DNA of 64,000 bases from IMG/VR virus record IMGVR_UViG_3300022868_000018. One strand, given 5' to 3'. Positions 1 to 64,000 of this stretch are shown piece by piece. The position numbers and the translations under genes are program-made. The DNA is from an uncultured virus (IMG/VR IMGVR_UViG_3300022868_000018). Lineage: Duplodnaviria > Heunggongvirae > Uroviricota > Caudoviricetes. The notes beneath the pieces are model-generated. The model was not told where the DNA came from, made no database searches, and worked only from the letters and a program-made list of their open reading frames with translations. Within the stretch, counting starts at the first letter, position 1; each line of letters opens with the position of its first letter.

Positions 1-215
1 ACCATTGCGATTGCCAGCACCGCTACCCATCCAGGCAGGATGCCCAGCACACCGCAGGTGGTTGCGGTCACGGTCAACACCCCCGCGATAGTTGCTGCCC
101 ACTCGCCGCCAAGCCCAGGGATCACCCGCTTGATGAGGTCTACGATTGCCGCGCTCGCTGGCGCGAATATCGCAATGGAAATTGCTGCCTGCTTTGCCAT
201 CTCTGCGTAGTCCAT
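1..215 (-). CDS. Holin-like membrane protein (3' end runs off window)
   Basis: Read manually: MDYAEMAKQAAISIAIFAPASAAIVDLIKRVIPGLGGEWAATIAGVLTV...; several hydrophobic helices; end of late operon. Confidence 0.55.
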   Translation of the reverse strand, partial: MDYAEMAKQAAISIAIFAPASAAIVDLIKRVIPGLGGEWAATIAGVLTVTATTCGVLGILPGWVAVLAIAM

Positions 216-218
216 GTC

Positions 219-455
219 TTACCCTCCTCCGTGAAGCATAGTGAGTGCTGCCGGTCTTACGAGTACGTCAAAGGCCATGAGCAGAACCGCAATGACCGCC
301 CCCACCTTCCAGGCAAGTCCACTGGTGGTGACAGTCAGGTCCTGCACACATTTTTCGAGTTGCGCGAGCCGTCCCTTGATCTCCATTATGTCTGCTCCTT
401 GTGCCACATTCTGCTCTCTGAGTTGTGCCCCGACGGTGCAGTCGCCGTTAGCCAT
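219..455 (-). CDS. Small coiled-coil plus C-terminal TM protein (XhlA/holin-like)
   Basis: IKGRLAQLEKCVQDL coiled coil followed by WKVGAVIAVLLMAFDVLV. Confidence 0.5.
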   Translation of the reverse strand: MANGDCTVGAQLREQNVAQGADIMEIKGRLAQLEKCVQDLTVTTSGLAWKVGAVIAVLLMAFDVLVRPAALTMLHGGG

Positions 456-490
456 TGAAATTCTCCCCACAGGTAATTCTGCGATTCTTA

Positions 491-832
491 CTACACCTTC
501 AGCGACGACTTCAGCACGACAATCTCAATTACTGCGACATACGTGCCACCCTTGTTACTGACGCAGGTGAACTTCGCATTGTATCGCGACCCCACGACCC
601 CACCCTTGAACTGCGCGGTCGCAGTCTGGCCTGTGTAGGAGACCGTCCCCGGCTCCACAAGGTCTGTCGTGACGTCAACATCATCCATGTCCGTCACGAG
701 CACGGTCGCACTGCTCACCGTCTCATCATCAGCCATATCCGGCTCGAAGTCCGGCCCCCACCTACCCGCCACCACCACCTCAGTAGGGAACTTGTACTTG
801 GTGCCAATAATCTCTCTCTGCGGCTTTGCCAT
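491..832 (-). CDS. Putative fibre-adaptor virion protein
   Basis: DF...DETVSSAT...TATAQFKGGVVGSRY pattern typical of small phage adaptor proteins; follows fibre genes. Confidence 0.5.
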   Translation of the reverse strand: MAKPQREIIGTKYKFPTEVVVAGRWGPDFEPDMADDETVSSATVLVTDMDDVDVTTDLVEPGTVSYTGQTATAQFKGGVVGSRYNAKFTCVSNKGGTYVAVIEIVVLKSSLKV

Positions 833-836
833 GAGT

Positions 837-2294
837 TCACGCTCCAAACGTCTTCGAGTAGAGTGTCCGCAAACGGCCGGCGGTATCTGTATATTCTACA
901 TTCAGGCGGCCCATAGTCAAGTCATAGGACACAGAAAAACGACCGCCGCTCTCTGAGTAGGCCTCTGCAAGGCGGCCAATGGTCTCGCTGTATTCAGCGC
1001 GGAGGCGGCCCGTGGTCGGTATCAGTTCGTCGAACATCCAGTCTATGGCGTAACTGACATCCATCGCCCCGATGCCATCGACGAGAAGCGCCGTCGCGTT
1101 CGCCGACACGGTATCAGCAACGCCGAATTGCTCGGCGACGATATGGCTCAGAGAAGGTGTCGCCAATGCGTCGGCCATCCCCGCGCCCTCGGTAACTGTC
1201 GTGTGGAAGCCCCGAACGATGACATCATTCGCGCCCACATTCTCGATGACACTGCCGGTCACGTTGGCTATCAGCCCGTCCGCGCCCGCGACAGTCTCGA
1301 TGACACTTACCGTCACCGCAACGTCGATGCTGTCATTGGCCGCCAGGCCCTCCGCAATGACCTTGCCGATACCCGCAAGCAGAGCGTCGGTCATGCCGAT
1401 ACCCTCGGCTATAGAGAGGCCACCACTAACGAGGGGCGCATCGTCTGCCCCGATACCCTCGGCGACACTCCCCGCCGCGCTTCCTGAGGGCAGGTCGTTG
1501 ATTGCCACGCCTTCTGTTATCCCCTTGTCAATGGCGCCAAGTATGTTGTCATCAACACCAACATCTTCCTCTATTGAGAGGCTGCCATCAGCCGTCAAGC
1601 TATCATCTACGCCGACGCCTTCATCGACAATGCTTGTCCCGCTGGCCTCAGTGGTATCGCTCATTGCTCCACCTTCTACAACGGTCTTGCCAACGCCGCC
1701 AAGCAGACTATCGGCTATGCCAGCACCATCTGTTATCGTAGTGGTACCGTCGGCCAGCACACTTTCGTCTATGCCAATGGTTTCGGCGACGATACCAGTT
1801 GCACTTGCTTCGGTGGTTTCGCTTGCCGCCAAGCCCTCAGCGATAGCCTTACTAACACCACCAAGCAGACTATCGGCAATATCAACCCATTCGACTATTG
1901 AGTGAGTGCCATCTGCCAGCACCGCATCATCCAAGCCAGTAGTCTCAGTAACGATGCCAGTACCGGTAATTCCAATAGTCTCGTTTGCCGCTATACCCTC
2001 AGTGATTGCCTTGCCAATACCAAGCAGCACTGTATCGCCAATACCAGCACCTTCCACAACATCGCCTGTTGCGCTTCCTGCAGCCAAGTCATTCAGCCCA
2101 AAGCTATCAGGCACCGCCAGCGCACCGCTACCGGCTATGGCATCGTCACCACCGACGCCCTCAGCCACTTGTACCGCTGCGCTACTCAACTGCTCATCGG
2201 TACCTGCAATCCCCTCAGAAACGGTTGTAGTCAACTGGCGTGGTATGCCAGTCCCGTTGAACATCGGCGAATTGAATGTGCCACCATTGAACAT
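837..2294 (-). CDS. Acidic repetitive virion fibre-like protein
   Basis: About 19-aa repeats VxEGxGxxD; N-terminal MFNGGTFNSPMFNG; C-terminal GRLxxxY repeats. Confidence 0.7.
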   Translation of the reverse strand: MFNGGTFNSPMFNGTGIPRQLTTTVSEGIAGTDEQLSSAAVQVAEGVGGDDAIAGSGALAVPDSFGLNDLAAGSATGDVVEGAGIGDTVLLGIGKAITEGIAANETIGITGTGIVTETTGLDDAVLADGTHSIVEWVDIADSLLGGVSKAIAEGLAASETTEASATGIVAETIGIDESVLADGTTTITDGAGIADSLLGGVGKTVVEGGAMSDTTEASGTSIVDEGVGVDDSLTADGSLSIEEDVGVDDNILGAIDKGITEGVAINDLPSGSAAGSVAEGIGADDAPLVSGGLSIAEGIGMTDALLAGIGKVIAEGLAANDSIDVAVTVSVIETVAGADGLIANVTGSVIENVGANDVIVRGFHTTVTEGAGMADALATPSLSHIVAEQFGVADTVSANATALLVDGIGAMDVSYAIDWMFDELIPTTGRLRAEYSETIGRLAEAYSESGGRFSVSYDLTMGRLNVEYTDTAGRLRTLYSKTFGA

Positions 2295-2297
2295 TAG

Positions 2298-2540
2298 TTA
2301 CTCCGTTGGTTTAGCTTCGGGCTCAGGCTCATCGGGCTCTTCTACTGGCGGCGCATCTGGCATCGGCCCCGTTCGTACCTGCTGTACGTTGAGGAACGCC
2401 CTCCGGATCCCGGTTGCTACATCCGACATCCGCATTGGCGGGCGTGATTCATCCAGCAACTGCCGCGCAAGCTGGTACTGCTCCGGCGTGAGTACCACCA
2501 TCACCATCGGTTCGGCTGGCTGTCCTGCTGTCTCTCCCAT
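2298..2540 (-). CDS. Hypothetical protein (possible fibre chaperone)
   Basis: Fills the gap between two fibre genes, same strand. Confidence 0.5.
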   Translation of the reverse strand: MGETAGQPAEPMVMVVLTPEQYQLARQLLDESRPPMRMSDVATGIRRAFLNVQQVRTGPMPDAPPVEEPDEPEPEAKPTE

Positions 2541-2550
2541 TGCCTATCTC

Positions 2551-4707
2551 CTATGGTGCTGTCTTAGCTGTGACAATCCCGCCGCTCACGGTGATCGTGT
2601 TGCCATCGGCGTCAACGAATGTGGTGTCGATACCTGCCACACCGTTGTCCTTGTAGCCACCGATTACATCCAGAGAACCGCCAAGGTAACTTGGCGCAGT
2701 ACCGGAATGGTAGTAACCCCAGTCCACACCACTTGTCTCGTTGAGGTAGTGCATGTAGACGGTGCCGCCTACCGTGCCATCGGCGTCCACGCGCACATAC
2801 TGCCCATAGATGCTGCCTGTGACTTCGTGAGCAGCCTCCTGGTCTACTGAGAAATACTCACCATACACATTGCCCCAGAGTTTGCCTGCGTCCATATTCG
2901 TCAGGAGATACAGTCCGCGTACGTCACGAGCGTTGCTGACATCGCCGACCTCGCCAGCGCTCATCTTTGCTTCTACATACCCGCCCTGCAAGTAGCCGAT
3001 AGTACCAGCCGCTTGATTTAGGGCAATCTGGCTATAGATGCCGCGAAAGTGGTCATCGGCGTCCGTTGCGCCCAATGTCTTCGTGACGATACTTTTGATC
3101 CCAGTAAAATCATCTGCAGTATTGAGGTTGGTATTGCTAAAGTACATGCCTTCTTCGGTCGTTGGCGCGATACCAATGCCAATATTATCAGAAACATACA
3201 GAGTACCGTTGTTGATTTCAACGTTGCCACTTTGATAGATGATGTTGTTTTCAAACTTGTCCCAATAGTTGACACTCATTGGGTATCCACGCATGATGCC
3301 GGATGAATACAAGGCATCGGCGTAGTAGAAAACATACTGGTCGGAATAGATACACATGACAGTGGCAACAGTAGCAACAGAAACAGATGATTCGTCATAC
3401 ATGCCAAAAGGACTTCCGTAGTAGTCCTTCCACAAAAGTTTGTCCGATGAAACTGCCATACCCATGCGCCACGCTATACCGTTCCAACCATGAAACAGCA
3501 TGTAATACACATCACCGATTTTGAGCAAGTCATCGCACGCTACTCTATCAGCCCATTCAATATCGCTACCCTCGAATACTGGATTCGTTCCTTCTTTAGC
3601 CCATGTGGAACCATCAGCAGATGTAGCAATACCAATTGCTCCCTGCTGGCCTGCTGTCTCTCGACCTTCATACAGCATGTACCAAGTGGCACCTTCTATC
3701 CAAACCACAGGACTGCTGACATCTTGGCTCTCCCATGTTGCACCAACTGTCGAAAGCACTATGCCATCATCAACCCACGTCACGCAGTCTGATGAGTGGT
3801 ATTTGCGAATCTCGGTACCACCACCAGCCTTGTCCTCAGCATACATGTGATACGTCCCGCTGACGTTGACCACATACGGGTCCTCCAGCGAACGCACGAT
3901 GACCTGGCCCGCCTTCGTCCAGCTTATCCCGTCGGATGAATACGCATAGCCGATGTACACAGTGTCCTGAACATAAGCCCCATTGTGACCGGAATAGAAT
4001 ATCTTGTACTCGTAGCCTGTGTCGGTGGGTTCATAAAGCACGTTGCCAATCTCGCGAATATACTCATCCCATTCTACGCCAGTACCACAGGCAATGACCG
4101 GATTGGTGCCCTCGAAGCCACCAATGTAATCAAACGCGAGGATCGTCCGGTCGGAGTAGGGGTCGCCACCCTTGTAGATGTCAGCAGCACCAATTATTCC
4201 ATCAGTCAGCGTCACATTATTGGTGTCTATCGTCCAGTCACCAGTTAAGTCACGGGTACCGTCAGCCAGCAGGTATTGCGCGTGGTCGTCTGCGCCAAGG
4301 TTGCTCAGGTCGGCATGGCTTACCGCAGCGCCATCGCCAGCAGCATCGTGGTGGTGAGCATCAATCACACCGGTTATCTGCTCGATGATATCCACGACGA
4401 TCAGCTCGTATACTTCATTCGCATCAGCGTGCCCTACCGCCGCCGTACCAGACTGCGCCCGCGTCACGGTAAAGTCATTCCCCGCAACGCCAGTCACCAG
4501 CATGATTTCCATGCCGCCGCCAGTGCCACTTCCATCATCGCGGGCCGGGTCGAAAAATGTCTGCATATCCCACACGGTCACATGGAAGGGGCCAGTCGCG
4601 GGGAAGCTCGACGCATCGGCCACGGTGATAGTACCGTCGCCGGCAAGCACCGCGCCATCAAGCGTGCTCTCTGCGCCATTCTCAAGCAGATACCAAGTAG
4701 TAGCCAC
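2551..4707 (-). CDS. Tail fibre/spike with five-bladed beta-propeller glycosidase-like domain
   Basis: Repeated blades (YKIFYSG...IGYAYSSDGISW, EDPYVV, SSPVVW...WYMLYEG, IGIATSADGSTW) as in GH32/GH43/GH130 folds; phage-type N- and C-termini. Confidence 0.75.
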   Translation of the reverse strand: MATTWYLLENGAESTLDGAVLAGDGTITVADASSFPATGPFHVTVWDMQTFFDPARDDGSGTGGGMEIMLVTGVAGNDFTVTRAQSGTAAVGHADANEVYELIVVDIIEQITGVIDAHHHDAAGDGAAVSHADLSNLGADDHAQYLLADGTRDLTGDWTIDTNNVTLTDGIIGAADIYKGGDPYSDRTILAFDYIGGFEGTNPVIACGTGVEWDEYIREIGNVLYEPTDTGYEYKIFYSGHNGAYVQDTVYIGYAYSSDGISWTKAGQVIVRSLEDPYVVNVSGTYHMYAEDKAGGGTEIRKYHSSDCVTWVDDGIVLSTVGATWESQDVSSPVVWIEGATWYMLYEGRETAGQQGAIGIATSADGSTWAKEGTNPVFEGSDIEWADRVACDDLLKIGDVYYMLFHGWNGIAWRMGMAVSSDKLLWKDYYGSPFGMYDESSVSVATVATVMCIYSDQYVFYYADALYSSGIMRGYPMSVNYWDKFENNIIYQSGNVEINNGTLYVSDNIGIGIAPTTEEGMYFSNTNLNTADDFTGIKSIVTKTLGATDADDHFRGIYSQIALNQAAGTIGYLQGGYVEAKMSAGEVGDVSNARDVRGLYLLTNMDAGKLWGNVYGEYFSVDQEAAHEVTGSIYGQYVRVDADGTVGGTVYMHYLNETSGVDWGYYHSGTAPSYLGGSLDVIGGYKDNGVAGIDTTFVDADGNTITVSGGIVTAKTAP

Positions 4708-4727
4708 GGTTCACCTCACAGGTCACA

Positions 4728-5204
4728 TCAGACATCGGTGAAGATTTCCTTGTAGGTGATAGTCAGTGTCTCATCGGTGGCCATGTTCTTGACCGCGCTC
4801 ACAGCCCGACATAGCATCGTGCCGCCAAGCGCAAGCTGATTGAACAAAGCATACTCAGTAACAGCCCGTGCACCAGTGAATGTGATGGTGCCTACACTCT
4901 GGTAGGTGTCATCGGCAACAGTGGTGGTGATACGGCTCTGCACTCCTGTTGCCCGCGTCTCCACTTCCGAACCCAATGCTGTGTCCGTCGGGTCAGCAGC
5001 TACAACACCTTCACCCACGGCAATATACTTCATGTCATCAGGCGCGGCCTCATCGCCGCTCAGTGCCCCGGCCATGAACGCAAGGCCGCTGTTCACATTC
5101 AGGTTCTCGATGATCCACTCGTCTTTCACCTGTCCATCTACGCCCCGGTGGACACAGTGGAATGCGCCCGACATGCCATATTGCTTCTCGAAGATGGTCG
5201 CCAT
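4728..5204 (-). CDS. Tail fibre collar/attachment-like protein
   Basis: NLNVNSG...YIAVGEG...AADPTDTALGSE...VTEYALFN motif common in phage fibre-base proteins. Confidence 0.65.
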   Translation of the reverse strand: MATIFEKQYGMSGAFHCVHRGVDGQVKDEWIIENLNVNSGLAFMAGALSGDEAAPDDMKYIAVGEGVVAADPTDTALGSEVETRATGVQSRITTTVADDTYQSVGTITFTGARAVTEYALFNQLALGGTMLCRAVSAVKNMATDETLTITYKEIFTDV

Positions 5205-5227
5205 AACCAACACCTGCTTTCGCGTGT

Positions 5228-5911
5228 TTAGTCTGCCTTCTCGTCGTTTACTTGATCCAACCCCCGCCTGTCGCATTCAATGCAAAGCGCACTGGGGTTG
5301 GCTGGCTCCCAATGCTCATCCTTAGTTCCCATGTAGTGTTTGCTGCGATGCCGTTTCACCTGCGCGGGATTACCGCAGACCACCGTACCCGGTGGAACAT
5401 CGCGTATCACTACAGCACTCATCCCTACTATAGCACCTTCGCCTATAGTTATGCCACCCATAATACTGGCTTTGGCTGCTATCACAACGTCGTCACCAAT
5501 CACGACGGGCTGCGGCGTGAATATCTTGCCCACCTGCGGGTATTTGTCATTGCCGAGAAAAGCTGCGGGGCCGATGAAGACGTTATCGCCGATATGCGCG
5601 GGCTCGTGTAGTTGCGCTGACGCGCCGATGCGGCTGTTGCGGCCGATGCTTACCCCCGGACCGATATATGCCTGGCTCCCAATCATCACATTGACGCCGA
5701 GTTTCGCCCCACGCCGGAGGTGAACCCAGTGCCAGATCGTGCAGGGAGAAGGAAGCTCGACATCCGCCTCGATGGTGCAGTGATTCCCAATACGGACGCC
5801 TTCGTTTAAGATGACGCCTTCCTCTATCACTGAACAGTGACCGATACAAGCATCAGGCGGGATGACGATACCATCGTGAATGACGCAGTGCTGGCCGATG
5901 TTTGCGCTCAT
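5228..5911 (-). CDS. Hexapeptide-repeat (left-handed beta-helix) sugar N/O-acyltransferase
   Basis: Many IGxxxx repeats, IGDNVFIGP, NDKYP, C-terminal VVIRDVPPGTVVCGNPA. Confidence 0.9.
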   Translation of the reverse strand: MSANIGQHCVIHDGIVIPPDACIGHCSVIEEGVILNEGVRIGNHCTIEADVELPSPCTIWHWVHLRRGAKLGVNVMIGSQAYIGPGVSIGRNSRIGASAQLHEPAHIGDNVFIGPAAFLGNDKYPQVGKIFTPQPVVIGDDVVIAAKASIMGGITIGEGAIVGMSAVVIRDVPPGTVVCGNPAQVKRHRSKHYMGTKDEHWEPANPSALCIECDRRGLDQVNDEKAD

Positions 5912-5932
5912 GGATAATGCTCCATCCTTATT

Positions 5933-6706
5933 TTAATCAGTTATCACATCGGACTTAGCACAGTTGTCGCAGGATGTGCAGAGTAGCGTCTCGCAATGCT
6001 GGGGGTCGTCGTGCAGGATACCCCAACCATCATCGCTGAGTTTGCCGAGGCAATCTATCGCAAAATCTGCGTGGCCGATGCAGCGATAGACTGCGCTATC
6101 CGGTAGCACTATTACGAAATCATGTCCACAACTACAGGAGGCGATACGGCCATTCTGCCGTGGCATCTTGTCACGGAATAGGAATGTCTCGTCGAATGTG
6201 CCCACGTAGAGCTTTGCGCCAAGTTCGGCAGTACGCTCCTTCACCCGCTCCAGTATGTCTGGCAGGTCGCGCCAGAGAGTGACGTAGGACACTTCAAGCC
6301 GGGTATGCGGCACCGTCTCTTGCAGCCACTTTATCCCCTCCCAGAAGGAGTCCGCTTCGGGATGATCGGGATGGAAGTGCAGGCTTGCCGTGGCAGACGT
6401 AAGCCGTGAATAGAGTTCCGGCTTCAGCCACTCACTCGGATGTATCCGCAGATTTGTCTCCATGCGGAAAGGCCAGTCGGTTGTCGTGAGCACTGTTGCT
6501 AATGGCCGGTAGACGCTCGGCTCGCGTCCGCCTATACCAACATGCGAAAGCGTGTGCGGACAGTCATCGAAGATACGAATCCACTCCTCCGCAGGTAGTT
6601 CGCTACCGTGTTTCGCGATAGGCAAACCGCGCCCACCGCAGTAGGCACAAACCAGATTGCAGCGGAACGTAGGCATCCAGGCTATTGTCACATTTCGCAT
6701 CGTCAT
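5933..6706 (-). CDS. Radical SAM protein with SPASM/twitch-like C-terminus
   Basis: CNLVCAYC (CX3CX2C), GGREP, ETN, C-terminal CSCG...PDSAVYRC...CxxxxCxxC. Confidence 0.9.
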   Translation of the reverse strand: MTMRNVTIAWMPTFRCNLVCAYCGGRGLPIAKHGSELPAEEWIRIFDDCPHTLSHVGIGGREPSVYRPLATVLTTTDWPFRMETNLRIHPSEWLKPELYSRLTSATASLHFHPDHPEADSFWEGIKWLQETVPHTRLEVSYVTLWRDLPDILERVKERTAELGAKLYVGTFDETFLFRDKMPRQNGRIASCSCGHDFVIVLPDSAVYRCIGHADFAIDCLGKLSDDGWGILHDDPQHCETLLCTSCDNCAKSDVITD

Positions 6707-7923
6707 TTCCTTTCGAGCTTGAATATCATGCGCTGTTCGGGCATGTATGCGCCTATCATCATCTCTCGCAACTCAAATCCCGCTTCCTCGGCTATGCGCT
6801 GCACCCACGCGGGAGGGAAATGCCACGTCCCCGGATAGCGCGCCCACTTCGGCTTGACTGGTTCCGCAGGCGCAAGCGTTTTCGTCGCATGGTCATAGGC
6901 TGTGGCACAGAACGGGGCCTCCAGCACAACGGCATCCGACACATCCATGACCTTCTGCAGCAGGGCCTCGGGGTCGGCTACGCGATGCAGGATATTGAGC
7001 AGCAGCGCCAGTGAGTAGCGATAGGGTGTTGCATCCACTCGCAGCACCGGCAACTCGCAGACCGTTGCATCCATCAGGGCAGTGCCTATCGGCAGCCGGT
7101 ACGCGTCACGAATAGTCCGCAACTCAGACAGGCCGTTATCGGCTATGTCAACTGCCATCACACTCAGCGCGCCACGGTTCGTCGCTTCCAGGCTGAAACC
7201 GCCGTTGCAGGCACCCACATCAAGCACGCTCATTCCGGTCATATCAGCAGGCAGTATCGCGTCGAGCCGCGCCTGCTCGAAATCAACCCAACTCAGTTTG
7301 CCATGCCATTCATTGCCAATCCGCACGGCTGGCTGGCACCTCGGGGTGCCTGCGTCAAGGACAAGCGTAGAGCGCGGTGCATCCATCATCATGCGGGCTG
7401 CCTCGGGCGCGATCTCTTGCAGCGGATAGTCGCGCCCGTCAAGCAGTAGCGGCGTGCAGATTGGCAGTAATGTAAGAGCCTGGTCAATGATAGCGACATC
7501 CGAGATGGCGGCCTGCTTGTCGCGTCGCCCAATGACTCTCCCGTAGGCAGCTACGTCGCCAAGCTGCGTGTATCGGTATAACATACGGGTATCACACATC
7601 CACTGCGGCGTCAGCACCCATACCTGCATAACGTCGAATGCACATTTGCACTCAGCGTAAAGCCTCGGCGTTGCGAACCACGTTTCAAGGAGCAAGCAAT
7701 CGGCATCGCCCATCTGTTCCTTGACGAGTGGTAGGAATGGGCCGCCAGCCTTGTGCGCCCGCGTAATGGCATCACTATCGCCAATCCGCACGCGGCCTTG
7801 CGCCAAGTCGTGCAACTGCTTGACGCCTATCAGATGCGTTGCGCCCGTCTCCATTGCGGTAGCCAGTCCGGTCTTGCCGGAGCCGGAGGAGCCCAGTAGC
7901 ATGACTATTGTCGGCTTTGCCAT
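6703..7923 (-). CDS. P-loop kinase fused to class I SAM-dependent methyltransferase
   Basis: N-terminal GSSGSGKT; C-terminal VLDVGACNGGFS and NILHRVADP. Confidence 0.8.
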   Translation of the reverse strand: MAKPTIVMLLGSSGSGKTGLATAMETGATHLIGVKQLHDLAQGRVRIGDSDAITRAHKAGGPFLPLVKEQMGDADCLLLETWFATPRLYAECKCAFDVMQVWVLTPQWMCDTRMLYRYTQLGDVAAYGRVIGRRDKQAAISDVAIIDQALTLLPICTPLLLDGRDYPLQEIAPEAARMMMDAPRSTLVLDAGTPRCQPAVRIGNEWHGKLSWVDFEQARLDAILPADMTGMSVLDVGACNGGFSLEATNRGALSVMAVDIADNGLSELRTIRDAYRLPIGTALMDATVCELPVLRVDATPYRYSLALLLNILHRVADPEALLQKVMDVSDAVVLEAPFCATAYDHATKTLAPAEPVKPKWARYPGTWHFPPAWVQRIAEEAGFELREMMIGAYMPEQRMIFKLERK

Positions 7924-7927
7924 TGTG

Positions 7928-8383
7928 CTATTCGCTCCCTGTGTTGACTGTAAAATGCTTGCCGCACTGCTCGCATACGTAAGGCCAACTACCATCGGCC
8001 CCAACTCCACCGGGGGCAGCTATCGCCAGATTGCCACAGCCGGGACAGTTGGGCATGTCGCGCTGCGGCTTCGGCTCCTGCACGTCATTCCCATCAGCAT
8101 CTATGCAGAACACAATATCGCAATCACCGCAAATGTAGTTTGCGCAACCGCCAGGCGGCGCAGGATTCGGCTTGTCTGATAGCACACGGCCACACTTCGG
8201 ACAGCCAATTTGCCCTTCGCCCGATGGCAGCTTTTCGTGCTTGTCCTGCAGTATCCGCTTCGCCCTCAGAAGTGGCCGCACAAGGTACGCAGATGGCGGC
8301 AGCCGGGCCAGTAGCGACCGCGCCGAATCGTAACCCGCCAGCGCGAGGCCCGACGTGCCCATCAACATGACAATAGTCTGCAT
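7928..8383 (-). CDS. Multi zinc-ribbon hypothetical protein (paralogue of 8941-9501)
   Basis: Four CxxC pairs; shares LALAGYDSARSLL...RAKRILQDKHE with 8941-9501. Confidence 0.6.
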   Translation of the reverse strand: MQTIVMLMGTSGLALAGYDSARSLLARLPPSAYLVRPLLRAKRILQDKHEKLPSGEGQIGCPKCGRVLSDKPNPAPPGGCANYICGDCDIVFCIDADGNDVQEPKPQRDMPNCPGCGNLAIAAPGGVGADGSWPYVCEQCGKHFTVNTGSE

Positions 8384-8395
8384 TGCGAAGCTCCT

Positions 8396-8599
8396 TCAGC
8401 CGTTATCAGTGTTCTCGGTTGGTACATCATCCTCATCCATCACTCCGGGCGCACGGCACATCTCCGCCAGCATCGCAGAGTTCGCGGCGACGATATTGGA
8501 GAGGCTCGTCACAGTGCTCTCAAGGTCTCTCACGGTCGCCACCAGCACAACTATGTCACTCTTCTTCTTCCCCTGTCCCTCCTGCTTAGACCACAACAT
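8396..8599 (-). CDS. Small coiled-coil hypothetical protein
   Basis: Packed ORF with SD-like GGAG upstream. Confidence 0.5.
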   Translation of the reverse strand: MLWSKQEGQGKKKSDIVVLVATVRDLESTVTSLSNIVAANSAMLAEMCRAPGVMDEDDVPTENTDNG

Positions 8600-8600
8600 A

Positions 8601-8939
8601 TCACCACTCCTCCGCTGGTACCCATGTGTCGGCAAGTTGCACACCAGTCTTTGCCATCCATCGCTTGCGAGCTTCGGCTATGGCTGCTTCCCGGCTGTCC
8701 CACCACTCGACACCATCTGGAGAGAGTTCCTCAGCATTGTTCAGCCATATTTCCCACCTGTACGTTGCTGGGGCCGCCGCCTCTGCCTCTGCCCTTAAGC
8801 AACCAGCGCGCAGGGCGTAGTCTGACCAACAGGCAGTTACGCCGCCCCCGGTCTGCGTAATGCGGATTTCTGGCACTGCGGTGTTCGCCAACACCACCAG
8901 CAACTCAGACCCACACTTTGGGCAACATTGCACATCCAT
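8601..8939 (-). CDS. Hypothetical protein with CPKCG knuckle
   Basis: Abuts both neighbours. Confidence 0.5.
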   Translation of the reverse strand: MDVQCCPKCGSELLVVLANTAVPEIRITQTGGGVTACWSDYALRAGCLRAEAEAAAPATYRWEIWLNNAEELSPDGVEWWDSREAAIAEARKRWMAKTGVQLADTWVPAEEW

Positions 8940-8940
8940 C

Positions 8941-9501
8941 TCACTCGCCTCCCGGTGTGACCATAAAGTGTTTGCTGCATTTCGGACAGATGTAGGGCCA
9001 GTTGCCATCGGAGTCGATCCCGCCTGGTGCAGGCCGCGCTATGTCGCCGCAACCGGGGCAGGAGACCACCTCGCGGCTCGGCTCTGGTTCAACATCGGGT
9101 TCCATGCCCTCGTGCTTATCCTGCAGTATGCGCTTCGCCCTGCGCAGGGGCTGTGCTACCGCTGCAGTTGCTGGCAGCCGCCCCAGTAGCGACCTCGCCG
9201 AATCGTAGCCCGCCAGTGCGAGGTCTGACGCACCCACCAACCCTGCAATCACCTCGAAGAGTTCCTTGACATCGTAGGCCCGCTGCAGCCCATGCCATTC
9301 CTGTAGCGTGAATATCATGCTGGCCGCAATCTGCAGGTTCGCCCGCGAAGGGCCGCTGATGCCGCGATCCAGCAGGCACCCGCAATACGGGCATATAGAG
9401 CGCACCCGCAGAATAATCTCTTGATCGTCAATGCTGTCGTGGTACAGCCAGTCCTGTGTCTCTGGCCTCCACGTCGAACAACCGCAGTCACACGTCATCA
9501 T
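8941..9501 (-). CDS. Multi zinc-ribbon hypothetical protein
   Basis: CDCGC, CPYCG, CPGCG, CPKC motifs. Confidence 0.6.
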   Translation of the reverse strand: MMTCDCGCSTWRPETQDWLYHDSIDDQEIILRVRSICPYCGCLLDRGISGPSRANLQIAASMIFTLQEWHGLQRAYDVKELFEVIAGLVGASDLALAGYDSARSLLGRLPATAAVAQPLRRAKRILQDKHEGMEPDVEPEPSREVVSCPGCGDIARPAPGGIDSDGNWPYICPKCSKHFMVTPGGE

Positions 9502-9519
9502 TGCACCTCTTCCGTATCA

Positions 9520-10644
9520 TTAGAACGACCTCAGTACGTCCCCGACGATGACGCCTTTCGCAAGGTCGGCTTCATTATACCACTCGGCCAGCTTCGCCGT
9601 CACTACTGGCAGGTCATGCCACTCCTCGATGTATTGGCGCCCTTTCGCCCCCCAGTATTCCCGCAGTGAGGGCTCGTTCGCCAGTTCTCGGAGCCACTTC
9701 CCTGCGTAGTTGGGCTCTCGCTCGTCCGATGAGACGTGTATCCACGGCAGGTCTTCCGTCCGCTTCACGCCAACCGCCTGCCTATGCACCACCAACTCCT
9801 CCGCACTACAACCCACAAGCGTTGGTATGCCCATCGCCATCGCCTCGATTGCCCCCATGCCCGGGCCATACAGCATTGTCGCAAAGTACACGTCGGCCTG
9901 GCTGATGTACCAGCGCGACTGATGTTGTGGCAGGCCCGTCATAAGGCCAAGCTCAACAGCTTCGCCGTCATCCTGGAGCTTCTCGACCATCGCCTCGATC
10001 CTGTCCGTGCCCTTGTTGCCGCCCACCGTGTAGCCGTGGAGGACGTTCAGGGGGCTGTCAGGATCGCGTTGCCAGCGCGGATAGCGCCGGTCGATGATGT
10101 CGAGGTCGATGGGGTGCGGTAGCCAGTGCAGCTTCTCCTTGTAGCCTGCTGAAGCATATCGCAGCAGGTCAGGTGTGCTCACGAAGCGCCCGTATCCGGC
10201 TTCCGTCTCAAGCTGCTCCCACTTCTTATGATCGTTGCGAAGCGAGAAGGAATGGTGGTGGATGAAGACCTTCTTACCCCGCAGGTCGAGCTTCTGCATG
10301 AACCAGAAGGTGTAGGAGCTTGTCGAGTTCACATGCAGGATGTCGGCGCACATGATGACATCCTCCAGCCACTCATCGTCATAGCTCCCCTGATTGAGGC
10401 GTAGGTCGCATGATTGCGGCTCCCAGACCCACGAACGATCAGTCGTGAACGTCCGATACTCCCAGTCCGTGTACCGCTCGAAGCCCCGCTGCAGGTTGTA
10501 GCCGATGCCGCAGATGTCCCAACTGGCGATGTTCACTACCCTCGGATAGACGCCGGAGAATGGTTCGCGCCAGGTGACTGCACCCCATCCCGTTTGCGTC
10601 TGCTCTGGCAATACTGATTTCGGGCCGCCCTGCTCATTAGCCAT
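9520..10644 (-). CDS. GT-B glycosyltransferase (GT4-like)
   Basis: NKGTD, SQADVYF, GMGAIEAMAMGIP, GRQYIEEWH. Confidence 0.88.
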   Translation of the reverse strand: MANEQGGPKSVLPEQTQTGWGAVTWREPFSGVYPRVVNIASWDICGIGYNLQRGFERYTDWEYRTFTTDRSWVWEPQSCDLRLNQGSYDDEWLEDVIMCADILHVNSTSSYTFWFMQKLDLRGKKVFIHHHSFSLRNDHKKWEQLETEAGYGRFVSTPDLLRYASAGYKEKLHWLPHPIDLDIIDRRYPRWQRDPDSPLNVLHGYTVGGNKGTDRIEAMVEKLQDDGEAVELGLMTGLPQHQSRWYISQADVYFATMLYGPGMGAIEAMAMGIPTLVGCSAEELVVHRQAVGVKRTEDLPWIHVSSDEREPNYAGKWLRELANEPSLREYWGAKGRQYIEEWHDLPVVTAKLAEWYNEADLAKGVIVGDVLRSF

Positions 10645-10657
10645 CTCAGTAGTCCTT

Positions 10658-11887
10658 TCAGTCGAACATCCGTAGTTTGCGCTTCCAAGCTATTGCTTCC
10701 TCATGCTTCTCCGCAGCAGTGTAGATCACGCCATTCGCGGGTTTGAGCTTGCGGACAAACTTCTCCATCCGCTTCACTACCGCACGGACGCTGTGGAACT
10801 TCTCCACATAGGCCCGCCCCTTCTTCGCCCAGTGTTCACGGACAGCAGGGTCCTGCAGCTTGCGAAGCCACTCTGCAGTTGTCCCCGGCGTCACGTAAAT
10901 CCACGGCAGGTCTTCCACATTCTCGGCGCCGACAACGTCCATCTGATGTTGAAGTTCGATGTCGGTGCAGCCCACAAGCGCGGGAACACCAAATGCCATC
11001 GCCTCCATAGTGGCAAGCCCCGGCCCATACAGGTAGGTCGCGAAGTACACGTCTGCCTGGGACATCGCGTGGAGTGACACTTGGCGGTTTACCAGATGGA
11101 TTAGCCCAAGCTTCACATTCTCGCCCGCGCTGTCCATCTGCCCCACGATATTCGTGAACTCACCGGCGCCCTTGTTGGCCGCCGAAGTGAAGCCATGAAG
11201 CACATGCAGCGGCCCACCCGCTGGCTTCTCCCACTTCTCGCACAGAGTATCGAGTTCGGGGAGGTTCAGAGGAGAAGGCAGCCACGTCAATTCAGCGTGA
11301 TCCGGGTGTTGGAATTGAAGCAGGTCGGGGGTACTGACCAGCCGGCCATATCCAGCGGAGGTCTCAAGCTCGCCCAGTTCCGCATGTTCGAAGCGAAACG
11401 GCGGCCCGTGGTGGTAGATGACCAGCTTCTTACCGCGCAAGTCCTGCCGGTGCAGGAACGCCGCCACATGGTCCACGTTCAGAATCACCACGTCAGCCAT
11501 TGCGACAGCATCCGACACAAGGCCTGCGTCGAACTCATCCTCCACCAGATGGTATTGCTGCTCTCGCAGCCAGGTCTGGTTCTCGGTGAAGATGCGGTAG
11601 TCCATCTTCGAGTAGAGTTGGAAGCCCCGCGTCAACTCGTACCCGATCTGGCAGAGGTCATGCTTTGCGTAGTGGACTATCTGGGTGCCCTTGTGCACCG
11701 GCTTCCGCCATGTGACCTTCCCCCAGGCATCCTTTGTCAACGGCCCGCAAACCATCGGTGGTAGCCCGTCGGGGCTCTGCCGCTGCATGATCCCCGGGCG
11801 GCCCTCCGGCTTCTTCGTCGCATCGTCGGCGATGTTCCCCTGCGTAATGACTTTCACTTGCTTTCCGTCGGCTCGTTCAGTTCTCAT
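10658..11887 (-). CDS. GT-B glycosyltransferase (GT4-like), paralogue of 9520-10644
   Basis: NKGAGE, SQADVYF, GLATMEAMAFGVP, GRAYVEKFHS. Confidence 0.88.
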   Translation of the reverse strand: MRTERADGKQVKVITQGNIADDATKKPEGRPGIMQRQSPDGLPPMVCGPLTKDAWGKVTWRKPVHKGTQIVHYAKHDLCQIGYELTRGFQLYSKMDYRIFTENQTWLREQQYHLVEDEFDAGLVSDAVAMADVVILNVDHVAAFLHRQDLRGKKLVIYHHGPPFRFEHAELGELETSAGYGRLVSTPDLLQFQHPDHAELTWLPSPLNLPELDTLCEKWEKPAGGPLHVLHGFTSAANKGAGEFTNIVGQMDSAGENVKLGLIHLVNRQVSLHAMSQADVYFATYLYGPGLATMEAMAFGVPALVGCTDIELQHQMDVVGAENVEDLPWIYVTPGTTAEWLRKLQDPAVREHWAKKGRAYVEKFHSVRAVVKRMEKFVRKLKPANGVIYTAAEKHEEAIAWKRKLRMFD

Positions 11888-11924
11888 TATGCACCCCTTT
11901 GTTGTCGCTCAGTATACTGAGACT

Positions 11925-13052
11925 CTACAGATAGGCGGCATCGGCAAGCTGGCCGCGTCGCGTGACGGTGGTTGACCCATCGCCAGTTGTCCCTGTCTTA
12001 TCGTAGTAGTCAGTGCTGCCAGGGTAATCAGGCCCATAGATGTTGCGCGGTGCTGTCTCATCGTACAGGAGAAGCTCAGCGCCAAGGTAGGTAGCCTTGA
12101 ATATCACCTGATTGGCGTTGGAGCCGCCTGCGATCCACTCGAAGAGGAAACCGTCTGCTTCCGTAGCCCAGAGCACGTCGGCACCCTCGAAGATTGCCAA
12201 GGCGGTGCTGACACCATCCACCTCTTCGTCTGAATGAGACCACAGGATTTGTTGGAAGTCTCCTACGTCGAAATCGTAGAAGTTGTATGTCGCCGAGACC
12301 GCATTGAGTGCCATCTCAAACTCCTCCACTGCCCGGTAATCTTCGAGGCCTTTTGTCCGCGTCCAGTCCCACTCGCTGATTGACATACCAGCTTCTCGCG
12401 AGACGTGTGGCGACGGCACCCATGAGCCGAACGCTACTTGCGTCTCGGCGGTCAAGTCCATCCGCATCCCCGTCTGTATCGAGACCCCATCTATGAAAAC
12501 TTCACAGTCAGTGCCCTTTGTCCAGAATTGTAACCTGTGCCAGTCGGTCAGGTCAACTGATACTTTCGGTTCCCCATCAATATTCAAGCCGCCCGTCCGT
12601 AGCCACACGATAAACTGGTACGTGCCATCCGCAATCGAGAGACACGCCCCCTGATTCCGGCCACTGCTGGCCGCGTCTATCCTGATCCGCACGTCGGTCA
12701 GCGTCCCCACGGTGTTGTCCAGCGTCGCGACATCATGCGTGTAGTACAGATACTCCGCAGGGGTATCGTTGGTTATCTTGAAGATGCCTCTGTCGCAAGC
12801 GTGTGTGACCGCGCCGTTGATGTGCTCAGTCCAGGCGTCGGCATCGAGGTCGGGCAGCAGTATCCCGTCGTACCATACTCCCCATTCGTTCGAGGGCGAG
12901 ATCGCGCCGCCGCCGATGATGTCATCCCGCTCATCATATCCCGCAGGCCTCGGCTCAACCCACGCCCAATACGGCGAGGCCGCAGCCGGTTCAATGCGCG
13001 GCCCGTCACCAATCGAAGGCTTCTTCTCCCTGTCTATGGGTCGCATCAGCAT
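11925..13052 (-). CDS. Tail-tip virion protein, possible lectin/ConA-like domain
   Basis: DWHRLQF...CEVFIDG motif; coupled to upstream tail gene. Confidence 0.55.
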   Translation of the reverse strand: MLMRPIDREKKPSIGDGPRIEPAAASPYWAWVEPRPAGYDERDDIIGGGAISPSNEWGVWYDGILLPDLDADAWTEHINGAVTHACDRGIFKITNDTPAEYLYYTHDVATLDNTVGTLTDVRIRIDAASSGRNQGACLSIADGTYQFIVWLRTGGLNIDGEPKVSVDLTDWHRLQFWTKGTDCEVFIDGVSIQTGMRMDLTAETQVAFGSWVPSPHVSREAGMSISEWDWTRTKGLEDYRAVEEFEMALNAVSATYNFYDFDVGDFQQILWSHSDEEVDGVSTALAIFEGADVLWATEADGFLFEWIAGGSNANQVIFKATYLGAELLLYDETAPRNIYGPDYPGSTDYYDKTGTTGDGSTTVTRRGQLADAAYL

Positions 13053-15820
13053 TACAGTGCCTTCATGTAGCGCATCTGGAGCCGCGTCTCACGTTGAGCA
13101 ATGTTGTGCATCACGCTGGTGATCCGATAGTGCCCGCCGTTTACATCTGCCCCGGCGTAAGTACCACCCGCTATCTCTGCGACGAACCCCGGCTTTAGGT
13201 TATATCTGAAGGGCATAGTGATGTCAAGGAATGTGGGCTGCGGCCCTAGTTCCTGCGCGAGTTCGATAAGGCGGGCGTTCAATTCTGCCCGCGTCTGCAG
13301 TTCGCTGTTCTCCTCGGTGTACGTCACTGGCATCCCTGTATAGCGGGCCGAAGTCGTATCAAACAGCGACTCGTCATCCTGCCAGGTACTGCGGATAACC
13401 CGGCCATCGCTGGTCTTGCCTGTCACCGCAATGCGATTGGCGTACTGCCCCTGCTGCAGGAACGCCACACGCGATACCAGAGACTTGCTGATGTAGAGGC
13501 TCTCATGGTCGGTCACATTCGCGGGCGCATCAATGATCCGCAGGTCGATGCCAGTGCCCGGATTGCGCACGAGGTCGGCCGCCAGGCATCCTGTAGAGTT
13601 CCAGCCTGCGTCCTGATGTGTCGCCCAGTCCCCTGCCGTCCGCTCTGTGCGGCAGTATTTGCAGCCGGTGCGCACCTTATTCAGGCTCCGGTCGTACCAT
13701 AGCGCCGCAGATTCACCGCCTTTGTCAGCAAGGTCGGCGATGATGTCGTTGATATTCGCACCGTAGTTGTAGCGCCACTCATCCCCTGCCAATGTCAGGC
13801 CCAGGTTCTCGATGTCGCGCCATTGTTCCCCAACGCCTACATGGTCGAGCAGGTAGTTGATGGCCGCCGCCGGGTTCCAGCCACGGAAGTTGAGTTCTGC
13901 CCCGTCCCATTTCGTCAGCGCGATAATCCCCAGCAGGTCTGTCAAGCTGAATGTGGCATTGCGGGCGTCGCGGAGGTCGGTCACGATGAAAAGCTGCCCA
14001 AAGTCTGCCGTCTCAGTAACGTCCGGGCCGCCGCTGCCATCACTGAATACCCAACCTGCGGATAGTTCCACAACGCGGCCTGTGGTGAAGTCTTCAGTGG
14101 GCACATTCCCCGCCGGGGCCGATGAGGTCGAGAGGCGATTGTCTATCGTCAGCGTATACCGTTGCGATGTTCCCGCGCCCAGTTCGTCACTCAGCGTAAG
14201 GCCAAAACGGGCCTGCGGGATCGTCGTGAATGAGGGCGCACCGTTGTCCGTGACCTCAGCACTCTGGAAGACTTCTGCGGCGGTCACAAAGGGCGTGGTG
14301 AATGTAGGCAAGTCGAGTGCGCCAAGTGCAGCAGGATAGTAGCCGCGCTTGATTTCGATTTCGTACATGAGGTAGCCGGATTCTGGTATCGCGTCCACAC
14401 AGGCAGTGGCGCAGGCTCCATCCGCCACGTTGCAGGCTTCGATGGCGTCCGGGTCAACACCAGCGGCGATGATGCAGGCCTCCCACGTTGCCACACAGCC
14501 CGCCAGACACGCGGGGTCGGCACTCCCGCTCGGCGGTATCTGCCAGTAGGAACCATCGGCTCCCATACCCGTCACGCCCGGCGGGGCGGTGCTAGGCGTA
14601 GCCCAGATATAGGAGCCGATGTTCGCCTCGTTGAAGTTGCCGATGTAGAACGGCTGCCGCCCTACCGACGTATCCAGAAAGATCAGCGGTGCCAGCCAGT
14701 AGTCGCATTGCCCATGCGAGTTCTCGATACGCATGGGGCCTGCCGGCGCAATCGGTTGGTCGCGGTTCGGAGGGACGTAGTACGCAAAGCCGTCCTCGAA
14801 GCTGCTCTCAGTGACTGCTATCGCCTTGCCGATGACGCCGATTTTGTAGGTCTTGCCCTCCTTTGCCATCCCCTGCGGGGTGACCGCCGACAGTTCGCCT
14901 TCCGTCCATTCGCGCTCTACCCATACATCCGGCCATTCATGTAGATAATCGTCAGGACGAACGGCGGTGACCGTGTTCTCGAAGAGAGTGGGTTTGCCCT
15001 TGAGCGGGATGTGCAGTTGCCAGACATAGTGCCCCTCGCTGTTGCCCCACATGATATTCGTCCAGGAGGCGTCGGCATAGTTCATGTCCTCAAGGACCTC
15101 TATCATGTTGTCATCGAGCGCCGCCCTGCGGACGCCCGCGATGAAGAACCCGTTGGGGCAGATACCCGCCGGTTCGCCCCCGCAGGCAATGACACAGGCA
15201 TCATACGCCGTATCCGCAGCGGCAATACAGACGTCCCGCGCATCCACGCAGTTGCCCTCGCATACCGGATCGCCGTCGCAGGCGAGCAGACACTCATTGT
15301 AGGTCACGTTACAGGCCGCAATCGCAGCGGCGCGAGTAGTGGCACATCCTGCCGAGCAGCCCCCGCCGGCATCCTCCCCGTAGTACGTGACTGACGAGGA
15401 CTGCGGGTCCCCCAAGCCGTCGTAGCTCAGTTTGTTGTGCATCTCCGCGAAGAGGCCATCCTCGCTTTGGACCAAATCCCACGTCTCGCTGTAGTCACCA
15501 ACCCATGCGGGGGCTGGAAGCATCGTGTAGTAGCTTTTGGCAATCGCCGCTGTTACCGGCGATATGAGGGGCCGCAGCATCACGCCCTTCAAGTCGCGTC
15601 GGTTGACGACTATCGTGGTGCTCACGGGCCGGTCGCCAAACTCAAGGTACTCGCCGCCGTCGATGAAGCGCTGGAAGAGTTGGTGCTGGCCGAAGATTTC
15701 GGCGAGGTCGTCGTAGCGGAACCAGCCCTCGTCACCGGAGGCAACGTGATAGCGCCGCTGCTTGGAATCAGCGAGCTTCACGACGGTCGTCGGCGTTTTG
15801 TACCCGTATGGTCCAGCCAT
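13052..15820 (-). CDS. Large tail-tip/baseplate hub-like protein with Cys-rich inserts
   Basis: C-terminal hub-like region (YANRIAVTG...LKPGFVAEI...YRITSVMH); position after tape measure. Confidence 0.65.
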   Translation of the reverse strand: MAGPYGYKTPTTVVKLADSKQRRYHVASGDEGWFRYDDLAEIFGQHQLFQRFIDGGEYLEFGDRPVSTTIVVNRRDLKGVMLRPLISPVTAAIAKSYYTMLPAPAWVGDYSETWDLVQSEDGLFAEMHNKLSYDGLGDPQSSSVTYYGEDAGGGCSAGCATTRAAAIAACNVTYNECLLACDGDPVCEGNCVDARDVCIAAADTAYDACVIACGGEPAGICPNGFFIAGVRRAALDDNMIEVLEDMNYADASWTNIMWGNSEGHYVWQLHIPLKGKPTLFENTVTAVRPDDYLHEWPDVWVEREWTEGELSAVTPQGMAKEGKTYKIGVIGKAIAVTESSFEDGFAYYVPPNRDQPIAPAGPMRIENSHGQCDYWLAPLIFLDTSVGRQPFYIGNFNEANIGSYIWATPSTAPPGVTGMGADGSYWQIPPSGSADPACLAGCVATWEACIIAAGVDPDAIEACNVADGACATACVDAIPESGYLMYEIEIKRGYYPAALGALDLPTFTTPFVTAAEVFQSAEVTDNGAPSFTTIPQARFGLTLSDELGAGTSQRYTLTIDNRLSTSSAPAGNVPTEDFTTGRVVELSAGWVFSDGSGGPDVTETADFGQLFIVTDLRDARNATFSLTDLLGIIALTKWDGAELNFRGWNPAAAINYLLDHVGVGEQWRDIENLGLTLAGDEWRYNYGANINDIIADLADKGGESAALWYDRSLNKVRTGCKYCRTERTAGDWATHQDAGWNSTGCLAADLVRNPGTGIDLRIIDAPANVTDHESLYISKSLVSRVAFLQQGQYANRIAVTGKTSDGRVIRSTWQDDESLFDTTSARYTGMPVTYTEENSELQTRAELNARLIELAQELGPQPTFLDITMPFRYNLKPGFVAEIAGGTYAGADVNGGHYRITSVMHNIAQRETRLQMRYMKAL

Positions 15821-15821
15821 A

Positions 15822-18800
15822 TCAAGTCAATCCATGAAAGGCCTTCTGCGTCCACGTTTGTCCAGTATCGGTGCTGGTGTATTCTACTATAGCAGGTGCC
15901 GCTTCGCCAAGGCCCCAATCCGTCGTCTTGGGCACCACGACGGTGAGTTCGCGCGTCGTCGCGTTGCGGATGATCGCCGAACGGCCTTCGTCGGCAGCAC
16001 CCACAGTTTTCATGAGTCGCCAGACACCAACGATATTCGAGACGAGGTATTTGCTGTAATACCCCAGGCTATCCCAGTCATGATTCGTATCCGCAACATA
16101 GACATCGTTGCCGTCAACATGGTCAAGAATGGCTGCGTGGTAGAAATTTTCATACGCGTAAAAAATCAGTATGTCTCCAGACAGCAACAAGTCGCCCTGG
16201 TGGTATTGCGCATAGGTAGAACCTTCTGGCATATCCGATACCATTTCTGCGAATGACTTTTGCCACCAGTCATCGACGAATCTCACATCGAACTTCTCTT
16301 CCCAGAAGCGTTGAGTGAACTGGTCGCATTCTCCCGAGCAGTCCACACCCTCGTAGGTATCTATTCGCCCTTCCGCATAAACTCCTACTGGTGCCCATAT
16401 ATGCCCATCAAGCGGCACGGTGCGGGCATTCCTCATCGAGCAACGCATACTCCACGCACGGCCTGAGGCAGCCCCAATCGGATTGTCTGAGTAGCCCGTA
16501 ACCCAGAGCATCCCTGCGTCCGCAAAGATGTATGGGTAGGTCAACAACCCGAAGCGACGAATACCTTCCCAAGTTTGTCCGCTGTCGGAACTGCAATAGA
16601 CGTCGCCATGCCCATCCCTTTGCACAGCCGCCGCAAGTAGCCTTGTACTACTATCTCCAGCTATGCAAGCAGCCACATCCGCGTCCACATCTTCGTCCGC
16701 AATGACTATCGGAGAACTGATGGAAGCATGGCCTTCCGCACGACTAGACCGCAGCAGGTACTGCTTCTCATCCTTGTACGCGCAGATATAGAACCGACCC
16801 CCCACTTCGATACCATACGGTGCAGTGTAGCCTGCTTCGATGAGTTCAGCGGTTTGCCAATCGCCGTCTAACGAGAACATCTTGCGGGTTTGCACGTTGG
16901 GTTGGCCTTCGACCAGTTCCATGCGCGAGTTCGTGGTCAGGATATTCGCCCAGAGGGCATCTTCCGAATCCGGGACCGCAAACCTCTGCGACCAGCCGAC
17001 GCCACGCTGTATCTTGTGCTCGCCTATGGTATTCGGATCACTGAGGCCTACATCAGTTACCAAGATAGCGCCAGAGAAGTGCTGTGTGAGGGCGAGGTTG
17101 CCACCAAGTGCCGGGATGTGCAACCATGCCCACACCCATTGTCGCTCCCATACCCGCTCGAAGTCTGTGTTGCGCGGCGGGTAGTTCACGCGATACATGT
17201 ACTCAATGGCATCGTTGACATCGTAGTGGTGTACCACATCCGCGCCACTGCTCCAGTACCCGTGTTCATCAGCCCCTATATCGTCGTGGTACTCGTCCCA
17301 CGCAACCGCCGCTGGAGCTTTGCGGAAGATGATGCCGCAGCAGGCCGAGGTAGCGTTGGATAACCCGTGCATCCCGCCCTGAGCACACAGCACCCCGTGT
17401 GGCGTATAGCATAGCCCCGCTACCCCGCTCCACATCCAGCCCGAGAACCCGCACTGGACGCCGCCATAGTCCTGATTCTCCACCACATCCGTTGCATAAC
17501 CGATGGACAACACTGTCCCGTCGCCATCCTTGTAAATGGAGTTCCAGTTGGCAGGTGTTGCCATGTTCCAGCCTTCACCCACTGCATCCATCAGCCGTGC
17601 GTATTTCTCCAGCGAGTAGGCAACTGAGACATCCAGTATACCCGCTATCGGGTCAACTGTGTAGACTTCATTCACATCAGGGATGAGTTCTTCGAGGCCC
17701 TTCTTCCAGACATGCCGAGGCTGATAGAGTGCAGCACCACTGTCAGTCGCCCGCAACGCCAGTGTGCACCGTCCGTCAATCACGCCACGGATGCCACCCC
17801 AATCGTAAGAATGATGGCATTGGTGCATGGTGGTGGTGGACAATTCCGCTGCTGATCCAGGGGCAGCATCAGAAGGATCAAGCCGGAAGCCATTCAGCGT
17901 CCATGCTCCAGTTGCATCTGCCGCGAAGATGACTTCCACCTGCGTCACATGCTCCAGCCGTGCATAGCCAGGATACACCAAGTCATAGTACACGGTATCG
18001 CCATTGCGCTTGCCTGTGATGGTCAGCGTCAAACCAGCAGACGCTACCGTTACCTCCACATCCTTTGCAGGCCATGAATCGTAGAGGTTGTCTTCCACTG
18101 CTTCGGTGGAATAGGTTAGCTTCAGTTGCGGAAGCGTCACACCATCCCAACCTGCGGTAGGGGTCGCTACTAGTGTCGCGTATCTGTGCGTTGCCCACCA
18201 AGTGACATCCACGCCCGCGTGACCGCCACCCATGCAGTCTTCGTCGCTCCAGCCAGCAGGCCAACCACCAGAAACCGCAGTGTTGTTCTGATGGTAGATG
18301 TAACTCTCGGAAAACGCGCCACCTGCAGTCGCTGCAATCATAGCTGCGTTGCGTTCCCAGTAAGGGTCAATCAACGGGCCGCGTGTCAATGTGCCGCCAG
18401 CAGCAGGCACCGTGAAAGTCGCCGGAACCGCAGTCCCCACCGCACCATTCGTCACTGCAAAGTCGGTGCTCGTCCATGCCGATACCCGCGTTCCAGTTGT
18501 GCCCGACATATCGACATCTACTGCGTCAAAGGTCGTGGTCAAGTCGAAATACGGGCTGCTGGAGCAGTCGGTTGAATTGCACCCGCCTACATGGATGGGG
18601 ATGACTGGCACACCGCCGGGGGCAGTTATCGTGTCGGGTAGCAAGTTGGTGCGCCCACTCACTCGGTCTACCAACAGCACCTTTCCGCCACTCAGCAGAT
18701 CATAGTCATTGGCTGCGTATTCAGCCTTCTTATCCCAGACAGCATAGGGCGTCAGCCGCTGCGCGTAGGGGTCGAAGATGCTGTGCAGTTGCGCCTGCGT

Positions 18801-20237
18801 AAGGGGAGCCTCAGTCGAGTCCTGAAACTCGCCGGTGCTGATCCAGTCCGTCTCGGCCATGTCCGGCCAGCCACTCTCCCACGGAACCTTAAGCATCCCG
18901 CCAGGACGCAACTGACTACCACAATACGGGCAGGCGGCGTCCAGGGGATTCCACATGGGATCGTACTTCAGGTCTACCGCGTTCCAGAGAGGCCCCGCCC
19001 AAGCAGGATATGTGCCTGGCGGCGCTGCACAGGTAGCGTCACCCGCTACCCACAACGGCCCTTGTTGGTAGCGCCACACCGGGCAGACAGCGTAGCCATT
19101 CCAGAGCCAGTGGAGCACGTCGCCATAGAGGTCGTCGTCGGGGGCAGTGCCGCCCCAACCGCAGAGGCCGGTTTCGCGGAGGTCGAGAATGTGGGGAACA
19201 GAGTCCAATCCTACATTGCTAGTATCAGAAACACTTAGCCCGTCCACATCTGCCCAAAACTCCAGAGCGTTGCCATTGCCAATAATGGCATGTGGCCCAC
19301 CCTTGTTCAGCGGTGTATGATACTGCTCGATGGCGGTGAAGTCCCAGGGAGCTTCGCTTGAGTTGACAGTTACCTCGGCCCATTTTCTCCGCCCAGCATA
19401 CAAAGCGGCGTCGCCGTACAACCCTGGATTACATACATGTCCCACGCCAAAAATCGCGTCAGGTAGCGGTATCAATGTCAACCAATCACCACCTGGCTCA
19501 AAGAATGGGTCGCCCCCAGATGCAATATACTGTTGTGCCGCCCAAGCAGCATCAATCGTAAGCGAAACCGGACCAAATGTTATCTCACACGATGGTGGGT
19601 CAAGAACTTCCCAGCTATCGCCAAACCGTGACTCGATGGCATGTGTTGGTCCTACAGTTGAGCCACGCCAAGGTTCAACTGTGCGAGTGCGATTTATCCG
19701 GGATGACGATGACTTGATTGAGTATTCCCAGTCTATGCTTTGTGCATCCAACTCAGTCGTGCTCATATAGCCGCTATACCATGCCACATCCGATGGATAC
19801 CGTACAGCCGTTAAATGGATACTAGCTATCATTTGAACATCGTGTGCTGTGGTGAATGGAAAGGGCCAAACCAAAGCGAAAACCAATTCTATTGGCCCAT
19901 AAAAAATTCCATATGATTCCTCCATTTCCCAAGAAGCCAGCCGCTTATGCAGACCAGGAATGGTGTCCCTGAAATGCCCATTGACTTCCAGCGCGGTTGC
20001 ATTCGTGATATCTGTCTTCGCCACCGGCATACACTCCTTGGGTACCACAAAACTACACGACATCGGCTCCGGCCTGCTATCCCACTCGGCCCCGAACACT
20101 GGCCCCCTGCCCCGCACCGCACACTCCTGGTCTACTGTCTGCCGAATCTCCGGCCCCAGTGCCCACCAGGCCATCACCCCGCAGACTGCCAGCGTCACTG
20201 CTAACCCGATCGCTGCCCACCGCAACTGCTCTTTCAT
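15822..20237 (-). CDS. 1471-aa tail-associated protein with N-terminal hydrophobic helix, Asp-box repeats and an inserted CHAP-like domain
   Basis: SSDSGQTW and STDTGQTW Asp-boxes; GECDQF...YHAAIL...VADTNH CHAP-like catalytic motifs. Confidence 0.7.
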   Translation of the reverse strand: MKEQLRWAAIGLAVTLAVCGVMAWWALGPEIRQTVDQECAVRGRGPVFGAEWDSRPEPMSCSFVVPKECMPVAKTDITNATALEVNGHFRDTIPGLHKRLASWEMEESYGIFYGPIELVFALVWPFPFTTAHDVQMIASIHLTAVRYPSDVAWYSGYMSTTELDAQSIDWEYSIKSSSSRINRTRTVEPWRGSTVGPTHAIESRFGDSWEVLDPPSCEITFGPVSLTIDAAWAAQQYIASGGDPFFEPGGDWLTLIPLPDAIFGVGHVCNPGLYGDAALYAGRRKWAEVTVNSSEAPWDFTAIEQYHTPLNKGGPHAIIGNGNALEFWADVDGLSVSDTSNVGLDSVPHILDLRETGLCGWGGTAPDDDLYGDVLHWLWNGYAVCPVWRYQQGPLWVAGDATCAAPPGTYPAWAGPLWNAVDLKYDPMWNPLDAACPYCGSQLRPGGMLKVPWESGWPDMAETDWISTGEFQDSTEAPLTQAQLHSIFDPYAQRLTPYAVWDKKAEYAANDYDLLSGGKVLLVDRVSGRTNLLPDTITAPGGVPVIPIHVGGCNSTDCSSSPYFDLTTTFDAVDVDMSGTTGTRVSAWTSTDFAVTNGAVGTAVPATFTVPAAGGTLTRGPLIDPYWERNAAMIAATAGGAFSESYIYHQNNTAVSGGWPAGWSDEDCMGGGHAGVDVTWWATHRYATLVATPTAGWDGVTLPQLKLTYSTEAVEDNLYDSWPAKDVEVTVASAGLTLTITGKRNGDTVYYDLVYPGYARLEHVTQVEVIFAADATGAWTLNGFRLDPSDAAPGSAAELSTTTMHQCHHSYDWGGIRGVIDGRCTLALRATDSGAALYQPRHVWKKGLEELIPDVNEVYTVDPIAGILDVSVAYSLEKYARLMDAVGEGWNMATPANWNSIYKDGDGTVLSIGYATDVVENQDYGGVQCGFSGWMWSGVAGLCYTPHGVLCAQGGMHGLSNATSACCGIIFRKAPAAVAWDEYHDDIGADEHGYWSSGADVVHHYDVNDAIEYMYRVNYPPRNTDFERVWERQWVWAWLHIPALGGNLALTQHFSGAILVTDVGLSDPNTIGEHKIQRGVGWSQRFAVPDSEDALWANILTTNSRMELVEGQPNVQTRKMFSLDGDWQTAELIEAGYTAPYGIEVGGRFYICAYKDEKQYLLRSSRAEGHASISSPIVIADEDVDADVAACIAGDSSTRLLAAAVQRDGHGDVYCSSDSGQTWEGIRRFGLLTYPYIFADAGMLWVTGYSDNPIGAASGRAWSMRCSMRNARTVPLDGHIWAPVGVYAEGRIDTYEGVDCSGECDQFTQRFWEEKFDVRFVDDWWQKSFAEMVSDMPEGSTYAQYHQGDLLLSGDILIFYAYENFYHAAILDHVDGNDVYVADTNHDWDSLGYYSKYLVSNIVGVWRLMKTVGAADEGRSAIIRNATTRELTVVVPKTTDWGLGEAAPAIVEYTSTDTGQTWTQKAFHGLT

Positions 20238-20239
20238 CT

Positions 20240-20509
20240 CCCACGCCCCCTGCGGGTACGCAAAGACCCCGAGTGGTGCGGTTCCCGTCGCCTGCTATGA
20301 CGCGGTCGCGCTTACTCGGGGCCTATCCGGTATCATCTTTGCTTGTCACGTCATAGCAGGTATCCGGATTGTACCCGTTCAGGGCGTCGTTGTAAACCCT
20401 CACCTCCGCTGAGACTGCATTGCTCTACGCCAGAGGGGCACCTGTAGCCCGCAGGAGCCGCTTCGAGAGCGAAGTAGGGCCACAGCCCCACTCTACATCT
20501 GCGGACGCC
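20240..20509 (-). ncRNA. Candidate highly structured, pseudoknotted RNA
   Basis: Five complementary segment pairs (6-12 bp) within 20253-20377 plus further hairpins; largest ORF-free gap in the tail operon. Confidence 0.55.
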
Positions 20510-23500
20510 CTATGCTGGCGAGTAGCCTGGGGCGCGTGTCCGGTACGCATCAGCCTCGGCCTGCTTCTGCTTGTCGTAGTACGCCTGCCACTGGCTATTC
20601 ACTTCATCCCAATCCGGCCCGTTGAAGTTGATGTTGAAAGTGCCCGCCGCAGGTGCCAAGGAAGGACCGCCATCGCCATACGGAAAGTGCGGATTGCTTC
20701 TCCCACCGGGGCCTCCGCCAGGACTCGCGCCGCCACCGCCTGCACCCTCCTGCTTCTTCAGCGCATCGTCAATACTTGCGCCCGTCTGATCCCAGATGTC
20801 CTTGAAGTCCCCGACGGCATCGCGCGCGCCATTGAGGCCCGCCTTCAACGCGGCTGGCCCCTTGCCCAACGTCTTCATCGCATCCCATGTGTCGCCCAAG
20901 TCGCTCTTCATCCGCGAATTGAAATCAGACCACTTATCCATCCACGCAGTCGGTACGTCGGGTATCAAACCAAGTGCATCCAAGGCTTTGACAATCCAGA
21001 AAAGGGCAGTTGACAAGGCCAGCACCGCAGCTTCCAGTAATCCGAAAATGCCGAGCAGTACTATCAGCGGCCTTGTCAGTCGGCCCAATATCGGCGCGAG
21101 GACAGCCGCCAGGTTCAACAACCGCTCCAACGTATCCAGGAACCCGCTCACGATGTCAATGATGCTCCCGATAATCACATAGAAGTTGTCATCCAGCCAC
21201 TTCAGTATCCCCACGATCCCCGTCCCGAACTTGTCCCAGTCCTGCCCCGCGACCTTCAGCAGCATCCCAATGACCCACATCGCCTTCTTCACGATGCTGA
21301 CCACAAACGGCAGCGCCTGCATCGCCGTCTCCGCCAGCTTGAGCACGAGGCCGATGAACTCCTGAAACGCGCCGATGCCCTGCTGCTTGATGATGGCCGC
21401 TATCTGCCCCAATGCAGTCACGACCATTGGCAGCACCGTCGCCGCCAGTTGCCCCAGTATCGGTAGCAACCGCTGGATGATGCCCGGGAATTGCGGCAGC
21501 AAGCTCATCGCCACATCCACCAGATACGGCCCCCACTTCATAAATACCCCCACCAGCTTCTCAAAGAGTGGTATCACCGACGGCAGGAACCCCAGCAGCT
21601 TCAGCCCCGTCGCCAGCAGGAAGCCAAACCACGCCACCAACTGGTCCCCGTTCTTGGCAAGGAAGCTCGTCAGTATCCCGCCGAACTTGGTGAACATGCT
21701 GATCAGCAGCGGTATCACTTTCATGGCAAAGTCAAGTAGCAGCGGCCCCACTGTAGTGGCGAACCTCACCAGCATCGGGAGTAGTTGGCCGATGACCTGG
21801 GACATCACCATAGGCAGTTGCTCGATGGCGCTGATCACCGTCGGCATCAGCTTCGTGACGGCAGTGGCTATCTGGGTGATGGCCTCGGGAAGAAGCTTGA
21901 CGATTCCTTGAAGGGCATCCAGCAAGCGCGGACCAAGCGCAACTATCAACTTGTCTACGATGGCGGGAAGGCCCAGCAATGCTTCGCCGAACTTCTCGAA
22001 GAACTCTACACCACGCGCCGATTTCACGAGTTCATCAAGGCGCAAAACAACAACGCCAAGCGCGGGTGCCAGCTTGTTCCCCAACAGATCGTAGTACACT
22101 TCCTCCCAGATGGACTTCAACCGCCGCCAGGCACCATCAAGGGTGCGCAACTGTTCTACCTGCACTCGGACCGCAATGCCTGTTGCACTAACGGCATCGC
22201 CAACACCGGCTGCATCTTTACCCATCGTGCGCCACGCAGAACCAAGGCCACCAGCAGCCTTATTGGCTCCGGTAAGCATGTCAACGGCTTGCTGCGTAAT
22301 CGCAGTGAAGTCGGTCATACCATCATTGGTACTGGTTACCTGCTTAGACATCTTTTCGAGGCTATCAACGCCCTCCATCAACAACCCCGCAAGACCACGA
22401 CCTGCACGCATAGTCTCTGCTGACATAAGGGTTTGCGCGAGGTAGCCCATGCCTTCATCGTCGCCAAAAGCTGCTGTCAGCCTCCCGCCAAGGCCCTCCA
22501 ATTCCTTCAACGCGGGTATCATTCCCTTGGTGATGATGTTGTTGGCGAGCCTATCCACATCAACGCCGAGCTTGCCGAAAACCTCGCGAGCCTTATCGGT
22601 CGGCGCGATCAAAGACTTCAGCACGTTCTGAAGTTCCATGCCTGCGCGGGAACCCTCACGCCCCTGTCTTTCCAGCCCCATAATCATCGCAAGGGTATCT
22701 TCGAGGGAAATGCCGAGCATAGACGCGCTCGAACCTGCATACTTTAGAGCGTCCCCGATGTCCTTGATCAAGCCGGGGGCACCAAAAGTGGCAGCAACCA
22801 GCGTGTCGGTAACGCGGGCTGCTTGATCTGCGCCGATGGCATATTGGTTCATCGTAGCGTTGAGGGTCTTGGTGGTCAAGTGCATATTCTCAAGCGTAGC
22901 TTCGGCAAGCGCTACCGCAGGCGCAAGCATATTGAAGGCTTCTGCGACAGTCCGACCTGCACGCACCATCTGCCCAAACGCCTCAGCCGCCTCCCAGGCC
23001 ATCGTGCCTACTGTCGTAGTGACATCTTTAGCGGCCTGCATTACACGCTTCCGCATGTCATCGGCTGCATCACCAAAGAGGCCTGTTGCAGCTACGGCAT
23101 TAGCGATAGCCTGCTCAAACTTGGAAAACATGCCGACTGAAGTCTTGAGGAAACTAACAATATGCTGTGCCACGGTCTTCCCAACATCCACGACCGCCTG
23201 AGAGAACCGCTTCAACGCCTCCACGCTCATCTGAATCGCAGTCTTGGCGAGGTCGATGAACGCAGTGGCCGCCTTCTTCGCGCCCTCGTACAACTGCTGC
23301 AGCGCCCACAGCCCCGCCTTACCCAACTGCTTCAGGATGAACAGCGCCAGCTTCGGCTGCACATACAGCACTGCAAACTTCGCCGCCACCGCCCCAATCG
23401 CGACAGCCAACAGCGGAAAATTCTTGGCAGCATTCGCGAGCAAAGGCCCCAACTGTGTGAAAAATGCAAGGATACGCGCCGTTACCGCCGTCCCAAATGT

Positions 23501-23677
23501 CCTCTGGAACGCATCCTGCCAGTTGCTGCCACCGCCACCGGTTCCACCACCGCCCGGACCACCACCACCGCCGCCACCTTCCGGGTCCAGCGTCACCGGA
23601 ATGGTGATGTCACCGTCCCCCAGGTCGATGTTGCCGGCCTGGATGTCAACTGTTACCGTAGTGCGGCGCTCGGGCAT
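20510..23677 (-). CDS. Tail tape measure protein (TP901-like)
   Basis: 1055 aa, Ala/Leu-rich; FEQAIANA, ALKYAGSSASMLGISLEDT, GSRAGMEL core. Confidence 0.92.
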   Translation of the reverse strand: MPERRTTVTVDIQAGNIDLGDGDITIPVTLDPEGGGGGGGPGGGGTGGGGSNWQDAFQRTFGTAVTARILAFFTQLGPLLANAAKNFPLLAVAIGAVAAKFAVLYVQPKLALFILKQLGKAGLWALQQLYEGAKKAATAFIDLAKTAIQMSVEALKRFSQAVVDVGKTVAQHIVSFLKTSVGMFSKFEQAIANAVAATGLFGDAADDMRKRVMQAAKDVTTTVGTMAWEAAEAFGQMVRAGRTVAEAFNMLAPAVALAEATLENMHLTTKTLNATMNQYAIGADQAARVTDTLVAATFGAPGLIKDIGDALKYAGSSASMLGISLEDTLAMIMGLERQGREGSRAGMELQNVLKSLIAPTDKAREVFGKLGVDVDRLANNIITKGMIPALKELEGLGGRLTAAFGDDEGMGYLAQTLMSAETMRAGRGLAGLLMEGVDSLEKMSKQVTSTNDGMTDFTAITQQAVDMLTGANKAAGGLGSAWRTMGKDAAGVGDAVSATGIAVRVQVEQLRTLDGAWRRLKSIWEEVYYDLLGNKLAPALGVVVLRLDELVKSARGVEFFEKFGEALLGLPAIVDKLIVALGPRLLDALQGIVKLLPEAITQIATAVTKLMPTVISAIEQLPMVMSQVIGQLLPMLVRFATTVGPLLLDFAMKVIPLLISMFTKFGGILTSFLAKNGDQLVAWFGFLLATGLKLLGFLPSVIPLFEKLVGVFMKWGPYLVDVAMSLLPQFPGIIQRLLPILGQLAATVLPMVVTALGQIAAIIKQQGIGAFQEFIGLVLKLAETAMQALPFVVSIVKKAMWVIGMLLKVAGQDWDKFGTGIVGILKWLDDNFYVIIGSIIDIVSGFLDTLERLLNLAAVLAPILGRLTRPLIVLLGIFGLLEAAVLALSTALFWIVKALDALGLIPDVPTAWMDKWSDFNSRMKSDLGDTWDAMKTLGKGPAALKAGLNGARDAVGDFKDIWDQTGASIDDALKKQEGAGGGGASPGGGPGGRSNPHFPYGDGGPSLAPAAGTFNINFNGPDWDEVNSQWQAYYDKQKQAEADAYRTRAPGYSPA

Positions 23678-24141
23678 CAGACATCCAGCTCACTTTCGCT
23701 ATTGCTGTTCCCTTTGTCCCCATACATCCGACGGTTGATCGCGTTGATGAAGACATTCCACAGGTCCAGGTGGTGCGGGTTCTGCTCTGCCAGCGGCTTC
23801 CCATCAGGGAAATCCAGCATCATCACCATCCATGTCGCCTGCTTCCAGGACTTGCGAATGTACATCGCGAAGGCCGCTTCGCGCGGCGTCTGGGCGGACT
23901 CCACCTTCTCCTCACGCTTATCATCTATCACCGCTGCGCTCTGCTGTACTCTCGCCAGGAACGCTTCGTGATTCGCCGCGTCTGGCTTGGTACTGCTAAT
24001 GGTCATCGTTTCGCGCTTCGGCTTCTCGGCGACAGCTTCCGCTGCCGCATCAGCGTCCGCAGTTGCAACTACTCCGTACCAGGAGTCAAAGTCACCCGTG
24101 CTTACGAAGTTTTCAGCAACTGCGGTTGCTCTAAAAGCAAG
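23677..24141 (-). CDS. Tail assembly chaperone, -1 frame extension (gpT-like)
   Basis: Open -1 frame overlaps the end of 24102-24686 and ends at the tape measure start. Confidence 0.65.
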   Translation of the reverse strand, partial: LAFRATAVAENFVSTGDFDSWYGVVATADADAAAEAVAEKPKRETMTISSTKPDAANHEAFLARVQQSAAVIDDKREEKVESAQTPREAAFAMYIRKSWKQATWMVMMLDFPDGKPLAEQNPHHLDLWNVFINAINRRMYGDKGNSNSESELDV

Positions 24142-24686
24142 TCATCGAAGTCTTGCTGGCCATCCGTGCCACGACCGGCGAGATAATCGAGGAAGCCCTC
24201 CACCCGGTCTGTCAGGTCGGGGTTCCCCAGTATCTGCGTGTAGAACGCCCGATTGTCCCGGTCGGCAACGCTGCTACCCTTGTCATACGTGCGGAAGCCT
24301 TCGGTGCCGTTGGCTTCCTTTACCGGAATCCGAAAGTCAACTATCTGCGCCATGCACTTGGCGACAAACGCCTTGTTCGGGTTCACCGTGGCGGTGCCGC
24401 TCATCGTCTGCGCATTGTCGCGCTTCGCCCCCTTGCGCTGTCTGCGCGTCTTCCCTTGCGACTGGTCGAAGTGGTATTGCATCGAGGCATTGAGGATGTC
24501 ATCCTCGTCCAGCGCCGTGCCCTGTGCCCGAATGAATACCTGCGGGTTATAGTCCTCCTCCGGGAATAGCAGCGTCTGCTCCTGCTGCGCCATAGCTACG
24601 ACCATGCTGCTCGACACCTCAGTACGCACGTCCTCATCAGCCGTCTGCTCCTCATCACTGCTCTTCACGGCATCCTTCTCAGGCAT
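24102..24686 (-). CDS. Tail assembly chaperone (gpG-like)
   Basis: Between tail tube and tape measure; AAGGAGG before ATG at 24686. Confidence 0.65.
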   Translation of the reverse strand: MPEKDAVKSSDEEQTADEDVRTEVSSSMVVAMAQQEQTLLFPEEDYNPQVFIRAQGTALDEDDILNASMQYHFDQSQGKTRRQRKGAKRDNAQTMSGTATVNPNKAFVAKCMAQIVDFRIPVKEANGTEGFRTYDKGSSVADRDNRAFYTQILGNPDLTDRVEGFLDYLAGRGTDGQQDFDDLLLEQPQLLKTS

Positions 24687-25068
24687 CTTTTGCGGCCTCC
24701 TTGGCGGTCTCTTTTTGAACTGCATCGATCATACGTCGTACACCCTGAAACGCCCGCTCGTACCCGCCCAACGTCGGCAACTCGGCAAACGCGGCCTCAG
24801 GATCGTCACTGCCAGCAATTACCATCACCTGCTCCAGATTCGTCGCGAACCGCAGGTCATAGCTCTGTCCGCACAGGTGCACTATCCGGTCAAACTCCGC
24901 CTTCCGGTGTCGCCCTACTATATGCGAAAAGACGACGCGGCTGGTGTTCTTCACCAACTGCGCCGCCACTATTTCGAATCCGCACATACCAAGTATCGCT
25001 GCGGTTTTCATGTCCCGGATTTGTTCTATTGTTATCGTTCGGTCCTCAGTACCCTCAACAGCCATCAT
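24679..25068 (-). CDS. Hypothetical protein (DUF5659-like N-terminus)
   Basis: RDMKTAAILGMCGFEI...RVVF pattern; AGGAGG SD. Confidence 0.55.
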   Translation of the reverse strand: MMAVEGTEDRTITIEQIRDMKTAAILGMCGFEIVAAQLVKNTSRVVFSHIVGRHRKAEFDRIVHLCGQSYDLRFATNLEQVMVIAGSDDPEAAFAELPTLGGYERAFQGVRRMIDAVQKETAKEAAKDA

Positions 25069-25101
25069 GCACGCCTCCTTAGAAACTTAACGCCCCCTTC
25101 T

Positions 25102-26043
25102 CTACACAGCGACTTCTTGGATTTCGCAGGCCTCCTGTGTCCCGTCCAGAGACTCCAACGCCTGGAAGCTTACGCTCCCCCGTAGGATACCACTGTCCGG
25201 CGCGTTCAGCGGATTCTCCGTATAGACGATACGCTCCATATTGAAGGCGCACGCTGCTATACCAGCCCGCGTCATGGTCAGCTTGTACGCGCACTCCTCA
25301 CCGCCCATGAACGCATCATAGAGGTCGCTGTTGGCGGAGATGCGGTCGAAGCTACCCGTCCACTGTGCCTTTGCTGCCGCGGGCAGGTCGTATGGATAGG
25401 TCGTGCCGTTGATGGTCCCCATATCACCGGGGGCCTCGTTCATGTTGCTGAACTCAAGGGAATGGTTCCGCGTGATGTTACTCGCGGCCAGGACTGCGCC
25501 GGGAATCCCGTAAGTGCCGCCCTCGGCAGTCTGCAGCCCCGCCTCACTGTAGCGATATGGCCGCACGGTGAACAATGACTCATCCCCGTCCACGGAAGCC
25601 GCCGTCGGCTCCTTGATACCCGCGATGTTCAGGTCAAGCGAGACATAGTTGCTGCCGTAATCCACAGCAACTGTCCCGCCCATGACCTTGCAGTTCAGGT
25701 ACGTCTCCTTCGTGTGGCCGAGGTCGCGAGTGATCGTCGCCCAGCGGCTCTCGTGGTAGTCGCCGGTGCGGCCCCATATCCAGGTGTTGAAGTCGCTCAC
25801 CGCGACATAGCCCGGAATGCAAGGAATCCGCAGCGTCCCCTCCATGTACTCGCCGCCGGTCTCGTAGTGCGTCAACCCGTAGTGACCGCCGCTGTACTGG
25901 AAGAACGTGTAATTCTTGTTGTTCGTCAGGTCCGTGCCCTCAGGCAGCGGCAGCTTGTACGCGGTGCCATCGTCTGTGTCCTTCACGCTTTGCAGCGCCA
26001 CGGTGACGTTACAATACTTGTGCGGAATGAATGCGTCCGCCAT
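25102..26043 (-). CDS. Major tail tube protein
   Basis: 313-aa beta-rich protein in the canonical position; no sheath gene found. Confidence 0.7.
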   Translation of the reverse strand: MADAFIPHKYCNVTVALQSVKDTDDGTAYKLPLPEGTDLTNNKNYTFFQYSGGHYGLTHYETGGEYMEGTLRIPCIPGYVAVSDFNTWIWGRTGDYHESRWATITRDLGHTKETYLNCKVMGGTVAVDYGSNYVSLDLNIAGIKEPTAASVDGDESLFTVRPYRYSEAGLQTAEGGTYGIPGAVLAASNITRNHSLEFSNMNEAPGDMGTINGTTYPYDLPAAAKAQWTGSFDRISANSDLYDAFMGGEECAYKLTMTRAGIAACAFNMERIVYTENPLNAPDSGILRGSVSFQALESLDGTQEACEIQEVAV

Positions 26044-26067
26044 GTGAAGCCCCTCCTGTCAAAATGC

Positions 26068-27276
26068 TCAGGCATTCAGTGTGGCATAGCCTGGGCGGTC
26101 TGGTATCGCCGTGATTTTCGCGATGTCTCCATTCGTGCCATTCGTCAGCACGACGCTGGCAACGCTCTTGATGACCCGCTGCACAAACGCCTGGTCGCTG
26201 TAGGTATGGTTCAGGTCATCATCCAACACGAGGCTCACGTTCGCGTTGACCGTCCCGATTGCCAGAATCTCCGCCCAGCCATACCCGTCGGCTGTCTTGA
26301 GCCGCATGAAGGCGTTCTGTGCCGTCGTGAACGTCCCCGCGCACGCCGCCGTCAACGTGATCGTCTTGCTCTCGTGGTTGATATTCTCGATGGTCGCCTC
26401 TTCATTGGCGGTGTCATCGTCGTGCAAATAGACTATATCGCCAGGTATGAACGGGAGCGTGTCCTCTGCGGTGAATGAGGCTGCCCCATCGCAGTCCGCA
26501 GTCATCGCCACCGGCCACGTGCGGTCTTGTATCAGCACGTGCTGCCCGGCTACCATCCCCGCCGTCGCACCCATCGGCACCGTGTCATTCCCACTCGTTA
26601 CCCCGTCACCGGTCACGTCGTTACTGGCAATCAGTATCTGCGCTTCGTCGGCGGTGCCGCTGGGTATCACTTCCGTCTCGGAACCCGTCGTATCATCCGA
26701 GTAGGTCGCGGTGTACGCCAGATTCAGGTCGGCGACACCAATCAGAGAGCCGGCCTCTACCACCAGCGGCGCGAAGCTCATATCCGTGTCGAGCACGGCG
26801 GTGTACACGTAAGTCGGCGCACCCGCCATTGTCGCCGTACACAGGATCACCTCCGCCACACAAGACAGATACGTGCTGCTCAGGCTCGTGCCCTGCGCCC
26901 GCAGCCAGGCGTCACTCAGGTTGAATGGGACGCGGTAGTGCCGGTCGGCGAACATCGCGCTCATGCTGGCGAATGACCCCTGCCCCGTGCCCGTGCCACT
27001 GATATACCATTTCTGGATACTGGACATCAGGCCGGCGAACTCGGTGAAGAAGGCGTTGTTGATCGCCGCCGACGAGGTATGCTTCAGCGCGCTCTGCATA
27101 TCCGTGAGCCGTGTCAGCGAGCCCTCTGCGGCAAGCGTGGTATCCGCCGACCGCATGATCTGCGTACTCCAGTCAGCGGTCGTGCTGAACTTGGCGCCAT
27201 CGTCAACGCACGCCTGCAACACCCCCGCCATGAGGTCCCAGCTATACATTGCGGTGTAGTCGTCAATCTGGGCCAT
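26068..27276 (-). CDS. Virion structural protein (neck/tail accessory)
   Basis: Acidic, Thr/Ala-rich, beta-rich domains; between terminator and tube genes. Confidence 0.6.
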   Translation of the reverse strand: MAQIDDYTAMYSWDLMAGVLQACVDDGAKFSTTADWSTQIMRSADTTLAAEGSLTRLTDMQSALKHTSSAAINNAFFTEFAGLMSSIQKWYISGTGTGQGSFASMSAMFADRHYRVPFNLSDAWLRAQGTSLSSTYLSCVAEVILCTATMAGAPTYVYTAVLDTDMSFAPLVVEAGSLIGVADLNLAYTATYSDDTTGSETEVIPSGTADEAQILIASNDVTGDGVTSGNDTVPMGATAGMVAGQHVLIQDRTWPVAMTADCDGAASFTAEDTLPFIPGDIVYLHDDDTANEEATIENINHESKTITLTAACAGTFTTAQNAFMRLKTADGYGWAEILAIGTVNANVSLVLDDDLNHTYSDQAFVQRVIKSVASVVLTNGTNGDIAKITAIPDRPGYATLNA

Positions 27277-27278
27277 CG

Positions 27279-27485
27279 TTACTCACCGTCTTTCTTCGCG
27301 GGTTCTGCGGCATTGGCTTCCTCGGCTGCCTTAGATGCTGCGGTCACCTTCGCGGCCTTGGCTACATTCGCCGCTTTCGCTGCCTTCGCTGCGATTGCAG
27401 CAGCACCCTCCGACGACCTTGCTGCTGGCTTCGATGTGTCCGCAGGATCGTTCAAGTATCGCAAATGTCCTGAGCGTTTAGCCAT
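27279..27485 (-). CDS. Small Ala/Lys-rich protein
   Basis: AAKAAKAANVAKAAK low-complexity segment; packed in operon. Confidence 0.55.
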   Translation of the reverse strand: MAKRSGHLRYLNDPADTSKPAARSSEGAAAIAAKAAKAANVAKAAKVTAASKAAEEANAAEPAKKDGE

Positions 27486-27497
27486 CTCACTTCACTC

Positions 27498-27989
27498 CTA
27501 TCCGGTTCCAATCAATGTTGCCGTGCCCTGCAGCGAGTAGGCGTTGACCGTGATGCGCACGATACCCGCCCGCATCATCGCCGAGTCACTGCCCCAGGGC
27601 ATAGACGGCTCATCACTCCGCACTTTCACACTCACCGCTATCCCCCCGAGGTCAAACTTGTCCTGAAAGAGGGCCTTGATAGCCCCCCGGTAGTCATTCA
27701 TATTCGTCAGCGTGTCGGCTTTCTTGCGTCCCTTGATATAGACCATCATGTCAAAGGCGTAATCCTCGGAGACCCATCCTGCAAGCGGCTCTCCCGCATC
27801 GTTCGTGCCCCGCATGGTCTCAAACTCAGTGGTGGAGCCGCTGTCGAAGATGAGCAGCGCAGGGCATTGCGGGCTACCGATCTCCTCCGGCGACGAGTAG
27901 AAGCGTGGCCGCTCCTCGTCGGAGTAATTCTTCCACTCCGTATCGAGGGTGTCCTTCAGCGCATCCGCTATGGTGTTGCTGACTGACAT
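27498..27989 (-). CDS. Tail terminator/completion protein
   Basis: Size, position and PALLI...DLGG pattern. Confidence 0.6.
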   Translation of the reverse strand: MSVSNTIADALKDTLDTEWKNYSDEERPRFYSSPEEIGSPQCPALLIFDSGSTTEFETMRGTNDAGEPLAGWVSEDYAFDMMVYIKGRKKADTLTNMNDYRGAIKALFQDKFDLGGIAVSVKVRSDEPSMPWGSDSAMMRAGIVRITVNAYSLQGTATLIGTG

Positions 27990-27991
27990 GA

Positions 27992-28585
27992 TTAGTCCCC
28001 AGACCAGACTGAGCCGGACGGCAATTCAGGCATCGGGTACTGCGTTGCGCCACTCGTCGAAGTCCCCGTCACGTAGTCAACAATCGCGTCAACAATGTTC
28101 TTCTCGTCGGTTATTGTGATGCCAAAGGGTGAACGTGCTGGCATCGGCGGGAACCTGCGTCCTACCGCATGTATTCCGCCCAGGTCGTGGCCCTCACCGC
28201 TGTCCACCGGGTAGTTGGAGCCGATCATCATAAAGCTGCGTTCGCGCCACTCGAAGTGGTCGCCCGAAATCCCCGTCAGTTGGTCGCGCAGCCTCCCCGT
28301 CAGTTGCAGTATCGGCTTGCCGGGGAAGTGCAACATCTTCCAGTCCTTGTAGCCCATCCAATCACACCATTGGTTGGGCGTATTTGACAGCGCCCGCCAC
28401 TTGCGGAAGCCGCCTCTGCGCCCTTCCTTCTCGAAGCGGTCGGCAGTCGAAGCGAAGATGATTGCCCGCACCGCATCCCATGCCGGGCGCAAGTCAGCCA
28501 GCCGCGCATTTAGCTGTTGCGCGTACTGCGCAAATGCCCGCTGTGCTATTGCCGCCCTCGGTATTCTCAGTCGCCCGCGCATCAT
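27992..28585 (-). CDS. Virion morphogenesis protein (Mu gpG-like)
   Basis: RFEKEG...WRALS...ILQLTGRLRDQL...MPARSPFG. Confidence 0.8.
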   Translation of the reverse strand: MMRGRLRIPRAAIAQRAFAQYAQQLNARLADLRPAWDAVRAIIFASTADRFEKEGRRGGFRKWRALSNTPNQWCDWMGYKDWKMLHFPGKPILQLTGRLRDQLTGISGDHFEWRERSFMMIGSNYPVDSGEGHDLGGIHAVGRRFPPMPARSPFGITITDEKNIVDAIVDYVTGTSTSGATQYPMPELPSGSVWSGD

Positions 28586-29055
28586 CACCACGCCTCGCTT
28601 CCGCCTGGCACCTGGCTCCGAGTGAAGAGAGCATCCGGCGCCGTAGAACTCTGCGCCTTGCCATCCGTCGGCACGTACTGCAACGGGCTTGCGGCATCCT
28701 CAGCATCCGTCGGCGCACTGCGGCCCGTCGTCAGCGCCGTTATCTGCGTCTCCGCCATCCGGTCGAGTTCGCTGGCCCACCACGTACTTTCGTCATTCCC
28801 CTCCGCCGAATATGCCCAGCGCAGGTACATCGCCGCCGACTGCATCGCGCACACGTCCTTCACCTGCGCAAACACATCCGGCGACAGCGTTTCATCCACC
28901 GGCACCGTCATGTACCGCTTCAGCCGATTGTCAAGTTGCGCCTCGACCCGCGAGATGAACTCAGTCATGCGCACAAAGTCAATTTCGCCGCCCGACAATT
29001 CCACGGCGTCCTCGTCAAGGTACTCCTTGGCTTCGCTCCAGTCTATGTATGCCAT
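28585..29055 (-). CDS. Head-tail adaptor (Mu gp36-like)
   Basis: MAYIDWSE...EAQLDNRLKRYMTVPV. Confidence 0.7.
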   Translation of the reverse strand: MAYIDWSEAKEYLDEDAVELSGGEIDFVRMTEFISRVEAQLDNRLKRYMTVPVDETLSPDVFAQVKDVCAMQSAAMYLRWAYSAEGNDESTWWASELDRMAETQITALTTGRSAPTDAEDAASPLQYVPTDGKAQSSTAPDALFTRSQVPGGSEAW

Positions 29056-29067
29056 CGGCTATTCCAC

Positions 29068-29406
29068 CTATGAGTCCAGCAGTGCCGCCTGCTTCGCGTG
29101 CCCATCGTCAATGAGTGCGGCCAGTTCCACGTCTACGTCCACGGGCTTGCTCTCCAGGTCCTTCCGGGCGCTGATGCTGCTGACCAGCGAACTGCACGCC
29201 TCGGCGGTGATCCGCGCACTCCGCTGCTCCTCGGGGTCTTTCGTCGCCGCGACGCGCCGATTCTTCCGCTTCTCCAGCGCCTTCAGATGGTTCAGCGCAT
29301 CCGCCTTGCTCACATTGTGCCCCTGCACTATCGCTTCATAGACATCCGGCTCCGGCGTCTCTTCACCAGATGGCATTATTGCAGTTCTCACATTTGCTAC
29401 ATCCAT
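29068..29406 (-). CDS. Hypothetical protein
   Basis: GAGGAGG SD; packed ORF. Confidence 0.55.
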   Translation of the reverse strand: MDVANVRTAIMPSGEETPEPDVYEAIVQGHNVSKADALNHLKALEKRKNRRVAATKDPEEQRSARITAEACSSLVSSISARKDLESKPVDVDVELAALIDDGHAKQAALLDS

Positions 29407-29440
29407 TATGCACGCCTCCTCAGTTTTGACTCAGTATACG

Positions 29441-29839
29441 TCAAACGACGACCGCCCATACGGTGACGGTCGCCGGATTTGCTCCGTTGTTGGTGACATT
29501 GACCCTCACAAATGGCACCGAATCCAGCAGCGCAAACAGCGCCGCCTGTGCATCGGCAGTGATAGTCACGCTCGCTGCCTGAACGTCCTTGGCAGCGGCG
29601 CTGGTCAGGTCGTGGACGGGAACGGAAAACCAGTCCCCGTCTCTATCAATAGCCACCTCGACATCGAACACCACGGACTCAACGCCCGCACCGACGTCTG
29701 CGTCCACCAGAAAGGTAATCTGCGACCACCCATCCAGCCGATACAGCTTTTGGCTGGAAGTGATAGGGAATACATCCGCTACACTATCAGCGGCTATCAC
29801 TGCGGCGGTGCAAATTCCATAGGTCTGACTCTCCGGCAT
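29441..29839 (-). CDS. Putative capsid decoration/spike-base protein
   Basis: Small jelly-roll-like sequence (PFVRVNVTN) right after the capsid gene. Confidence 0.5.
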   Translation of the reverse strand: MPESQTYGICTAAVIAADSVADVFPITSSQKLYRLDGWSQITFLVDADVGAGVESVVFDVEVAIDRDGDWFSVPVHDLTSAAAKDVQAASVTITADAQAALFALLDSVPFVRVNVTNNGANPATVTVWAVVV

Positions 29840-29864
29840 GGCTGCTCACCTCCAGTTACTGCTC

Positions 29865-30845
29865 TTACGGAGTTATCCAGCCACTCGAATCTACCCAAGC
29901 GCCTCCGTTGAGGTAACGAGCGACACCTGCACCCGGCGCGATGATCGTGGCCGAAGTCCAACGCTCATATTCCTCGATCCAGTGATACTGGATGTTCGGG
30001 GTCGTGACCTCGGAGTCCCAGATGATCAGGTCCTGGGTGGGTTCCGGCCCCTCCGGGATGCGCCACATCAGCGGCATCGCGGCAAGGTCCACCGTCAGCA
30101 TGTAGTTCTCCGGTATCCAGTCACAACTGACTACCGGGATGCCTGCCGCGCGGAACTCAGTGGTGAAGCCGAGTTGCTGCAGCTTGTCCATCACCGGTGT
30201 CGAGACGAAGGCATTGGAGTTCCAGTCGGCGATACCTTCGAGGTTCGTCGCCTGCTCACCGTGAATGAAGCTCACGATGTTGCCGGTCTTATAGCCGTGT
30301 TCCTGGATGTGCCGCTTGTCAGCGGCGAACATCGACAGAGACAGAACACCCGCAGCCGCACTTGCCACATAGTGGTCATGCGTGCTGAGGAAGGTGTTCA
30401 TCTGGTACGGTGGCGGCGTCAGCGTCGTATCGTACCATCCGCCGTCGGTCAGGCACGGCTGCAGGCAAGCCTGGGTGATGAGGTCGAAGTCGGCCCGTAG
30501 CGACTCCTCGTGGTCGCGAGTGATCTTCGTCGAGGATAGGCCCTTCGTCCAGGCGAGCTGTGTAATGCTACCGTTGATGCCCCAACGCACCGGGTCCGCC
30601 AGCGTCTTCTGACGGTACGGCGTGTGTTGCATGTCGGGACGGTCGGTATCGTTACCCAGCTTCTTGAACTGCTTACCCCTGTACGACATTTCCACCGTGG
30701 TCAGTTTGGTGTAGTCGGGGTCGCAGAGTAGCTCGCGGAAGTTCTGATCCGCTTCGTTATGCTGCTCGACGCGATCCTTGAAGATCGTGTACAGTTGACT
30801 GGTCGGTACATTGTCGGATGTAAATGCGCCAGGCGTCCCAGCCAT
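29865..30845 (-). CDS. Major capsid protein
   Basis: 326 aa, follows protease and cement genes, AAGGAGG SD; NTFLSTHDHY and DWIPENYML motifs. Confidence 0.75.
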   Translation of the reverse strand: MAGTPGAFTSDNVPTSQLYTIFKDRVEQHNEADQNFRELLCDPDYTKLTTVEMSYRGKQFKKLGNDTDRPDMQHTPYRQKTLADPVRWGINGSITQLAWTKGLSSTKITRDHEESLRADFDLITQACLQPCLTDGGWYDTTLTPPPYQMNTFLSTHDHYVASAAAGVLSLSMFAADKRHIQEHGYKTGNIVSFIHGEQATNLEGIADWNSNAFVSTPVMDKLQQLGFTTEFRAAGIPVVSCDWIPENYMLTVDLAAMPLMWRIPEGPEPTQDLIIWDSEVTTPNIQYHWIEEYERWTSATIIAPGAGVARYLNGGAWVDSSGWITP

Positions 30846-30888
30846 TACAGCCACCTCCTTCTATCTGTGTGCGATAATCTCAGCTTCA

Positions 30889-31266
30889 TTAGTGCTGGGT
30901 CTGCTGCGCGATGATCTCGGGGTCGATGATCCACTGCGTGTCACTCACGGCGACCCCCGCAATCTGGCTCGTGTCGCCTGCAGTCACACTGATGTTGCCC
31001 GGCGTGTTGGAGACGTACACCGGGGCGCCAGCATCCAAGCTGCTGTAGCCATCCATCTGCCCCAGCCGCTTTGCGTGCGCCATGTCGCCAGTCGATGTGC
31101 CGGCCTCGGCTACCCCCATAGCGGGTAGTTCCTCAATGCCGGTAGCGGCACAGGCCAGATACATCAGCCCGTCACTGTTCGAGATGGACACAAGCTCACC
31201 CTTCGCGATGTCTTCTCCGGAGATTGCCCGGAAATTGGGAAACTCATTCACATAACTCTCTGCCAT
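30889..31266 (-). CDS. Capsid cement/decoration protein (DUF2190-like)
   Basis: SGEDIAKGELV...GVA...GAPVYVSNTPG...GVAVS. Confidence 0.75.
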   Translation of the reverse strand: MAESYVNEFPNFRAISGEDIAKGELVSISNSDGLMYLACAATGIEELPAMGVAEAGTSTGDMAHAKRLGQMDGYSSLDAGAPVYVSNTPGNISVTAGDTSQIAGVAVSDTQWIIDPEIIAQQTQH

Positions 31267-31312
31267 TCGACTCACCTCTCTTGCTCTGGAATGCTACTGA
31301 ATGCTGCTGTAG

Positions 31313-32620
31313 CTATCGCGGCTTCGGTTCCAGGTACTTGGCGTAAGCGGCCTCCAGCTCGATGCTCTGAGATGCAGCGAGGACGCGGACGGCCTTCTTG
31401 TCCTTCTCGGGGATCTCCTTGGCCTCCAGCCATGCCTCGCCGGTCAGTTCGCCGGTCGAAGCCGTCGCGGTGATACCGGGGGCTTGTGCCAAAGCGACCA
31501 TCGCCATGCCCCCAGCGTTTGCCGCCATGTGCTTCTCGACAGCGATGGCGGTTTCGGCGCTGGGGTGGAGGCGGGCGGCGGCCAGAACCTCAATCGCGGC
31601 GGGCGTATACCTCTGCCCGTCAACCACGGAGGCCGCAAGCTCCTGCTTGACATCTGCCTCGGCCTTGTCGCCTTCGAGTGTCGCGAGACGCCCTTCGAGA
31701 CTCTCGGCGACATTCTTCGCATCAACGAGTTCGGCGTCGAGCGCCTTGGCCTTATCTTCACTCGCGGCCAGCGCCTTGGCGGCAGCTTCATTCTCCTTGC
31801 GGAGCTTCGCGAGCTCGTCCTCGGGCGTCACCGGCTTTTCGGGGTCAGCCGCTGGCTTCCCCTCCGGCTCCTTGATTTCGGCCACGAACTTCGTCCAGGC
31901 CGCGTCGTCAGCGAAGTCCTTCGTCAACTCCGCCCACGCCTCGTCGGTAACTTCGCCGTTCACTGCCACATACTTGATCCGAGCTTCCTTGACAAGCTCT
32001 TCGTTTGCCATCATGTCGCCTCCTAGTGTGAGTTGGCTGGCCTGCGCCTTCTCGGCACGAGATTGTTTCGCTGCTGCTATCGCCGCGTCGCCGGCGAGGT
32101 ACTCGGATGCTGCCACCTGCAACTCCGGCTGGTCGAAGAAGAATGGGTCGGTGCAGAGTGCGGCGTTGAAAACGAGGTTGCGTTTCTTGTAGGTCGCATG
32201 TTCGCCGGCACGTGTCGCCCAGTTGGCTGAGATGTAGGGCAGTCGCCTGCTCTCTATGGCCTCAACACCGTCGGCGTTCCAGTCGATCTGAGCACAAAGC
32301 ACACCGTCGCGAATATCCATGTCTTTGATCCACCCGTAAGCCCCTTCGCTTCGGGCGAGGTGGCCTGGGCCTTGGGCAATAGGGATGCCAAGCTCGCCAG
32401 GCAGACCATCTTGCAGATTGGCAATCATCTCCAGCGCGTCAGCCTCTGTAGTCTCGAAATCTCCGAACGCGGGGTGGTAGAACTTGCCGAGCGGGATGAG
32501 TGGGTTCCAAACCAGTTCTGCGACGTCGGCGCCCTCGGCGGCAATAACCGCTGCCGCGAAACTCTGCGCCACACCATCGGCTCTGTAGATTATGCTGGCC
32601 TGCGCCGTGTCTTTGCTCAT
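31313..32620 (-). CDS. Mu-like prohead protease I with C-terminal scaffold
   Basis: AYGWIK...IDWNADG...PYISA...AALCTDPFF; coiled-coil C-terminal half. Confidence 0.85.
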   Translation of the reverse strand: MSKDTAQASIIYRADGVAQSFAAAVIAAEGADVAELVWNPLIPLGKFYHPAFGDFETTEADALEMIANLQDGLPGELGIPIAQGPGHLARSEGAYGWIKDMDIRDGVLCAQIDWNADGVEAIESRRLPYISANWATRAGEHATYKKRNLVFNAALCTDPFFFDQPELQVAASEYLAGDAAIAAAKQSRAEKAQASQLTLGGDMMANEELVKEARIKYVAVNGEVTDEAWAELTKDFADDAAWTKFVAEIKEPEGKPAADPEKPVTPEDELAKLRKENEAAAKALAASEDKAKALDAELVDAKNVAESLEGRLATLEGDKAEADVKQELAASVVDGQRYTPAAIEVLAAARLHPSAETAIAVEKHMAANAGGMAMVALAQAPGITATASTGELTGEAWLEAKEIPEKDKKAVRVLAASQSIELEAAYAKYLEPKPR

Positions 32621-32644
32621 CTCAGCCAACACCTCTCACGCATA

Positions 32645-32706
32645 CAAAAAACCCGCCAATGCTCTGTCCCAATCCCTTGCGGGAGGGGGGCAAAACACTG
32701 CCGGGC
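32645..32706 (-). terminator. Long hairpin with GCAA tetraloop and U6 tract (attenuator before head genes)
   Basis: GCCCGGCAGTGTTTTG...TCCC-GCAA-GGGA...CAGAGCATTGGCGGGT-TTTTT; G-U pairs favour the minus strand. Confidence 0.7.
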
Positions 32707-32779
32707 TTTATGCGCTATTCAAGCAGTTGTTATTCAGTTGTCGTTACTGATTTGCCTTTAGGAGGCTATACGACTAAGA

Positions 32780-32808
32780 ACAATATACCACTCTGTATCT
32801 AATGTCAA
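32780..32808 (-). promoter_or_regulatory. sigma70-type promoter for head operon
   Basis: TTGACA-17-TATTGT (alternative -10: TGgTATATT). Confidence 0.65.
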
Positions 32809-32834
32809 GCATAATTTCTGAGGCGCAGGCCGAA

Positions 32835-33059
32835 TCACCCGATTGCGGTAACGTTATAGGAGTGGCAGCGCGGGCACAAAAGCCTGATCCTGACTGGCCC
32901 TGTGCAAGCAAGTCGGCAAATAGTACGCGGCTTGGAAAGGGGAGAACCAAACTTTCGCGCAGCACATTGCGGATTGCCGCACCGCACCCGCCACTCACCG
33001 GGACACACCTCATCGACCTGCGCCTGTATCGCTGTATCTGTTGCCGCAGTCTGCGCCAT
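32835..33059 (-). CDS. Com-like zinc-finger protein
   Basis: RVRCGNPQC...IRLLCPRCHSYN resembles Mu Com (RCxxC...IEIRCPRC). Confidence 0.6.
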   Translation of the reverse strand: MAQTAATDTAIQAQVDEVCPGEWRVRCGNPQCAARKFGSPLSKPRTICRLACTGPVRIRLLCPRCHSYNVTAIG

Positions 33060-33181
33060 CAGGCATCGTCCTTATCGCTGCCCTCGAGCCAGCCCAGCTT
33101 CTGGAGGACAAAGAATAAAATGAATAGCCCAACTACGCCGGAAATCACACCAATCCAGAACATCGAAATCTCGAATACCAT
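33059..33181 (-). CDS. 40-aa single-TM protein (not in ORF track)
   Basis: MVFEISMFWIGVISGVVGLFILFFVLQKLGWLEGSDKDDA; TGATG overlap with next gene. Confidence 0.55.
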   Translation of the reverse strand: MVFEISMFWIGVISGVVGLFILFFVLQKLGWLEGSDKDDA

Positions 33182-33183
33182 GC

Positions 33184-34707
33184 TCAGTCACCGTCCTCGT
33201 TGTCGGTCTCAGTAGGTCGTTCAACCACTGGTGCCGCCCCCGGCTTTACCAACGGCTTCGGCAACTCATCCAGTGGCGCGAAGTCAAACTCCGCGAGCAT
33301 CGCGTTCACGATTTCAAGCGGCATGTTCGTGCCGTCGTCGAAGATGCGAGCCAATGCCCGTACCAGTGCGTCGAGGTCGCGTACCCCGATCTTCCCGTGC
33401 ACCAGTCGCGGCAACTTCTGCCCCGTCTCAGGCGTGTTGAACTGGCACAACTGTCGTATCGCATAGCGATTGAAATACTCGCAAATCCAGTCCGCGATTC
33501 CCTCCAGGCTCATCAGGAAGAATGAACTGCTGTCGCGGCTCAGTGCCCATGCGCCACCGTCGCCACCCTGTGCGAGGCCCACAAACTGCCCCAGCACTGT
33601 CTGCAGCATGCTCTGGTGCTGGCGCTCGATATGGCTCTCGAACGGCACATCCGCAGGCCCCAGCGTCAGCAAGCCGACAGTCCATCCGGCGGGAGCCAAC
33701 ATCCCAGCATCCTCGCCCGTGCGAATGCGCTTCAGCATCGCCAGAACTTCGTCGTACTCGTCCTCATCGGCGCCTATTTCCGGTGCGGTAGCAAACGGTA
33801 TTCCACACGCCTGCCGCTCGATGCGAATTGCCGCAAACGTCTCGAACACGCCCTTGGCATAGAAGTGCTTGTACGCCTGCCGGAACGCACCAAGGCCCTC
33901 GGGGTTCCCGGCCTCGTCACGCCACGTCCAGACCATCAATCGGTCTATCGGAATCTTCACATCTATCGGCTGTTCGGTTTCGGGATTCCGGCCGCGCTGT
34001 TCGAGACCGCGTAAACCACCGGTGCTGTCGAACTGCCACTTCTGAACCGTCGAACGCTCCCGCTCCGCGAACTTCTTCCAGCCCAGGAACCCACCGCGCT
34101 GCGGCTTGAACTCGAACACCTTCTCGTGAACGGTGAAGCCGTAGAGTACGGCCAGCACCGCCTTCCGCAACACGTCGTCGAAAGAATGTGTCATCCCCGC
34201 AGGATCAAACAGATTCCAGCGGATATTCTCGGAAAGCTCCTTGTCATCGCCGTCTTCCAGACCCCAATTCGCCTGCCGGATCGGAAGCGTAATCAACTGC
34301 TCCATTGCCGCCGGCGCACTATCCGAACGACGCATTTCCTCAAAAGCAATCATGCGCGTCTGGAGGTTCTGCAACTTCGCGTTGTACTCCTGGGTGATAC
34401 GACCGCCGCGCACTTCAAGGCCGCTGACGCCCATCTCGCCCAGTAGATTCTGCGCACCCGCATCGCCAATGTCGGCGGCGGCGGCAAGCATCGGTACGTC
34501 GTCGGGATGGACTACTACGCGGGGGAGATCGTGCCTGTCGGTGGCACCAGACCTGCTGACTCTGCTCCTGTTGCGGAGTGTCGCCTGATACTCGGTCCAC
34601 GTCATATTCGGGGGGCCTTCGCTGGCGGCCTTATCAGATACTTCAGGCGCCATTGGAAAGTGTTTGCCGAGGAAGTTGCCTATAGTGTATCGCCACGGTT
34701 TTGGCAT
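33184..34707 (-). CDS. Portal protein (Mu gp29/DUF935-like)
   Basis: AVLYGFTVHEKV, NPEGLG, ERQACGIP, VLGQF motifs; follows TerL. Confidence 0.88.
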   Translation of the reverse strand: MPKPWRYTIGNFLGKHFPMAPEVSDKAASEGPPNMTWTEYQATLRNRSRVSRSGATDRHDLPRVVVHPDDVPMLAAAADIGDAGAQNLLGEMGVSGLEVRGGRITQEYNAKLQNLQTRMIAFEEMRRSDSAPAAMEQLITLPIRQANWGLEDGDDKELSENIRWNLFDPAGMTHSFDDVLRKAVLAVLYGFTVHEKVFEFKPQRGGFLGWKKFAERERSTVQKWQFDSTGGLRGLEQRGRNPETEQPIDVKIPIDRLMVWTWRDEAGNPEGLGAFRQAYKHFYAKGVFETFAAIRIERQACGIPFATAPEIGADEDEYDEVLAMLKRIRTGEDAGMLAPAGWTVGLLTLGPADVPFESHIERQHQSMLQTVLGQFVGLAQGGDGGAWALSRDSSSFFLMSLEGIADWICEYFNRYAIRQLCQFNTPETGQKLPRLVHGKIGVRDLDALVRALARIFDDGTNMPLEIVNAMLAEFDFAPLDELPKPLVKPGAAPVVERPTETDNEDGD

Positions 34708-34726
34708 CTCAATCCCCTTCGACGCT

Positions 34727-36235
34727 TCACCACTTCATGTTGCGAAGGTCGTGCAGTCTGCTGTCGGACGGTATACCCGTCGCCTTAGCAGGCATTGTAT
34801 TCCGCTCTGGTCCGCGTGTCAAGCCAAGGTCACTCAACAATAGCGCGTCGAGGTCGTCAACTTTCTTGCCCTTGCGCTTCGTGCCTGCACCTGACTGCGC
34901 TGTTTTGAGGCCTATAAAAAGGTCCGGGAAATGCTCAGGATGCACAATGATCCGACCCTGTTCGAGGTCGGCGGAAGTCCAACTCAGGATCACCTCGCGG
35001 GGTACGTTCTGCCATTTCATCCGTTGCACCTTGTTGACTTTTTCATTGATTTCACTGCCGCCGGTGAAGCGCACCGCCGTCTTGTTCTTCGCCACGACCA
35101 GGTTTGCTATTGCCGTGTCCATTGTGCCGTCAATGAAAAGCGGCCCAGGATACCGCCTGTCCAATTCCTCTATCGCCCAGATCGTTGCAGCCGAATCCTG
35201 CTGCTCGTAGCACGCACTATAGATGACCTGTGGGGGATTCGCATTGAGGTCCACGACGATATGCACGGTGTTGTCGCGACCGCCACCGGCGATGTCCACA
35301 CCCTTCGCGTACTTGTGGCCGATGATAGGTTCGGGGCCAAGGTACTTAGCCGAAGCAGCCCACTTCTCGACCAGGCCAATGTCCACGACGCGCTGCCCGC
35401 TCCTCAGCCGCTTCAGTTCATGTTCCTCTTCCCACTCGCTTTCGCGCCCGAAGAACTTCTTGAGCGACCGCTTCTTCCATGCCGCGTCTCGATGCGGGTG
35501 CGCCTTCCAGTTCAGCGGCATCGACGTCAGGCCAAAGTCCTTGGCATTGTCTACAAGGTCGCAAAAGAGGTCCCCATCGCCACCAAACGTACTGACGATG
35601 AAGATGGGGGCGTTCGGCACATCGTCAAGCATAGTGGCAATGGCTTTCCAGATGTCGTCCGCGTAGGCCATCGCGGCCATCTCTTCGAGCAATGCCGCGT
35701 TACCGTCGAAACTACGTGCGACATTCGGGCTGCTGGAGTGGGCGCGGATGTAGTTCTGCGCCCCACTCGTGTAGTACCGAATCTCCTGGTTGTTTGTCTC
35801 GGGGTCGATGCCTTTGAGGTTCGCCCGTTGCCAGTCGGGAAGGTTTGCGGTGCTGAGGACCGTCTTGGCGATTTTGAGCAACCGCTCGACCGCCACCGTC
35901 TCAGTGTTGGCGACGATGTGGCAGTGCATCGGTATGCCGGTAGTGGAGTGACGGTGAAGGATGCCCCATGCGAAGGCAGCGACGACTGCCGTTGAGACGC
36001 CAAGCTGCCGGCTCTTGGGAATCACGTAAGCCTTGCCCGAGGCGACTGCCCGCATAATCTGTTCCTGAAACGGGTAGGGGTCGAAAGGGGCAAGGCCTCT
36101 GGTCTTGGTCTCAATCTGGCCTTTCACTTTCCGAATCCAGGCTACGGGATCGGCGTCGGTATCATCGGCTGGTGCCGCGTTATCGAAGCTATCCATGCCT
36201 TGAACAAAGCGTTGGAACTCACTCTTCTGTCGCAT
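34727..36235 (-). CDS. terL: Terminase large subunit
   Basis: KSRQLGVST Walker A, LLEEMA Walker B, VST, GVDIAGG and DDLDAL nuclease motifs. Confidence 0.9.
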   Translation of the reverse strand: MRQKSEFQRFVQGMDSFDNAAPADDTDADPVAWIRKVKGQIETKTRGLAPFDPYPFQEQIMRAVASGKAYVIPKSRQLGVSTAVVAAFAWGILHRHSTTGIPMHCHIVANTETVAVERLLKIAKTVLSTANLPDWQRANLKGIDPETNNQEIRYYTSGAQNYIRAHSSSPNVARSFDGNAALLEEMAAMAYADDIWKAIATMLDDVPNAPIFIVSTFGGDGDLFCDLVDNAKDFGLTSMPLNWKAHPHRDAAWKKRSLKKFFGRESEWEEEHELKRLRSGQRVVDIGLVEKWAASAKYLGPEPIIGHKYAKGVDIAGGGRDNTVHIVVDLNANPPQVIYSACYEQQDSAATIWAIEELDRRYPGPLFIDGTMDTAIANLVVAKNKTAVRFTGGSEINEKVNKVQRMKWQNVPREVILSWTSADLEQGRIIVHPEHFPDLFIGLKTAQSGAGTKRKGKKVDDLDALLLSDLGLTRGPERNTMPAKATGIPSDSRLHDLRNMKW

Positions 36236-36406
36236 GAGGCCTCCGTGTTGGCTCTCTCATTGGCGCCTGCTTGTTTCTCCGCAATACTGAGCAAGTAGCA
36301 CTAAATCGCAGCCAACGCTGCATTCTCGCCCAATGACCTTCGGGAGCAGTAATCCAGAAGCCGCCCACAAATGAAAAGGGACCTATATACAACGTCACCC
36401 TAACGC

Positions 36407-36913
36407 TCAACCAAAAAAGCCGTTGTTGATCTGCTTCTGAAATTCGCTCATGTCCCAAACGGCGATGAGGGCGGCAACGGGGTCGGCTTGACGCTTCAAC
36501 CATTCCATCGCCGCAGGCTTGTATCCCCCACCATCCAACAGAACTACCGTGGTTATGCCTGCCTTCATAATGTTGAAAAGTAGGAATGGGTACTTCTCAT
36601 CAACCGAACCGCTACGTTGCTGCCACTTGCACTCAATGACAAGGCCATCGGCGAATAAATGCTCGTTCACAACGAAGAAATCGCACCTCCGGTCTGTGTC
36701 GTAGATGGTGGTCCCAACCTTCAGTTGTTTGATGTACTGCTTCCCGCCCAGGATACCGATGTTCGCGAATGCCAGCGCCTTGTTGCCTGAGAACTCGATA
36801 TAGCCCTTACTCACCAGAGCGTTTTCGACGAACTCCTCAAGCTGGTTACCCGTCTTATTGGCTTGCTGCCCGCTATTTGTAGTTGCGGATGATGAGTTCT
36901 GTCTCTTTGCCAC
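36407..36913 (-). CDS. PD-(D/E)XK nuclease, putative restriction endonuclease
   Basis: GNQLE...RCDFF...IECKWQ...GSVDEK; overlaps the MTase gene. Confidence 0.8.
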   Translation of the reverse strand: MAKRQNSSSATTNSGQQANKTGNQLEEFVENALVSKGYIEFSGNKALAFANIGILGGKQYIKQLKVGTTIYDTDRRCDFFVVNEHLFADGLVIECKWQQRSGSVDEKYPFLLFNIMKAGITTVVLLDGGGYKPAAMEWLKRQADPVAALIAVWDMSEFQKQINNGFFG

Positions 36914-37757
36914 GCTGGTCTCCCTTGCAGGACACGGACCGGGATGCCTGCACCTCTTCTATGTGGAACTCGCGGTAGAGCGAGCGCACAAAGGCATTAT
37001 TGGAGTTGGAAATCATGAAGTAGGCACCGGCCTTCTTCAACCCGCTGCAGAAATTAGCAAGTTCTTGATGATCGGTGTCCCCGAAACGACTGCTGTCGTA
37101 GCCGTCATAGGTCCGATGATAGGGCGGGTCAAGATAGTAGAAGCCGCCCTCCTCGAGTGGCACTTGGAGGAATGGGTGTTGCTTGAGCGTCGCGGACTGT
37201 AATGCCTGTGAGACTTGCCGAAGGTTTGCCTCGTCCAATATGGTTGGGTTGGTATAGCTTCCTATAGGGACGTTGAAGAGGCCACTCTTGTTGACGCGGT
37301 ACAGACCGTTGAAGCATGTCTTGTTGAGGTAGATGAAGAGTGCCGCCAACTTCGTCCCGTCTGTCTCACGGCCAAACTCCTTCCGCGCATTCAGGAAATA
37401 GGGCTTGTTGTGGCTGGCCGCGTGGCGCTCCAACTCAGCAATCAGCGCATCGACATCATCGCGCACCGCCTGGAATGTCAAAACCAGAGGCAGATTCACG
37501 TCCGACAAATAGGCGATCTGGGGCTGCACAGCGAAGAAGAGAGCGCCGCCTCCGATGAATGGCTCATGATAGGTAGTGTAGGAAGCTGGCAGCCTCGCCA
37601 ACAGTTCGGGCAGAATTGATCGCTTGCCTCCAACCCACTTGACGAACGGACGAGCAACAACTTCTTGTAGGGCGGGCCTGTTCTCGTCGGCTATCACCGC
37701 CAGGACACTATCGAGGTCTCCAGCGAGCGGCTTCATCACTTTCTGTGGTCGGGGCAT
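36873..37757 (-). CDS. Dam/D12-class N6-adenine DNA methyltransferase
   Basis: KWVGGK, EPFIGGGA, FNGLYRVNKSGLFNVP, YLDPPY. Confidence 0.95.
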   Translation of the reverse strand: MPRPQKVMKPLAGDLDSVLAVIADENRPALQEVVARPFVKWVGGKRSILPELLARLPASYTTYHEPFIGGGALFFAVQPQIAYLSDVNLPLVLTFQAVRDDVDALIAELERHAASHNKPYFLNARKEFGRETDGTKLAALFIYLNKTCFNGLYRVNKSGLFNVPIGSYTNPTILDEANLRQVSQALQSATLKQHPFLQVPLEEGGFYYLDPPYHRTYDGYDSSRFGDTDHQELANFCSGLKKAGAYFMISNSNNAFVRSLYREFHIEEVQASRSVSCKGDQRGKETELIIRNYK

Positions 37758-38674
37758 GCCGTCAACTCCTTGTAAGCCAGCCAGTTTGTATTCGCTACTC
37801 TGTCCAGTATACCTGCAAACGTCTCGCCAAAATTGGCGTTGCTTGTGTTGAGGCGATAGGTGAACTCGTCGAGATATCGCTGTAGGTGTTTCTCGCTCAT
37901 CCAGTGATAGATACCGATGTAACCACGCTTGAACAGAGCCCAGAAGCTCTCAATGCTGTTCGTGTGAATGAGCCCGTCTCGGACATACTCACCTATCTTG
38001 TGCTGCACGGTCTCGTGCCCGAAGAAACGCCCCAGTCGGCTGTAAGAAGCGAACTCATCGGTGTAAAGCTTGGTGCCGGGTTGGACCTGTGTCACGACAT
38101 GTTGCTCGATGGTGCGCATCCCCGTGTTGGCAACCGCCGTGGCCCGCACATCGCCCTCCCGCTGAACCAGACCGAACACGGGGGCCTTGCCCACGGCCCC
38201 GCGCCCAATGATTCTCTCGCGGCGTTGGCGAGCATGCATGTTCTTGGCCTTACCACCAATGTAGCACTCGTCGATTTCTACGGTGCCGAACAATTGACCA
38301 CCATTCTGCTTCATTGCCTCGCGGAGCCTATGGTCCATGAACCATGCCGTCTTCTGGGTGACCCCCACCTGCTTTGCCAGTTGCACCGAAGAGATGCCCT
38401 TGCGGCAGGTCGTGAGCAAGTAGATTGCCAAGAACCACTTGCGGAGCGAGACCTTGCTCTCGCCAAAGACGGTCTTGGTCTTGATGGTGAAGTCGCGCCG
38501 ACACCCTGCACACCGGAACCGCTTGCCGTCTTTGAAGCGGTAGATTGCGGTGTGTCCGCAGTGGGGGCAGTACTCCCCGTTGCGGAACCGGATGCCCTCG
38601 AAATACTCGCGGCAGGCCTCTTCGTCGGGAAACCTGTCGTTGAGGCCCGCAATACTTTCGATGCTCTTGCTCAT
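37736..38674 (-). CDS. IS1595-family (ISXO2-like) transposase
   Basis: CPHC/CAGC zinc ribbon, QKTAWFM, VEIDECYIGG, YTDE, HTNSIESFWALFKRG, YLDEF. Confidence 0.95.
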   Translation of the reverse strand: MSKSIESIAGLNDRFPDEEACREYFEGIRFRNGEYCPHCGHTAIYRFKDGKRFRCAGCRRDFTIKTKTVFGESKVSLRKWFLAIYLLTTCRKGISSVQLAKQVGVTQKTAWFMDHRLREAMKQNGGQLFGTVEIDECYIGGKAKNMHARQRRERIIGRGAVGKAPVFGLVQREGDVRATAVANTGMRTIEQHVVTQVQPGTKLYTDEFASYSRLGRFFGHETVQHKIGEYVRDGLIHTNSIESFWALFKRGYIGIYHWMSEKHLQRYLDEFTYRLNTSNANFGETFAGILDRVANTNWLAYKELTACPDHRK

Positions 38675-38840
38675 ATTCAGTCGTCTCCCATCTCCTACTA
38701 TGACCCCATTATAGTGGATCACATTAGGGTTGTCAAGTGCTATAATCAAATAGGTTCCCCGCTGCAGTTGGTGTAGGTGATATGGGCCTCCACGGCGAAT
38801 GGGATACAGCCAGCCAACATCAGCACCAGGGAGGCCCACT

Positions 38841-39164
38841 ATGTTCAAAAGCAAGTTCATCCAAGCCATTCACGAGAAGATAAAACTCAGGATCACATTC
38901 TTCTCAAGCAAAGACGGCCAATACATCACCCGTGTATGCGCGCCAATGGACTATGCCCCAGGCCGCAACATACACGACCGCGACAAACGCTATTGGGTGT
39001 GGGATTATGACAGCGATACAGGTAGGCATACATTGCCCCTCAAAGCAGAACGGATCAAAACAATGGTCGTGCTTGAGGATCATTTCGATCCCGACGAGTT
39101 CGTCACGTGGTCAACCCACACCAAGCCCTGGGCTGTTAGCCGAGACTGGGGACACCATAGTTGA
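38841..39164 (+). CDS. WYL-like small protein
   Basis: AIHEKIKLRITF...TRVCAP...YWVWD...ERI pattern; AGGGAGG SD. Confidence 0.55.
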   Translation: MFKSKFIQAIHEKIKLRITFFSSKDGQYITRVCAPMDYAPGRNIHDRDKRYWVWDYDSDTGRHTLPLKAERIKTMVVLEDHFDPDEFVTWSTHTKPWAVSRDWGHHS

Positions 39165-39367
39165 AGTAGGCCCACCAGCTTGACTGCGCTTGCTTCGTCC
39201 ACCATAGCAACGTACTCATCTTCGTCGGGGTTTGGACCCGCGAAGCTGATACCATATTCTTCTTGCCCCTCCTCATTCTCGATTTCTACTGCCAATATTC
39301 CACACGGGCAGTAGTGGGATGGGTGTGCAACTGCATTGCCCGACGTTGTCTTTGTGCTCGTGCTCAT
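39080..39367 (-). CDS. Phage-type hypothetical protein (DUF3310-like start; homologue of 62033-62242)
   Basis: NAVAHPSHY; GISFAGP...DEASAVKLV. Confidence 0.5.
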   Translation of the reverse strand: MSTSTKTTSGNAVAHPSHYCPCGILAVEIENEEGQEEYGISFAGPNPDEDEYVAMVDEASAVKLVGLLQLWCPQSRLTAQGLVWVDHVTNSSGSK

Positions 39368-39432
39368 GTTGCCAACCTCGCTTTCTCGCTCCACATTACA
39401 GGGCGGGGTGATTATGTATATAGGTCCCTTTC

Positions 39433-39822
39433 TTATTTTATGCCCCGATGCACTTTCAGCAATGTCTCCGTCAGCGACTGTATCGTGATGTTCTCTGCGG
39501 TGCTATAGTTGGCCCGCGAAATCTCTCCGCCATCAGCGCCGAGTTGATCTGCAGCGCGCTCGTGTACGCGAGATACCTCATCAAGCACCAGATGAAGCAA
39601 TTCGTGGATGACCGTGTTTTCGGGATCGACTTGGCCGGCGGCAACCATGATCTTAGCTGCCCGAGCATTCTTCGTTGTGTAGCAGAGGCCATAACACTCA
39701 AGCTGATGGTCCACCTTTTCAGCCGCAATCGCGACGACCTCGATGTCCCAATCGTCGAGCCTCAAACGGTGCTGCCATTCGGCCGCGAGCTTCTCAACCT
39801 GGCGTGTGGTCATTCGTTGCAT
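39433..39822 (-). CDS. HExxH zinc metallopeptidase-like protein
   Basis: WQHRLRLDDWDI...TVIHELLHL. Confidence 0.7.
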   Translation of the reverse strand: MQRMTTRQVEKLAAEWQHRLRLDDWDIEVVAIAAEKVDHQLECYGLCYTTKNARAAKIMVAAGQVDPENTVIHELLHLVLDEVSRVHERAADQLGADGGEISRANYSTAENITIQSLTETLLKVHRGIK

Positions 39823-40121
39823 CCTCCTTGGTCGGCCTCGTTATCAAGCTCCATCGTCCAGTCCGCGACTTCATATTCCTTGCCGCCGATGCTCAGACAC
39901 TTCTTCCCCTGCTCTTCGGCGACTTTCTTCATGTAGGCCTTCTGAAACTCCGGCGACCGGAACACACTTCCGGGATCAACGGCGAACTGAGAAAGCATTT
40001 TCACAAATGCGCCGATGGAATCATACGCATTGCTGTAGTTGTCGAGCGCCTTCCCGATGTCGCGCACCTCCTGCTGGAGTTCCTCCTGCGTCCGGTTCGG
40101 TAGGAAGTTTGGAGTGGTCAT
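39810..40121 (-). CDS. Hypothetical protein
   Basis: Packed ORF with SD. Confidence 0.55.
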   Translation of the reverse strand: MTTPNFLPNRTQEELQQEVRDIGKALDNYSNAYDSIGAFVKMLSQFAVDPGSVFRSPEFQKAYMKKVAEEQGKKCLSIGGKEYEVADWTMELDNEADQGGCNE

Positions 40122-40277
40122 TGCCTGCTTCCTCACTCGTAGATGACGTTACCCGCGTACCAGTATTCGCAATATCCCATTTGCGCAACGTAGAATGAAC
40201 CGCCCCAACGCTTTCAGCCCCCGCGCCTTCACGGGCTTATCTTCCTGCTCGCTCCATAAAGTCACAGCAACGCCTCC

Positions 40278-40424
40278 TTAGTCGTAGATGAAGCCATCCA
40301 CGTACCAGCATCCCAGCACCGCCAGCGCATAGACCAGCGAGGCGAAGATCGCCACCGCGAAGAACAACTTCGTGCTCACCAGAAACAATGCCCACATGAC
40401 CGTCAACACGGTGCGGCGCTTCAT
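40278..40424 (-). CDS. Small membrane protein
   Basis: MKRRTVLTVMWALFLV...; ATGA overlap. Confidence 0.5.
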   Translation of the reverse strand: MKRRTVLTVMWALFLVSTKLFFAVAIFASLVYALAVLGCWYVDGFIYD

Positions 40425-40672
40425 TGGGGGGCCTCCAAGCTCTCCCCGCAGTATGAACAGAATTTGTGCGCGGCGGGTATCGGCGCACGCCATACATCAA
40501 GGTCAGTGCAGGGCGGCAGCTTTCGGGCGCCGCTGTCTGCGATGTTGCTGTTGTACATCTCCGTATAGTTCTGCGCTGCGCCCAAATCCTCAAACATGCG
40601 CATCGTCCAGCCAACATCTGCGCTGTAATGACACCGCCCGCATTTGCACATACGATCAACCGTTACCCTCAT
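40421..40672 (-). CDS. Zinc-ribbon hypothetical protein
   Basis: CKCGRC and FCSYCG. Confidence 0.55.
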   Translation of the reverse strand: MRVTVDRMCKCGRCHYSADVGWTMRMFEDLGAAQNYTEMYNSNIADSGARKLPPCTDLDVWRAPIPAAHKFCSYCGESLEAPQ

Positions 40673-40674
40673 CG

Positions 40675-41202
40675 TTAGCCCTCCTCAGTAGTGACCTGCT
40701 TCTCTTCATCCGCCTCCGCCTTCAGCACCCGCCGGTACGCCCGACCGAACTCCGCCTCCCGGCTGATACCTACCAGCCGCAGGCTGAACGCACGAAGACT
40801 AGAAAGAAAACCAGCAACATCATCCTGCACAGCTATGCGCACCTCGGGATCACGCCACAGCAGCTCCACCTCGTCCCGCGCCCGCCCCAGGTCTACCGCC
40901 GCCAGTGCTGCCACCGCTTCTCTCCGCTCCCGCACTACCCCGTAGTCACCCTTCCGTCCTGTCAGCACCAGCAGCGGCTCACCGTCCCGCACCAGCCGCG
41001 CTACACTCTCCGCCACCAACCCCCGGTCGCCTTCCAGATACCACTTCACATCACCATTGCCCTTGTCCGGCCCCGTCAGCGGCTCCACGTACACGAAGAG
41101 TGACGCCATGCGCTCCGGCACCTCCGTCGGCTCCGCGTGGGCTGTGCGCTCCCGGGCGCGTATGCGCTCCGCTATGTCAGTCCCCTGCGTCTCGTTGGTC
41201 AT
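40675..41202 (-). CDS. Hypothetical protein
   Basis: AAGGAG SD before MTNETQG. Confidence 0.6.
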   Translation of the reverse strand: MTNETQGTDIAERIRARERTAHAEPTEVPERMASLFVYVEPLTGPDKGNGDVKWYLEGDRGLVAESVARLVRDGEPLLVLTGRKGDYGVVRERREAVAALAAVDLGRARDEVELLWRDPEVRIAVQDDVAGFLSSLRAFSLRLVGISREAEFGRAYRRVLKAEADEEKQVTTEEG

Positions 41203-41225
41203 CCGGCTCTCCTTCTCATCAGCAG

Positions 41226-41564
41226 TCAATGTCGCAACGCGCCTCCCATCCTCCGGCAGAACTCCCACCGCGCGTCCATGCCGCCCCTACTCCATACCCG
41301 CCGCGCTTCATCCGCACCTTTGCCATCCCACGTCATTGCCACCTCTATCATCTGCGTAAGCAGCCCTGCGTCCGTGAACTTCTCGCCGCCCTGCGTCGCG
41401 CGATCGAAAATCACCTGCGCGCCTTCCTCGAACGTCATCTCAGGATCCTCCGGATACTTCATTCCAACGCTCCGCTTCATGTCCGACAGGCGCGGCCCGC
41501 CTTTCGCCGGTGTTCTCCGATAGTGGTCAGTCATCATCCTGCTCCGCGTCCCGCTCCGCATCAC
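41226..41564 (-). CDS. Hypothetical protein (start uncertain)
   Basis: ORF fills the gap between same-strand genes. Confidence 0.5.
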   Translation of the reverse strand: MMRSGTRSRMMTDHYRRTPAKGGPRLSDMKRSVGMKYPEDPEMTFEEGAQVIFDRATQGGEKFTDAGLLTQMIEVAMTWDGKGADEARRVWSRGGMDARWEFCRRMGGALRH

Positions 41565-42141
41565 TTGGCCGCGTTACCGCATCGGTCACTTCGTCGAAGT
41601 CTATACCATCCGTCGTCGACACCAGCTTGCCTGCGTCTGCGATTCGGCGCAGTACGTGCAGGACTCGCCCCCAGGAATCGCGATACGCATCACTTCTTCC
41701 TGTATCGTGCGCCGACTCATTTGGCGAGCCATCTGCCGCCCTGCGCGAACATTCATCTGCAAAGCGGTGCAGTCGTACCGCCAAAGCAGTCAGAAGTTCG
41801 ACTGTATCCTGCTGCGTCATGCCCTCCGCCGGGGCCGTGTCGCCCTGCGCCTCGTAGTCGGACATCCGGGGGATGAAGTCGGTTTTGACCGACCCGGACG
41901 AGCTTGTCTCCGACGATCCATCCGCCCGGCCAGCCGCCATGATTGCCGCCGCATCTTCGGCAGATATTTCTATCGCCGCCGACGCCCCATCATCCTGATC
42001 CCGCAGTATCCCCAGAACATCCAGCGCCGTGTCTAGCTGGTCCTGGCCGTAGTCGTGCTCACCGACCTGCATCACATTGCTCAAAAGTTCCAGCGCATCC
42101 TGCTTCAAGCTCGCCTCAGTCACCGTCGCCATCGTCATCAC
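41527..42141 (-). CDS. Acidic hypothetical protein
   Basis: GAGGAG SD; 204 aa. Confidence 0.6.
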   Translation of the reverse strand: MMTMATVTEASLKQDALELLSNVMQVGEHDYGQDQLDTALDVLGILRDQDDGASAAIEISAEDAAAIMAAGRADGSSETSSSGSVKTDFIPRMSDYEAQGDTAPAEGMTQQDTVELLTALAVRLHRFADECSRRAADGSPNESAHDTGRSDAYRDSWGRVLHVLRRIADAGKLVSTTDGIDFDEVTDAVTRPSDAERDAEQDDD

Positions 42142-42174
42142 GCTCCTCGTTGTCGCCTTCGTTACGCTGCAACG

Positions 42175-42300
42175 TCATCGCTTCTTCCTCCGTTTGCTCC
42201 CCTGCCGCGTACCCTTCGGCTTCTTGCAGCCGCCACGCCCCGTGTTGCCCGTCCCACCGCCACTACCGTCCTTCTTCGGCGTGTTCTTCCTCGCTGTCAT
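42175..42300 (-). CDS. 41-aa basic Gly-rich peptide (not in ORF track)
   Basis: MTARKNTPKKDGSGGGTGNTGRGGCKKPKGTRQGSKRRKKR. Confidence 0.5.
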   Translation of the reverse strand: MTARKNTPKKDGSGGGTGNTGRGGCKKPKGTRQGSKRRKKR

Positions 42301-42439
42301 CTTCGCCACCTGCATTTCCTGCTGCTGCATCTTCCTCCATCGCACGCTTACTCATACGCACCGTTGCGCCGCAGAAGCCACAGCGGACTATACTTTGCCG
42401 CAACCACGCACCACAGCCAATGCAGCGGATAAGAACCAT
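42263..42439 (-). CDS. 58-aa zinc-ribbon protein (not in ORF track)
   Basis: MVLIRCIGCG...VRCGFCG plus acidic tail; GAGGAG SD. Confidence 0.5.
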   Translation of the reverse strand: MVLIRCIGCGAWLRQSIVRCGFCGATVRMSKRAMEEDAAAGNAGGEDDSEEEHAEEGR

Positions 42440-42452
42440 GGTCAGTCACTCC

Positions 42453-42761
42453 TCACGACGTCACACTGTCGCTGCCAAACGCCGCCCCTGCATAAAACTG
42501 ATGGAGGGGGGCAGCATCAGGTGCCGGCTCGGTCTCACTCCGATCTGCCACCCACTCCGCCTCCGCGACCGCATCCGCCAAGAGCGCAAGGGCCGCGTCG
42601 AGCGTCGGTGCGCTTGCTTGTATCGCCGAGTCCTGAAAGTACGGTTTCCACATCCCATTGAGTGCCGACGCAGAAAAGCCGTTGCCAGCTTCTTCGACGA
42701 GCAGCTTGCAGCCATGGTCATCCAGTTTCTGGACTAGTGCCTCAAGCTCAGTGTTCGTCAT
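42453..42761 (-). CDS. Hypothetical protein
   Basis: Coupled ORF. Confidence 0.55.
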   Translation of the reverse strand: MTNTELEALVQKLDDHGCKLLVEEAGNGFSASALNGMWKPYFQDSAIQASAPTLDAALALLADAVAEAEWVADRSETEPAPDAAPLHQFYAGAAFGSDSVTS

Positions 42762-43164
42762 CAGGTTTGGCCTCCTCTGCCACATTGACCGTCCAGCGCT
42801 GCAGTTCCTTGCCGTGTTGGTATATCACAACCTCGCAGTCCTCGAAGAACTCGAACTGGAGTGTGGTCGGCAGCTTCAAGTTGATTGTCACTGCGCCTAG
42901 TGCGGCAAGATCGTCAGTCGCCATCTTCTCCACCGCCTCTTCATTCGTTATAGACTCGGTAGTTACGGCGCACGGGTCCATGCTTCGCCGCACCACTTCG
43001 CCGCACTTGCAGACCCACGCAGGCCCGTAGTCACTCAGCCCGTCTCCCCTCAGTTCCAGCGGCTCCCGGTCCCCCAACAGAGCCTGAGCCTCCGGCGGTG
43101 GGGGCGCCGCCCGTAGCCATTCGGACTTGTACGTCATGCGGCTATGGCATTTAGGACACTTCAT
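42748..43164 (-). CDS. Zinc-finger hypothetical protein
   Basis: MKCPKC...WVCKCG; GGAGG SD. Confidence 0.6.
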   Translation of the reverse strand: MKCPKCHSRMTYKSEWLRAAPPPPEAQALLGDREPLELRGDGLSDYGPAWVCKCGEVVRRSMDPCAVTTESITNEEAVEKMATDDLAALGAVTINLKLPTTLQFEFFEDCEVVIYQHGKELQRWTVNVAEEAKPDDEH

Positions 43165-43195
43165 TTTCCAGCCTCCATGTACTTCCTGTATCGGT

Positions 43196-43951
43196 CTACT
43201 CCTCGCTCGTTATCGACTCGGTCTCATCAACATCCATGCCTGCCGGCTCGTCACCATCACCCTCGCCACCATCCGTGTCCTTCCCCGCACGCAAACCAGC
43301 CTCGAACTTCCGCCGCATCCCAGGACCCAACACCTGGTCCATTGCCGCTAACATCTCACCCATCCACTTCGCACCCACATCCATCTTCGCCTCGTCCGCT
43401 ATTCGCAAACCTCCCAAAGCCTCTACCTGCTGCACCTGTATCTTCGCCGATACCTCGATCAGACGGGCCAACTCAGTCACCGTCCGAGGCCGCATACCGC
43501 CAACAGACACTTCCTTCCCGGCAGCGTCAAAAAGATGCGAGACCTCAGCCCCGTCCTTATTGTACAGCGCCCCCTCGTCCAACGCCGCCATTCCCAAACC
43601 CAGCAACTTCTGCGTCAGCCGCACCAAACCCTCACGTGCCTCTATCTCATCTACCGGACCTACCAAGCCCAACACACGGTCCAGGGGCGCCATGTCCCAC
43701 GTCGCGCGCATCTTCTCCCAGTCAATCCCGCCAGGCTGCTGCCGAAGACGCCACATCGCCACGATACCGTCAGTCAAACCCATCTTCTGCTCAATCTCGC
43801 CATCCGTAAAATCACCCGAGCAGAAATGGTAAAGAGCGCGCCGCTTCACGCCATCATCATACCGACGGCGAGGTGCCCTAGCATCCGTCGCACGCAACAC
43901 CACAGCCGTCTCATCACCATTCTCCACTGCCAAACCGCCTTCGTTAGCCAT
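43196..43951 (-). CDS. Putative terminase small subunit (N-terminal HTH)
   Basis: YDDGVKRRAL...EIEQKMGLTDGIVAMWR...W HTH, helical middle, first gene of the late block. Confidence 0.55.
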   Translation of the reverse strand: MANEGGLAVENGDETAVVLRATDARAPRRRYDDGVKRRALYHFCSGDFTDGEIEQKMGLTDGIVAMWRLRQQPGGIDWEKMRATWDMAPLDRVLGLVGPVDEIEAREGLVRLTQKLLGLGMAALDEGALYNKDGAEVSHLFDAAGKEVSVGGMRPRTVTELARLIEVSAKIQVQQVEALGGLRIADEAKMDVGAKWMGEMLAAMDQVLGPGMRRKFEAGLRAGKDTDGGEGDGDEPAGMDVDETESITSEE

Positions 43952-43961
43952 TGTGCCAACA

Positions 43962-43990
43962 AGCGTAACACCCCAAAATCAAAATTGCAA
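43962..43990 (-). promoter_or_regulatory. sigma70-type promoter, nearly leaderless, for the late block
   Basis: TTGCAA-17-TACGCT, 10 nt before the ATG. Confidence 0.5.
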
Positions 43991-45000
43991 GACATTTTTT
44001 TCGAGGGGATAGTCTGGTCCCCACAAGCCCCAAACCTAATTGTGGGGTCCCGCTCACAGGCCAGCGGCTGATGCACACCACAAAGCACCTGCTGGGGGCA
44101 GGAGTATCGTATAGCGCATGGACACCTGCAGCAGTCCCTGTGGTGTAGCGGTAATGCACATAACCGACACAGTATGTGGGAATATGGGCACCTGACGCAC
44201 CTGGCGCACCTGGCGGCGGTGAGCAGGGCGGGCGAGGGCGCACTTGGGGGCAGGGGCCGGCGCACTGTCGGCGGGGGCAGCAGAGCACACCGGGGGCCTA
44301 GGGTTTCGCGTCACTTGTGCCAGCACACGCTATTGCGAGGAGACTCATGCCAGATACTCGGAGGTGTGAGTTCGGGGCGCGGCGGCAGTGCTCGACTGTG
44401 ATCTGTCGGGGGCCGGCGGCGGGCGGCGATGAGTAGCGGCGCGGAGGGCACAGGCAGATATCCCTGGGGCGGCGGCTGACAGCGGAGGGGCAGCAGAGGC
44501 ACAGCAGAGGCAGGTCACTACCTGGGGCGGGTCTACTAGGAGGCTATCTAGTACTAGTGACACTCTCTCTCCGACAGACAGAAGGTACACCCTTACGTCT
44601 AGGTCAAAGGCCCTTACGTCTTACGTCTTACGCCGTCCCCCCCCGCCTCCCTGGCATGGTAGCATAGAAGGGGAGCGGCAGTCAAGTAGCGAGGAGGAAG
44701 GGGGATGATGATGGTCGGATGTATCGGCGAGAGGTGGCGAGGGTAGAGGCGGAGGCCTGGGGGCGGGGAGGATGTGGCAGGTGAGGAGGGGCCGGCGAGG
44801 GCGGGGGCATAGCGCACAGAGGGCGCCAGAGGCGGGCGGGGTCTGACAGTCTGGGCTCTGTGTTGCGGTACAGTGGGAGGGCGAGGAGGGCGGAGGGAAA
44901 AGGGAAATGAATGGGGGCAGAAGGGGAACTAATGGGCTAAACGGCTTGTCGGGGCAGTGTGTACCTAAACTCAAGTAATGCTCAAGATGCAGTGTTGGGT
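43991..45000. other. Non-coding divergence region (possible genome end, pac site or origin)
   Basis: No credible ORF, G/purine-rich plus strand, CTTACG repeats at 44592-44631, strand-skew switch. Confidence 0.45.
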
Positions 45001-45001
45001 G

Positions 45002-45029
45002 TTGACTGCGCTACATAGTGGCCTATACT
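45002..45029 (+). promoter_or_regulatory. sigma70-type early promoter
   Basis: TTGACT-16-TATACT. Confidence 0.6.
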
Positions 45030-45327
45030 GGCATCGTAAACAACACGCAAGCGGACATTGACAAACAGACAGGCGCAAACGCGGAGAGCGGACACCTACA
45101 CAGGGGCAGCGGTCGCAGGCCTGGACCCCCCACCCCGACTCCTCACCGGAGCACACACAGCGAGAGGCCTCCAGCAGCACCCCCGTCCAAAGGGACGCGG
45201 CGGGGGAGGACGGAGGACCTCCGATACTACAGGCTCACAGCGCGGCGCAGGTCTCATAGATACACCAGCACAAGGGCAGGCTTGACCTGCCCTTTGGCGG
45301 GCGTATCAAGCGACAGGGAGGCGCAAT

Positions 45328-45720
45328 ATGGCGGCGATAACACCTACGGAAATATGGTATCGGCCGGCAACAGAGAAGAAGGCAGGCAGCTTGTGGATGA
45401 TTATACCGTGCGCCGGTTACGACAGGGAGGCCGGGTGCCTGTCAGGTGTGCGGGCCGGGCAGATAGTGGCAATACACAACGGCAGCGGGGAGGCGGTGAC
45501 TGCCGGGTGCGAAGAGGAAATATGGGAGGAGGGCAGAGATCACGCATTTCTCAAGCGGACAAGGCACGTGCGGATAAGTTTGAAGTGGTATCTCGACAGG
45601 GAGGCAGAGGGCAGGCCTCCGCTGGGGCTTGAGTTGTGTGAGGCGGCGCGGTGGGGCGAACCTTGGGCAGCGGAGGCGCAGGCAAGGAGGGAGGCGCGCA
45701 GGCAAGCGGAAGTGGCATAG
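45328..45720 (+). CDS. Early hypothetical protein
   Basis: GACAGGGAGGC leader. Confidence 0.6.
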   Translation: MAAITPTEIWYRPATEKKAGSLWMIIPCAGYDREAGCLSGVRAGQIVAIHNGSGEAVTAGCEEEIWEEGRDHAFLKRTRHVRISLKWYLDREAEGRPPLGLELCEAARWGEPWAAEAQARREARRQAEVA

Positions 45721-45787
45721 CGGTACTTCTGCACGGGGGCCGGTCCACCGGCCTCCTGGCGGACGTATCAATCGACAGGGAGGCAGT

Positions 45788-46111
45788 ATGATGCCATATT
45801 GGGTATCGCAAACAAAGGGGCCGGTGGCGGAGAAAATCGCATGGGTGAAAATGGCATATAGTGCTGGCGAACTAAGCGCGCGGGAGGCATATCGCACATT
45901 CGCGAAATTGTATGAAGATGTGCGCGGCCAGCAGCATTCGCTAAGTGTGGAAGCAGCGGACGGCAGGGAAGGGTACTATATCCACCTTTACTTCCCCATG
46001 TATGCGAATTTATGGTTTGAGGGTACCCATGCAGAATGTGAGACGCGGGCCGCAAGGTTGAACCGGCTACATCCGGGCCGGGAAGTCTATAGCGTACAGT
46101 ATGAATACTGA
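45788..46111 (+). CDS. Early hypothetical protein
   Basis: GACAGGGAGGCAGT leader. Confidence 0.65.
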   Translation: MMPYWVSQTKGPVAEKIAWVKMAYSAGELSAREAYRTFAKLYEDVRGQQHSLSVEAADGREGYYIHLYFPMYANLWFEGTHAECETRAARLNRLHPGREVYSVQYEY

Positions 46112-46124
46112 ACAGGGAGGCAGT

Positions 46125-46283
46125 ATGATGACAGGCTACCAGCAGTGGCGGGAGGCGGTCGCGGTGTGCGAGGAGGACACAGGCTCGGGGCCATATCCTG
46201 AATGTATAGACTGCGACACCGGCGGCTATATGCGGGAACCAGACCAGTGCGCTAAGTGCCGACATCTCAGGGAGGTGCGATAA
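46125..46283 (+). CDS. Small Cys-rich early protein
   Basis: Leader motif; CIDC and CAKC. Confidence 0.55.
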   Translation: MMTGYQQWREAVAVCEEDTGSGPYPECIDCDTGGYMREPDQCAKCRHLREVR

Positions 46284-46597
46284 TGACGTACGCAGAGGCC
46301 GTAGAAGAGCGCAGGAACATTGCGGCAGGTTACGAGCGCGGGGTACAGCAGTTGCACGAGGAGGCGGTCGCGGAGGCCGCACTGCAGGCGCGGTACGACG
46401 CAGAGGGTACGACTACACTGCTATACACCCCGGTATTCGGCGGCGCATGGTATCGGCGAGTAGGTATCGGCGACACGGCGGTCGCGGAGGCGCGGGCGCA
46501 ACTGCCGAGGTGGGCGCAGTGGTTGCACCGGGCGCAGGTGTGGGCGATGCGCGCCCAGGGGCATGAGCATATATGGGTGCTAGAGGAGGTGCGATAG
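46283..46597 (+). CDS. Early hypothetical protein
   Basis: TAATG coupling, GGGAGG SD. Confidence 0.6.
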   Translation: MTYAEAVEERRNIAAGYERGVQQLHEEAVAEAALQARYDAEGTTTLLYTPVFGGAWYRRVGIGDTAVAEARAQLPRWAQWLHRAQVWAMRAQGHEHIWVLEEVR

Positions 46598-46869
46598 TGG
46601 CAAAGTGGCAAGGCGCGACAATGCGACAGGCGGCGCGGACTGCGGCAGGGGAGTATCGGTTCGGGCGGTGGATTTCGCGGCGGCTGGGGTCCCTGGGGGC
46701 GCGGTACACTATGGGCCTGGGGCCGGAGGCGGAGTTATCGGCGGCGCGGCGCAGGGGACTGGAGAGCACAGGCAGGTTCTTCGTGTTCGCAGAGGTGGCG
46801 GACTGCCCCGGCGATAGCTTGCACGGGCAGGCTATAGCATTTCTGGTTCGCGATTGGGAGGTGTCATAG
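46597..46869 (+). CDS. Early hypothetical protein
   Basis: TAGTG coupling, GAGGAGG SD. Confidence 0.55.
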   Translation: MAKWQGATMRQAARTAAGEYRFGRWISRRLGSLGARYTMGLGPEAELSAARRRGLESTGRFFVFAEVADCPGDSLHGQAIAFLVRDWEVS

Positions 46870-47084
46870 TGGCGCGCAGGGACAAGTTGCGAACCTACAA
46901 GCGGGTGCGGTCGCAGGCATATCAGGTCGCGCGGATAATGGGCAACGTGCAGCCCTGGATAGAGCTAGCACCTCGCAAGATCATCAGGCGGCAGGTGCAC
47001 CGGAAAGTCGGCAAGGCCTTTTCCAAGGCATTCTTCGGCGGCGGCGGGCCGGCACGGCTTATCAAGCGGTTGCTCGGACTGTAA
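46869..47084 (+). CDS. Small basic protein
   Basis: TAGTG coupling; Arg/Lys-rich. Confidence 0.6.
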   Translation: MARRDKLRTYKRVRSQAYQVARIMGNVQPWIELAPRKIIRRQVHRKVGKAFSKAFFGGGGPARLIKRLLGL

Positions 47085-47109
47085 ATCAACGGACAGGGAG
47101 GCAGTCATA

Positions 47110-47280
47110 ATGGCAGGCGATACAGGCATGAGACTGAGGACCTTGCGCACGGCGCTCAGGAGCAAACTGAGCAGCAGGGAGGGTTTAGCGCACAGTGCGG
47201 AGGCGCGCATAGTGAGGGCGCGGATGACGGGCGCGGCGGACGCATATAGAGATGCCCTCAACCTAGATGTTAGCGTGTAG
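47110..47280 (+). CDS. Small hypothetical protein (not in ORF track)
   Basis: GACAGGGAGGC leader; MAGDTGMRLRTLR... Confidence 0.5.
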   Translation: MAGDTGMRLRTLRTALRSKLSSREGLAHSAEARIVRARMTGAADAYRDALNLDVSV

Positions 47281-47349
47281 CGGTAGGCCGGTCGGGGGCA
47301 GGTTATCCTGCCCCTCAGCGGGCTTATCACAAGGCAGGGAGGTGTAGCA

Positions 47350-48051
47350 GTGGACTATACCGTAGTTGTGGACTCGGACGGCCAGACGCTCACGCAGGAT
47401 ACAGCCGGCGGCGTAGTGATCAGGTGTACAGACGCGGCGGGCAATTCATTCTGGCGCCCGGTCGCGGAGGTGCGCGGCGGGCCGGAGGAGGCGCAGGCGG
47501 ACCTGGGCATAGAGTTGGGGCCGGTCGCGGTCGCGCCACAAGCCGCTGAGGCGGTCGCCGACACACCGGCAAGGCAACCGGCCACACCGGAGGCGGCGGA
47601 GGCTGAGACAGACGCTCAGGCGCGGTCGCGGCGGGCGGAGGTGCGCACGCAGATAGCGGCGGCTAATGAGTACCGCCGGCAGGCGACCTGGGCGAGGGAG
47701 GAGGCCGCGCGTACAGCGGAGGAGGAGGAGGCCGCAGAGGAGGGCGAGCAGGCGGAGGAGGAGGGCGAGGGTACCCCTGGCGACTTCTGGACTTCCACCG
47801 CCGGCACCTGGGCCGGGTGTGCAGTTTGGTTCTGGGGTCCGCCGGTACTGTTTTTTCCTCTTCGGGCGCTATGCTGGCATTTCGGCTGGGAAGCGGGCGC
47901 TATCGGGGTGTCGATTTTGTGCGGGCTGGCCTTCTGGGTTGGCTATATCTGGTTCCTGGGTTGGCAGGACAGAGAGAGGTCGCGGCGGGAGCTACGGGCG
48001 CGGCTCGACGCGGCGGCAGGCGTACAGCAGGGAGGAGGTGTGGAGGCATGA
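47350..48051 (+). CDS. Membrane protein with two TM helices
   Basis: Two Trp-rich hydrophobic segments after an acidic linker. Confidence 0.65.
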   Translation: MDYTVVVDSDGQTLTQDTAGGVVIRCTDAAGNSFWRPVAEVRGGPEEAQADLGIELGPVAVAPQAAEAVADTPARQPATPEAAEAETDAQARSRRAEVRTQIAAANEYRRQATWAREEAARTAEEEEAAEEGEQAEEEGEGTPGDFWTSTAGTWAGCAVWFWGPPVLFFPLRALCWHFGWEAGAIGVSILCGLAFWVGYIWFLGWQDRERSRRELRARLDAAAGVQQGGGVEA

Positions 48052-48141
48052 AGTAGTATCTGCCAGCAGTGTAGGGGGCCCTTGCGGGGACCCCCTGCAG
48101 TGCCGACAGGTGGCACCAATACGGACAGGGAGGCGAGCATT

Positions 48142-48306
48142 ATGAGACTGAGCGACGCGTGGGCTTATCACTACGATGGCGAGCACTACTGCCTCAAGTG
48201 TATCGGCCGGGTCATAGACTCGATGACGACGGAGGGCGAGGTCGAGGAGGACCGCGCACCGGCGGAGGTGGACATCAAGTGCAGCAGGTGCGGGCGGACC
48301 TGGTAG
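48142..48306 (+). CDS. Small zinc-finger protein
   Basis: Leader motif; YCLKC...CSRCG. Confidence 0.55.
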   Translation: MRLSDAWAYHYDGEHYCLKCIGRVIDSMTTEGEVEEDRAPAEVDIKCSRCGRTW

Positions 48307-48404
48307 CAGGCAGGGGGGCCAGCAGGCCGCTGGGGGCGCGGCGGGGGCAAAGGTGGGGCGTCACCCCTATTAGGCAGGCGCAGGGCGTAGACAGGCGCGG
48401 GGCT

Positions 48405-48616
48405 ATACCCCCTACCCCCAGGGGGTACCCCCCTAGCACGGGCGTTCGACGCACGGGCGTTCGAGGGGCAGCGGTCGAACCGCCGTTCGAGCCGCCCGCC
48501 GCCCGCCGCATGTGGGCGCATGTACGGGTGCACCTACACACCAGAGAATACCGGGTCCGAATGAGTCGTGTCCGAATGAGTACCGAATGAGAAAACAGGG
48601 AGGCGTACCGAATGAG
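48405..48616. repeat. Repeat cluster upstream of the parB-like gene
   Basis: GGGGGTACCCCC palindrome, GCACGGGCGTTCGA x2, CCGAATGAG x4. Confidence 0.7.
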
Positions 48617-49565
48617 TCAACTACTGACCATCCCCATCGAGCAGTTGGTGCCGAGGGAAGACCAGCCGCGACAGCACTTCGACGAGGACAAGACGGAGGC
48701 CCTCGCCCAGTCCATGCGTGAGCAGGGATTCATCGGACAGATTACGGTGCGGCCAGTGCCCGGCAACGGTCACTATGAGATACTGGCGGGGCACCGGCGG
48801 CGGAAGGCGGCGTTGCTTGCGGGTATCACGGAGATTCCGGCGGTCGTGGAGGACCTAGACGATCAGGCAGCGAGGGAATACGTCCTACTCGACAATTTGA
48901 ATAGGGAGGACTTCCTGCCCTGGGAGGAGGGGGCCGGTTTCGCGGAGTTGGTCGCCTGCGGCATATCGGTGGAGCAGGTAGCGTCGAAGGCGGGCATGGC
49001 GGCGGCGACTGTGCAGAGCCGGATCGCGATACATGAGACGGCGGGGCAGGCGGCGCGGCAGGCGTTTATCCGGGAGGACTTCGGCGTGCTGATCCTCGAC
49101 CTTGTTTCCGAATTGCCAGACCGTGACCTGGCACCTGTGCGGTGTCCGCAGTGTGGGCTCATTCACAGGGAGGGCGTGCAGACCTGTGTGGGCTGTCGAC
49201 TCGACTTGCGCGGGGAGCCGGTCATCCCGTGTGGGAATCCGCAGGCGGCGGCAGTGAAGCTGTGCCGGGGCCGGCTGTTGGCATCGGCAAAGGAGATCGT
49301 CCAGCAGGTGCAGGAGTCATACGGTCTGGCGGATGTCCCGGTACAGACAAGCCTGGGCTTCGATGACGTGCAGATAAGCGAGGAGGCCGTGAAGGTCAAG
49401 TCCGAGTTCGAGCGCAGGCTGGGTGACCTGAGCAAGTTTGAGGCCTGGGCAAGCAAGAACGCGGGGTTACTGGCGGAGTACAGCGGTAGCACACGGGCCG
49501 CGATAGGCGCGCAGTGTGCAGCAGGCGAAAACATCCTGAGACGGGTAAGGGAGGCGGTAGCATGA
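48612..49565 (+). CDS. parB: ParB/Spo0J-family protein with zinc-ribbon insert
   Basis: DQPRQHFD...LAQSMREQG...YEILAGHRRRKA...DNLNRED; CPQC/CVGC. Confidence 0.88.
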   Translation: MSQLLTIPIEQLVPREDQPRQHFDEDKTEALAQSMREQGFIGQITVRPVPGNGHYEILAGHRRRKAALLAGITEIPAVVEDLDDQAAREYVLLDNLNREDFLPWEEGAGFAELVACGISVEQVASKAGMAAATVQSRIAIHETAGQAARQAFIREDFGVLILDLVSELPDRDLAPVRCPQCGLIHREGVQTCVGCRLDLRGEPVIPCGNPQAAAVKLCRGRLLASAKEIVQQVQESYGLADVPVQTSLGFDDVQISEEAVKVKSEFERRLGDLSKFEAWASKNAGLLAEYSGSTRAAIGAQCAAGENILRRVREAVA

Positions 49566-49882
49566 CCACAGCACGGAAGAGGGCGAAGCTCGCCGGCATG
49601 ATAGCACGCCTGGACTACCGCGACCGGGAGCAGTTTGAGCGGGCGCGGCGCAACTGCAAGCCGGACCTCGACCATGACCTGTTTGTGGCGAGCCTGCACC
49701 TACCAATCGGTGGGGGCGGTCCGAATGTGCGGGCGACACAGTACCGAATAGGCGAGGCAGTAGACAGCGAGCACGCGGGGCAGTTGACGCTCTGCGAGAA
49801 CGAAAAGGAGGTTCGGAGGGTGTCGGCGACTACGAGCACACAATCGGCTACCAGGTCAGCAACGGCGACCTGCGGGCAATAG
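49562..49882 (+). CDS. Hypothetical protein
   Basis: Overlaps parB stop; GGGAGG SD. Confidence 0.5.
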   Translation: MTTARKRAKLAGMIARLDYRDREQFERARRNCKPDLDHDLFVASLHLPIGGGGPNVRATQYRIGEAVDSEHAGQLTLCENEKEVRRVSATTSTQSATRSATATCGQ

Positions 49883-49976
49883 ATGCAGCAGCGTTAGTCA
49901 CCTGAGGCCCGGCTTCTGCGCCTTCGCGGGCGTAGAGGCAGGCCCTCCAACGAGGGTACTATGAGACAGGGAGGCA

Positions 49977-50276
49977 GTGATCGTGTATCTAGTACAGGAC
50001 ACAGCCAACGCTCATTTCCACGTTCCAGAATACTGTTGGCGTGACGTTAGTACGCATCGCGTATTGCGTCAGGCAGTTGCGTCAGCGCGGCGTGCGTTGA
50101 TAGATACCGGCGGCACAGGACGGGCCAACAACGTGCAGATACTGCGCGACGGGGAACTGTTGTCCGACGCCGAGGAGCGGGAGGCGCACCTGATGGCGGA
50201 GTGTGAGCGATGCCAGTGCAAGTTGCCTGCATCGCGCATCGCACGTGATCAACTATGCGCTGAGTGTAGCAGGTGA
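49977..50276 (+). CDS. Hypothetical protein with C-terminal zinc finger
   Basis: Leader motif; CERC...CAEC. Confidence 0.55.
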   Translation: MIVYLVQDTANAHFHVPEYCWRDVSTHRVLRQAVASARRALIDTGGTGRANNVQILRDGELLSDAEEREAHLMAECERCQCKLPASRIARDQLCAECSR

Positions 50277-50321
50277 CAGGCAGAGTAGTATCGGACATAT
50301 CACAGACAGGGAGGCAGTACG

Positions 50322-50612
50322 ATGGATGTCAAGCAGATCGCGGTACAGCAGGTAACGTTCATGCGGTGGTACAAGGATTTCGGGGAGGATGGCGCGCCTT
50401 TGCTGCAGGTGAACTACAATCACCCGACTGGCCACACGGTGAAGATTGACCTGGCCGTGGAGCATGACGAAGTGACAGCGGCGCTGGTGGAGAGCATCGC
50501 CGTGCTGAATGGGCTGGTGGCAGTGGATGGGGGATCGCGCGTGTGGGGCGAGTGGCATACCGGGCCGGACACGTTCAAGTTGCAAGGCTGGGAAGATATA
50601 GCGGTACAGTGA
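50322..50612 (+). CDS. Hypothetical protein
   Basis: GACAGGGAGGCAGT leader. Confidence 0.65.
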   Translation: MDVKQIAVQQVTFMRWYKDFGEDGAPLLQVNYNHPTGHTVKIDLAVEHDEVTAALVESIAVLNGLVAVDGGSRVWGEWHTGPDTFKLQGWEDIAVQ

Positions 50613-50776
50613 CGTATCCGAGGGGCGCGGCTCTAACGCGCGGGAGGCGGGACGATGACCATCGACTGGACGCTCGTTGAGCTCGTGCTGTACCTCATCG
50701 CCGTGGCGCTGTTCGGCGTCGTGGTGTTGATTGACGACCGGGAGCAGTACACTGAGGACGGAGAGGGCGATTCCGA

Positions 50777-50836
50777 ATGACTATGGGAGACCGGATCAAA
50801 GCAGCGCGGCTGGCCGCCGGAATGTCGCAGGCTGCT
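50777..50836 (+). pseudogene. Truncated Cro/CI (XRE) HTH remnant
   Basis: MGDRIKAARLAAGMSQAA, after which HTH similarity ends. Confidence 0.5.
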
Positions 50837-50983
50837 GGAACTCGCACGTCCGAGGGGCGTGGTCGCGGCCACCGAAGAGGAGTGCGATGCCGAATGAACA
50901 GCCTCATGGACGCGATAGTGGACGCGCTGACAGAAGTGCTGATGCAACTGCTCGGACTCGACACTGGAAAGAAAGGGCGATGA

Positions 50984-51277
50984 ATGATGACCGTACAAGA
51001 CGAAGTGCGGAGATTGCGCTTGGGCATTCTGAATGCGGATATGAGAACAAAACTGACTAACCCGCTCATCTATGCTCACCTAACTGAGTTCGTATTCGGT
51101 AACAGGAAGGGCGAGTGGTTGACGGTGGCACTACTCAGCAATCGGGTACTGCAGATAACCAGGGATGGCGTAACTACAACTGAACCGCCCTATGGTTCTG
51201 CCGCCGAGATGCTGGATGCAGCAAGCCACAAAGTTGCGCTCTGGCTGCGAAGTGGAGAGGAGGCCCCCGATGCCTAA
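50984..51277 (+). CDS. Hypothetical protein
   Basis: Overlaps recombinase start. Confidence 0.55.
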   Translation: MMTVQDEVRRLRLGILNADMRTKLTNPLIYAHLTEFVFGNRKGEWLTVALLSNRVLQITRDGVTTTEPPYGSAAEMLDAASHKVALWLRSGEEAPDA

Positions 51278-51947
51278 CCGACTACCCCGCGTCGTCACGC
51301 GGGAACAAGCAGCGGCGATGCTGGCAATCCCCAGCATCAAAAGCCCCACCGGCCTCCGCCAGCGCGTCGTCCTTGAAGTGCTCTACCGCGCAGGCCTCCG
51401 GGCAGCCGAAGTCACAGGCTTGAAAGCGGAGGATGTTCACATCAAAGAACTGCGGCTCGACATCAGGGGCAGCAAGCGGGCGCAGTCAAGGGCGGTACCC
51501 ATCGGGGCAGAACTCGCCGGTTGGTTGCAGTCCTGGGCGCTGATGCGCCCGCAGAAGTCGGAGTGGTTCTTCTCCGCATTCCGAAGCAAGGGCGGTGGGG
51601 GGCCAGGCAACCGGCTTCAGGAGAGTTGGCTGAGGCGAATGGTCGGTGGGATCGCGCAACAGGCAGGCATCGACCCGCTGCTTGTGTCGCCGCACGTCTT
51701 TCGGCACACCTACGCCACGGAGTTGCTGGAAGACGGGTTCACCATCTCCGAAATCCAGTTGCTGCTCGGGCATAGCAGCATCCGCACGACGGCCATCTAC
51801 CTGCACGTGAAGCTCAGTGAACTCGCGGAGAAGGTGGCGGCAAGGGACGCGGAGAGAGACGTGCTGGCCGAGGACGTGGCGGCGACGCTGAAAGGTCTCG
51901 ACCGTGATCAGTTGCAGGGCTTGAAGGAGGTCCTTGGCACTATCTGA
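51270..51947 (+). CDS. Tyrosine recombinase, catalytic domain only
   Basis: RLPRVVT, YRAGLRAAE, GSK, PHVFRHTYAT, LLGHSS, TTAIY. Confidence 0.92.
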   Translation: MPNRLPRVVTREQAAAMLAIPSIKSPTGLRQRVVLEVLYRAGLRAAEVTGLKAEDVHIKELRLDIRGSKRAQSRAVPIGAELAGWLQSWALMRPQKSEWFFSAFRSKGGGGPGNRLQESWLRRMVGGIAQQAGIDPLLVSPHVFRHTYATELLEDGFTISEIQLLLGHSSIRTTAIYLHVKLSELAEKVAARDAERDVLAEDVAATLKGLDRDQLQGLKEVLGTI

Positions 51948-51997
51948 GCAGCAGGACATCAAACATCCGACGGGCGCGAAAACGCGGGAGGAATGAC

Positions 51998-52261
51998 ATG
52001 ACGGGAGCGTCTGAGGAAGCAGGACTGTTGGCTGGTATCAAGCGACGAGCGCACATTGCGACACTGATACCCAAGCCGGATGTGGTTGCCAAGCTGATGG
52101 CATTGCAGAACAAGCTCACCAACGATGCGATAAAGTGCGTCCCGCATAGAGGCACCCTCGAAACCTGGAAGGCTCTCTTGACGGGGAAGAGGATGGGGTG
52201 CTTGCTTGCCGCTGACTACGTGGATGAACTGATAGCGGAAATCGAAGAGGGTGAAGCGTGA
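51998..52261 (+). CDS. Hypothetical protein
   Basis: GGGAGGA SD. Confidence 0.55.
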   Translation: MTGASEEAGLLAGIKRRAHIATLIPKPDVVAKLMALQNKLTNDAIKCVPHRGTLETWKALLTGKRMGCLLAADYVDELIAEIEEGEA

Positions 52262-52415
52262 TGGGATACCCACAGGATAGACGCTGCCCCTGCAAGCAAT
52301 GGTCGTGGGGCAAGCAGCGGGCGGCAACCCATTCCGAGGGCTACCTATGCCCGCCCCACCACTTGCTGCAGACAGGCGGCACGGGAACCGAACCTGAGAA
52401 TAAACGGGAGGAAGC

Positions 52416-52724
52416 ATGATGGCAGCAAAGATGAGTGCGTTTGTTATCAGTGAGCCAGATGCCATTCGGCGAATCGCCAAAACACTGACACGCGACGAGG
52501 CTGAAATTGTTGCGCGTGCCCGCGCCAGCGGAATCGTTTCGTCGGGTGGGTTTTTCCCTAACTTTCCTGGCATAACCCAGGCCATCGCCGGAACACTATC
52601 ACACGTAGAGGCCGAATTCATTGCGGAATACCGCGTTGAGGATGCCGAATTCGTGTGCCGTGTACTTCACGCAAAGCAGCAAGCGGAGAAAGAATTGGCG
52701 GCGCTTGAAGATGATGGTGAGTAG
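52416..52724 (+). CDS. Hypothetical protein
   Basis: GGGAGGA SD. Confidence 0.6.
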   Translation: MMAAKMSAFVISEPDAIRRIAKTLTRDEAEIVARARASGIVSSGGFFPNFPGITQAIAGTLSHVEAEFIAEYRVEDAEFVCRVLHAKQQAEKELAALEDDGE

Positions 52725-52770
52725 TATGCGCAGGAATCAGACAGGTGCGAAGAGCGCGGGAGGAAACAAA

Positions 52771-52977
52771 ATGACCATATATGAGCTCAGGGACCTGGCA
52801 AACGTATTCGTAGCAAAGGACAACGAGGATATGGAGGTGAAGCTCGTTCTCTGCCAGACGCACAACAACCTAGAGTACGAGGTCGGCGAAGTTGGTCTGG
52901 ATGAGAATGGCAACTTGCGGCTTGAGACTGGTGACCAAATTGGCTATGCCGGTGCCGACATCGTTGAACCGTGGTAG
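52771..52977 (+). CDS. Small acidic phage protein
   Basis: MTIYELRDL...DMEV pattern; GGGAGGA SD. Confidence 0.6.
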   Translation: MTIYELRDLANVFVAKDNEDMEVKLVLCQTHNNLEYEVGEVGLDENGNLRLETGDQIGYAGADIVEPW

Positions 52978-52988
52978 GACACAGCACG

Positions 52989-53020
52989 AAGCCCTCGGTG
53001 TCAATGCCGAGGGCTTTTCT
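52989..53020 (+). terminator. Intrinsic terminator at the convergence of two gene blocks
   Basis: AAGCCCTCGGT-GTCAAT-GCCGAGGGCTTTTCT. Confidence 0.8.
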
Positions 53021-53038
53021 GTGCCTGCTCGCCGACTG

Positions 53039-53236
53039 TCACACTGCCGGCTCGTCTCCTTGCTTCCCAGGCGGGCGCAGTTTGATGGCCTCGGCCCAAA
53101 GCTCACGCGCTATCGCCGCCCCGTCTGGATCACCCTCCGCGATGTACGCATCATTGAGCGTCCACAGGGCCATCGTTGCGTTTGCCAGCGGGCAACCACA
53201 CTGTTCTTCACCCCGAATGAGTCTTTGTGGTCTCAT
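53039..53236 (-). CDS. Small hypothetical protein
   Basis: AGGAGG SD. Confidence 0.5.
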   Translation of the reverse strand: MRPQRLIRGEEQCGCPLANATMALWTLNDAYIAEGDPDGAAIARELWAEAIKLRPPGKQGDEPAV

Positions 53237-54419
53237 GTTTGCTGCCTCCTTTCGTCGCTGTGCTTCCCGCGAATACCCCCAGGCAGCAGGGAACGCCCTT
53301 CTCGGCGCAACGAGCTATGATGTAAGCTTTGGGTAAGCGTGTCCAGATTACGCACGGTGGCTCAGGTTCGGTCCAAGTGCCAAAACCGTCCAGCCAAGTA
53401 CCCCATACCGCTACCATGCCACTGTATGACGCGGCTCCGTATGCCATCTTCGTCACGCTGCGGAACAGAACATCGTGCCCATCGGTATCCTGTAGCGTCA
53501 CCGTCGGCGGTTCTTCCGTCTTCTCCGGCGGGCACGGGACGCCACTCTCTTCACCATCGCACAAGCACTCTATCCATTCGGCTCGCGGGTCCTTGGTCAT
53601 ACATTCCGTGCGCCGCGCCAGGCACTTGAAGAGCAACCCGCACTCAACACACTGCAGCGTTGTCCATTTCTCGCTGAAGTTCGTGCCATCGCCGAACCAC
53701 TTGCCATTCTGCAACTCGCCACACCGGGGGCAATAGACCTCGGGCAGGTCGTCGCGTGATGCTACTGCGCGGCGGGCATCATCCAGTGCTTCCCTCGATT
53801 TCTCGGGGAGGCCATCTTTCCCACAGCACGGGACGCCAGTGGCGGCGCAGGCAGCGAGGGCTTTCTCCACAGGAAGCAGGATGCCCCAACCATCAGCGTG
53901 AGACTTTTTGTGGCGTCCATGCCAGAAGCCACCCATATACCGCCCAGAGCCCCATACCTGGCAAAACGTACCGCCAAGAAAGTAGCGCGGCTCTATGTGA
54001 GTGATATGCGAAAACTCCATCGGACAGTCCTTTGCGAATGTCGGCAACATCACCACCGGCGGCTCCGCCCCCTCGCAACTCCAGGTCGGGCCGAAGGCAT
54101 TCTCATCACGGGCAAGCAGGGTGATTTCGGCGATAGATTCGGACACACCAACCCAGTCCTCATCCAAGCTATTGTATTTGCCAATGACGCGGACGCCACG
54201 GAGGACCTTAGCCAGAGACGTGATTGCGCTGAACACATAGGGTTGACCCAATGTCACACCGTGCAGCGTCACCGTCGGCGGCTTGTCCTCGGCCAGTTCC
54301 CGCTTCGTCCGCTCAAGCCAGACCGTCAGCCTGTTTGCCAGTTCATCATCCCCACTGCACGAAATCGCTGCCCTCGCCTTCCGAACATCCTCCATCAACT
54401 CGTCTCCCAACTTGCCCAT
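53208..54419 (-). CDS. Protein with three repeats of a small FlbD-like domain and a zinc ribbon
   Basis: PPTVTL/PPVVML/PPTVTL starts; GVPCC twice; CPRC/CVEC. Confidence 0.6.
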   Translation of the reverse strand: MGKLGDELMEDVRKARAAISCSGDDELANRLTVWLERTKRELAEDKPPTVTLHGVTLGQPYVFSAITSLAKVLRGVRVIGKYNSLDEDWVGVSESIAEITLLARDENAFGPTWSCEGAEPPVVMLPTFAKDCPMEFSHITHIEPRYFLGGTFCQVWGSGRYMGGFWHGRHKKSHADGWGILLPVEKALAACAATGVPCCGKDGLPEKSREALDDARRAVASRDDLPEVYCPRCGELQNGKWFGDGTNFSEKWTTLQCVECGLLFKCLARRTECMTKDPRAEWIECLCDGEESGVPCPPEKTEEPPTVTLQDTDGHDVLFRSVTKMAYGAASYSGMVAVWGTWLDGFGTWTEPEPPCVIWTRLPKAYIIARCAEKGVPCCLGVFAGSTATKGGSKHETTKTHSG

Positions 54420-54421
54420 CG

Positions 54422-55045
54422 TTACTCATCTCCCGTCTCTGTAGTTGGCGGCTGTTCAGTCGCCGCCTTTCGCCCTTTCGCCTTCTCGACCAACCCGCCC
54501 CACGCCGCAGCCATGTCCCGTACCGCCGTATCGCAGCGCGGGCAGACCTGCCCGTACACCATCGCCCCGCAGTACGAGGGCGGCTCCCCTATCACCTGCA
54601 CGATACCCTCACACCGCTGCCCTATCGACGCATACAGGCGCACCAACATCAGCCCCGCCTCCGCATACTCAACAGACTCGTAACGACCGCGGAACGCTGT
54701 GACCAGCGTGTGCATCAGCAATCCAAGCCCGAACTCCACGACCTCGCCCTGCCGCACCCGCAACTGGAGCGCGGCATAGTCCTGCGACGACTTCCAATAG
54801 CACGCATGACAGAGGCACGTCCAGCCATCGCCGTTCGCGCTCGGCACCTCAAACTGCCATAACTCCTGCTGGCATCGGCTGCAGTCGGTATTCCGCAGAG
54901 CGGTTATCGTGTTCTTGTAGGTCTCGAAATCCGCCGTCCCAGCGGCATAGGCATCGGTCACGTCGCGCATGATTACGCCCGTCTCCGACTGGTGGTCATC
55001 CTTGCGCTCTACGAGTACGCCGCTCAGGTCAAGCATCGGTATCAT
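54422..55045 (-). CDS. Zinc-finger hypothetical protein
   Basis: CSRC, CLCHAC, CPRC. Confidence 0.6.
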   Translation of the reverse strand: MIPMLDLSGVLVERKDDHQSETGVIMRDVTDAYAAGTADFETYKNTITALRNTDCSRCQQELWQFEVPSANGDGWTCLCHACYWKSSQDYAALQLRVRQGEVVEFGLGLLMHTLVTAFRGRYESVEYAEAGLMLVRLYASIGQRCEGIVQVIGEPPSYCGAMVYGQVCPRCDTAVRDMAAAWGGLVEKAKGRKAATEQPPTTETGDE

Positions 55046-55080
55046 CCCCTTCCATTTGGGACCTATATACCTGACGCAAC

Positions 55081-55806
55081 CTAAAGCCGTTCGTGTTTGT
55101 CGTACAAGTTGCGGAGATCTTCAGGGGCGATTCGGAATTTGGTACCGTGGTTGCGAAGGGCCTTGCTGTTAGGCCGTGCCTCGCGCACATCGAAGTCTAT
55201 AGCGATCCTACCGTCTGTCAGGGCCTCGGCGAATTCTGAAAGGTGAATGGTTTCATATAGGTCGGCCCGGTCAAAACGCACCCTCCGCTCACGCCTAACG
55301 CCTTGCACGACGACCAGACGACGGAGCTTGCCGCCAGCGATGTTCAGGAGTGTGTCATGCGACCAGATAGGCACAGGGCCATTACCATTGAGGGGCCGAA
55401 CGATGATATTGCCTGCATCATCAAAGACCTTGAACCTGTCGGATGTTCCCTTGATGGTATGCCGGAAGCTCAACCGCCCATTGTCGTCCAGCCAGCCATA
55501 CTTACTGACCATGTAGCGCATGACGCGGGTACCGTCGTCACACTCCTTGTGGAACATGGTAATCAGGTGGGTCTGAGGAGAACACCACTTGACCTCCCAG
55601 CCGATGCAGTCGGGTATGTCCTTACCACCAGCCGTCAGGCCCAGCATGTCTTCAAGGAAATTGCCTGGACCTCCTGTGCCATTGTAGCGTGGCACACCGG
55701 GCGTCATGTCCAGCCAACCTATCTCAAGCAGGTTGCGAAGACGAGCCACCATCTCCCTCTTCGTCGTTGGTGGTTCAAGGGGCGGCACGAACGGTTGTGT
55801 GGTCAT
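55081..55806 (-). CDS. MvaI/BcnI-family restriction endonuclease
   Basis: GGPGNFLEDMLG...PDCIGWEVK...ITMF...RNHGTKFRI. Confidence 0.85.
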   Translation of the reverse strand: MTTQPFVPPLEPPTTKREMVARLRNLLEIGWLDMTPGVPRYNGTGGPGNFLEDMLGLTAGGKDIPDCIGWEVKWCSPQTHLITMFHKECDDGTRVMRYMVSKYGWLDDNGRLSFRHTIKGTSDRFKVFDDAGNIIVRPLNGNGPVPIWSHDTLLNIAGGKLRRLVVVQGVRRERRVRFDRADLYETIHLSEFAEALTDGRIAIDFDVREARPNSKALRNHGTKFRIAPEDLRNLYDKHERL

Positions 55807-56618
55807 TCCCTGAGCAGTCCCTTCGCAGCAAGTATGCGTTCCTTGGCAAGCTTGCCGTAGTCTGCCGAAACATCAATGCCTACCCACTCGCGGCCCAGGC
55901 TTTCAGCGGCTATCGCCGTAGAGCCGGAACCCATGAACGGGTCAAGCACGATCTGCGCGTTAGTTGCCTTGATACACCTTGCCGCCAGTTCCACAGGGAA
56001 TGGGGCTGGATGGGGGTTGTTGCTCTCTTGGGGTATGTGCCATACGTCACCGATTGCGTTTGCCTTCCGGGCCAACTTGAATTCAGGTTTGCAGATGATG
56101 TAAATGACTTCGTAAGTCGGCAGGAAGTATCCGGGATTGAAGTTTATGCCGCCATCGCGCTGCCAAATGATGATTTGACGGACAGGGAACCCATCAACGA
56201 TGTCGTGGCGATCCTGCAAGAGACCTCCCTGGACGCGCCACTTATGGTTGTAGAAGATAGCTCCGTCTTCGCGCAGCAAGCGTATCATTGCGGTTAGGCA
56301 CTGGCGCTGCCAGGCCACATACTCCGCATGAGGCATGGTGTCGTCATGGTCGGTATAACCATTGATGAGGGCAGCATTCTTCCACTTTCCGCCGCGCCCG
56401 TCTTTCATGCCGTTGCCGGTGCTATTCTTCAGGTTGTACGGAGGGGACGTTACAATGAGATCAATAGAACCGGCAGGCATCCGGTCCATTAGTTCAACGG
56501 AATCGCCACAATGAACCTTGCCGATCCACTTCTCCATCAACCCGCGAGGAACGCGACTGACGGCGGCGGTGAGAAGATCATCCATGCCCATCGAAATGCG
56601 CGTGGCCCTCTCACTCAT
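55803..56618 (-). CDS. Beta-class N4-cytosine/N6-adenine DNA methyltransferase
   Basis: TSPPYN precedes HPAPFP and VLDPFMGSGST. Confidence 0.93.
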   Translation of the reverse strand: MSERATRISMGMDDLLTAAVSRVPRGLMEKWIGKVHCGDSVELMDRMPAGSIDLIVTSPPYNLKNSTGNGMKDGRGGKWKNAALINGYTDHDDTMPHAEYVAWQRQCLTAMIRLLREDGAIFYNHKWRVQGGLLQDRHDIVDGFPVRQIIIWQRDGGINFNPGYFLPTYEVIYIICKPEFKLARKANAIGDVWHIPQESNNPHPAPFPVELAARCIKATNAQIVLDPFMGSGSTAIAAESLGREWVGIDVSADYGKLAKERILAAKGLLRE

Positions 56619-57526
56619 GCAATCAGCCCCTTATATGTCAGGCGAAGCCCTGAGGTGTTTTCGAGGAGAGTGTCAACCCGTTCGGTGCCGTCAAGGTCGT
56701 TCATGTTCCACCGTGCCTCAAACTCCGCGATGTAACGGTGAATATGCTTGGCGGTCATCTTGTGAAAGATACCATAGTGGCCACGCTTTAGCAAGGCCCA
56801 AAATGACTCAATGCCGTTCGTGTGGCAATCGCCGTTCACATACTCGCCGGCTGAGTGGTTGACGCTTTGATGATTGTACCCGTCCAGACCGAGGTAGCTG
56901 CTATGATCATCACTATACAGCGTGGAGTTCAGACTCACGTTCTCCCTGATAAACCTGTGGACCTCTTCTCGATTGGTCCTCCCAATCATCTCTGCGGCAA
57001 CACGGCCATCACGCTCACGCGCGCCCATGACGGTCAACTTGCCGACCGGACCCCGACCAGCATTCAGTTTCTTGCTGGCATGCTTGTTACCTTCCTTGCC
57101 GCCGATATAAGTCTCGTCAGCCTCTACTGTGCCGTCCATCGGGCCGCCGAGATCGCCTACGGCACCGGCTACTTCGCGAAGCCTGCCGAGCATGAACCAG
57201 GCCGTCTTCTGAGTGACGCCGATTTCGCGGGCGAGTTGCGTGGATGCGATACCCTTGCGGTTCATGGTGATAAGCCAAACCGCAGCGAACCATTTCCGCA
57301 AGGGCAGGCGGCTCTCCTCAAAGATCGTGCCCTTGCGGACGCTGAACTGCTTATTACAGTCGGCACACTTGTAGACATGTCGGCGCTCAATCCGATAGAA
57401 CTTTCGGGCACTACCGCAGAGGGGACAGATAATGCCCTTCGGCCAGCGCAGTTTCTCCAGGTGCAAGATGCAAGTCTTTTCGTTGGGAAAGGCTTCCATC
57501 AGGGAGAATAGGCTATCGTATCTCAT
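56615..57526 (-). CDS. IS1595-family transposase
   Basis: CPLC/CADC, QKTAWFM, VEADETYIGG, YSDD, HTNGIESFWALLKRG. Confidence 0.95.
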   Translation of the reverse strand: MRYDSLFSLMEAFPNEKTCILHLEKLRWPKGIICPLCGSARKFYRIERRHVYKCADCNKQFSVRKGTIFEESRLPLRKWFAAVWLITMNRKGIASTQLAREIGVTQKTAWFMLGRLREVAGAVGDLGGPMDGTVEADETYIGGKEGNKHASKKLNAGRGPVGKLTVMGARERDGRVAAEMIGRTNREEVHRFIRENVSLNSTLYSDDHSSYLGLDGYNHQSVNHSAGEYVNGDCHTNGIESFWALLKRGHYGIFHKMTAKHIHRYIAEFEARWNMNDLDGTERVDTLLENTSGLRLTYKGLIA

Positions 57527-57830
57527 GGTTGCGGCCCCTTTCGTATCGTACGCAACCATTGTAGCATGTTCCACTGGTTGTGTCAAGTATATATTTCCCT
57601 TCCATTTCCGCTGCTTCCGCTGCTTCCGCTGCTCTCGCCACACATTCCGGGCAGAAATCGTCCACGTCGGCGTGACAACTTTCCACCCAGAGTTCCGACC
57701 GCCAACCATGCTGCTCCAGCCACGCATCAATCGCATCGTTGTCCCGGACGGTCTCCGGCATCTCCACTTCCCGCCCGCACTCGTCGCAGGTGACGCGCAA
57801 GGCACCGTCATGCGTCGGGGTTACGGTCAT
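57513..57830 (-). CDS. Zinc-finger protein whose C-terminus is replaced by IS sequence
   Basis: CDEC...GW...DFCPEC; reads through the TSD into the TIR. Confidence 0.6.
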   Translation of the reverse strand: MTVTPTHDGALRVTCDECGREVEMPETVRDNDAIDAWLEQHGWRSELWVESCHADVDDFCPECVARAAEAAEAAEMEGKYILDTTSGTCYNGCVRYERGRNHEIR

Positions 57831-58674
57831 CGGGGCTGCCCTCCTCGCAATCCTGCCGGTGGTCGGCCTCCGCGATGCTGTCGGGGTCGCCAACATCATC
57901 TTTCGCCCGCCGCTGGCTCTGTTCAACAACCGTGTACCATTTATTGATCTCTCGCAACCGACCCATCGACCACTCCACACTGCCGGCACTGCCGCCGCCA
58001 ACAGCCTCCTGCACATCGCCTGCGCTCAGGTTTGTGGCGATGCACAGGGACTTCATTTCGCGATACCGATAATCCATCAGCGCGAGGAAGCCGGTCAGCC
58101 CATACTCCGCGTTGTACTGCCTGCCCAAGTCATCCAGCAGCAGCAGATCGCAGCCGCGATAGGCATTGTCGGCGGCATCCCGGTCGCGGTACAGCTTATC
58201 AAACAGGTCAGCGCAGGTAACGTACTGCACCACCGCGCCAGTATCTTGGGCCGCCAGCGCAACGAGCGCCAGACAGGAGGTTTTGCCGTTGCCAGGCTGT
58301 CCGCTCAGAATCAGCCCCTCGCCATTCTCCAGCTTCGCGGGCACGGTCGCGCAGTAGTCCCGCAGTTTACCCGCCACACTCGTTGGCACCCGCTCCCACA
58401 CCGCGCCAAAATGGCGCTTGCCAAAACCCATAGCCCGCAACCGTGATCCCTGTCGTCGCGACGCCCGCTCGGCCGCCCACGGACATTTGCCAACTGCGTC
58501 TATTGGGCAGGGGTCATATATGCCGACAGAGTTCATGCGCGTCAATCCACGCGGCTCTCCCATTGCGTCGAAATAGCCCATGCAATCCGCGCGGTCCTCC
58601 GGGCACATCTGGTCATAGTTCGGATTCGCCATTATGCTCTCGGCCATGAATGCCACCTCGTCATCTCCAGCCAT
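57808..58674 (-). CDS. DnaC/IstB-like AAA+ helicase loader
   Basis: GQPGNGKT, LLLLDDLG, IATNL. Confidence 0.9.
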   Translation of the reverse strand: MAGDDEVAFMAESIMANPNYDQMCPEDRADCMGYFDAMGEPRGLTRMNSVGIYDPCPIDAVGKCPWAAERASRRQGSRLRAMGFGKRHFGAVWERVPTSVAGKLRDYCATVPAKLENGEGLILSGQPGNGKTSCLALVALAAQDTGAVVQYVTCADLFDKLYRDRDAADNAYRGCDLLLLDDLGRQYNAEYGLTGFLALMDYRYREMKSLCIATNLSAGDVQEAVGGGSAGSVEWSMGRLREINKWYTVVEQSQRRAKDDVGDPDSIAEADHRQDCEEGSPDDRNPDA

Positions 58675-59711
58675 TAGAACACCTCACTCCCATCGTCTCT
58701 GTACACCGGCACGAAGCTCTCACTCACACGGATCGGCCCTGTTTGGGGCGACGCCTGCGATCCGGCGCAGGACTTCGGCTGCCAACTCGACGAGGCATTT
58801 CTGACATAGTTTAGATTTGGGACACCCGCTTTGTTCGCCGCGTTCATGCCGTATCGCCACGGCTCTACTCCCACACCAACCGTCTGCCCGTTGCCATCCC
58901 GGATTTCAAGTAACTCGCGTGTACGATTCAACCGACCCGGAAGCGTCATTTTTCCAGACTCATTCTTCCCTGCCAGAAGCTCTATGTATTCATCAACCAG
59001 CCCGAGGTCCTCATCTGACAACGGTTCCCGGAGAGCGTCAAGCTGCTGCTCGATTGTGGCCCTGTCTGGTTTTGGCGGTTTGGCTGGCTCTGGCTTTTCA
59101 GGTTCTACTTCATCCAATGGCAACTGAGTGGCTGCGTCCGGTGCCGGCGAAGCCGGTTCGGACAAGGAGTCGTTTCTAGTCTGGTCTGAGTCTGGGTCTA
59201 CGTCTGGGTCTACGTCTAGCACGTTTTCGCCGGAGTCCTCCGAGAGTAGTCCGGGAGTAGTCCGGGACTTCGGCTCTAAGCCGTCTGTGAGCCCGTAGAA
59301 GGCCGCTTGGCGGGGACAGTCCTCTTCTTCCATATATTGGCGCAACTCCTGCGGCACTCGCCAGCAGGGCGGTAGATTATTGCCGGGTTCACCCACTCTG
59401 CCCCACTTGATGCTCTGGTGTTTGTGGAAGTTTATGATGTAAAGTAGTTGCTTCCCGTTGTCGCTATATGGGTAGAGTAAGCCCGCATTGACTTGAGCAA
59501 CTATACACTTCTGGACGTCGCTTTTCGTGATGTCCATGCCAGGACAAACGCGGGCGCGATACTCCGTAGACGATCCCGGAATGATTGCGTACACGTCTGC
59601 CTTTGGCAAGCTCCAAGTGAAGAGAAGCGCGGCCATTGTGTTGCGTTCGGCGAGACCGCAAAGCTTCTCATCAGCGCCGATCTCCTCAGTTATCTTTGCC
59701 CACCTTAGCAT
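58674..59711 (-). CDS. Phage replication initiator
   Basis: LYIINFHKHQ winged-helix motif, internal direct repeats, C-terminal LNYVRN; coupled to DnaC-like gene. Confidence 0.8.
   Translation of the reverse strand: MLRWAKITEEIGADEKLCGLAERNTMAALLFTWSLPKADVYAIIPGSSTEYRARVCPGMDITKSDVQKCIVAQVNAGLLYPYSDNGKQLLYIINFHKHQSIKWGRVGEPGNNLPPCWRVPQELRQYMEEEDCPRQAAFYGLTDGLEPKSRTTPGLLSEDSGENVLDVDPDVDPDSDQTRNDSLSEPASPAPDAATQLPLDEVEPEKPEPAKPPKPDRATIEQQLDALREPLSDEDLGLVDEYIELLAGKNESGKMTLPGRLNRTRELLEIRDGNGQTVGVGVEPWRYGMNAANKAGVPNLNYVRNASSSWQPKSCAGSQASPQTGPIRVSESFVPVYRDDGSEVF
59178..59267. repeat. Iteron-like repeats inside the rep gene (possible origin)
   Basis: GTCTGGGTCTAC x2 plus GTCT-G variants; GAGTAGTCCGGGA x2. 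Confidence 0.55.
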
Positions 59712-59845
59712 GCTTCACCTACTCGCAGACAAAAGAGAAGGCCACCTGCAAAACGATACCAATGCCCGGCGAGGGGAAAAGGAGCGTTTCTGTTGCAGGT
59801 GGCCTTTATCGGTTGTGGTGAGCGTTGTGGTGAGCGTTGTGGCAT
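59705..59845 (-). CDS. Putative 46-aa leader peptide coupled to rep (not in ORF track)
   Basis: AAAGGAG SD; MPQRSPQRSPQPIKATC...; stop overlaps the rep start (ATGCTAA). Confidence 0.45.
   Translation of the reverse strand: MPQRSPQRSPQPIKATCNRNAPFPLAGHWYRFAGGLLFCLRVGEAC
59730..59806 (-). terminator. Attenuator-like hairpin before rep
   Basis: Perfect 14-bp inverted repeat AAGGCCACCTGCAA (59738-59751 / 59793-59806) followed by CTCTTTT. Confidence 0.6.
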
Positions 59846-59880
59846 GAAAAAAACTCCTTTACTCTCTCGCCGGTACCACC

Positions 59881-59909
59881 ATCATACAGCATCCGAACTG
59901 CCAAGTCAA
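59881..59909 (-). promoter_or_regulatory. sigma70-type promoter for the replication operon
   Basis: TTGACT-17-TATGAT. Confidence 0.7.
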
Positions 59910-60109
59910 GCATCTTTCCGCACGATCCGGTTCCCGTCTGGCCCGTACACCAGCACGTCGGCATACCCGCAGCGCGTCCTGGGGCAGCGGCGGTTCTGCA
60001 CGATGCGCCCGCGCTCAGGAGGTATGGTGGAGGATAGAATGAGTAGCTGATGCCCGCAGGCGGGGCAGCGTTGCAGCGGTGGTGCGACTGTGGCTGTAGC
60101 TGTGGTCAT
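59906..60109 (-). CDS. Com/Ogr-like zinc-finger protein
   Basis: QRCPACGHQLL...RRCPRTRCG. Confidence 0.6.
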   Translation of the reverse strand: MTTATATVAPPLQRCPACGHQLLILSSTIPPERGRIVQNRRCPRTRCGYADVLVYGPDGNRIVRKDA

Positions 60110-60125
60110 TGGTTTGGCTCCTCTG

Positions 60126-60347
60126 CTATTCTCTGAGTTTCGCTACGATCCCGCCGTCGCCGTCGTCTCTCAACGTCGGCACATACGGGCAAACCTCGCA
60201 CCCGCACTTGTACCACTTCCTGAGTTCTTCGCCATACACGTCCTCAATCCAACCGGCTTGGTTTCCGTCATCATCTGTGTGGTATTGCGTCTCAACAACT
60301 TCCTCTCGCCATAGCCGCAATTCCCGCCCGCACTTTTCGCACTTCAT
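60126..60347 (-). CDS. Small zinc-finger protein
   Basis: MKCEKCG...YKCGC; GGAGG SD. Confidence 0.6.
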   Translation of the reverse strand: MKCEKCGRELRLWREEVVETQYHTDDDGNQAGWIEDVYGEELRKWYKCGCEVCPYVPTLRDDGDGGIVAKLRE

Positions 60348-60414
60348 CCGTCACACCTCCGTTTTGGTTGTTGTTGGTGCTCGATGGTCGTCTGCGCCGG
60401 CTGCCAGTAGGGGG

Positions 60415-60699
60415 TCATTCCGCGTCACCCTCGCCACTCTGCCCAATGCCGTTCTCATCTGCATCACTGTCCAGCAACTGCCTCACGAATTGCAGCAGTT
60501 TTGTCTGGTCAGCCGGGGTCAACCGCATCACTTCATTCTCACCCGAACAAAACACGATGTCAGCGCCAGGTGTGAAAGACATCCACGCATCGCCCACCAA
60601 TTGGATATCCAGCTTTTCGGTCAGCGGGTCTGATTTGATGCCAAGACCATTGCGGCAAAAGTACTTGTCATGGGGGGTTTGCCCCTCGCCATTATCCAT
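60415..60699 (-). CDS. Hypothetical protein
   Basis: AAGGAG SD. Confidence 0.6.
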   Translation of the reverse strand: MDNGEGQTPHDKYFCRNGLGIKSDPLTEKLDIQLVGDAWMSFTPGADIVFCSGENEVMRLTPADQTKLLQFVRQLLDSDADENGIGQSGEGDAE

Positions 60700-60775
60700 T
60701 ACAATTATCTCCTTCGTTCGGGATCAACACTGCTGTCGCCTTCGGTTATCTACCAGTGCGGCTGGCTGGCGCCGT

Positions 60776-61381
60776 TCACTCCGCGTCACCCTCGCCACAC
60801 GCGCCCGGCTCCCCGTCGGCTGTCTCAATCGGCAGGCCGTCCACGCGCTTGCGCTCTGCGTCATCCTTCCGCACCTCGCGCTCTGCAATGTAGAGTAGGT
60901 GCTGATGGCCTGTGCGCCGGCGTTGTGCTTCTGCCCTCTCGCTAAGTGTGAGCGGCAAGCTATCTGCAGTTGCTACGCCCGGCTCCCCGTCGCCGTCCAG
61001 GTGCGAGTAGGTGTCCGGCAAGATGCCCTGCTCGATCCGCGTCTGGCGGTCAATTTCGAGGGCTTCACTGTAGGACATTTCATCCACGGAGAATACGCCG
61101 TGATTCATCACGATAATCCCATAGCCGAAAGGCCTGCCTTGCCCGGGGTCGTAGCGTGTCCCCACCATCCTCCCAACCATACCGAGACGTGGGTCGGGCT
61201 TCTCGCCGTACTCCTGTACCTGGGCATCCGGCGCGTCGTCGATGTGCTCCTGGATGACCTCGACGCACTTGCGGGTACCCAGAAACACCCCGCTTGCCCC
61301 ATTCGACAACGCCTTCGCCTCGACAGCCTTCTCGCGGGTACTCTCCAGCATCGCATTCAGTCTCTCCATCAGTCCGTCCAT
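60776..61381 (-). CDS. Hypothetical protein
   Basis: GAGGGG SD; 201 aa. Confidence 0.6.
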   Translation of the reverse strand: MDGLMERLNAMLESTREKAVEAKALSNGASGVFLGTRKCVEVIQEHIDDAPDAQVQEYGEKPDPRLGMVGRMVGTRYDPGQGRPFGYGIIVMNHGVFSVDEMSYSEALEIDRQTRIEQGILPDTYSHLDGDGEPGVATADSLPLTLSERAEAQRRRTGHQHLLYIAEREVRKDDAERKRVDGLPIETADGEPGACGEGDAE

Positions 61382-61817
61382 GTCTCAGTCCCCTCTCGTT
61401 GTGATGCGGTGGCGCGACACAGGCCACTGTACTGGCTTGTAACCAGCACAGTGCCATTTGCAGACTACACACGCATACTGCCCCGGCTCTGGCTCCCTGT
61501 ACCGCCGTATAGTACGGTTCCCACATCGCCTCTGGCATAGGCGTGTTAGGTTCGCCGCCGGGACAATATTCGCCAAAGCAGATTACCTTGGGCATCGGCC
61601 AACCAGCACGAGCGCAGGCCTCGATGACTTGGCTCGTGTGTTCCGTCAGGTGAATGTGGCCGTTTTCCATCAAGCGCTCGGTCCAGTGCCTACCTACACA
61701 GCCTCCGATATAGACAGAGGCACCGCCGTCTCCATCCGTATCATGGTCAAGCACTGTTATCGCAGTGAATTCCACGGCATCCTTGCTATAGCGCTCATGG
61801 AACGTCACAGTTTCCAT
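61080..61817 (-). CDS. Protein with N-terminal FlbD-like domain (3' end doubtful; long overlap with next gene)
   Basis: AAGGAG SD; METVTF...FTAIT...IHLTEHTSQVIEAC. Confidence 0.45.
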   Translation of the reverse strand: METVTFHERYSKDAVEFTAITVLDHDTDGDGGASVYIGGCVGRHWTERLMENGHIHLTEHTSQVIEACARAGWPMPKVICFGEYCPGGEPNTPMPEAMWEPYYTAVQGARAGAVCVCSLQMALCWLQASTVACVAPPHHNERGLRHGRTDGETECDAGEYPREGCRGEGVVEWGKRGVSGYPQVRRGHPGAHRRRAGCPGTGVRREARPTSRYGWEDGGDTLRPRARQAFRLWDYRDESRRILRG

Positions 61818-62032
61818 CGGTCTCAGTCTCCTTCACATCGCTGATATGCACAATGCGCCCGTTTTGCACGAACATCTTGTCGCCGTTATACTGGCATCGC
61901 AACCATCCTTCCCAATATGCCTGCTTTATTTCTGCGAGGGTAGCCTGGCAGCTTGTGCACACACGCAACCGCCAGAGGATAACCCTGCCAGCGTGTAATG
62001 GCCGCCACCCTCGCATATCAATGTGCGCCTAC

Positions 62033-62242
62033 TCACCCATCCCTCAAGCCTTTATCGTAGCCGTACACCATTGCGTCTTTGACAAGCTCGACGAGCTTCT
62101 CGGCGTCGGCCTCGTTTGCCACGTCAACGCATTTCGCGTAGTGTGCGTCAGGCCCGTCGAAGCTCACAGCCCACTTGATGCCATTGCCGGTCTCGGTATT
62201 GATAGCCATCACTTGCATTATTGTCACCCTTTCTGGTGCCAC
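62033..62242 (-). CDS. Small hypothetical protein (homologue of 39080-39367)
   Basis: AVSFDGP...NEADAEKLV. Confidence 0.55.
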   Translation of the reverse strand: MAPERVTIMQVMAINTETGNGIKWAVSFDGPDAHYAKCVDVANEADAEKLVELVKDAMVYGYDKGLRDG

Positions 62243-62835
62243 ACCGTTTTGTCGCCACTCCGCTTCACGACCGCGAACGGGGCATTGCGCAGCGTCCGCC
62301 AGCCCGTGAGCGTGTAGTAGTCCACGTTTGCCACCTCTCGCCTGCTGGTCACTCGCTTCCTGCAGCCATAGACCAGCGCATAGCCAACCTTCACCCAGCC
62401 GCCCCGGTCATTCACATAGCGGAGCCCGTAGGGCGTCCATATCAAGGTGCCGAAGGGTAGCTCAGGATTGGCCGCGCAACCTCGGGTGTGGACATAGCTA
62501 CCCGATGAGGTCTGCTTGCCACACCCCTCCCAAGGCCCGTAGCTGGTAACCTTGGCTGTCCCGCAACAGGTGACCCCCCGGGCCTGTGCCCACTGGTATG
62601 CGTCGCGCTGCCAAGGAGGCAAGGTTCCGTAGGCTCCAGCAAGCGCAAGGACCACGCACCGTTGCAGCGGATCGTCTGGCAGCAACAACCCCGGTGGTGT
62701 CGTCGCCTGCGGGAGTGCCTGCAGCGGTGTCTCGGGAGCGACAGGAGTCTGAGCGGCCTGCGGTAGCTGCTGCTGCGTGTAGGCGGCACTGGATAGCACT
62801 GCCAGGGTTATTACTGCTGCGATCTTAGTCCTCAT
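62224..62835 (-). CDS. Secreted 3D-domain (lytic transglycosylase-like) protein
   Basis: Signal peptide MRTKIAAVITLAVLSSAA; VTSY...TSSG...AANPELPFGT...VNDRGG...VDYY. Confidence 0.75.
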   Translation of the reverse strand: MRTKIAAVITLAVLSSAAYTQQQLPQAAQTPVAPETPLQALPQATTPPGLLLPDDPLQRCVVLALAGAYGTLPPWQRDAYQWAQARGVTCCGTAKVTSYGPWEGCGKQTSSGSYVHTRGCAANPELPFGTLIWTPYGLRYVNDRGGWVKVGYALVYGCRKRVTSRREVANVDYYTLTGWRTLRNAPFAVVKRSGDKTVWHQKG

Positions 62836-63343
62836 TGGTGGCCTCCTCAGCCTGCTCTGCCGCCAGTTGCTTCGCGGCCCGCTCCAGCAGGTAGGCAAGC
62901 CAGCATTCTTCCTGCTGGTCGCTCCCGCAAGAATTAAAAACTCCGTCAAGTGCATTGGGGCCTGTTGGACGTGATAGCTTACATCCATCCCACCACGGCG
63001 ACGGAAGTTCTAAACTATTCGGACATTTGTCCCAGCACAACAAGCGTACTGCTCTCTCCAGTGCCAGCCGCGTCAGGTCTGGTTCTATGCGTTCCAACTC
63101 CATCGCCTCTGCATACGCAGCATCAGCCGCCAACGCAGCATCCTCCATAGTCTGCGCTTTTCCTTGAGCGGTAACAGACCCGCTATGTCCGTTGTGCCGG
63201 TAGGCCCACGGCTTGCGGGCTGACGACCAAGTTCTGAGCACAACCCCGTGAGCTGGTAGTTTTCCAAACAGCTTCCGCCAGCCCCACACATAGTCTTCCC
63301 AACCATTCGGAGGTTCCTCATCGCATATCGGCGTCTCACTCAT
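62825..63343 (-). CDS. Hypothetical protein
   Basis: GGAGG SD; overlaps both neighbours. Confidence 0.6.
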   Translation of the reverse strand: MSETPICDEEPPNGWEDYVWGWRKLFGKLPAHGVVLRTWSSARKPWAYRHNGHSGSVTAQGKAQTMEDAALAADAAYAEAMELERIEPDLTRLALERAVRLLCWDKCPNSLELPSPWWDGCKLSRPTGPNALDGVFNSCGSDQQEECWLAYLLERAAKQLAAEQAEEATNED

Positions 63344-63566
63344 CGGTCTCGCCTCCGTTCATCTTCGCCAGCACTTCTGCCACGCTCTCGGTGACCACCA
63401 CGGTCTGCCGGGGGATTTCGTGTGCCACATCCAGCCCAGTGTCCAGCAGGGTGCCTGTGACTATTGCCCCTCCGTCGCGAGAGGGCGTGACCTCTGCGAT
63501 ATCAGTGAATGTAGCTGCCGGGCGATTGCAGAATGTGCCAGGGGCTACCGTCAAGGTGATAGTCAC
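63336..63566 (-). CDS. Small FlbD-like domain protein
   Basis: TITLT...FTDIAEV...VVVTESVAEVLAKM; GGAGG SD before GTG. Confidence 0.5.
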   Translation of the reverse strand: MTITLTVAPGTFCNRPAATFTDIAEVTPSRDGGAIVTGTLLDTGLDVAHEIPRQTVVVTESVAEVLAKMNGGETDE

Positions 63567-63615
63567 GCTACCCACCTCCGCCACGCGTCGGACAGCATGA
63601 CCAGGGCGATTATGA

Positions 63616-63954
63616 TTACGAGTGTCGTTCCGTCTGGCATTTTGCGCCTCGCTTTCGGTGGGCAGGCCGATCCCCGTCGCCGAACAGGTCGCCCTGCCCA
63701 GCCGCCTCCGCTGTAGCATCATCGCGCTTTCGTCCGGGGAACTGTTGCCGCTTGTCATCCCACCACTTTCTCGCATGGTCACGGCTGCAGAAGTGGTACG
63801 GGTCTTTAGTCCATGTGATGCGGTATATTGTGTAAAGTTTGCCAAGCAGATGTCCGCACCAATCGCATGGCTTGTTGAGGTTGCCGTGTAACTCTTCTTT
63901 GTCCCGTAGCTGCTCCTCGAAAACTTCATCCCGCTCGATCGGCGTCTCACTCAT
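63616..63954 (-). CDS. Treble-clef zinc-finger protein
   Basis: CDWCG...HFCSRDH. Confidence 0.6.
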   Translation of the reverse strand: MSETPIERDEVFEEQLRDKEELHGNLNKPCDWCGHLLGKLYTIYRITWTKDPYHFCSRDHARKWWDDKRQQFPGRKRDDATAEAAGQGDLFGDGDRPAHRKRGAKCQTERHS

Positions 63955-64000
63955 CGGACTCGCCTCCATCATCATTGCGCTGCCCATCTATCCAGCCGGC

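Follow-up and report, generated by a model that had tools for sequence, protein, structure and literature searches.

The stretch of DNA analysed here (called the window; 64,000 nucleotides, IMG/VR IMGVR_UViG_3300022868_000018) comes from a tailed-phage genome found in salt-lake metagenome runs (24 DNA runs listed and no RNA run) and has a G+C content of approximately 59%. The structural genes lie on the minus strand, and neighbouring genes mostly abut. Pfam matches in the window comprise a Mu-type portal, a tail tube protein, an integrase, ParB, methyltransferases and two IS1595-type transposases. The portal and an adjacent 502-aa protein show at most 27% identity to any cultured phage, and the hosts of the listed matches are bacteria. 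The tblastn matches of the 502-aa protein fall under annotated large terminase genes.

The subject of this analysis is a gap between the tape measure gene and the gene of a 1471-aa protein (Table 1). The preliminary description of this DNA had reported approximately 270 nt of non-coding sequence; the gap measures 272 nt and holds short, unconserved ORFs only. No Pfam or PHROG family matches the 1471-aa protein, and its assignment as a tail protein is presumed, from position only. Seven database proteins, including itself, fall in its family (six relatives), and the hydrophobic N-terminus is kept in all seven aligned sequences. The C-terminal 30% of the protein is missing in most relatives. The next gene (13052–15820) encodes a 922-aa protein that is likewise without a Pfam or PHROG family. 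The genes at 2551–6706, downstream of the tail genes, give glycoside-hydrolase-130-like and hexapeptide acyltransferase matches and weak matches to radical-SAM proteins; cargo of this kind is unusual in a tail module.

Another large gap without coding sequence (32633–33183, approximately 550 nt) separates the portal gene from the structural gene that follows. On its minus strand, at 32808, there is a promoter-like TTGACA-17-TATTGT, and some of the lowest folding energies of 160-nt windows occur nearby. The two IS1595-type transposase genes occupy 37736–38869 and 56615–57811. A perfect 12/12 sigma-70 consensus at 38736 (minus strand) faces a 10/12 site at 38718 (plus strand). Beside one IS1595 copy, at 55081–56618, a gene for a MvaI/BcnI-family restriction endonuclease adjoins an N6/N4 DNA methylase gene, and the two appear to be a restriction-modification pair carried by the phage.

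Table 1. Features at the junction between the tape measure gene and the 1471-aa gene. Positions are counted from the first letter of the window.
Feature	Position	Strand	Description
Tape measure protein gene, 1055 aa	20510–23677	minus	matches 19 PHROG tape measure families, best E 3e-36; upstream neighbour of the gap
Gap, 272 nt	20238–20509	minus	between the tape measure gene and the 1471-aa gene
Variable spacer	20398–20509	minus	100% identical in L001; missing or replaced in X8 contigs
Segment X, 122 nt, window-specific	20275–20396	minus	missing in sibling L001
Sigma-70-like promoter (putative)	20368–20396	minus	-35 TTTACA 20396–20391, 17-nt spacer, -10 TACAAT 20373–20368; 10/12 matches
Outer helix, 5' arm GACGCCCUGA	20379–20388	minus	pairs with 20243–20252; duplex -12.8 kcal/mol; inside the promoter spacer
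P1, 5' arm CGGGUAC	20371–20377	minus	7 bp with 20253–20259; duplex -10.6 kcal/mol; overlaps the -10 box
P2 hairpin	20325–20369	minus	AUCCGG 20369–64 with CCGGAU 20330–25 (6 bp); loop holds the 5' arms of P3 (20360–20349) and P4 (20342–20336)
P3	20291–20360	minus	12 perfect bp, 20360–49 with 20302–291; duplex -24.3 kcal/mol
P4	20260–66/20336–42	minus	7 bp
P5	20267–74/20314–21	minus	8 bp; 11 bp with G-U extension
Continuous 3' strand	20229–20274	minus	3' arms of P5 (20274–67), P4 (20266–60), P1 (20259–53) and outer helix (20252–43); runs on to Shine-Dalgarno, GGGAG and start codon 20237–35
1471-aa gene, presumed tail protein	15822–20237	minus	hydrophobic N-terminus; downstream of the leader

All five complementary pairings first described at this locus (P1–P5) are present, and we identified a sixth, outer perfect helix (20387–82/20248–43) in addition. 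Six non-overlapping perfect helices of at least 6 bp give a total of 46 bp within 20238–20400 (163 nt). None of 1000 dinucleotide shuffles of this stretch, the control suggested in the preliminary description, reached that total (mean 11.1 bp, maximum 33), and a 12-bp helix such as P3 appeared in one shuffle of the 1000. When the 64 kb were scanned in 163-nt windows (2554 in all), the stretch ranked first. Second, with 42 bp, is the stretch at 38401, in the part of an IS1595 transposase gene that encodes the zinc ribbon; coding DNA can thus approach this degree of self-complementarity. The helices are genuine and lie far beyond chance. Approximately 1.7 helices of at least 6 bp are expected by chance in such a stretch, and one or two of the short helices may therefore be accidental. 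P3 grows to 14 bp once a U-G and a G-C pair are added. The six helices have no nucleotide in common, which makes them compatible in sequence, and the partner order of P2 and P3 is permuted, so that one simple inverted duplication cannot give both. The upstream spacer (20398–20509) had been credited with further hairpins; these did not hold up, as its helix content is ordinary and is equalled by 795 of 1000 shuffles. The competing pairing between the spacer and the ribosome-binding region (originally 20249–56/20448–55) is present and extends to 20244–56/20448–60.

The nested minimum free energy of 20226–20400 is -72.3 kcal/mol (z -4.43; none of 200 shuffles equalled it), and for the whole 272-nt gap z is only -2.38. 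The minimum-energy nested fold is a three-way junction of the outer stem, P1, P2 and P5. When transcripts starting at 20359–20363 were folded, P3 formed a hairpin at the extreme 5' end and was the dominant helix only there. P4 fits neither of these nested folds (read-through or promoter-started). Since the nested fold and the alternative fold between them account for helices that cross each other, the apparently simultaneous helices may be two superimposed, transcript-specific folds. The claim that G-U pairs extend the helices in the minus-strand RNA only stood in part: P3 (14 bp) and P5 (11 bp) do extend in the minus sense, but the plus strand as a whole folds equally well (-72.0 kcal/mol, z -3.67; seven G-U pairs in the plus strand versus four in the minus strand), and folding cannot tell the strand. 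A sliding scan of minimum free energies across the sequence (160-nt windows, step 80) did not rank the element because no scan window spans the whole of it. Comparable nested energies are found in coding windows, such as -73.5 at 25560–25719, so the nested energy alone is not distinctive here.

The left part of the folded region carries a sigma-70-like site (Table 1). TTTACA-17-TACAAT is the single scanner match in 19900–20900 (one found versus 0.2 expected per kb), and its -10 box ends 130 nt before the start codon of the 1471-aa gene. Promoter-like sites with at least 10/12 matches number nine on the coding (minus) strand of the window versus 1.7 ± 1.35 in shuffles, and one of them is a 12/12 match; the phage clearly uses sigma-70-type promoters of this kind. 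The motif GGTAYAAT is not enriched (4 versus 1.48 expected, with as many in 6 of 100 shuffles), nor is TAYAAT (19 versus 21). The promoter at the gap is putative and rests on its match to the consensus; judged from the sequence, transcription would start near 20361 (A 20361, 7 nt after the -10 box). In phage SPP1, the longest intergenic regions are reported to carry transcription signals (PMC6316719). The first base of the promoter-like site coincides with the left edge of the window-specific segment X in three contexts, with the break at 20397 in the sibling contig L001 and at 20398 and 20399 in two X8 contigs. Neither the promoter-like site nor a mosaic or insertion-sequence breakpoint at the left edge figured in the preliminary description, and its account of the element is incomplete to that extent.

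The likely Shine-Dalgarno sequence of the 1471-aa gene is AGGGGG at 20251–20246, 8 nt before the start codon. The assignment follows the usual A(A/G)GGGG of this phage with a spacing of 6–9 nt, and the sibling has GGAGG at the same place. AGGGGG is contained in the 3' arm of the outer helix (20252–43), and the 5' arm (20388–79) is located in the promoter spacer, upstream of the inferred internal start. The ribosome-binding site has a predicted mean pairing probability of 0.73 in the promoter-started RNA versus 0.54 in the read-through RNA. It is thus not freer in the promoter-started RNA under the nested model, which cannot combine P4 and P5 with P3.

The sibling phage, represented by the IMG/VR contig L001, is 99.785% identical to the window over 9281 nt up to 20397 and then diverges. 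In place of 20275–20396 it has 1478 nt with a gene for a 406-aa solo TnpB, in which the domains HTH_OrfB_IS605, OrfB_IS605 and a Cas12f1-like TNB were found. The element is IS1341-like (L001:9282–10733), carries a TTGACT-17-TAGAAT box of its own and separates the tape measure gene from the gene that follows. Its 3' end gives a RAGATH-18 match below threshold (E 0.0078), and X gives none. After the insert, a 48-nt block (window 20274–20229) is common to both phages, with 85.7% identity by blastn over a 35-nt core, and this is the only common part to the right of the breakpoint. This block comprises the continuous 3' strand, on which P5, P4, P1 and the outer helix have their 3' arms, together with GGGAG and ATGAAAGAG. 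Past the block, the only resemblance between the proteins of L001 and the window is in the hydrophobic N-terminus, and no alignment is possible elsewhere. Run X3 contains both forms, that of the window at a depth of 49.5 and that with TnpB at 9.1, and its contigs break at 20397. A derivation of X from the TnpB element was considered and rejected; the local alignment score of 16 is not significant against 12.8 ± 1.7 in shuffles (maximum 19).

From a comparison with a related TnpB element (L013/L014, 83% protein identity), the insertion sequence ends on the right near L001 10733, so that approximately 66 nt before the sibling start codon are native leader. In the fold of this leader, CAGGU-GCAA / UUGC-GU-ACCUG, P1 and P4 have short counterparts, but the fold is no better than that of shuffles (z -0.52, 54 of 200). 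A G-C pair of P1 in the window is A-U in the sibling leader (CAGGU/ACCUG). The 5' arms align only loosely, and this double change is weak evidence of one compensatory change.

Variant contigs were taken from four runs, and the X8 variants were seen as fragments. The first X8 contig keeps 20309–20399 with 2 differences in 91 nt of X, and the next 162 nt are replaced by unlike sequence. The end of its tape measure gene has 16 differences in 82 nt, versus the 2 in 91 of X (Fisher p 0.0002). In the second contig the 112-nt spacer is skipped: the tape measure stop is followed by six other letters, by 20398–20370 and then by divergence. The spacer would therefore appear to be dispensable. The first 29 nt of X are kept in this contig and the -10 box is not; it may represent a second insertion allele. 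It is the most abundant X8 variant, and its unlike sequence contains AGATGG...GATAAC, which resembles the start of the sibling TnpB element (30 letters visible). A third contig has 8 listed differences in 20188–20232 (8/45) and none in 20233–20260 (0/28; p 0.02). In a fourth, three changes fall in the 3' strand: the loss of one bulged G, a base insertion where P4 meets P1, and a change of the G-C pair that closes P4 to G-U in the minus sense. X8 variants carry changes at 20250, 20259, 20260, 20307 and 20308, and the runs X9 and X15–X22 share part of the stretch. Taken together, the variant contigs indicate that X is a discrete module with a fixed left edge that is better conserved than the adjoining coding DNA. 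Selection and recent exchange by recombination would both give this pattern of conservation.

An alignment of the downstream protein led to five metagenome loci, four of them with upstream sequence (L007, L008, L011 and L010); searches with the protein or its alignment found no related loci in the viral or genome contig collections. X is absent from all four of these distant relatives, in which the gap before the homologous gene measures 30–85 nt. In L011 the order of tape measure gene, gap and gene is kept, with a gap of approximately 75 nt. It contains GTGACG-17-TATAAT (10/12) and a hairpin of 13 bp. The 3' arm of this hairpin continues into GAGAGGAG and ends in the GAGAG of the Shine-Dalgarno sequence; L010 is the same sequence as L011. 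In L007 the box GGGGTATAAT sits in the loop of a 10-bp hairpin with ACAGGAGGAG as its 3' arm (z -2.62), and the promoter scanner does not call the site because its -35 is poor. L008 has no such promoter/hairpin design. The GGGGTATAAT box at L007:740–790, L011:3934–3990 and L010:1–46 lies 22–23 nt before the start codon, in the hairpin loop. The sequences of these three stems differ and their complementarity is kept, with the 3' arm being the Shine-Dalgarno sequence. What recurs is therefore a -10-like box in or beside a hairpin over the ribosome-binding site, and the elaborate version is found only in the lineage of the window. Homologues, to which the preliminary description had looked for covariation, gave a divided answer: the element is absent from the four distant relatives, and the single P1 double change against the sibling leader comes from loosely aligned 5' arms.

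Searches for further copies of X returned little. No blastn match (distant mode) to 20100–20650 was found in cultured phages, and exact 21–23-mers of X occur in neither the viral nor the genome contigs. A 23-mer of the diverged X8 variant is likewise absent from the viral contigs. A comparison of X with three whole viral records gave only the known 3' block in the sibling, and there is no second copy within the window. The pattern CTTTGCGTACCYGYAGGG occurs at five loci in the viral contigs; one is the sibling contig and four are unrelated AT-rich coding DNA.

The reading that we favour, tentatively and with somewhat less than even confidence, is that of an internal promoter followed by an elaborated cis-acting leader of the next tail gene, confined to this lineage. 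The 272-nt gap would serve to control the gene downstream of it, and the right-hand 160 nt of the gap (20238–20397) would form one module that moves together with the 1471-aa gene and consists of a sigma-70-type promoter, a folded leader of approximately 124 nt and the ribosome-binding site. With a start at 20361, the 5' arms of the outer helix, P1 and P2 would fall in the untranscribed promoter spacer and -10 region. A read-through mRNA from the tape measure operon would carry this promoter DNA as RNA, and its promoter spacer and -10 region could pair with the strand before the start codon, including the likely Shine-Dalgarno sequence. In such an RNA, the outer/P1 pairing would close the three-way junction with P2 and P5 and place the Shine-Dalgarno sequence in a helix. 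This basal stem, between promoter spacer and ribosome-binding site, would form in read-through transcripts only. The promoter-started mRNA would be without the 5' arms of the outer helix and P1, and so without the junction; it would begin with P3 as a 14-bp 5'-terminal hairpin 1 nt after the start. A 5'-terminal hairpin is a shape known to protect mRNAs. P4 may be a remnant of an ancestral basal stem. The basal stem (P1 and P4) would be the older part because the sibling lineage has a short version of it, and P2, P3 and P5 would be additions in this lineage. We infer both which helices form and any effect on translation or stability.

Several observations stand against this reading. L008 is without the design, and the -10 box is not kept in one X8 variant. 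The ribosome-binding site is not predicted to be freer in the promoter-started RNA, and P4 has a place in neither fold. The plus strand folds equally well, so strand, and RNA or DNA, are not told apart.

The last point would also suit functionless passenger DNA, which might be the relic of a small palindromic mobile element or the outcome of repeated template-switch (foldback) events at an insertion-tolerant junction. The junction is an insertion hot spot, with a TnpB element at the same base in the sibling and a variable spacer; the outer arms resemble terminal inverted repeats (17 nt, 76%), and the relatives manage with gaps of 30–85 nt. We nevertheless consider this origin unlikely. No second copy was found in the window, the viral contigs, the genome contigs or the sibling records, and no target-site duplication was seen on reading the sequence. 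X is unlike the TnpB element and is better conserved than its coding flanks, and the 3' arms belong to the conserved 5' UTR of the gene. It is also possible to dispense with the promoter and to regard the gap as an element of the polycistronic message: an RNase III-type processing site, a stabiliser of the 3' end of the tape measure message, or a translation brake on the next gene. Intergenic stems serve as RNase III sites in phage T7. Approximately 31 nt of one strand form a quasi-continuous stack (outer helix, P1, P4 and P5) that ends 8 nt before the start codon, the read-through fold has the z of -4.43, and a hairpin at the ribosome-binding site is found in the relatives and the sibling too. 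However, the promoter-like left edge and the recurring TATAAT box of the relatives are left unexplained and P3 is given no role, and we regard a purely polycistronic element as quite unlikely.

The preliminary description had proposed a ribozyme, a switch or an autonomous non-coding RNA, a proposal that found no support: the element is known from one lineage, has no other copy in the collections and folds equally on both strands. In its broadest form this would be a single compact multi-pseudoknotted RNA with all helices formed at once, acting as a new ribozyme, a ligand-sensing switch or an element that modifies RNA polymerase, which is improbable. A more specific form is just as improbable; here P1, P4 and P5 would be stacked on the 22-nt strand, and P2 and P3 would tie a 28-nt bulge to the apical loop in a compact 160-nt fold. 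This would make it a new class of cis-acting phage RNA, for example a polymerase-modifying antiterminator, a sensor or a self-processing element, passed from phage to phage along with the tail gene under its control. That the six helices do not overlap, that the permuted partner order of P2 and P3 argues against one inverted duplication, that Rfam gives no match and that X is better conserved than its flanks all speak for a compact RNA. Yet the element occurs in one lineage only and is missing from the four distant relatives and the sibling phage, P2, P3 and P5 show no covariation, and there is no strand asymmetry. Three mutually crossing helices with linkers of 3–6 nt would probably be sterically demanding, and the nested and alternative folds explain the same helices. 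The case for a new ribozyme or switch is weak. Alternatively, a regulatory protein could bind the palindromes as DNA, for example ATCCGGAT at the putative start and its near-repeat 36 nt downstream. The palindromic ATCCGGAT overlaps the promoter-like site from +1 to -7, and at 20325–20333 it occurs again as ACCGGAT. This explanation appears very improbable to us, as it does not account for 12-bp arms 46 nt apart or for the 31-nt complementarity to the ribosome-binding region, and no candidate binding protein was identified. A small protein encoded in the gap is barely credible. A 46-aa ORF (20351–20491, minus strand) and a 150-aa ORF (19960–20412, plus strand) do exist, and a further short ORF of 41 aa at 20425–20550 is unconserved, but no Pfam or PHROG family matches at E <= 0.1. 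The sibling breakpoint interrupts the 46-aa ORF, whose first part is also lost from the spacer-less X8 variant; the plus-strand ORF is antisense to the start of the tail gene and is destroyed in the sibling.

If the promoter-and-leader reading is true, a very large tail gene would be insulated from read-through translation and driven by its own promoter, and a fold-back design otherwise known from insertion sequences would be kept in three unalignable lineages. This would bear on how the ratio of tail proteins is set and on the sites at which phage modules recombine. The junction is a natural experiment, with sibling phages in the same samples carrying either the leader or a TnpB element at the same base. 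The value of the analysis lies mainly in turning a striking structure into an ordinary, testable hypothesis.

The Rfam covariance-model search gave no match at the gathering score in the whole window, which agrees with the original view that the RNA is undescribed. With Rfam 15 at E <= 10 on 19900–20900, only sR53 was returned (E 6.2), at 20851–20884 and outside the gap, and ARAGORN found no tRNA or tmRNA. In the literature, a search on tape measure and intergenic RNA structure found no such element, and nothing relevant came up under 'fold-back inhibition'. A miniature or palindromic mobile element (MITE, IS200/IS605-derived) was rejected as a match: there is a single copy in the window, there are no k-mer copies in the collections, and the sequence is unlike the sibling TnpB element. 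Omega RNAs, the guide RNAs of TnpB, are multi-helix, pseudoknotted molecules, and in the sibling this junction is the site of a solo TnpB element; however, X is dissimilar to that element and the window has no tnpB gene, which sets it apart from omega RNAs and IS200/IS605 ends.

The put antitermination RNA of HK022 and the RNase III sites of phage T7 are cis-acting structured RNAs located just downstream of a promoter or between phage genes. The element in the window has no sequence or Rfam match to them, and its architecture differs. The leader of ompA is the example of a 5'-terminal stabilising hairpin on a bacterial mRNA; P3 is alike in being a 14-bp stem 1 nt after the putative +1. The leaders of L007 and L011/L010 stand in the same position before the same gene, with a -10-like box (GGGGTATAAT versus CGGGTACAAT in the window) and a 3' arm at the Shine-Dalgarno sequence. 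They consist of one hairpin in 60–85 nt, in contrast to 272 nt with six helices in the window, and the stems cannot be aligned. In the transposase genes of IS10 and IS50, fold-back inhibition protects from outside transcription, as is known from the Tn10 literature: the 5' arm of the stem lies upstream of the element's own transcription start and the 3' arm covers the ribosome-binding site, so that the stem forms in read-through transcripts only. Here the gene is a structural gene in the late operon of a phage, the stem is interrupted by approximately 100 nt of extra helices, and the nested prediction gives no freer ribosome-binding site in the short transcript, but the layout of the sequence in the window is the same.

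Follow-up and report, generated by a model that had tools for sequence, protein, structure and literature searches.

Two IS1595-family transposons with their own restriction-modification pairs in a temperate phage, one of them likely controlled by methylation of its promoter GATC

The stretch of DNA analysed here (the window) comprises 64,000 nucleotides of an uncultured virus of the Caudoviricetes (IMG/VR IMGVR_UViG_3300022868_000018), a temperate phage that encodes an integrase, and it contains two genuine IS1595 transposons, E1 and E2. The 13-mer GGGACCTATATAC, which an earlier note had described as the end common to both elements, was located by a sequence check at 36378 and 55058; with up to two mismatches, it occurs at exactly four sites in the 64 kb, which are the four element ends. 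The TIR pairs match at 20 of 24 bases in E1 and in E2, in agreement with the length of about 25 bp of IS1595-type repeats. Because the far TIR of E1 was found at 39428, the length of this element is corrected to 3051 bp. In both cases passenger genes lie within the TIRs of a single IS, as is the case for a transporter IS (tIS). The features of E1 and E2 are the following.

36378..39428, minus strand: element E1, IS1595-family transporter IS, 3051 bp, without target duplication (from TIR and flank comparison)
36378..36401, no strand: right (distal) TIR of E1, also the breakpoint of a 296-bp adjacent deletion polymorphic in the population
36407..36913, minus strand: E1 nuclease, PF20472 (PDDEXK_11), 168 aa, D78 and E94-x-K96 conserved
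36873..37757, minus strand: E1 alpha-class Dam/DpnM-like adenine methyltransferase (M1), 294 aa, DPPY and FxGxG motifs intact
37668..37757, minus strand: N-terminal ~30 residues of M1, homologous to the free peptide of methyltransferase-less relatives
37736..38674, minus strand: E1 transposase T1, zinc ribbon and DDE, D136/D207/E243 invariant in alignment A5
38708..38736, minus strand: consensus sigma-70-type promoter for tnp-M-R, 12/12 match, 17-nt spacer
38717..38720, no strand: GATC in the promoter spacer
38718..38746, plus strand: overlapping divergent promoter-like site, 10/12, extended -10, directed toward the WYL-like gene, its -35 overlapping the GATC
38841..39164, plus strand: upstream-slot passenger, stand-alone WYL-like protein, 107 aa
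39080..39367, minus strand: 95-codon ORF in the upstream slot, no homologues found, may not be a gene
39405..39428, no strand: left TIR of E1, overlooked in the earlier note
55050..55057, no strand: E2 target duplication, copy 1, TTCCATTT, just 5' of the next phage gene start, at its likely ribosome-binding site
55058..57599, minus strand: element E2, IS1595-family transporter IS, 2542 bp
55058..55081, no strand: right TIR of E2
55081..55806, minus strand: E2 MvaI/BcnI-family nuclease, PF15515, 241 aa
55803..56618, minus strand: E2 beta-class methyltransferase (N6_N4), SPPY motif, closest structure the N4-cytosine methyltransferase 8S9M/8S9N
56615..57526, minus strand: E2 transposase T2
57558..57586, minus strand: E2 promoter-like site, -35 inside the left TIR
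57576..57599, no strand: left TIR of E2
57600..57607, no strand: E2 target duplication, copy 2

In both elements, the transposase, methyltransferase and nuclease genes overlap in this order and end at a TIR, as had been described. The claim that the elements share the same layout applies to E2 and fails for E1, which has an additional upstream region of 750 bp that holds the divergent WYL-like gene; this slot is empty in L236, the closest relative of E1. E2 is bounded by a perfect 8-bp target duplication. E1 lacks one: only two of its eight flanking bases match, and neither of its known flanks restores a duplication. L236 has an 8-bp target duplication, and such duplications were found in 39 of the 53 complete elements of the T1 clade, whose insertion targets are AT-rich (82% AT).

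The profile matches bear out the cargo previously proposed for E1, which consists of a methyltransferase of the Dam family D12 and a PF20472 nuclease. The best structure match of M1 is DpnM (E 7e-53), from which we infer that M1 methylates GATC. For the nuclease, neither a sequence search of solved structures nor Foldseek returned anything significant, and PADLOC has no model covering it; its model has a predicted restriction-endonuclease fold, with BstEII as top match (Z 10.6, rmsd 3.6, 134 aligned). E1 resembles the DpnII/MboI-type GATC systems in that M1 is closest to DpnM and differs from them in its small nuclease, whose match to the DpnII family PF04556 is weak (15.8 bits, E 0.009) and falls under the cut-off of 23, so that membership in that family was rejected. 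A Dam-like neighbour is present for 73 of the 80 best genome matches to the nuclease. The adjacent methyltransferase and nuclease, with intact catalytic motifs and kept as a pair, correspond to a type II R-M system in which the nuclease would cut unmethylated GATC. Our literature search, thin on subscription papers, found nothing on PF20472; this family is now a candidate for very small restriction enzymes directed at GATC.

The cargo of E2, a beta-class N6_N4 methyltransferase and an MvaI/BcnI nuclease, is likewise as claimed. The nuclease scores above the PF15515 cut-off and gives a full-length match to R.MvaI, its best structure. Compared with the MvaI/BcnI systems, E2 is similar in its nuclease, closest to R.MvaI and R.BcnI, whereas its methyltransferase is closest to a beta-class N4C enzyme and its target is a predicted one. 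Recognition of CCWGG or CCSGG is expected for this family; in eight E2-type elements, CCWGG shows the strongest depletion among 64 palindromes (15 observed versus 33 expected, ratio 0.45), an indirect sign, and E2 probably acts on CCWGG with N4-methylcytosine. No conserved cognate methylation site was found in the nine E2-type promoters compared.

Both transposases exceed the NF033547 cut-off of 75 bits (205 for T1 and 190 for T2) and are 43% identical, which confirms them as related members of IS1595. The closest known subgroup is presumably the one labelled ISNwi1 (Siguier et al. 2009). The transposase tree places T1 and T2 in different clades, and the clades that separate them are free of R-M cargo; the single lineage suggested by the earlier note is thereby not supported. 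Its expectation that relatives often carry R-M cargo was borne out: among 134 classifiable elements found by their transposase, 42 carry such cargo and 92 show none, and the types are unrelated to each other (Dam with PDDEXK_11, beta with MvaI/BcnI, IIG, III and EcoRI-like). One swap is visible, in L129, where E2-type cargo accompanies a transposase 47-48% identical to T1 or T2. Across 35 elements of the E1 clade, the distances between methyltransferases and between nucleases follow those between transposases (Spearman 0.60 and 0.35, respectively, with none of 2000 permutations as high in either case). These correlations indicate that the M-R pairs are co-inherited with their own transposase and not freely exchanged; the fast-changing slot is the one upstream of the transposase. 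Of the proposed lineage with exchangeable cargo, the frequency and variety of R-M genes and the one swap are supported; the common lineage and the free exchange are not. Copies without a transposase nest within the IS clade, and plasmid searches returned one distant match per nuclease.

Relatives lacking a methyltransferase encode a free peptide of 40-55 aa behind the transposase. A profile built from 34 of these peptides matches the N-terminus of the E1 methyltransferase with 35 bits, compared with at most 6.3 for 256 shuffles, and the type of the fused peptide follows the transposase clade. The methylase may have been captured through an in-frame fusion to the small peptide gene, whose translational coupling it would have inherited. 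Two examples of the peptide that were scanned matched no Pfam family; conserved behind IS1595 transposases, it is a candidate transposase regulator. The E2 methyltransferase matched none of three peptide profiles and shows a visual likeness only, in a comparison limited to methyltransferase-bearing members of its clade.

The promoter spacer carries TGATC at one fixed position in all 44 scorable Dam-carrying relatives of the E1 clade and in none of the 32 Dam-less ones; for elements found by transposase alone, the spacer GATC is present in 23/23 and 0/32, respectively. TGATC is invariant across 43 promoters in which the neighbouring spacer bases are 30-80% conserved, and the GATC persists over transposases that are 54-100% identical to T1, while GATC is rarer than expected in the transposase genes (57 observed versus 133 expected) and depleted in the phage (ratio 0.49). 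Neither a second conserved GATC nor an internal methylation site for the nuclease was detected (the best other GATC occurs in at most 15 of 29 elements), nor an IS10-like placement near the element ends: GATC lies within 70 bp of the left end in just 2 of 34 cases and of the right end in 3 of 33. The location of the spacer GATC within the transposase promoter is that of the Dam-regulated IS of the IS10 type. Dam and GATC each need five changes, on the same branches, of which two are well supported, too few for a sign test; in the best tree, GATC was lost in all five Dam-less lineages. A second group of Dam-carrying IS1595 elements (L043, L096, L100, L197, L199 and L207) lacks GATC throughout the 140 bp that precede the transposase, so that an element can carry Dam without the site.

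Since the promoter GATC is kept only while the methylase is kept, E1 likely turns itself down through its own methylase. With somewhat better than even confidence, we favor a reading in which two separate IS1595 transposons with their own M-R pairs reside in a temperate phage and the Dam of E1 methylates the promoter GATC, lowering transposase, methylase and nuclease jointly; self-encoded, IS10-like methylation control is likely the best reading of the sequence comparisons. Given the integrase of the phage, both insertions are explained by ordinary transposition into a prophage, and both elements likely entered during the prophage stage. The consensus promoter would drive all three genes as a single transcript. 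When the host is naive or the DNA has just been replicated, the GATC would be un- or hemimethylated and a burst of transposase and methylase would follow, with the nuclease, whose gene is the last, is overlapped and starts with GTG, being delayed. In the methylated cell the promoter would be repressed, like IS10 under host Dam, and the M-R pair would afterwards maintain the element by addiction and protect the lysogen and the phage DNA. More tentatively, E1 could represent a widespread class of transposons with their own epigenetic clock, in which the methylase, putatively tethered to the transposase via the co-evolving IS peptide, methylates its own promoter, so that transposition would be confined to the entry into a naive genome or to freshly replicated phage DNA and would cease when R-M is established; the peptide gene would then be the general cargo-capture site of the family.

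The sign of the control could be the opposite, or the site could work as a switch: as in CfrBI, GATC methylation would raise tnp-M-R transcription, or shift polymerase between these genes and the promoter of the divergent passenger. A loop that only represses makes most nuclease when the host is unprotected, and a methylation-activated promoter would give full nuclease only after the genome is methylated. The overlap of the window GATC with the -35 of the divergent promoter-like site fits such a switch, and so does the orientation of the slot gene closest to the promoter: divergent for 17 of 19 Dam elements, co-oriented for 17 of 23 Dam-less ones. We nevertheless consider it unlikely, given that no more than 10 of 43 Dam elements have the divergent -10 core at the register seen in the window, so that it is not a lineage-wide feature, that many Dam elements keep the GATC despite an empty upstream slot, and that the IS precedents in the available parts of PMC4659465 and PMC9296519 are repressive. 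Another option, which we regard as quite unlikely, is that the methylase, perhaps with the transposase via the fused peptide, binds the GATC as an operator and blocks polymerase irrespective of the methyl mark. Many Dam-less relatives have in the same spacer a palindrome on the TIR-internal ACCCT motif, which suggests that the spacer is always an operator, and the agreement of peptide type with transposase clade points the same way; the conserved word, however, does not extend beyond the likely methylation target.

The invariance of the GATC amid variable neighbors and selection against it elsewhere, together with its disappearance from every Dam-less lineage, makes it very improbable that the site is baggage inherited within one clade and that both elements are ordinary tIS whose R-M cargo is passive, even though few of the independent changes are well supported and the second Dam-carrying group does without the site. 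Least credible, and in our view extremely improbable, is the model of a single lineage that is specialised on phages and whose defence slot can be exchanged freely. The many R-M types, the L129 swap, the seven E2-type elements that sit in viral contigs and the presence of two such elements within a single phage speak for it, but T1 and T2 occupy separate clades, cargo tracks the transposase and most classifiable relatives show no R-M cargo. The relatives of E1 are mostly chromosomal: 15 of the 19 derived from genomes lie next to a gene of housekeeping type and none shows a match to phage structural genes, so that colonisation of phages as a specialisation is not supported, and T1 matches just four of 50,697 GenBank phage records, all with less than 40% identity.

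The IS1595-family tIS already described, MTnSag1/tISSag10 and tISCpe8, share with E1 and E2, in the available parts of PMC5704250, an IS1595 DDE transposase, TIRs of about 24 bp, 8-bp target duplications, AT-rich targets and passengers. Their passenger is a resistance gene, whereas that of E1 and E2 is an M-R pair overlapping tnp; in E1, moreover, the pair is fused to a small IS peptide, passengers lie on both sides, and the promoter has the likely target site of the cargo. Furuta, Abe and Kobayashi (2010) reported transposon-like R-M units in X. oryzae and N. gonorrhoeae and, in the excerpts of PMC2853133, cite Siguier 2009 among reports of IS-flanked R-M or M genes. These units also have R-M genes between inverted repeats and an 8-bp target duplication, but as described there their transposase is absent or probably inactive, while in E1 and E2 it is intact and co-evolves with cargo of other R-M families.

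Dam controls IS10, IS50, IS903 and IS3 through a GATC inside the transposase promoter, as far as the accessible text of PMC4659465 and PMC9296519 describes them, and E1 has the same promoter site. These IS depend on the Dam of the host, whereas the E1 methylase is encoded on the element, downstream of the same promoter, and its effect is predicted. The CfrBI R-M system has a self-methylated promoter and, in the portions available of bioRxiv 10.64898/2025.12.04.692298, resembles E1 in the absence of a controller protein and in a single cognate site in the promoter region, which in the window also coincides in part with the -35 of the divergent promoter-like site; the M and R genes of CfrBI are divergent, whereas those of E1 are in tandem with tnp and the gene divergent from them is a variable passenger. 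In a search thin on subscription papers, we found no IS1595 elements with self-methylated promoters among titles and abstract openings, and no literature joining IS1595, anti-phage defense and cargo. If true, two known modes of control, Dam gating of transposition and R-M self-methylation, would be united in one element of 2.4-3 kb, and R-M systems would have a concrete way to spread over many bacterial phyla and prophages and to settle there later without the transposase, the last step being suggested by the transposase-less copies nested inside the IS clade.

The insertion sites bear on the claim that essential genes are spared. None is cut, which supports it; neighbouring genes were altered all the same, as E2 took the place of the final six codons in a small gene and the E1 flank in its window form is missing 296 bp, in which lay a complete small ORF and the beginning of a second one. 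A scan of related phages found no empty site for E2. In L330 and L331, which are related phages (71-74% terminase), E1 is missing, but the genes that precede the terminase differ as well, so that neither demonstrates an empty site for E1. Two right flanks of E1 coexist, a short and a long one, in three of the four runs of one comparison and also in run X11; the 296-bp adjacent deletion is still segregating in the population. Since a target duplication is restored in neither flank, the two could also have arisen by recombination between a pair of insertions close to each other. The short flank is joined to the TIR without shared bases; the 296-bp loss may be an adjacent deletion made by the transposase, in which case E1 would be active now or would have been so recently.

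At two mismatches or fewer, the window has four copies of the 13-base end motif (36378, 39428, 55058 and 57599), at the ends of two IS1595 elements with terminal inverted repeats (TIRs):

36378-39428: element E1, TIR match 20/24 bases, without target duplication
55058-57599: element E2, TIR match 20/24 bases, perfect 8-bp duplication

E1 contains a divergent WYL-like gene, a 12/12 promoter, the transposase gene (tnp; product T1), a Dam/DpnM-like methylase (M1) and a PF20472 nuclease whose predicted model (pLDDT 85.7) has a restriction-enzyme fold, closest to BstEII (Z 10.6). E2 encodes a transposase (T2), an SPPY beta-class methylase and an MvaI/BcnI nuclease, with successive overlaps of 4 bases. 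Catalytic residues were found in all six proteins.

The T1 clade (102 distinct rows with at least 52% identity) has a conserved -35 motif at the start of the promoter. TGATC is present at one spacer position in 44/44 scorable Dam elements and GATC in 0/32 scorable Dam-less ones; the promoter is unscorable in 8 classified rows, and 18 further rows are unclassifiable (GATC in 2, without it 11, unscorable 5). For transposase-found elements alone, the values are 23/23 and 0/32. The TGATC is invariant among variable neighbouring bases, and both the transposase genes and the phage hold fewer GATC sites than expected. Evidence against the association comes from six Dam-carrying elements that form a second group and have no GATC before the transposase, although four other distant Dam elements (loci L056, L105, L230 and L232) do carry one at the promoter or close to it.

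By analogy, we consider it probable that self-encoded methylation represses one predicted tnp-M-R (transposase, methylase, nuclease) transcript of E1: M1 would methylate the promoter GATC, and the three genes would be repressed together. E1 would thus resemble IS10, IS50 and IS903, which PMC4659465 and PMC9296519 describe as under host Dam control, and the CfrBI promoter, self-methylated according to bioRxiv 10.64898/2025.12.04.692298. It is unlikely that methylation activates the promoter or switches between promoters. That the GATC is an operator bound without methylation is doubtful. Mere inertia of the site is improbable. Dam and GATC each require five changes, placed on the same branches (IQ-TREE, 72 ingroup rows), of which the starred branches hold only two independent change pairs, too few for a test. 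Dam-less relatives such as L282, L290 and L294 carry, in the place of the GATC, a spacer palindrome from the TIR-internal ACCCT motif; the two are possibly alternative control modes.

The earlier note had proposed a single phage-colonising lineage with an exchangeable defence slot, a model we now regard as very improbable. T1 and T2 are 43% identical and fall in different clades, with R-M-free clades between them (FastTree, 188 transposases), and all nine members of the T2 clade have a beta methylase. Of 154 distinct transposase-found elements, 20 are too short to classify; R-M cargo occurs in 42 of the other 134 (Dam 27, beta methylase 7, other R-M-like 8), and none was recognised in 92, a class based on 148 scanned passengers rather than every passenger. 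Across 35 complete Dam elements, distances correlate with those of the transposase (rho 0.60 for the methylase, 0.35 for the nuclease), and the nearest neighbour is the transposase's own for 17 methylases and 16 nucleases; the M-R pair is therefore inherited with the transposase. Cargo swaps happen, as in L129, but are rare. Among the best 80 of 363 genome matches to the E1 nuclease, 73 have a Dam-like neighbour and 29 a transposase match within 2.5 kb, and at least eight phylum-level labels are represented, labels that come from bins and may be misassigned. Among viral T2 relatives at 66% or more (best 80 of 236 in the transposase search), 7/7 have the methylase and 6/7 the nuclease, and a transposase or fragment of one adjoins the E2-type nuclease in 11/12 nuclease-found loci. 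A specialisation on phages is also unsupported: of 19 genome-derived E1 relatives with scanned neighbours, 15 have housekeeping-type neighbours, two island-type and two no match, and phage structural matches number 0/19 (NCBIfam, weak for phage genes). Target duplications are 82% AT (n=39) against flanks of 49% GC; AT-rich targets, together with selection on the phage, suffice to account for insertions close to gene ends. The left TIR-to-transposase region of Dam elements ranges from about 100 to more than 1000 bases and holds unrelated genes; in L236, the closest E1 relative (78%), this slot is empty and the duplication intact.

Most methylase-less elements encode a peptide of 40-55 residues with a short helix-like motif and a basic tail; its start lies across the transposase stop or shortly after it. 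A profile of 34 free peptides gives 35 bits for the E1 methylase N-terminus, where 256 shuffles reach no more than 6.3, and 16-51 bits for the N-termini of the other Dam proteins of the T1 clade, the sole exception being L158, where another ORF intervenes. The L129 beta methylase (21 bits) and three copies lacking a transposase also match it. A profile of seven proteins from another clade matches its own region's Dam proteins (11-20 bits) and leaves the E1 protein unmatched. The peptide type thus follows the transposase, which suggests that the methylase was captured by in-frame fusion to the peptide, and the fused peptide possibly contacts the transposase. The E2 methylase extension resembles the peptide in look, with no match to the peptide profiles.

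Passenger-carrying IS1595 elements (PMC5704250) and R-M units that resemble transposons and have 8-bp duplications (PMC2853133) are already published; the latter paper lists the IS1595 family paper with other reports of IS elements flanking R-M or M genes. The promoter site, the peptide fusion and PF20472 were not found in the literature searched, whose coverage was limited.

A second assembly of the same phage (L328) has 296 additional bases immediately beyond the right TIR of E1; these contain a small ORF and the first part of another, of 65 codons, that precedes terminase. In public contigs of four runs, which may be sources of this assembly, the short flank (4/4) has depths of 54.3, 17.7, 24.9 and 11.2 versus 8.2, 3.6, 4.4 and none for the long flank (3/4); both were also seen in run X11, not marked as a source. 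The short-flank junction lies exactly at the TIR, with zero shared bases. The loss is most simply read as an adjacent deletion made by the transposase; recombination between two insertions close together is possible, and neither flank restores a target duplication. A run X9 contig (depth 13; 36460-38716) connects the promoter region of E1 with sequence close to the right end, and is either a deleted E1 derivative or a related element.

E2 interrupts a small phage gene within its last six codons; the E2 duplication keeps the next gene's start region intact. We infer an ordinary m4C/CCWGG-type pair; no evidence of a methylation switch was seen for E2. The reading frame of the split gene continues for 28 codons inside the element and ends just within the transposase start; a phage transcript read into E2 could drive transposase translation.

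The window covers the initial 64 kb of a contig of 68,944 bases, whose 127-base terminal repeat indicates a circular phage genome. Scanning of 90 ORFs identified terminase, portal, major head and tape measure proteins, a DnaC-like loader, RecT, RusA, endolysin, a ParB-like protein and a tyrosine integrase, a set which makes the phage probably temperate; it may combine integration with partition functions.

48612-49565 (+): ParB-like gene, against the main transcription direction
51192-51947 (+): tyrosine integrase gene, against the main transcription direction
57513-57830 (-): phage gene split by E2
41168-41855: several small deletion variants segregating in the population, unrelated to IS ends

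The 24 runs listed for the E1 region all carry the label salt lake metagenome.

Other cargo recurs among the relatives. Proteasome-beta (Ntn-hydrolase-like) proteins are upstream passengers of Dam-less relatives, with similar N-termini in L273, L277, L293, L302 and L311. Dam-carrying elements repeatedly have, as divergent passenger, a small repeat protein rich in Cys and His, which gave no Pfam or PADLOC match (7/9 scanned).

Proteasome-beta: L003:5122-5973, L269:848-1723, L281:2801-3883, L283:3029-3916
Cys/His-rich: L160:3674-4042, L161:3571-3990, L167:3617-3913, L168:102-434, L239:154-450, L240:84-476, L244:3555-3860, L158:3725-3895, L241:712-882

In a Dam-less E1-clade member (L002:4381-5698), the upstream slot holds an EcoRI-family nuclease together with an N6 methylase. 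Transposase-less Dam-nuclease pairs within the IS clade (L163, L178, L182, L183, L184, L186) are read as R-M systems remaining after transposase loss; L163, L182 and L166 still bear the peptide, and L166 keeps one TIR. More distant IS1595 elements (L069-L081, L089, L045, L083, L061, L062, L091) carry Bro-N/KilA-N or P63C proteins (two with BstA-like matches), helicase-methyltransferase fusions, and type IIG and III R-M systems.
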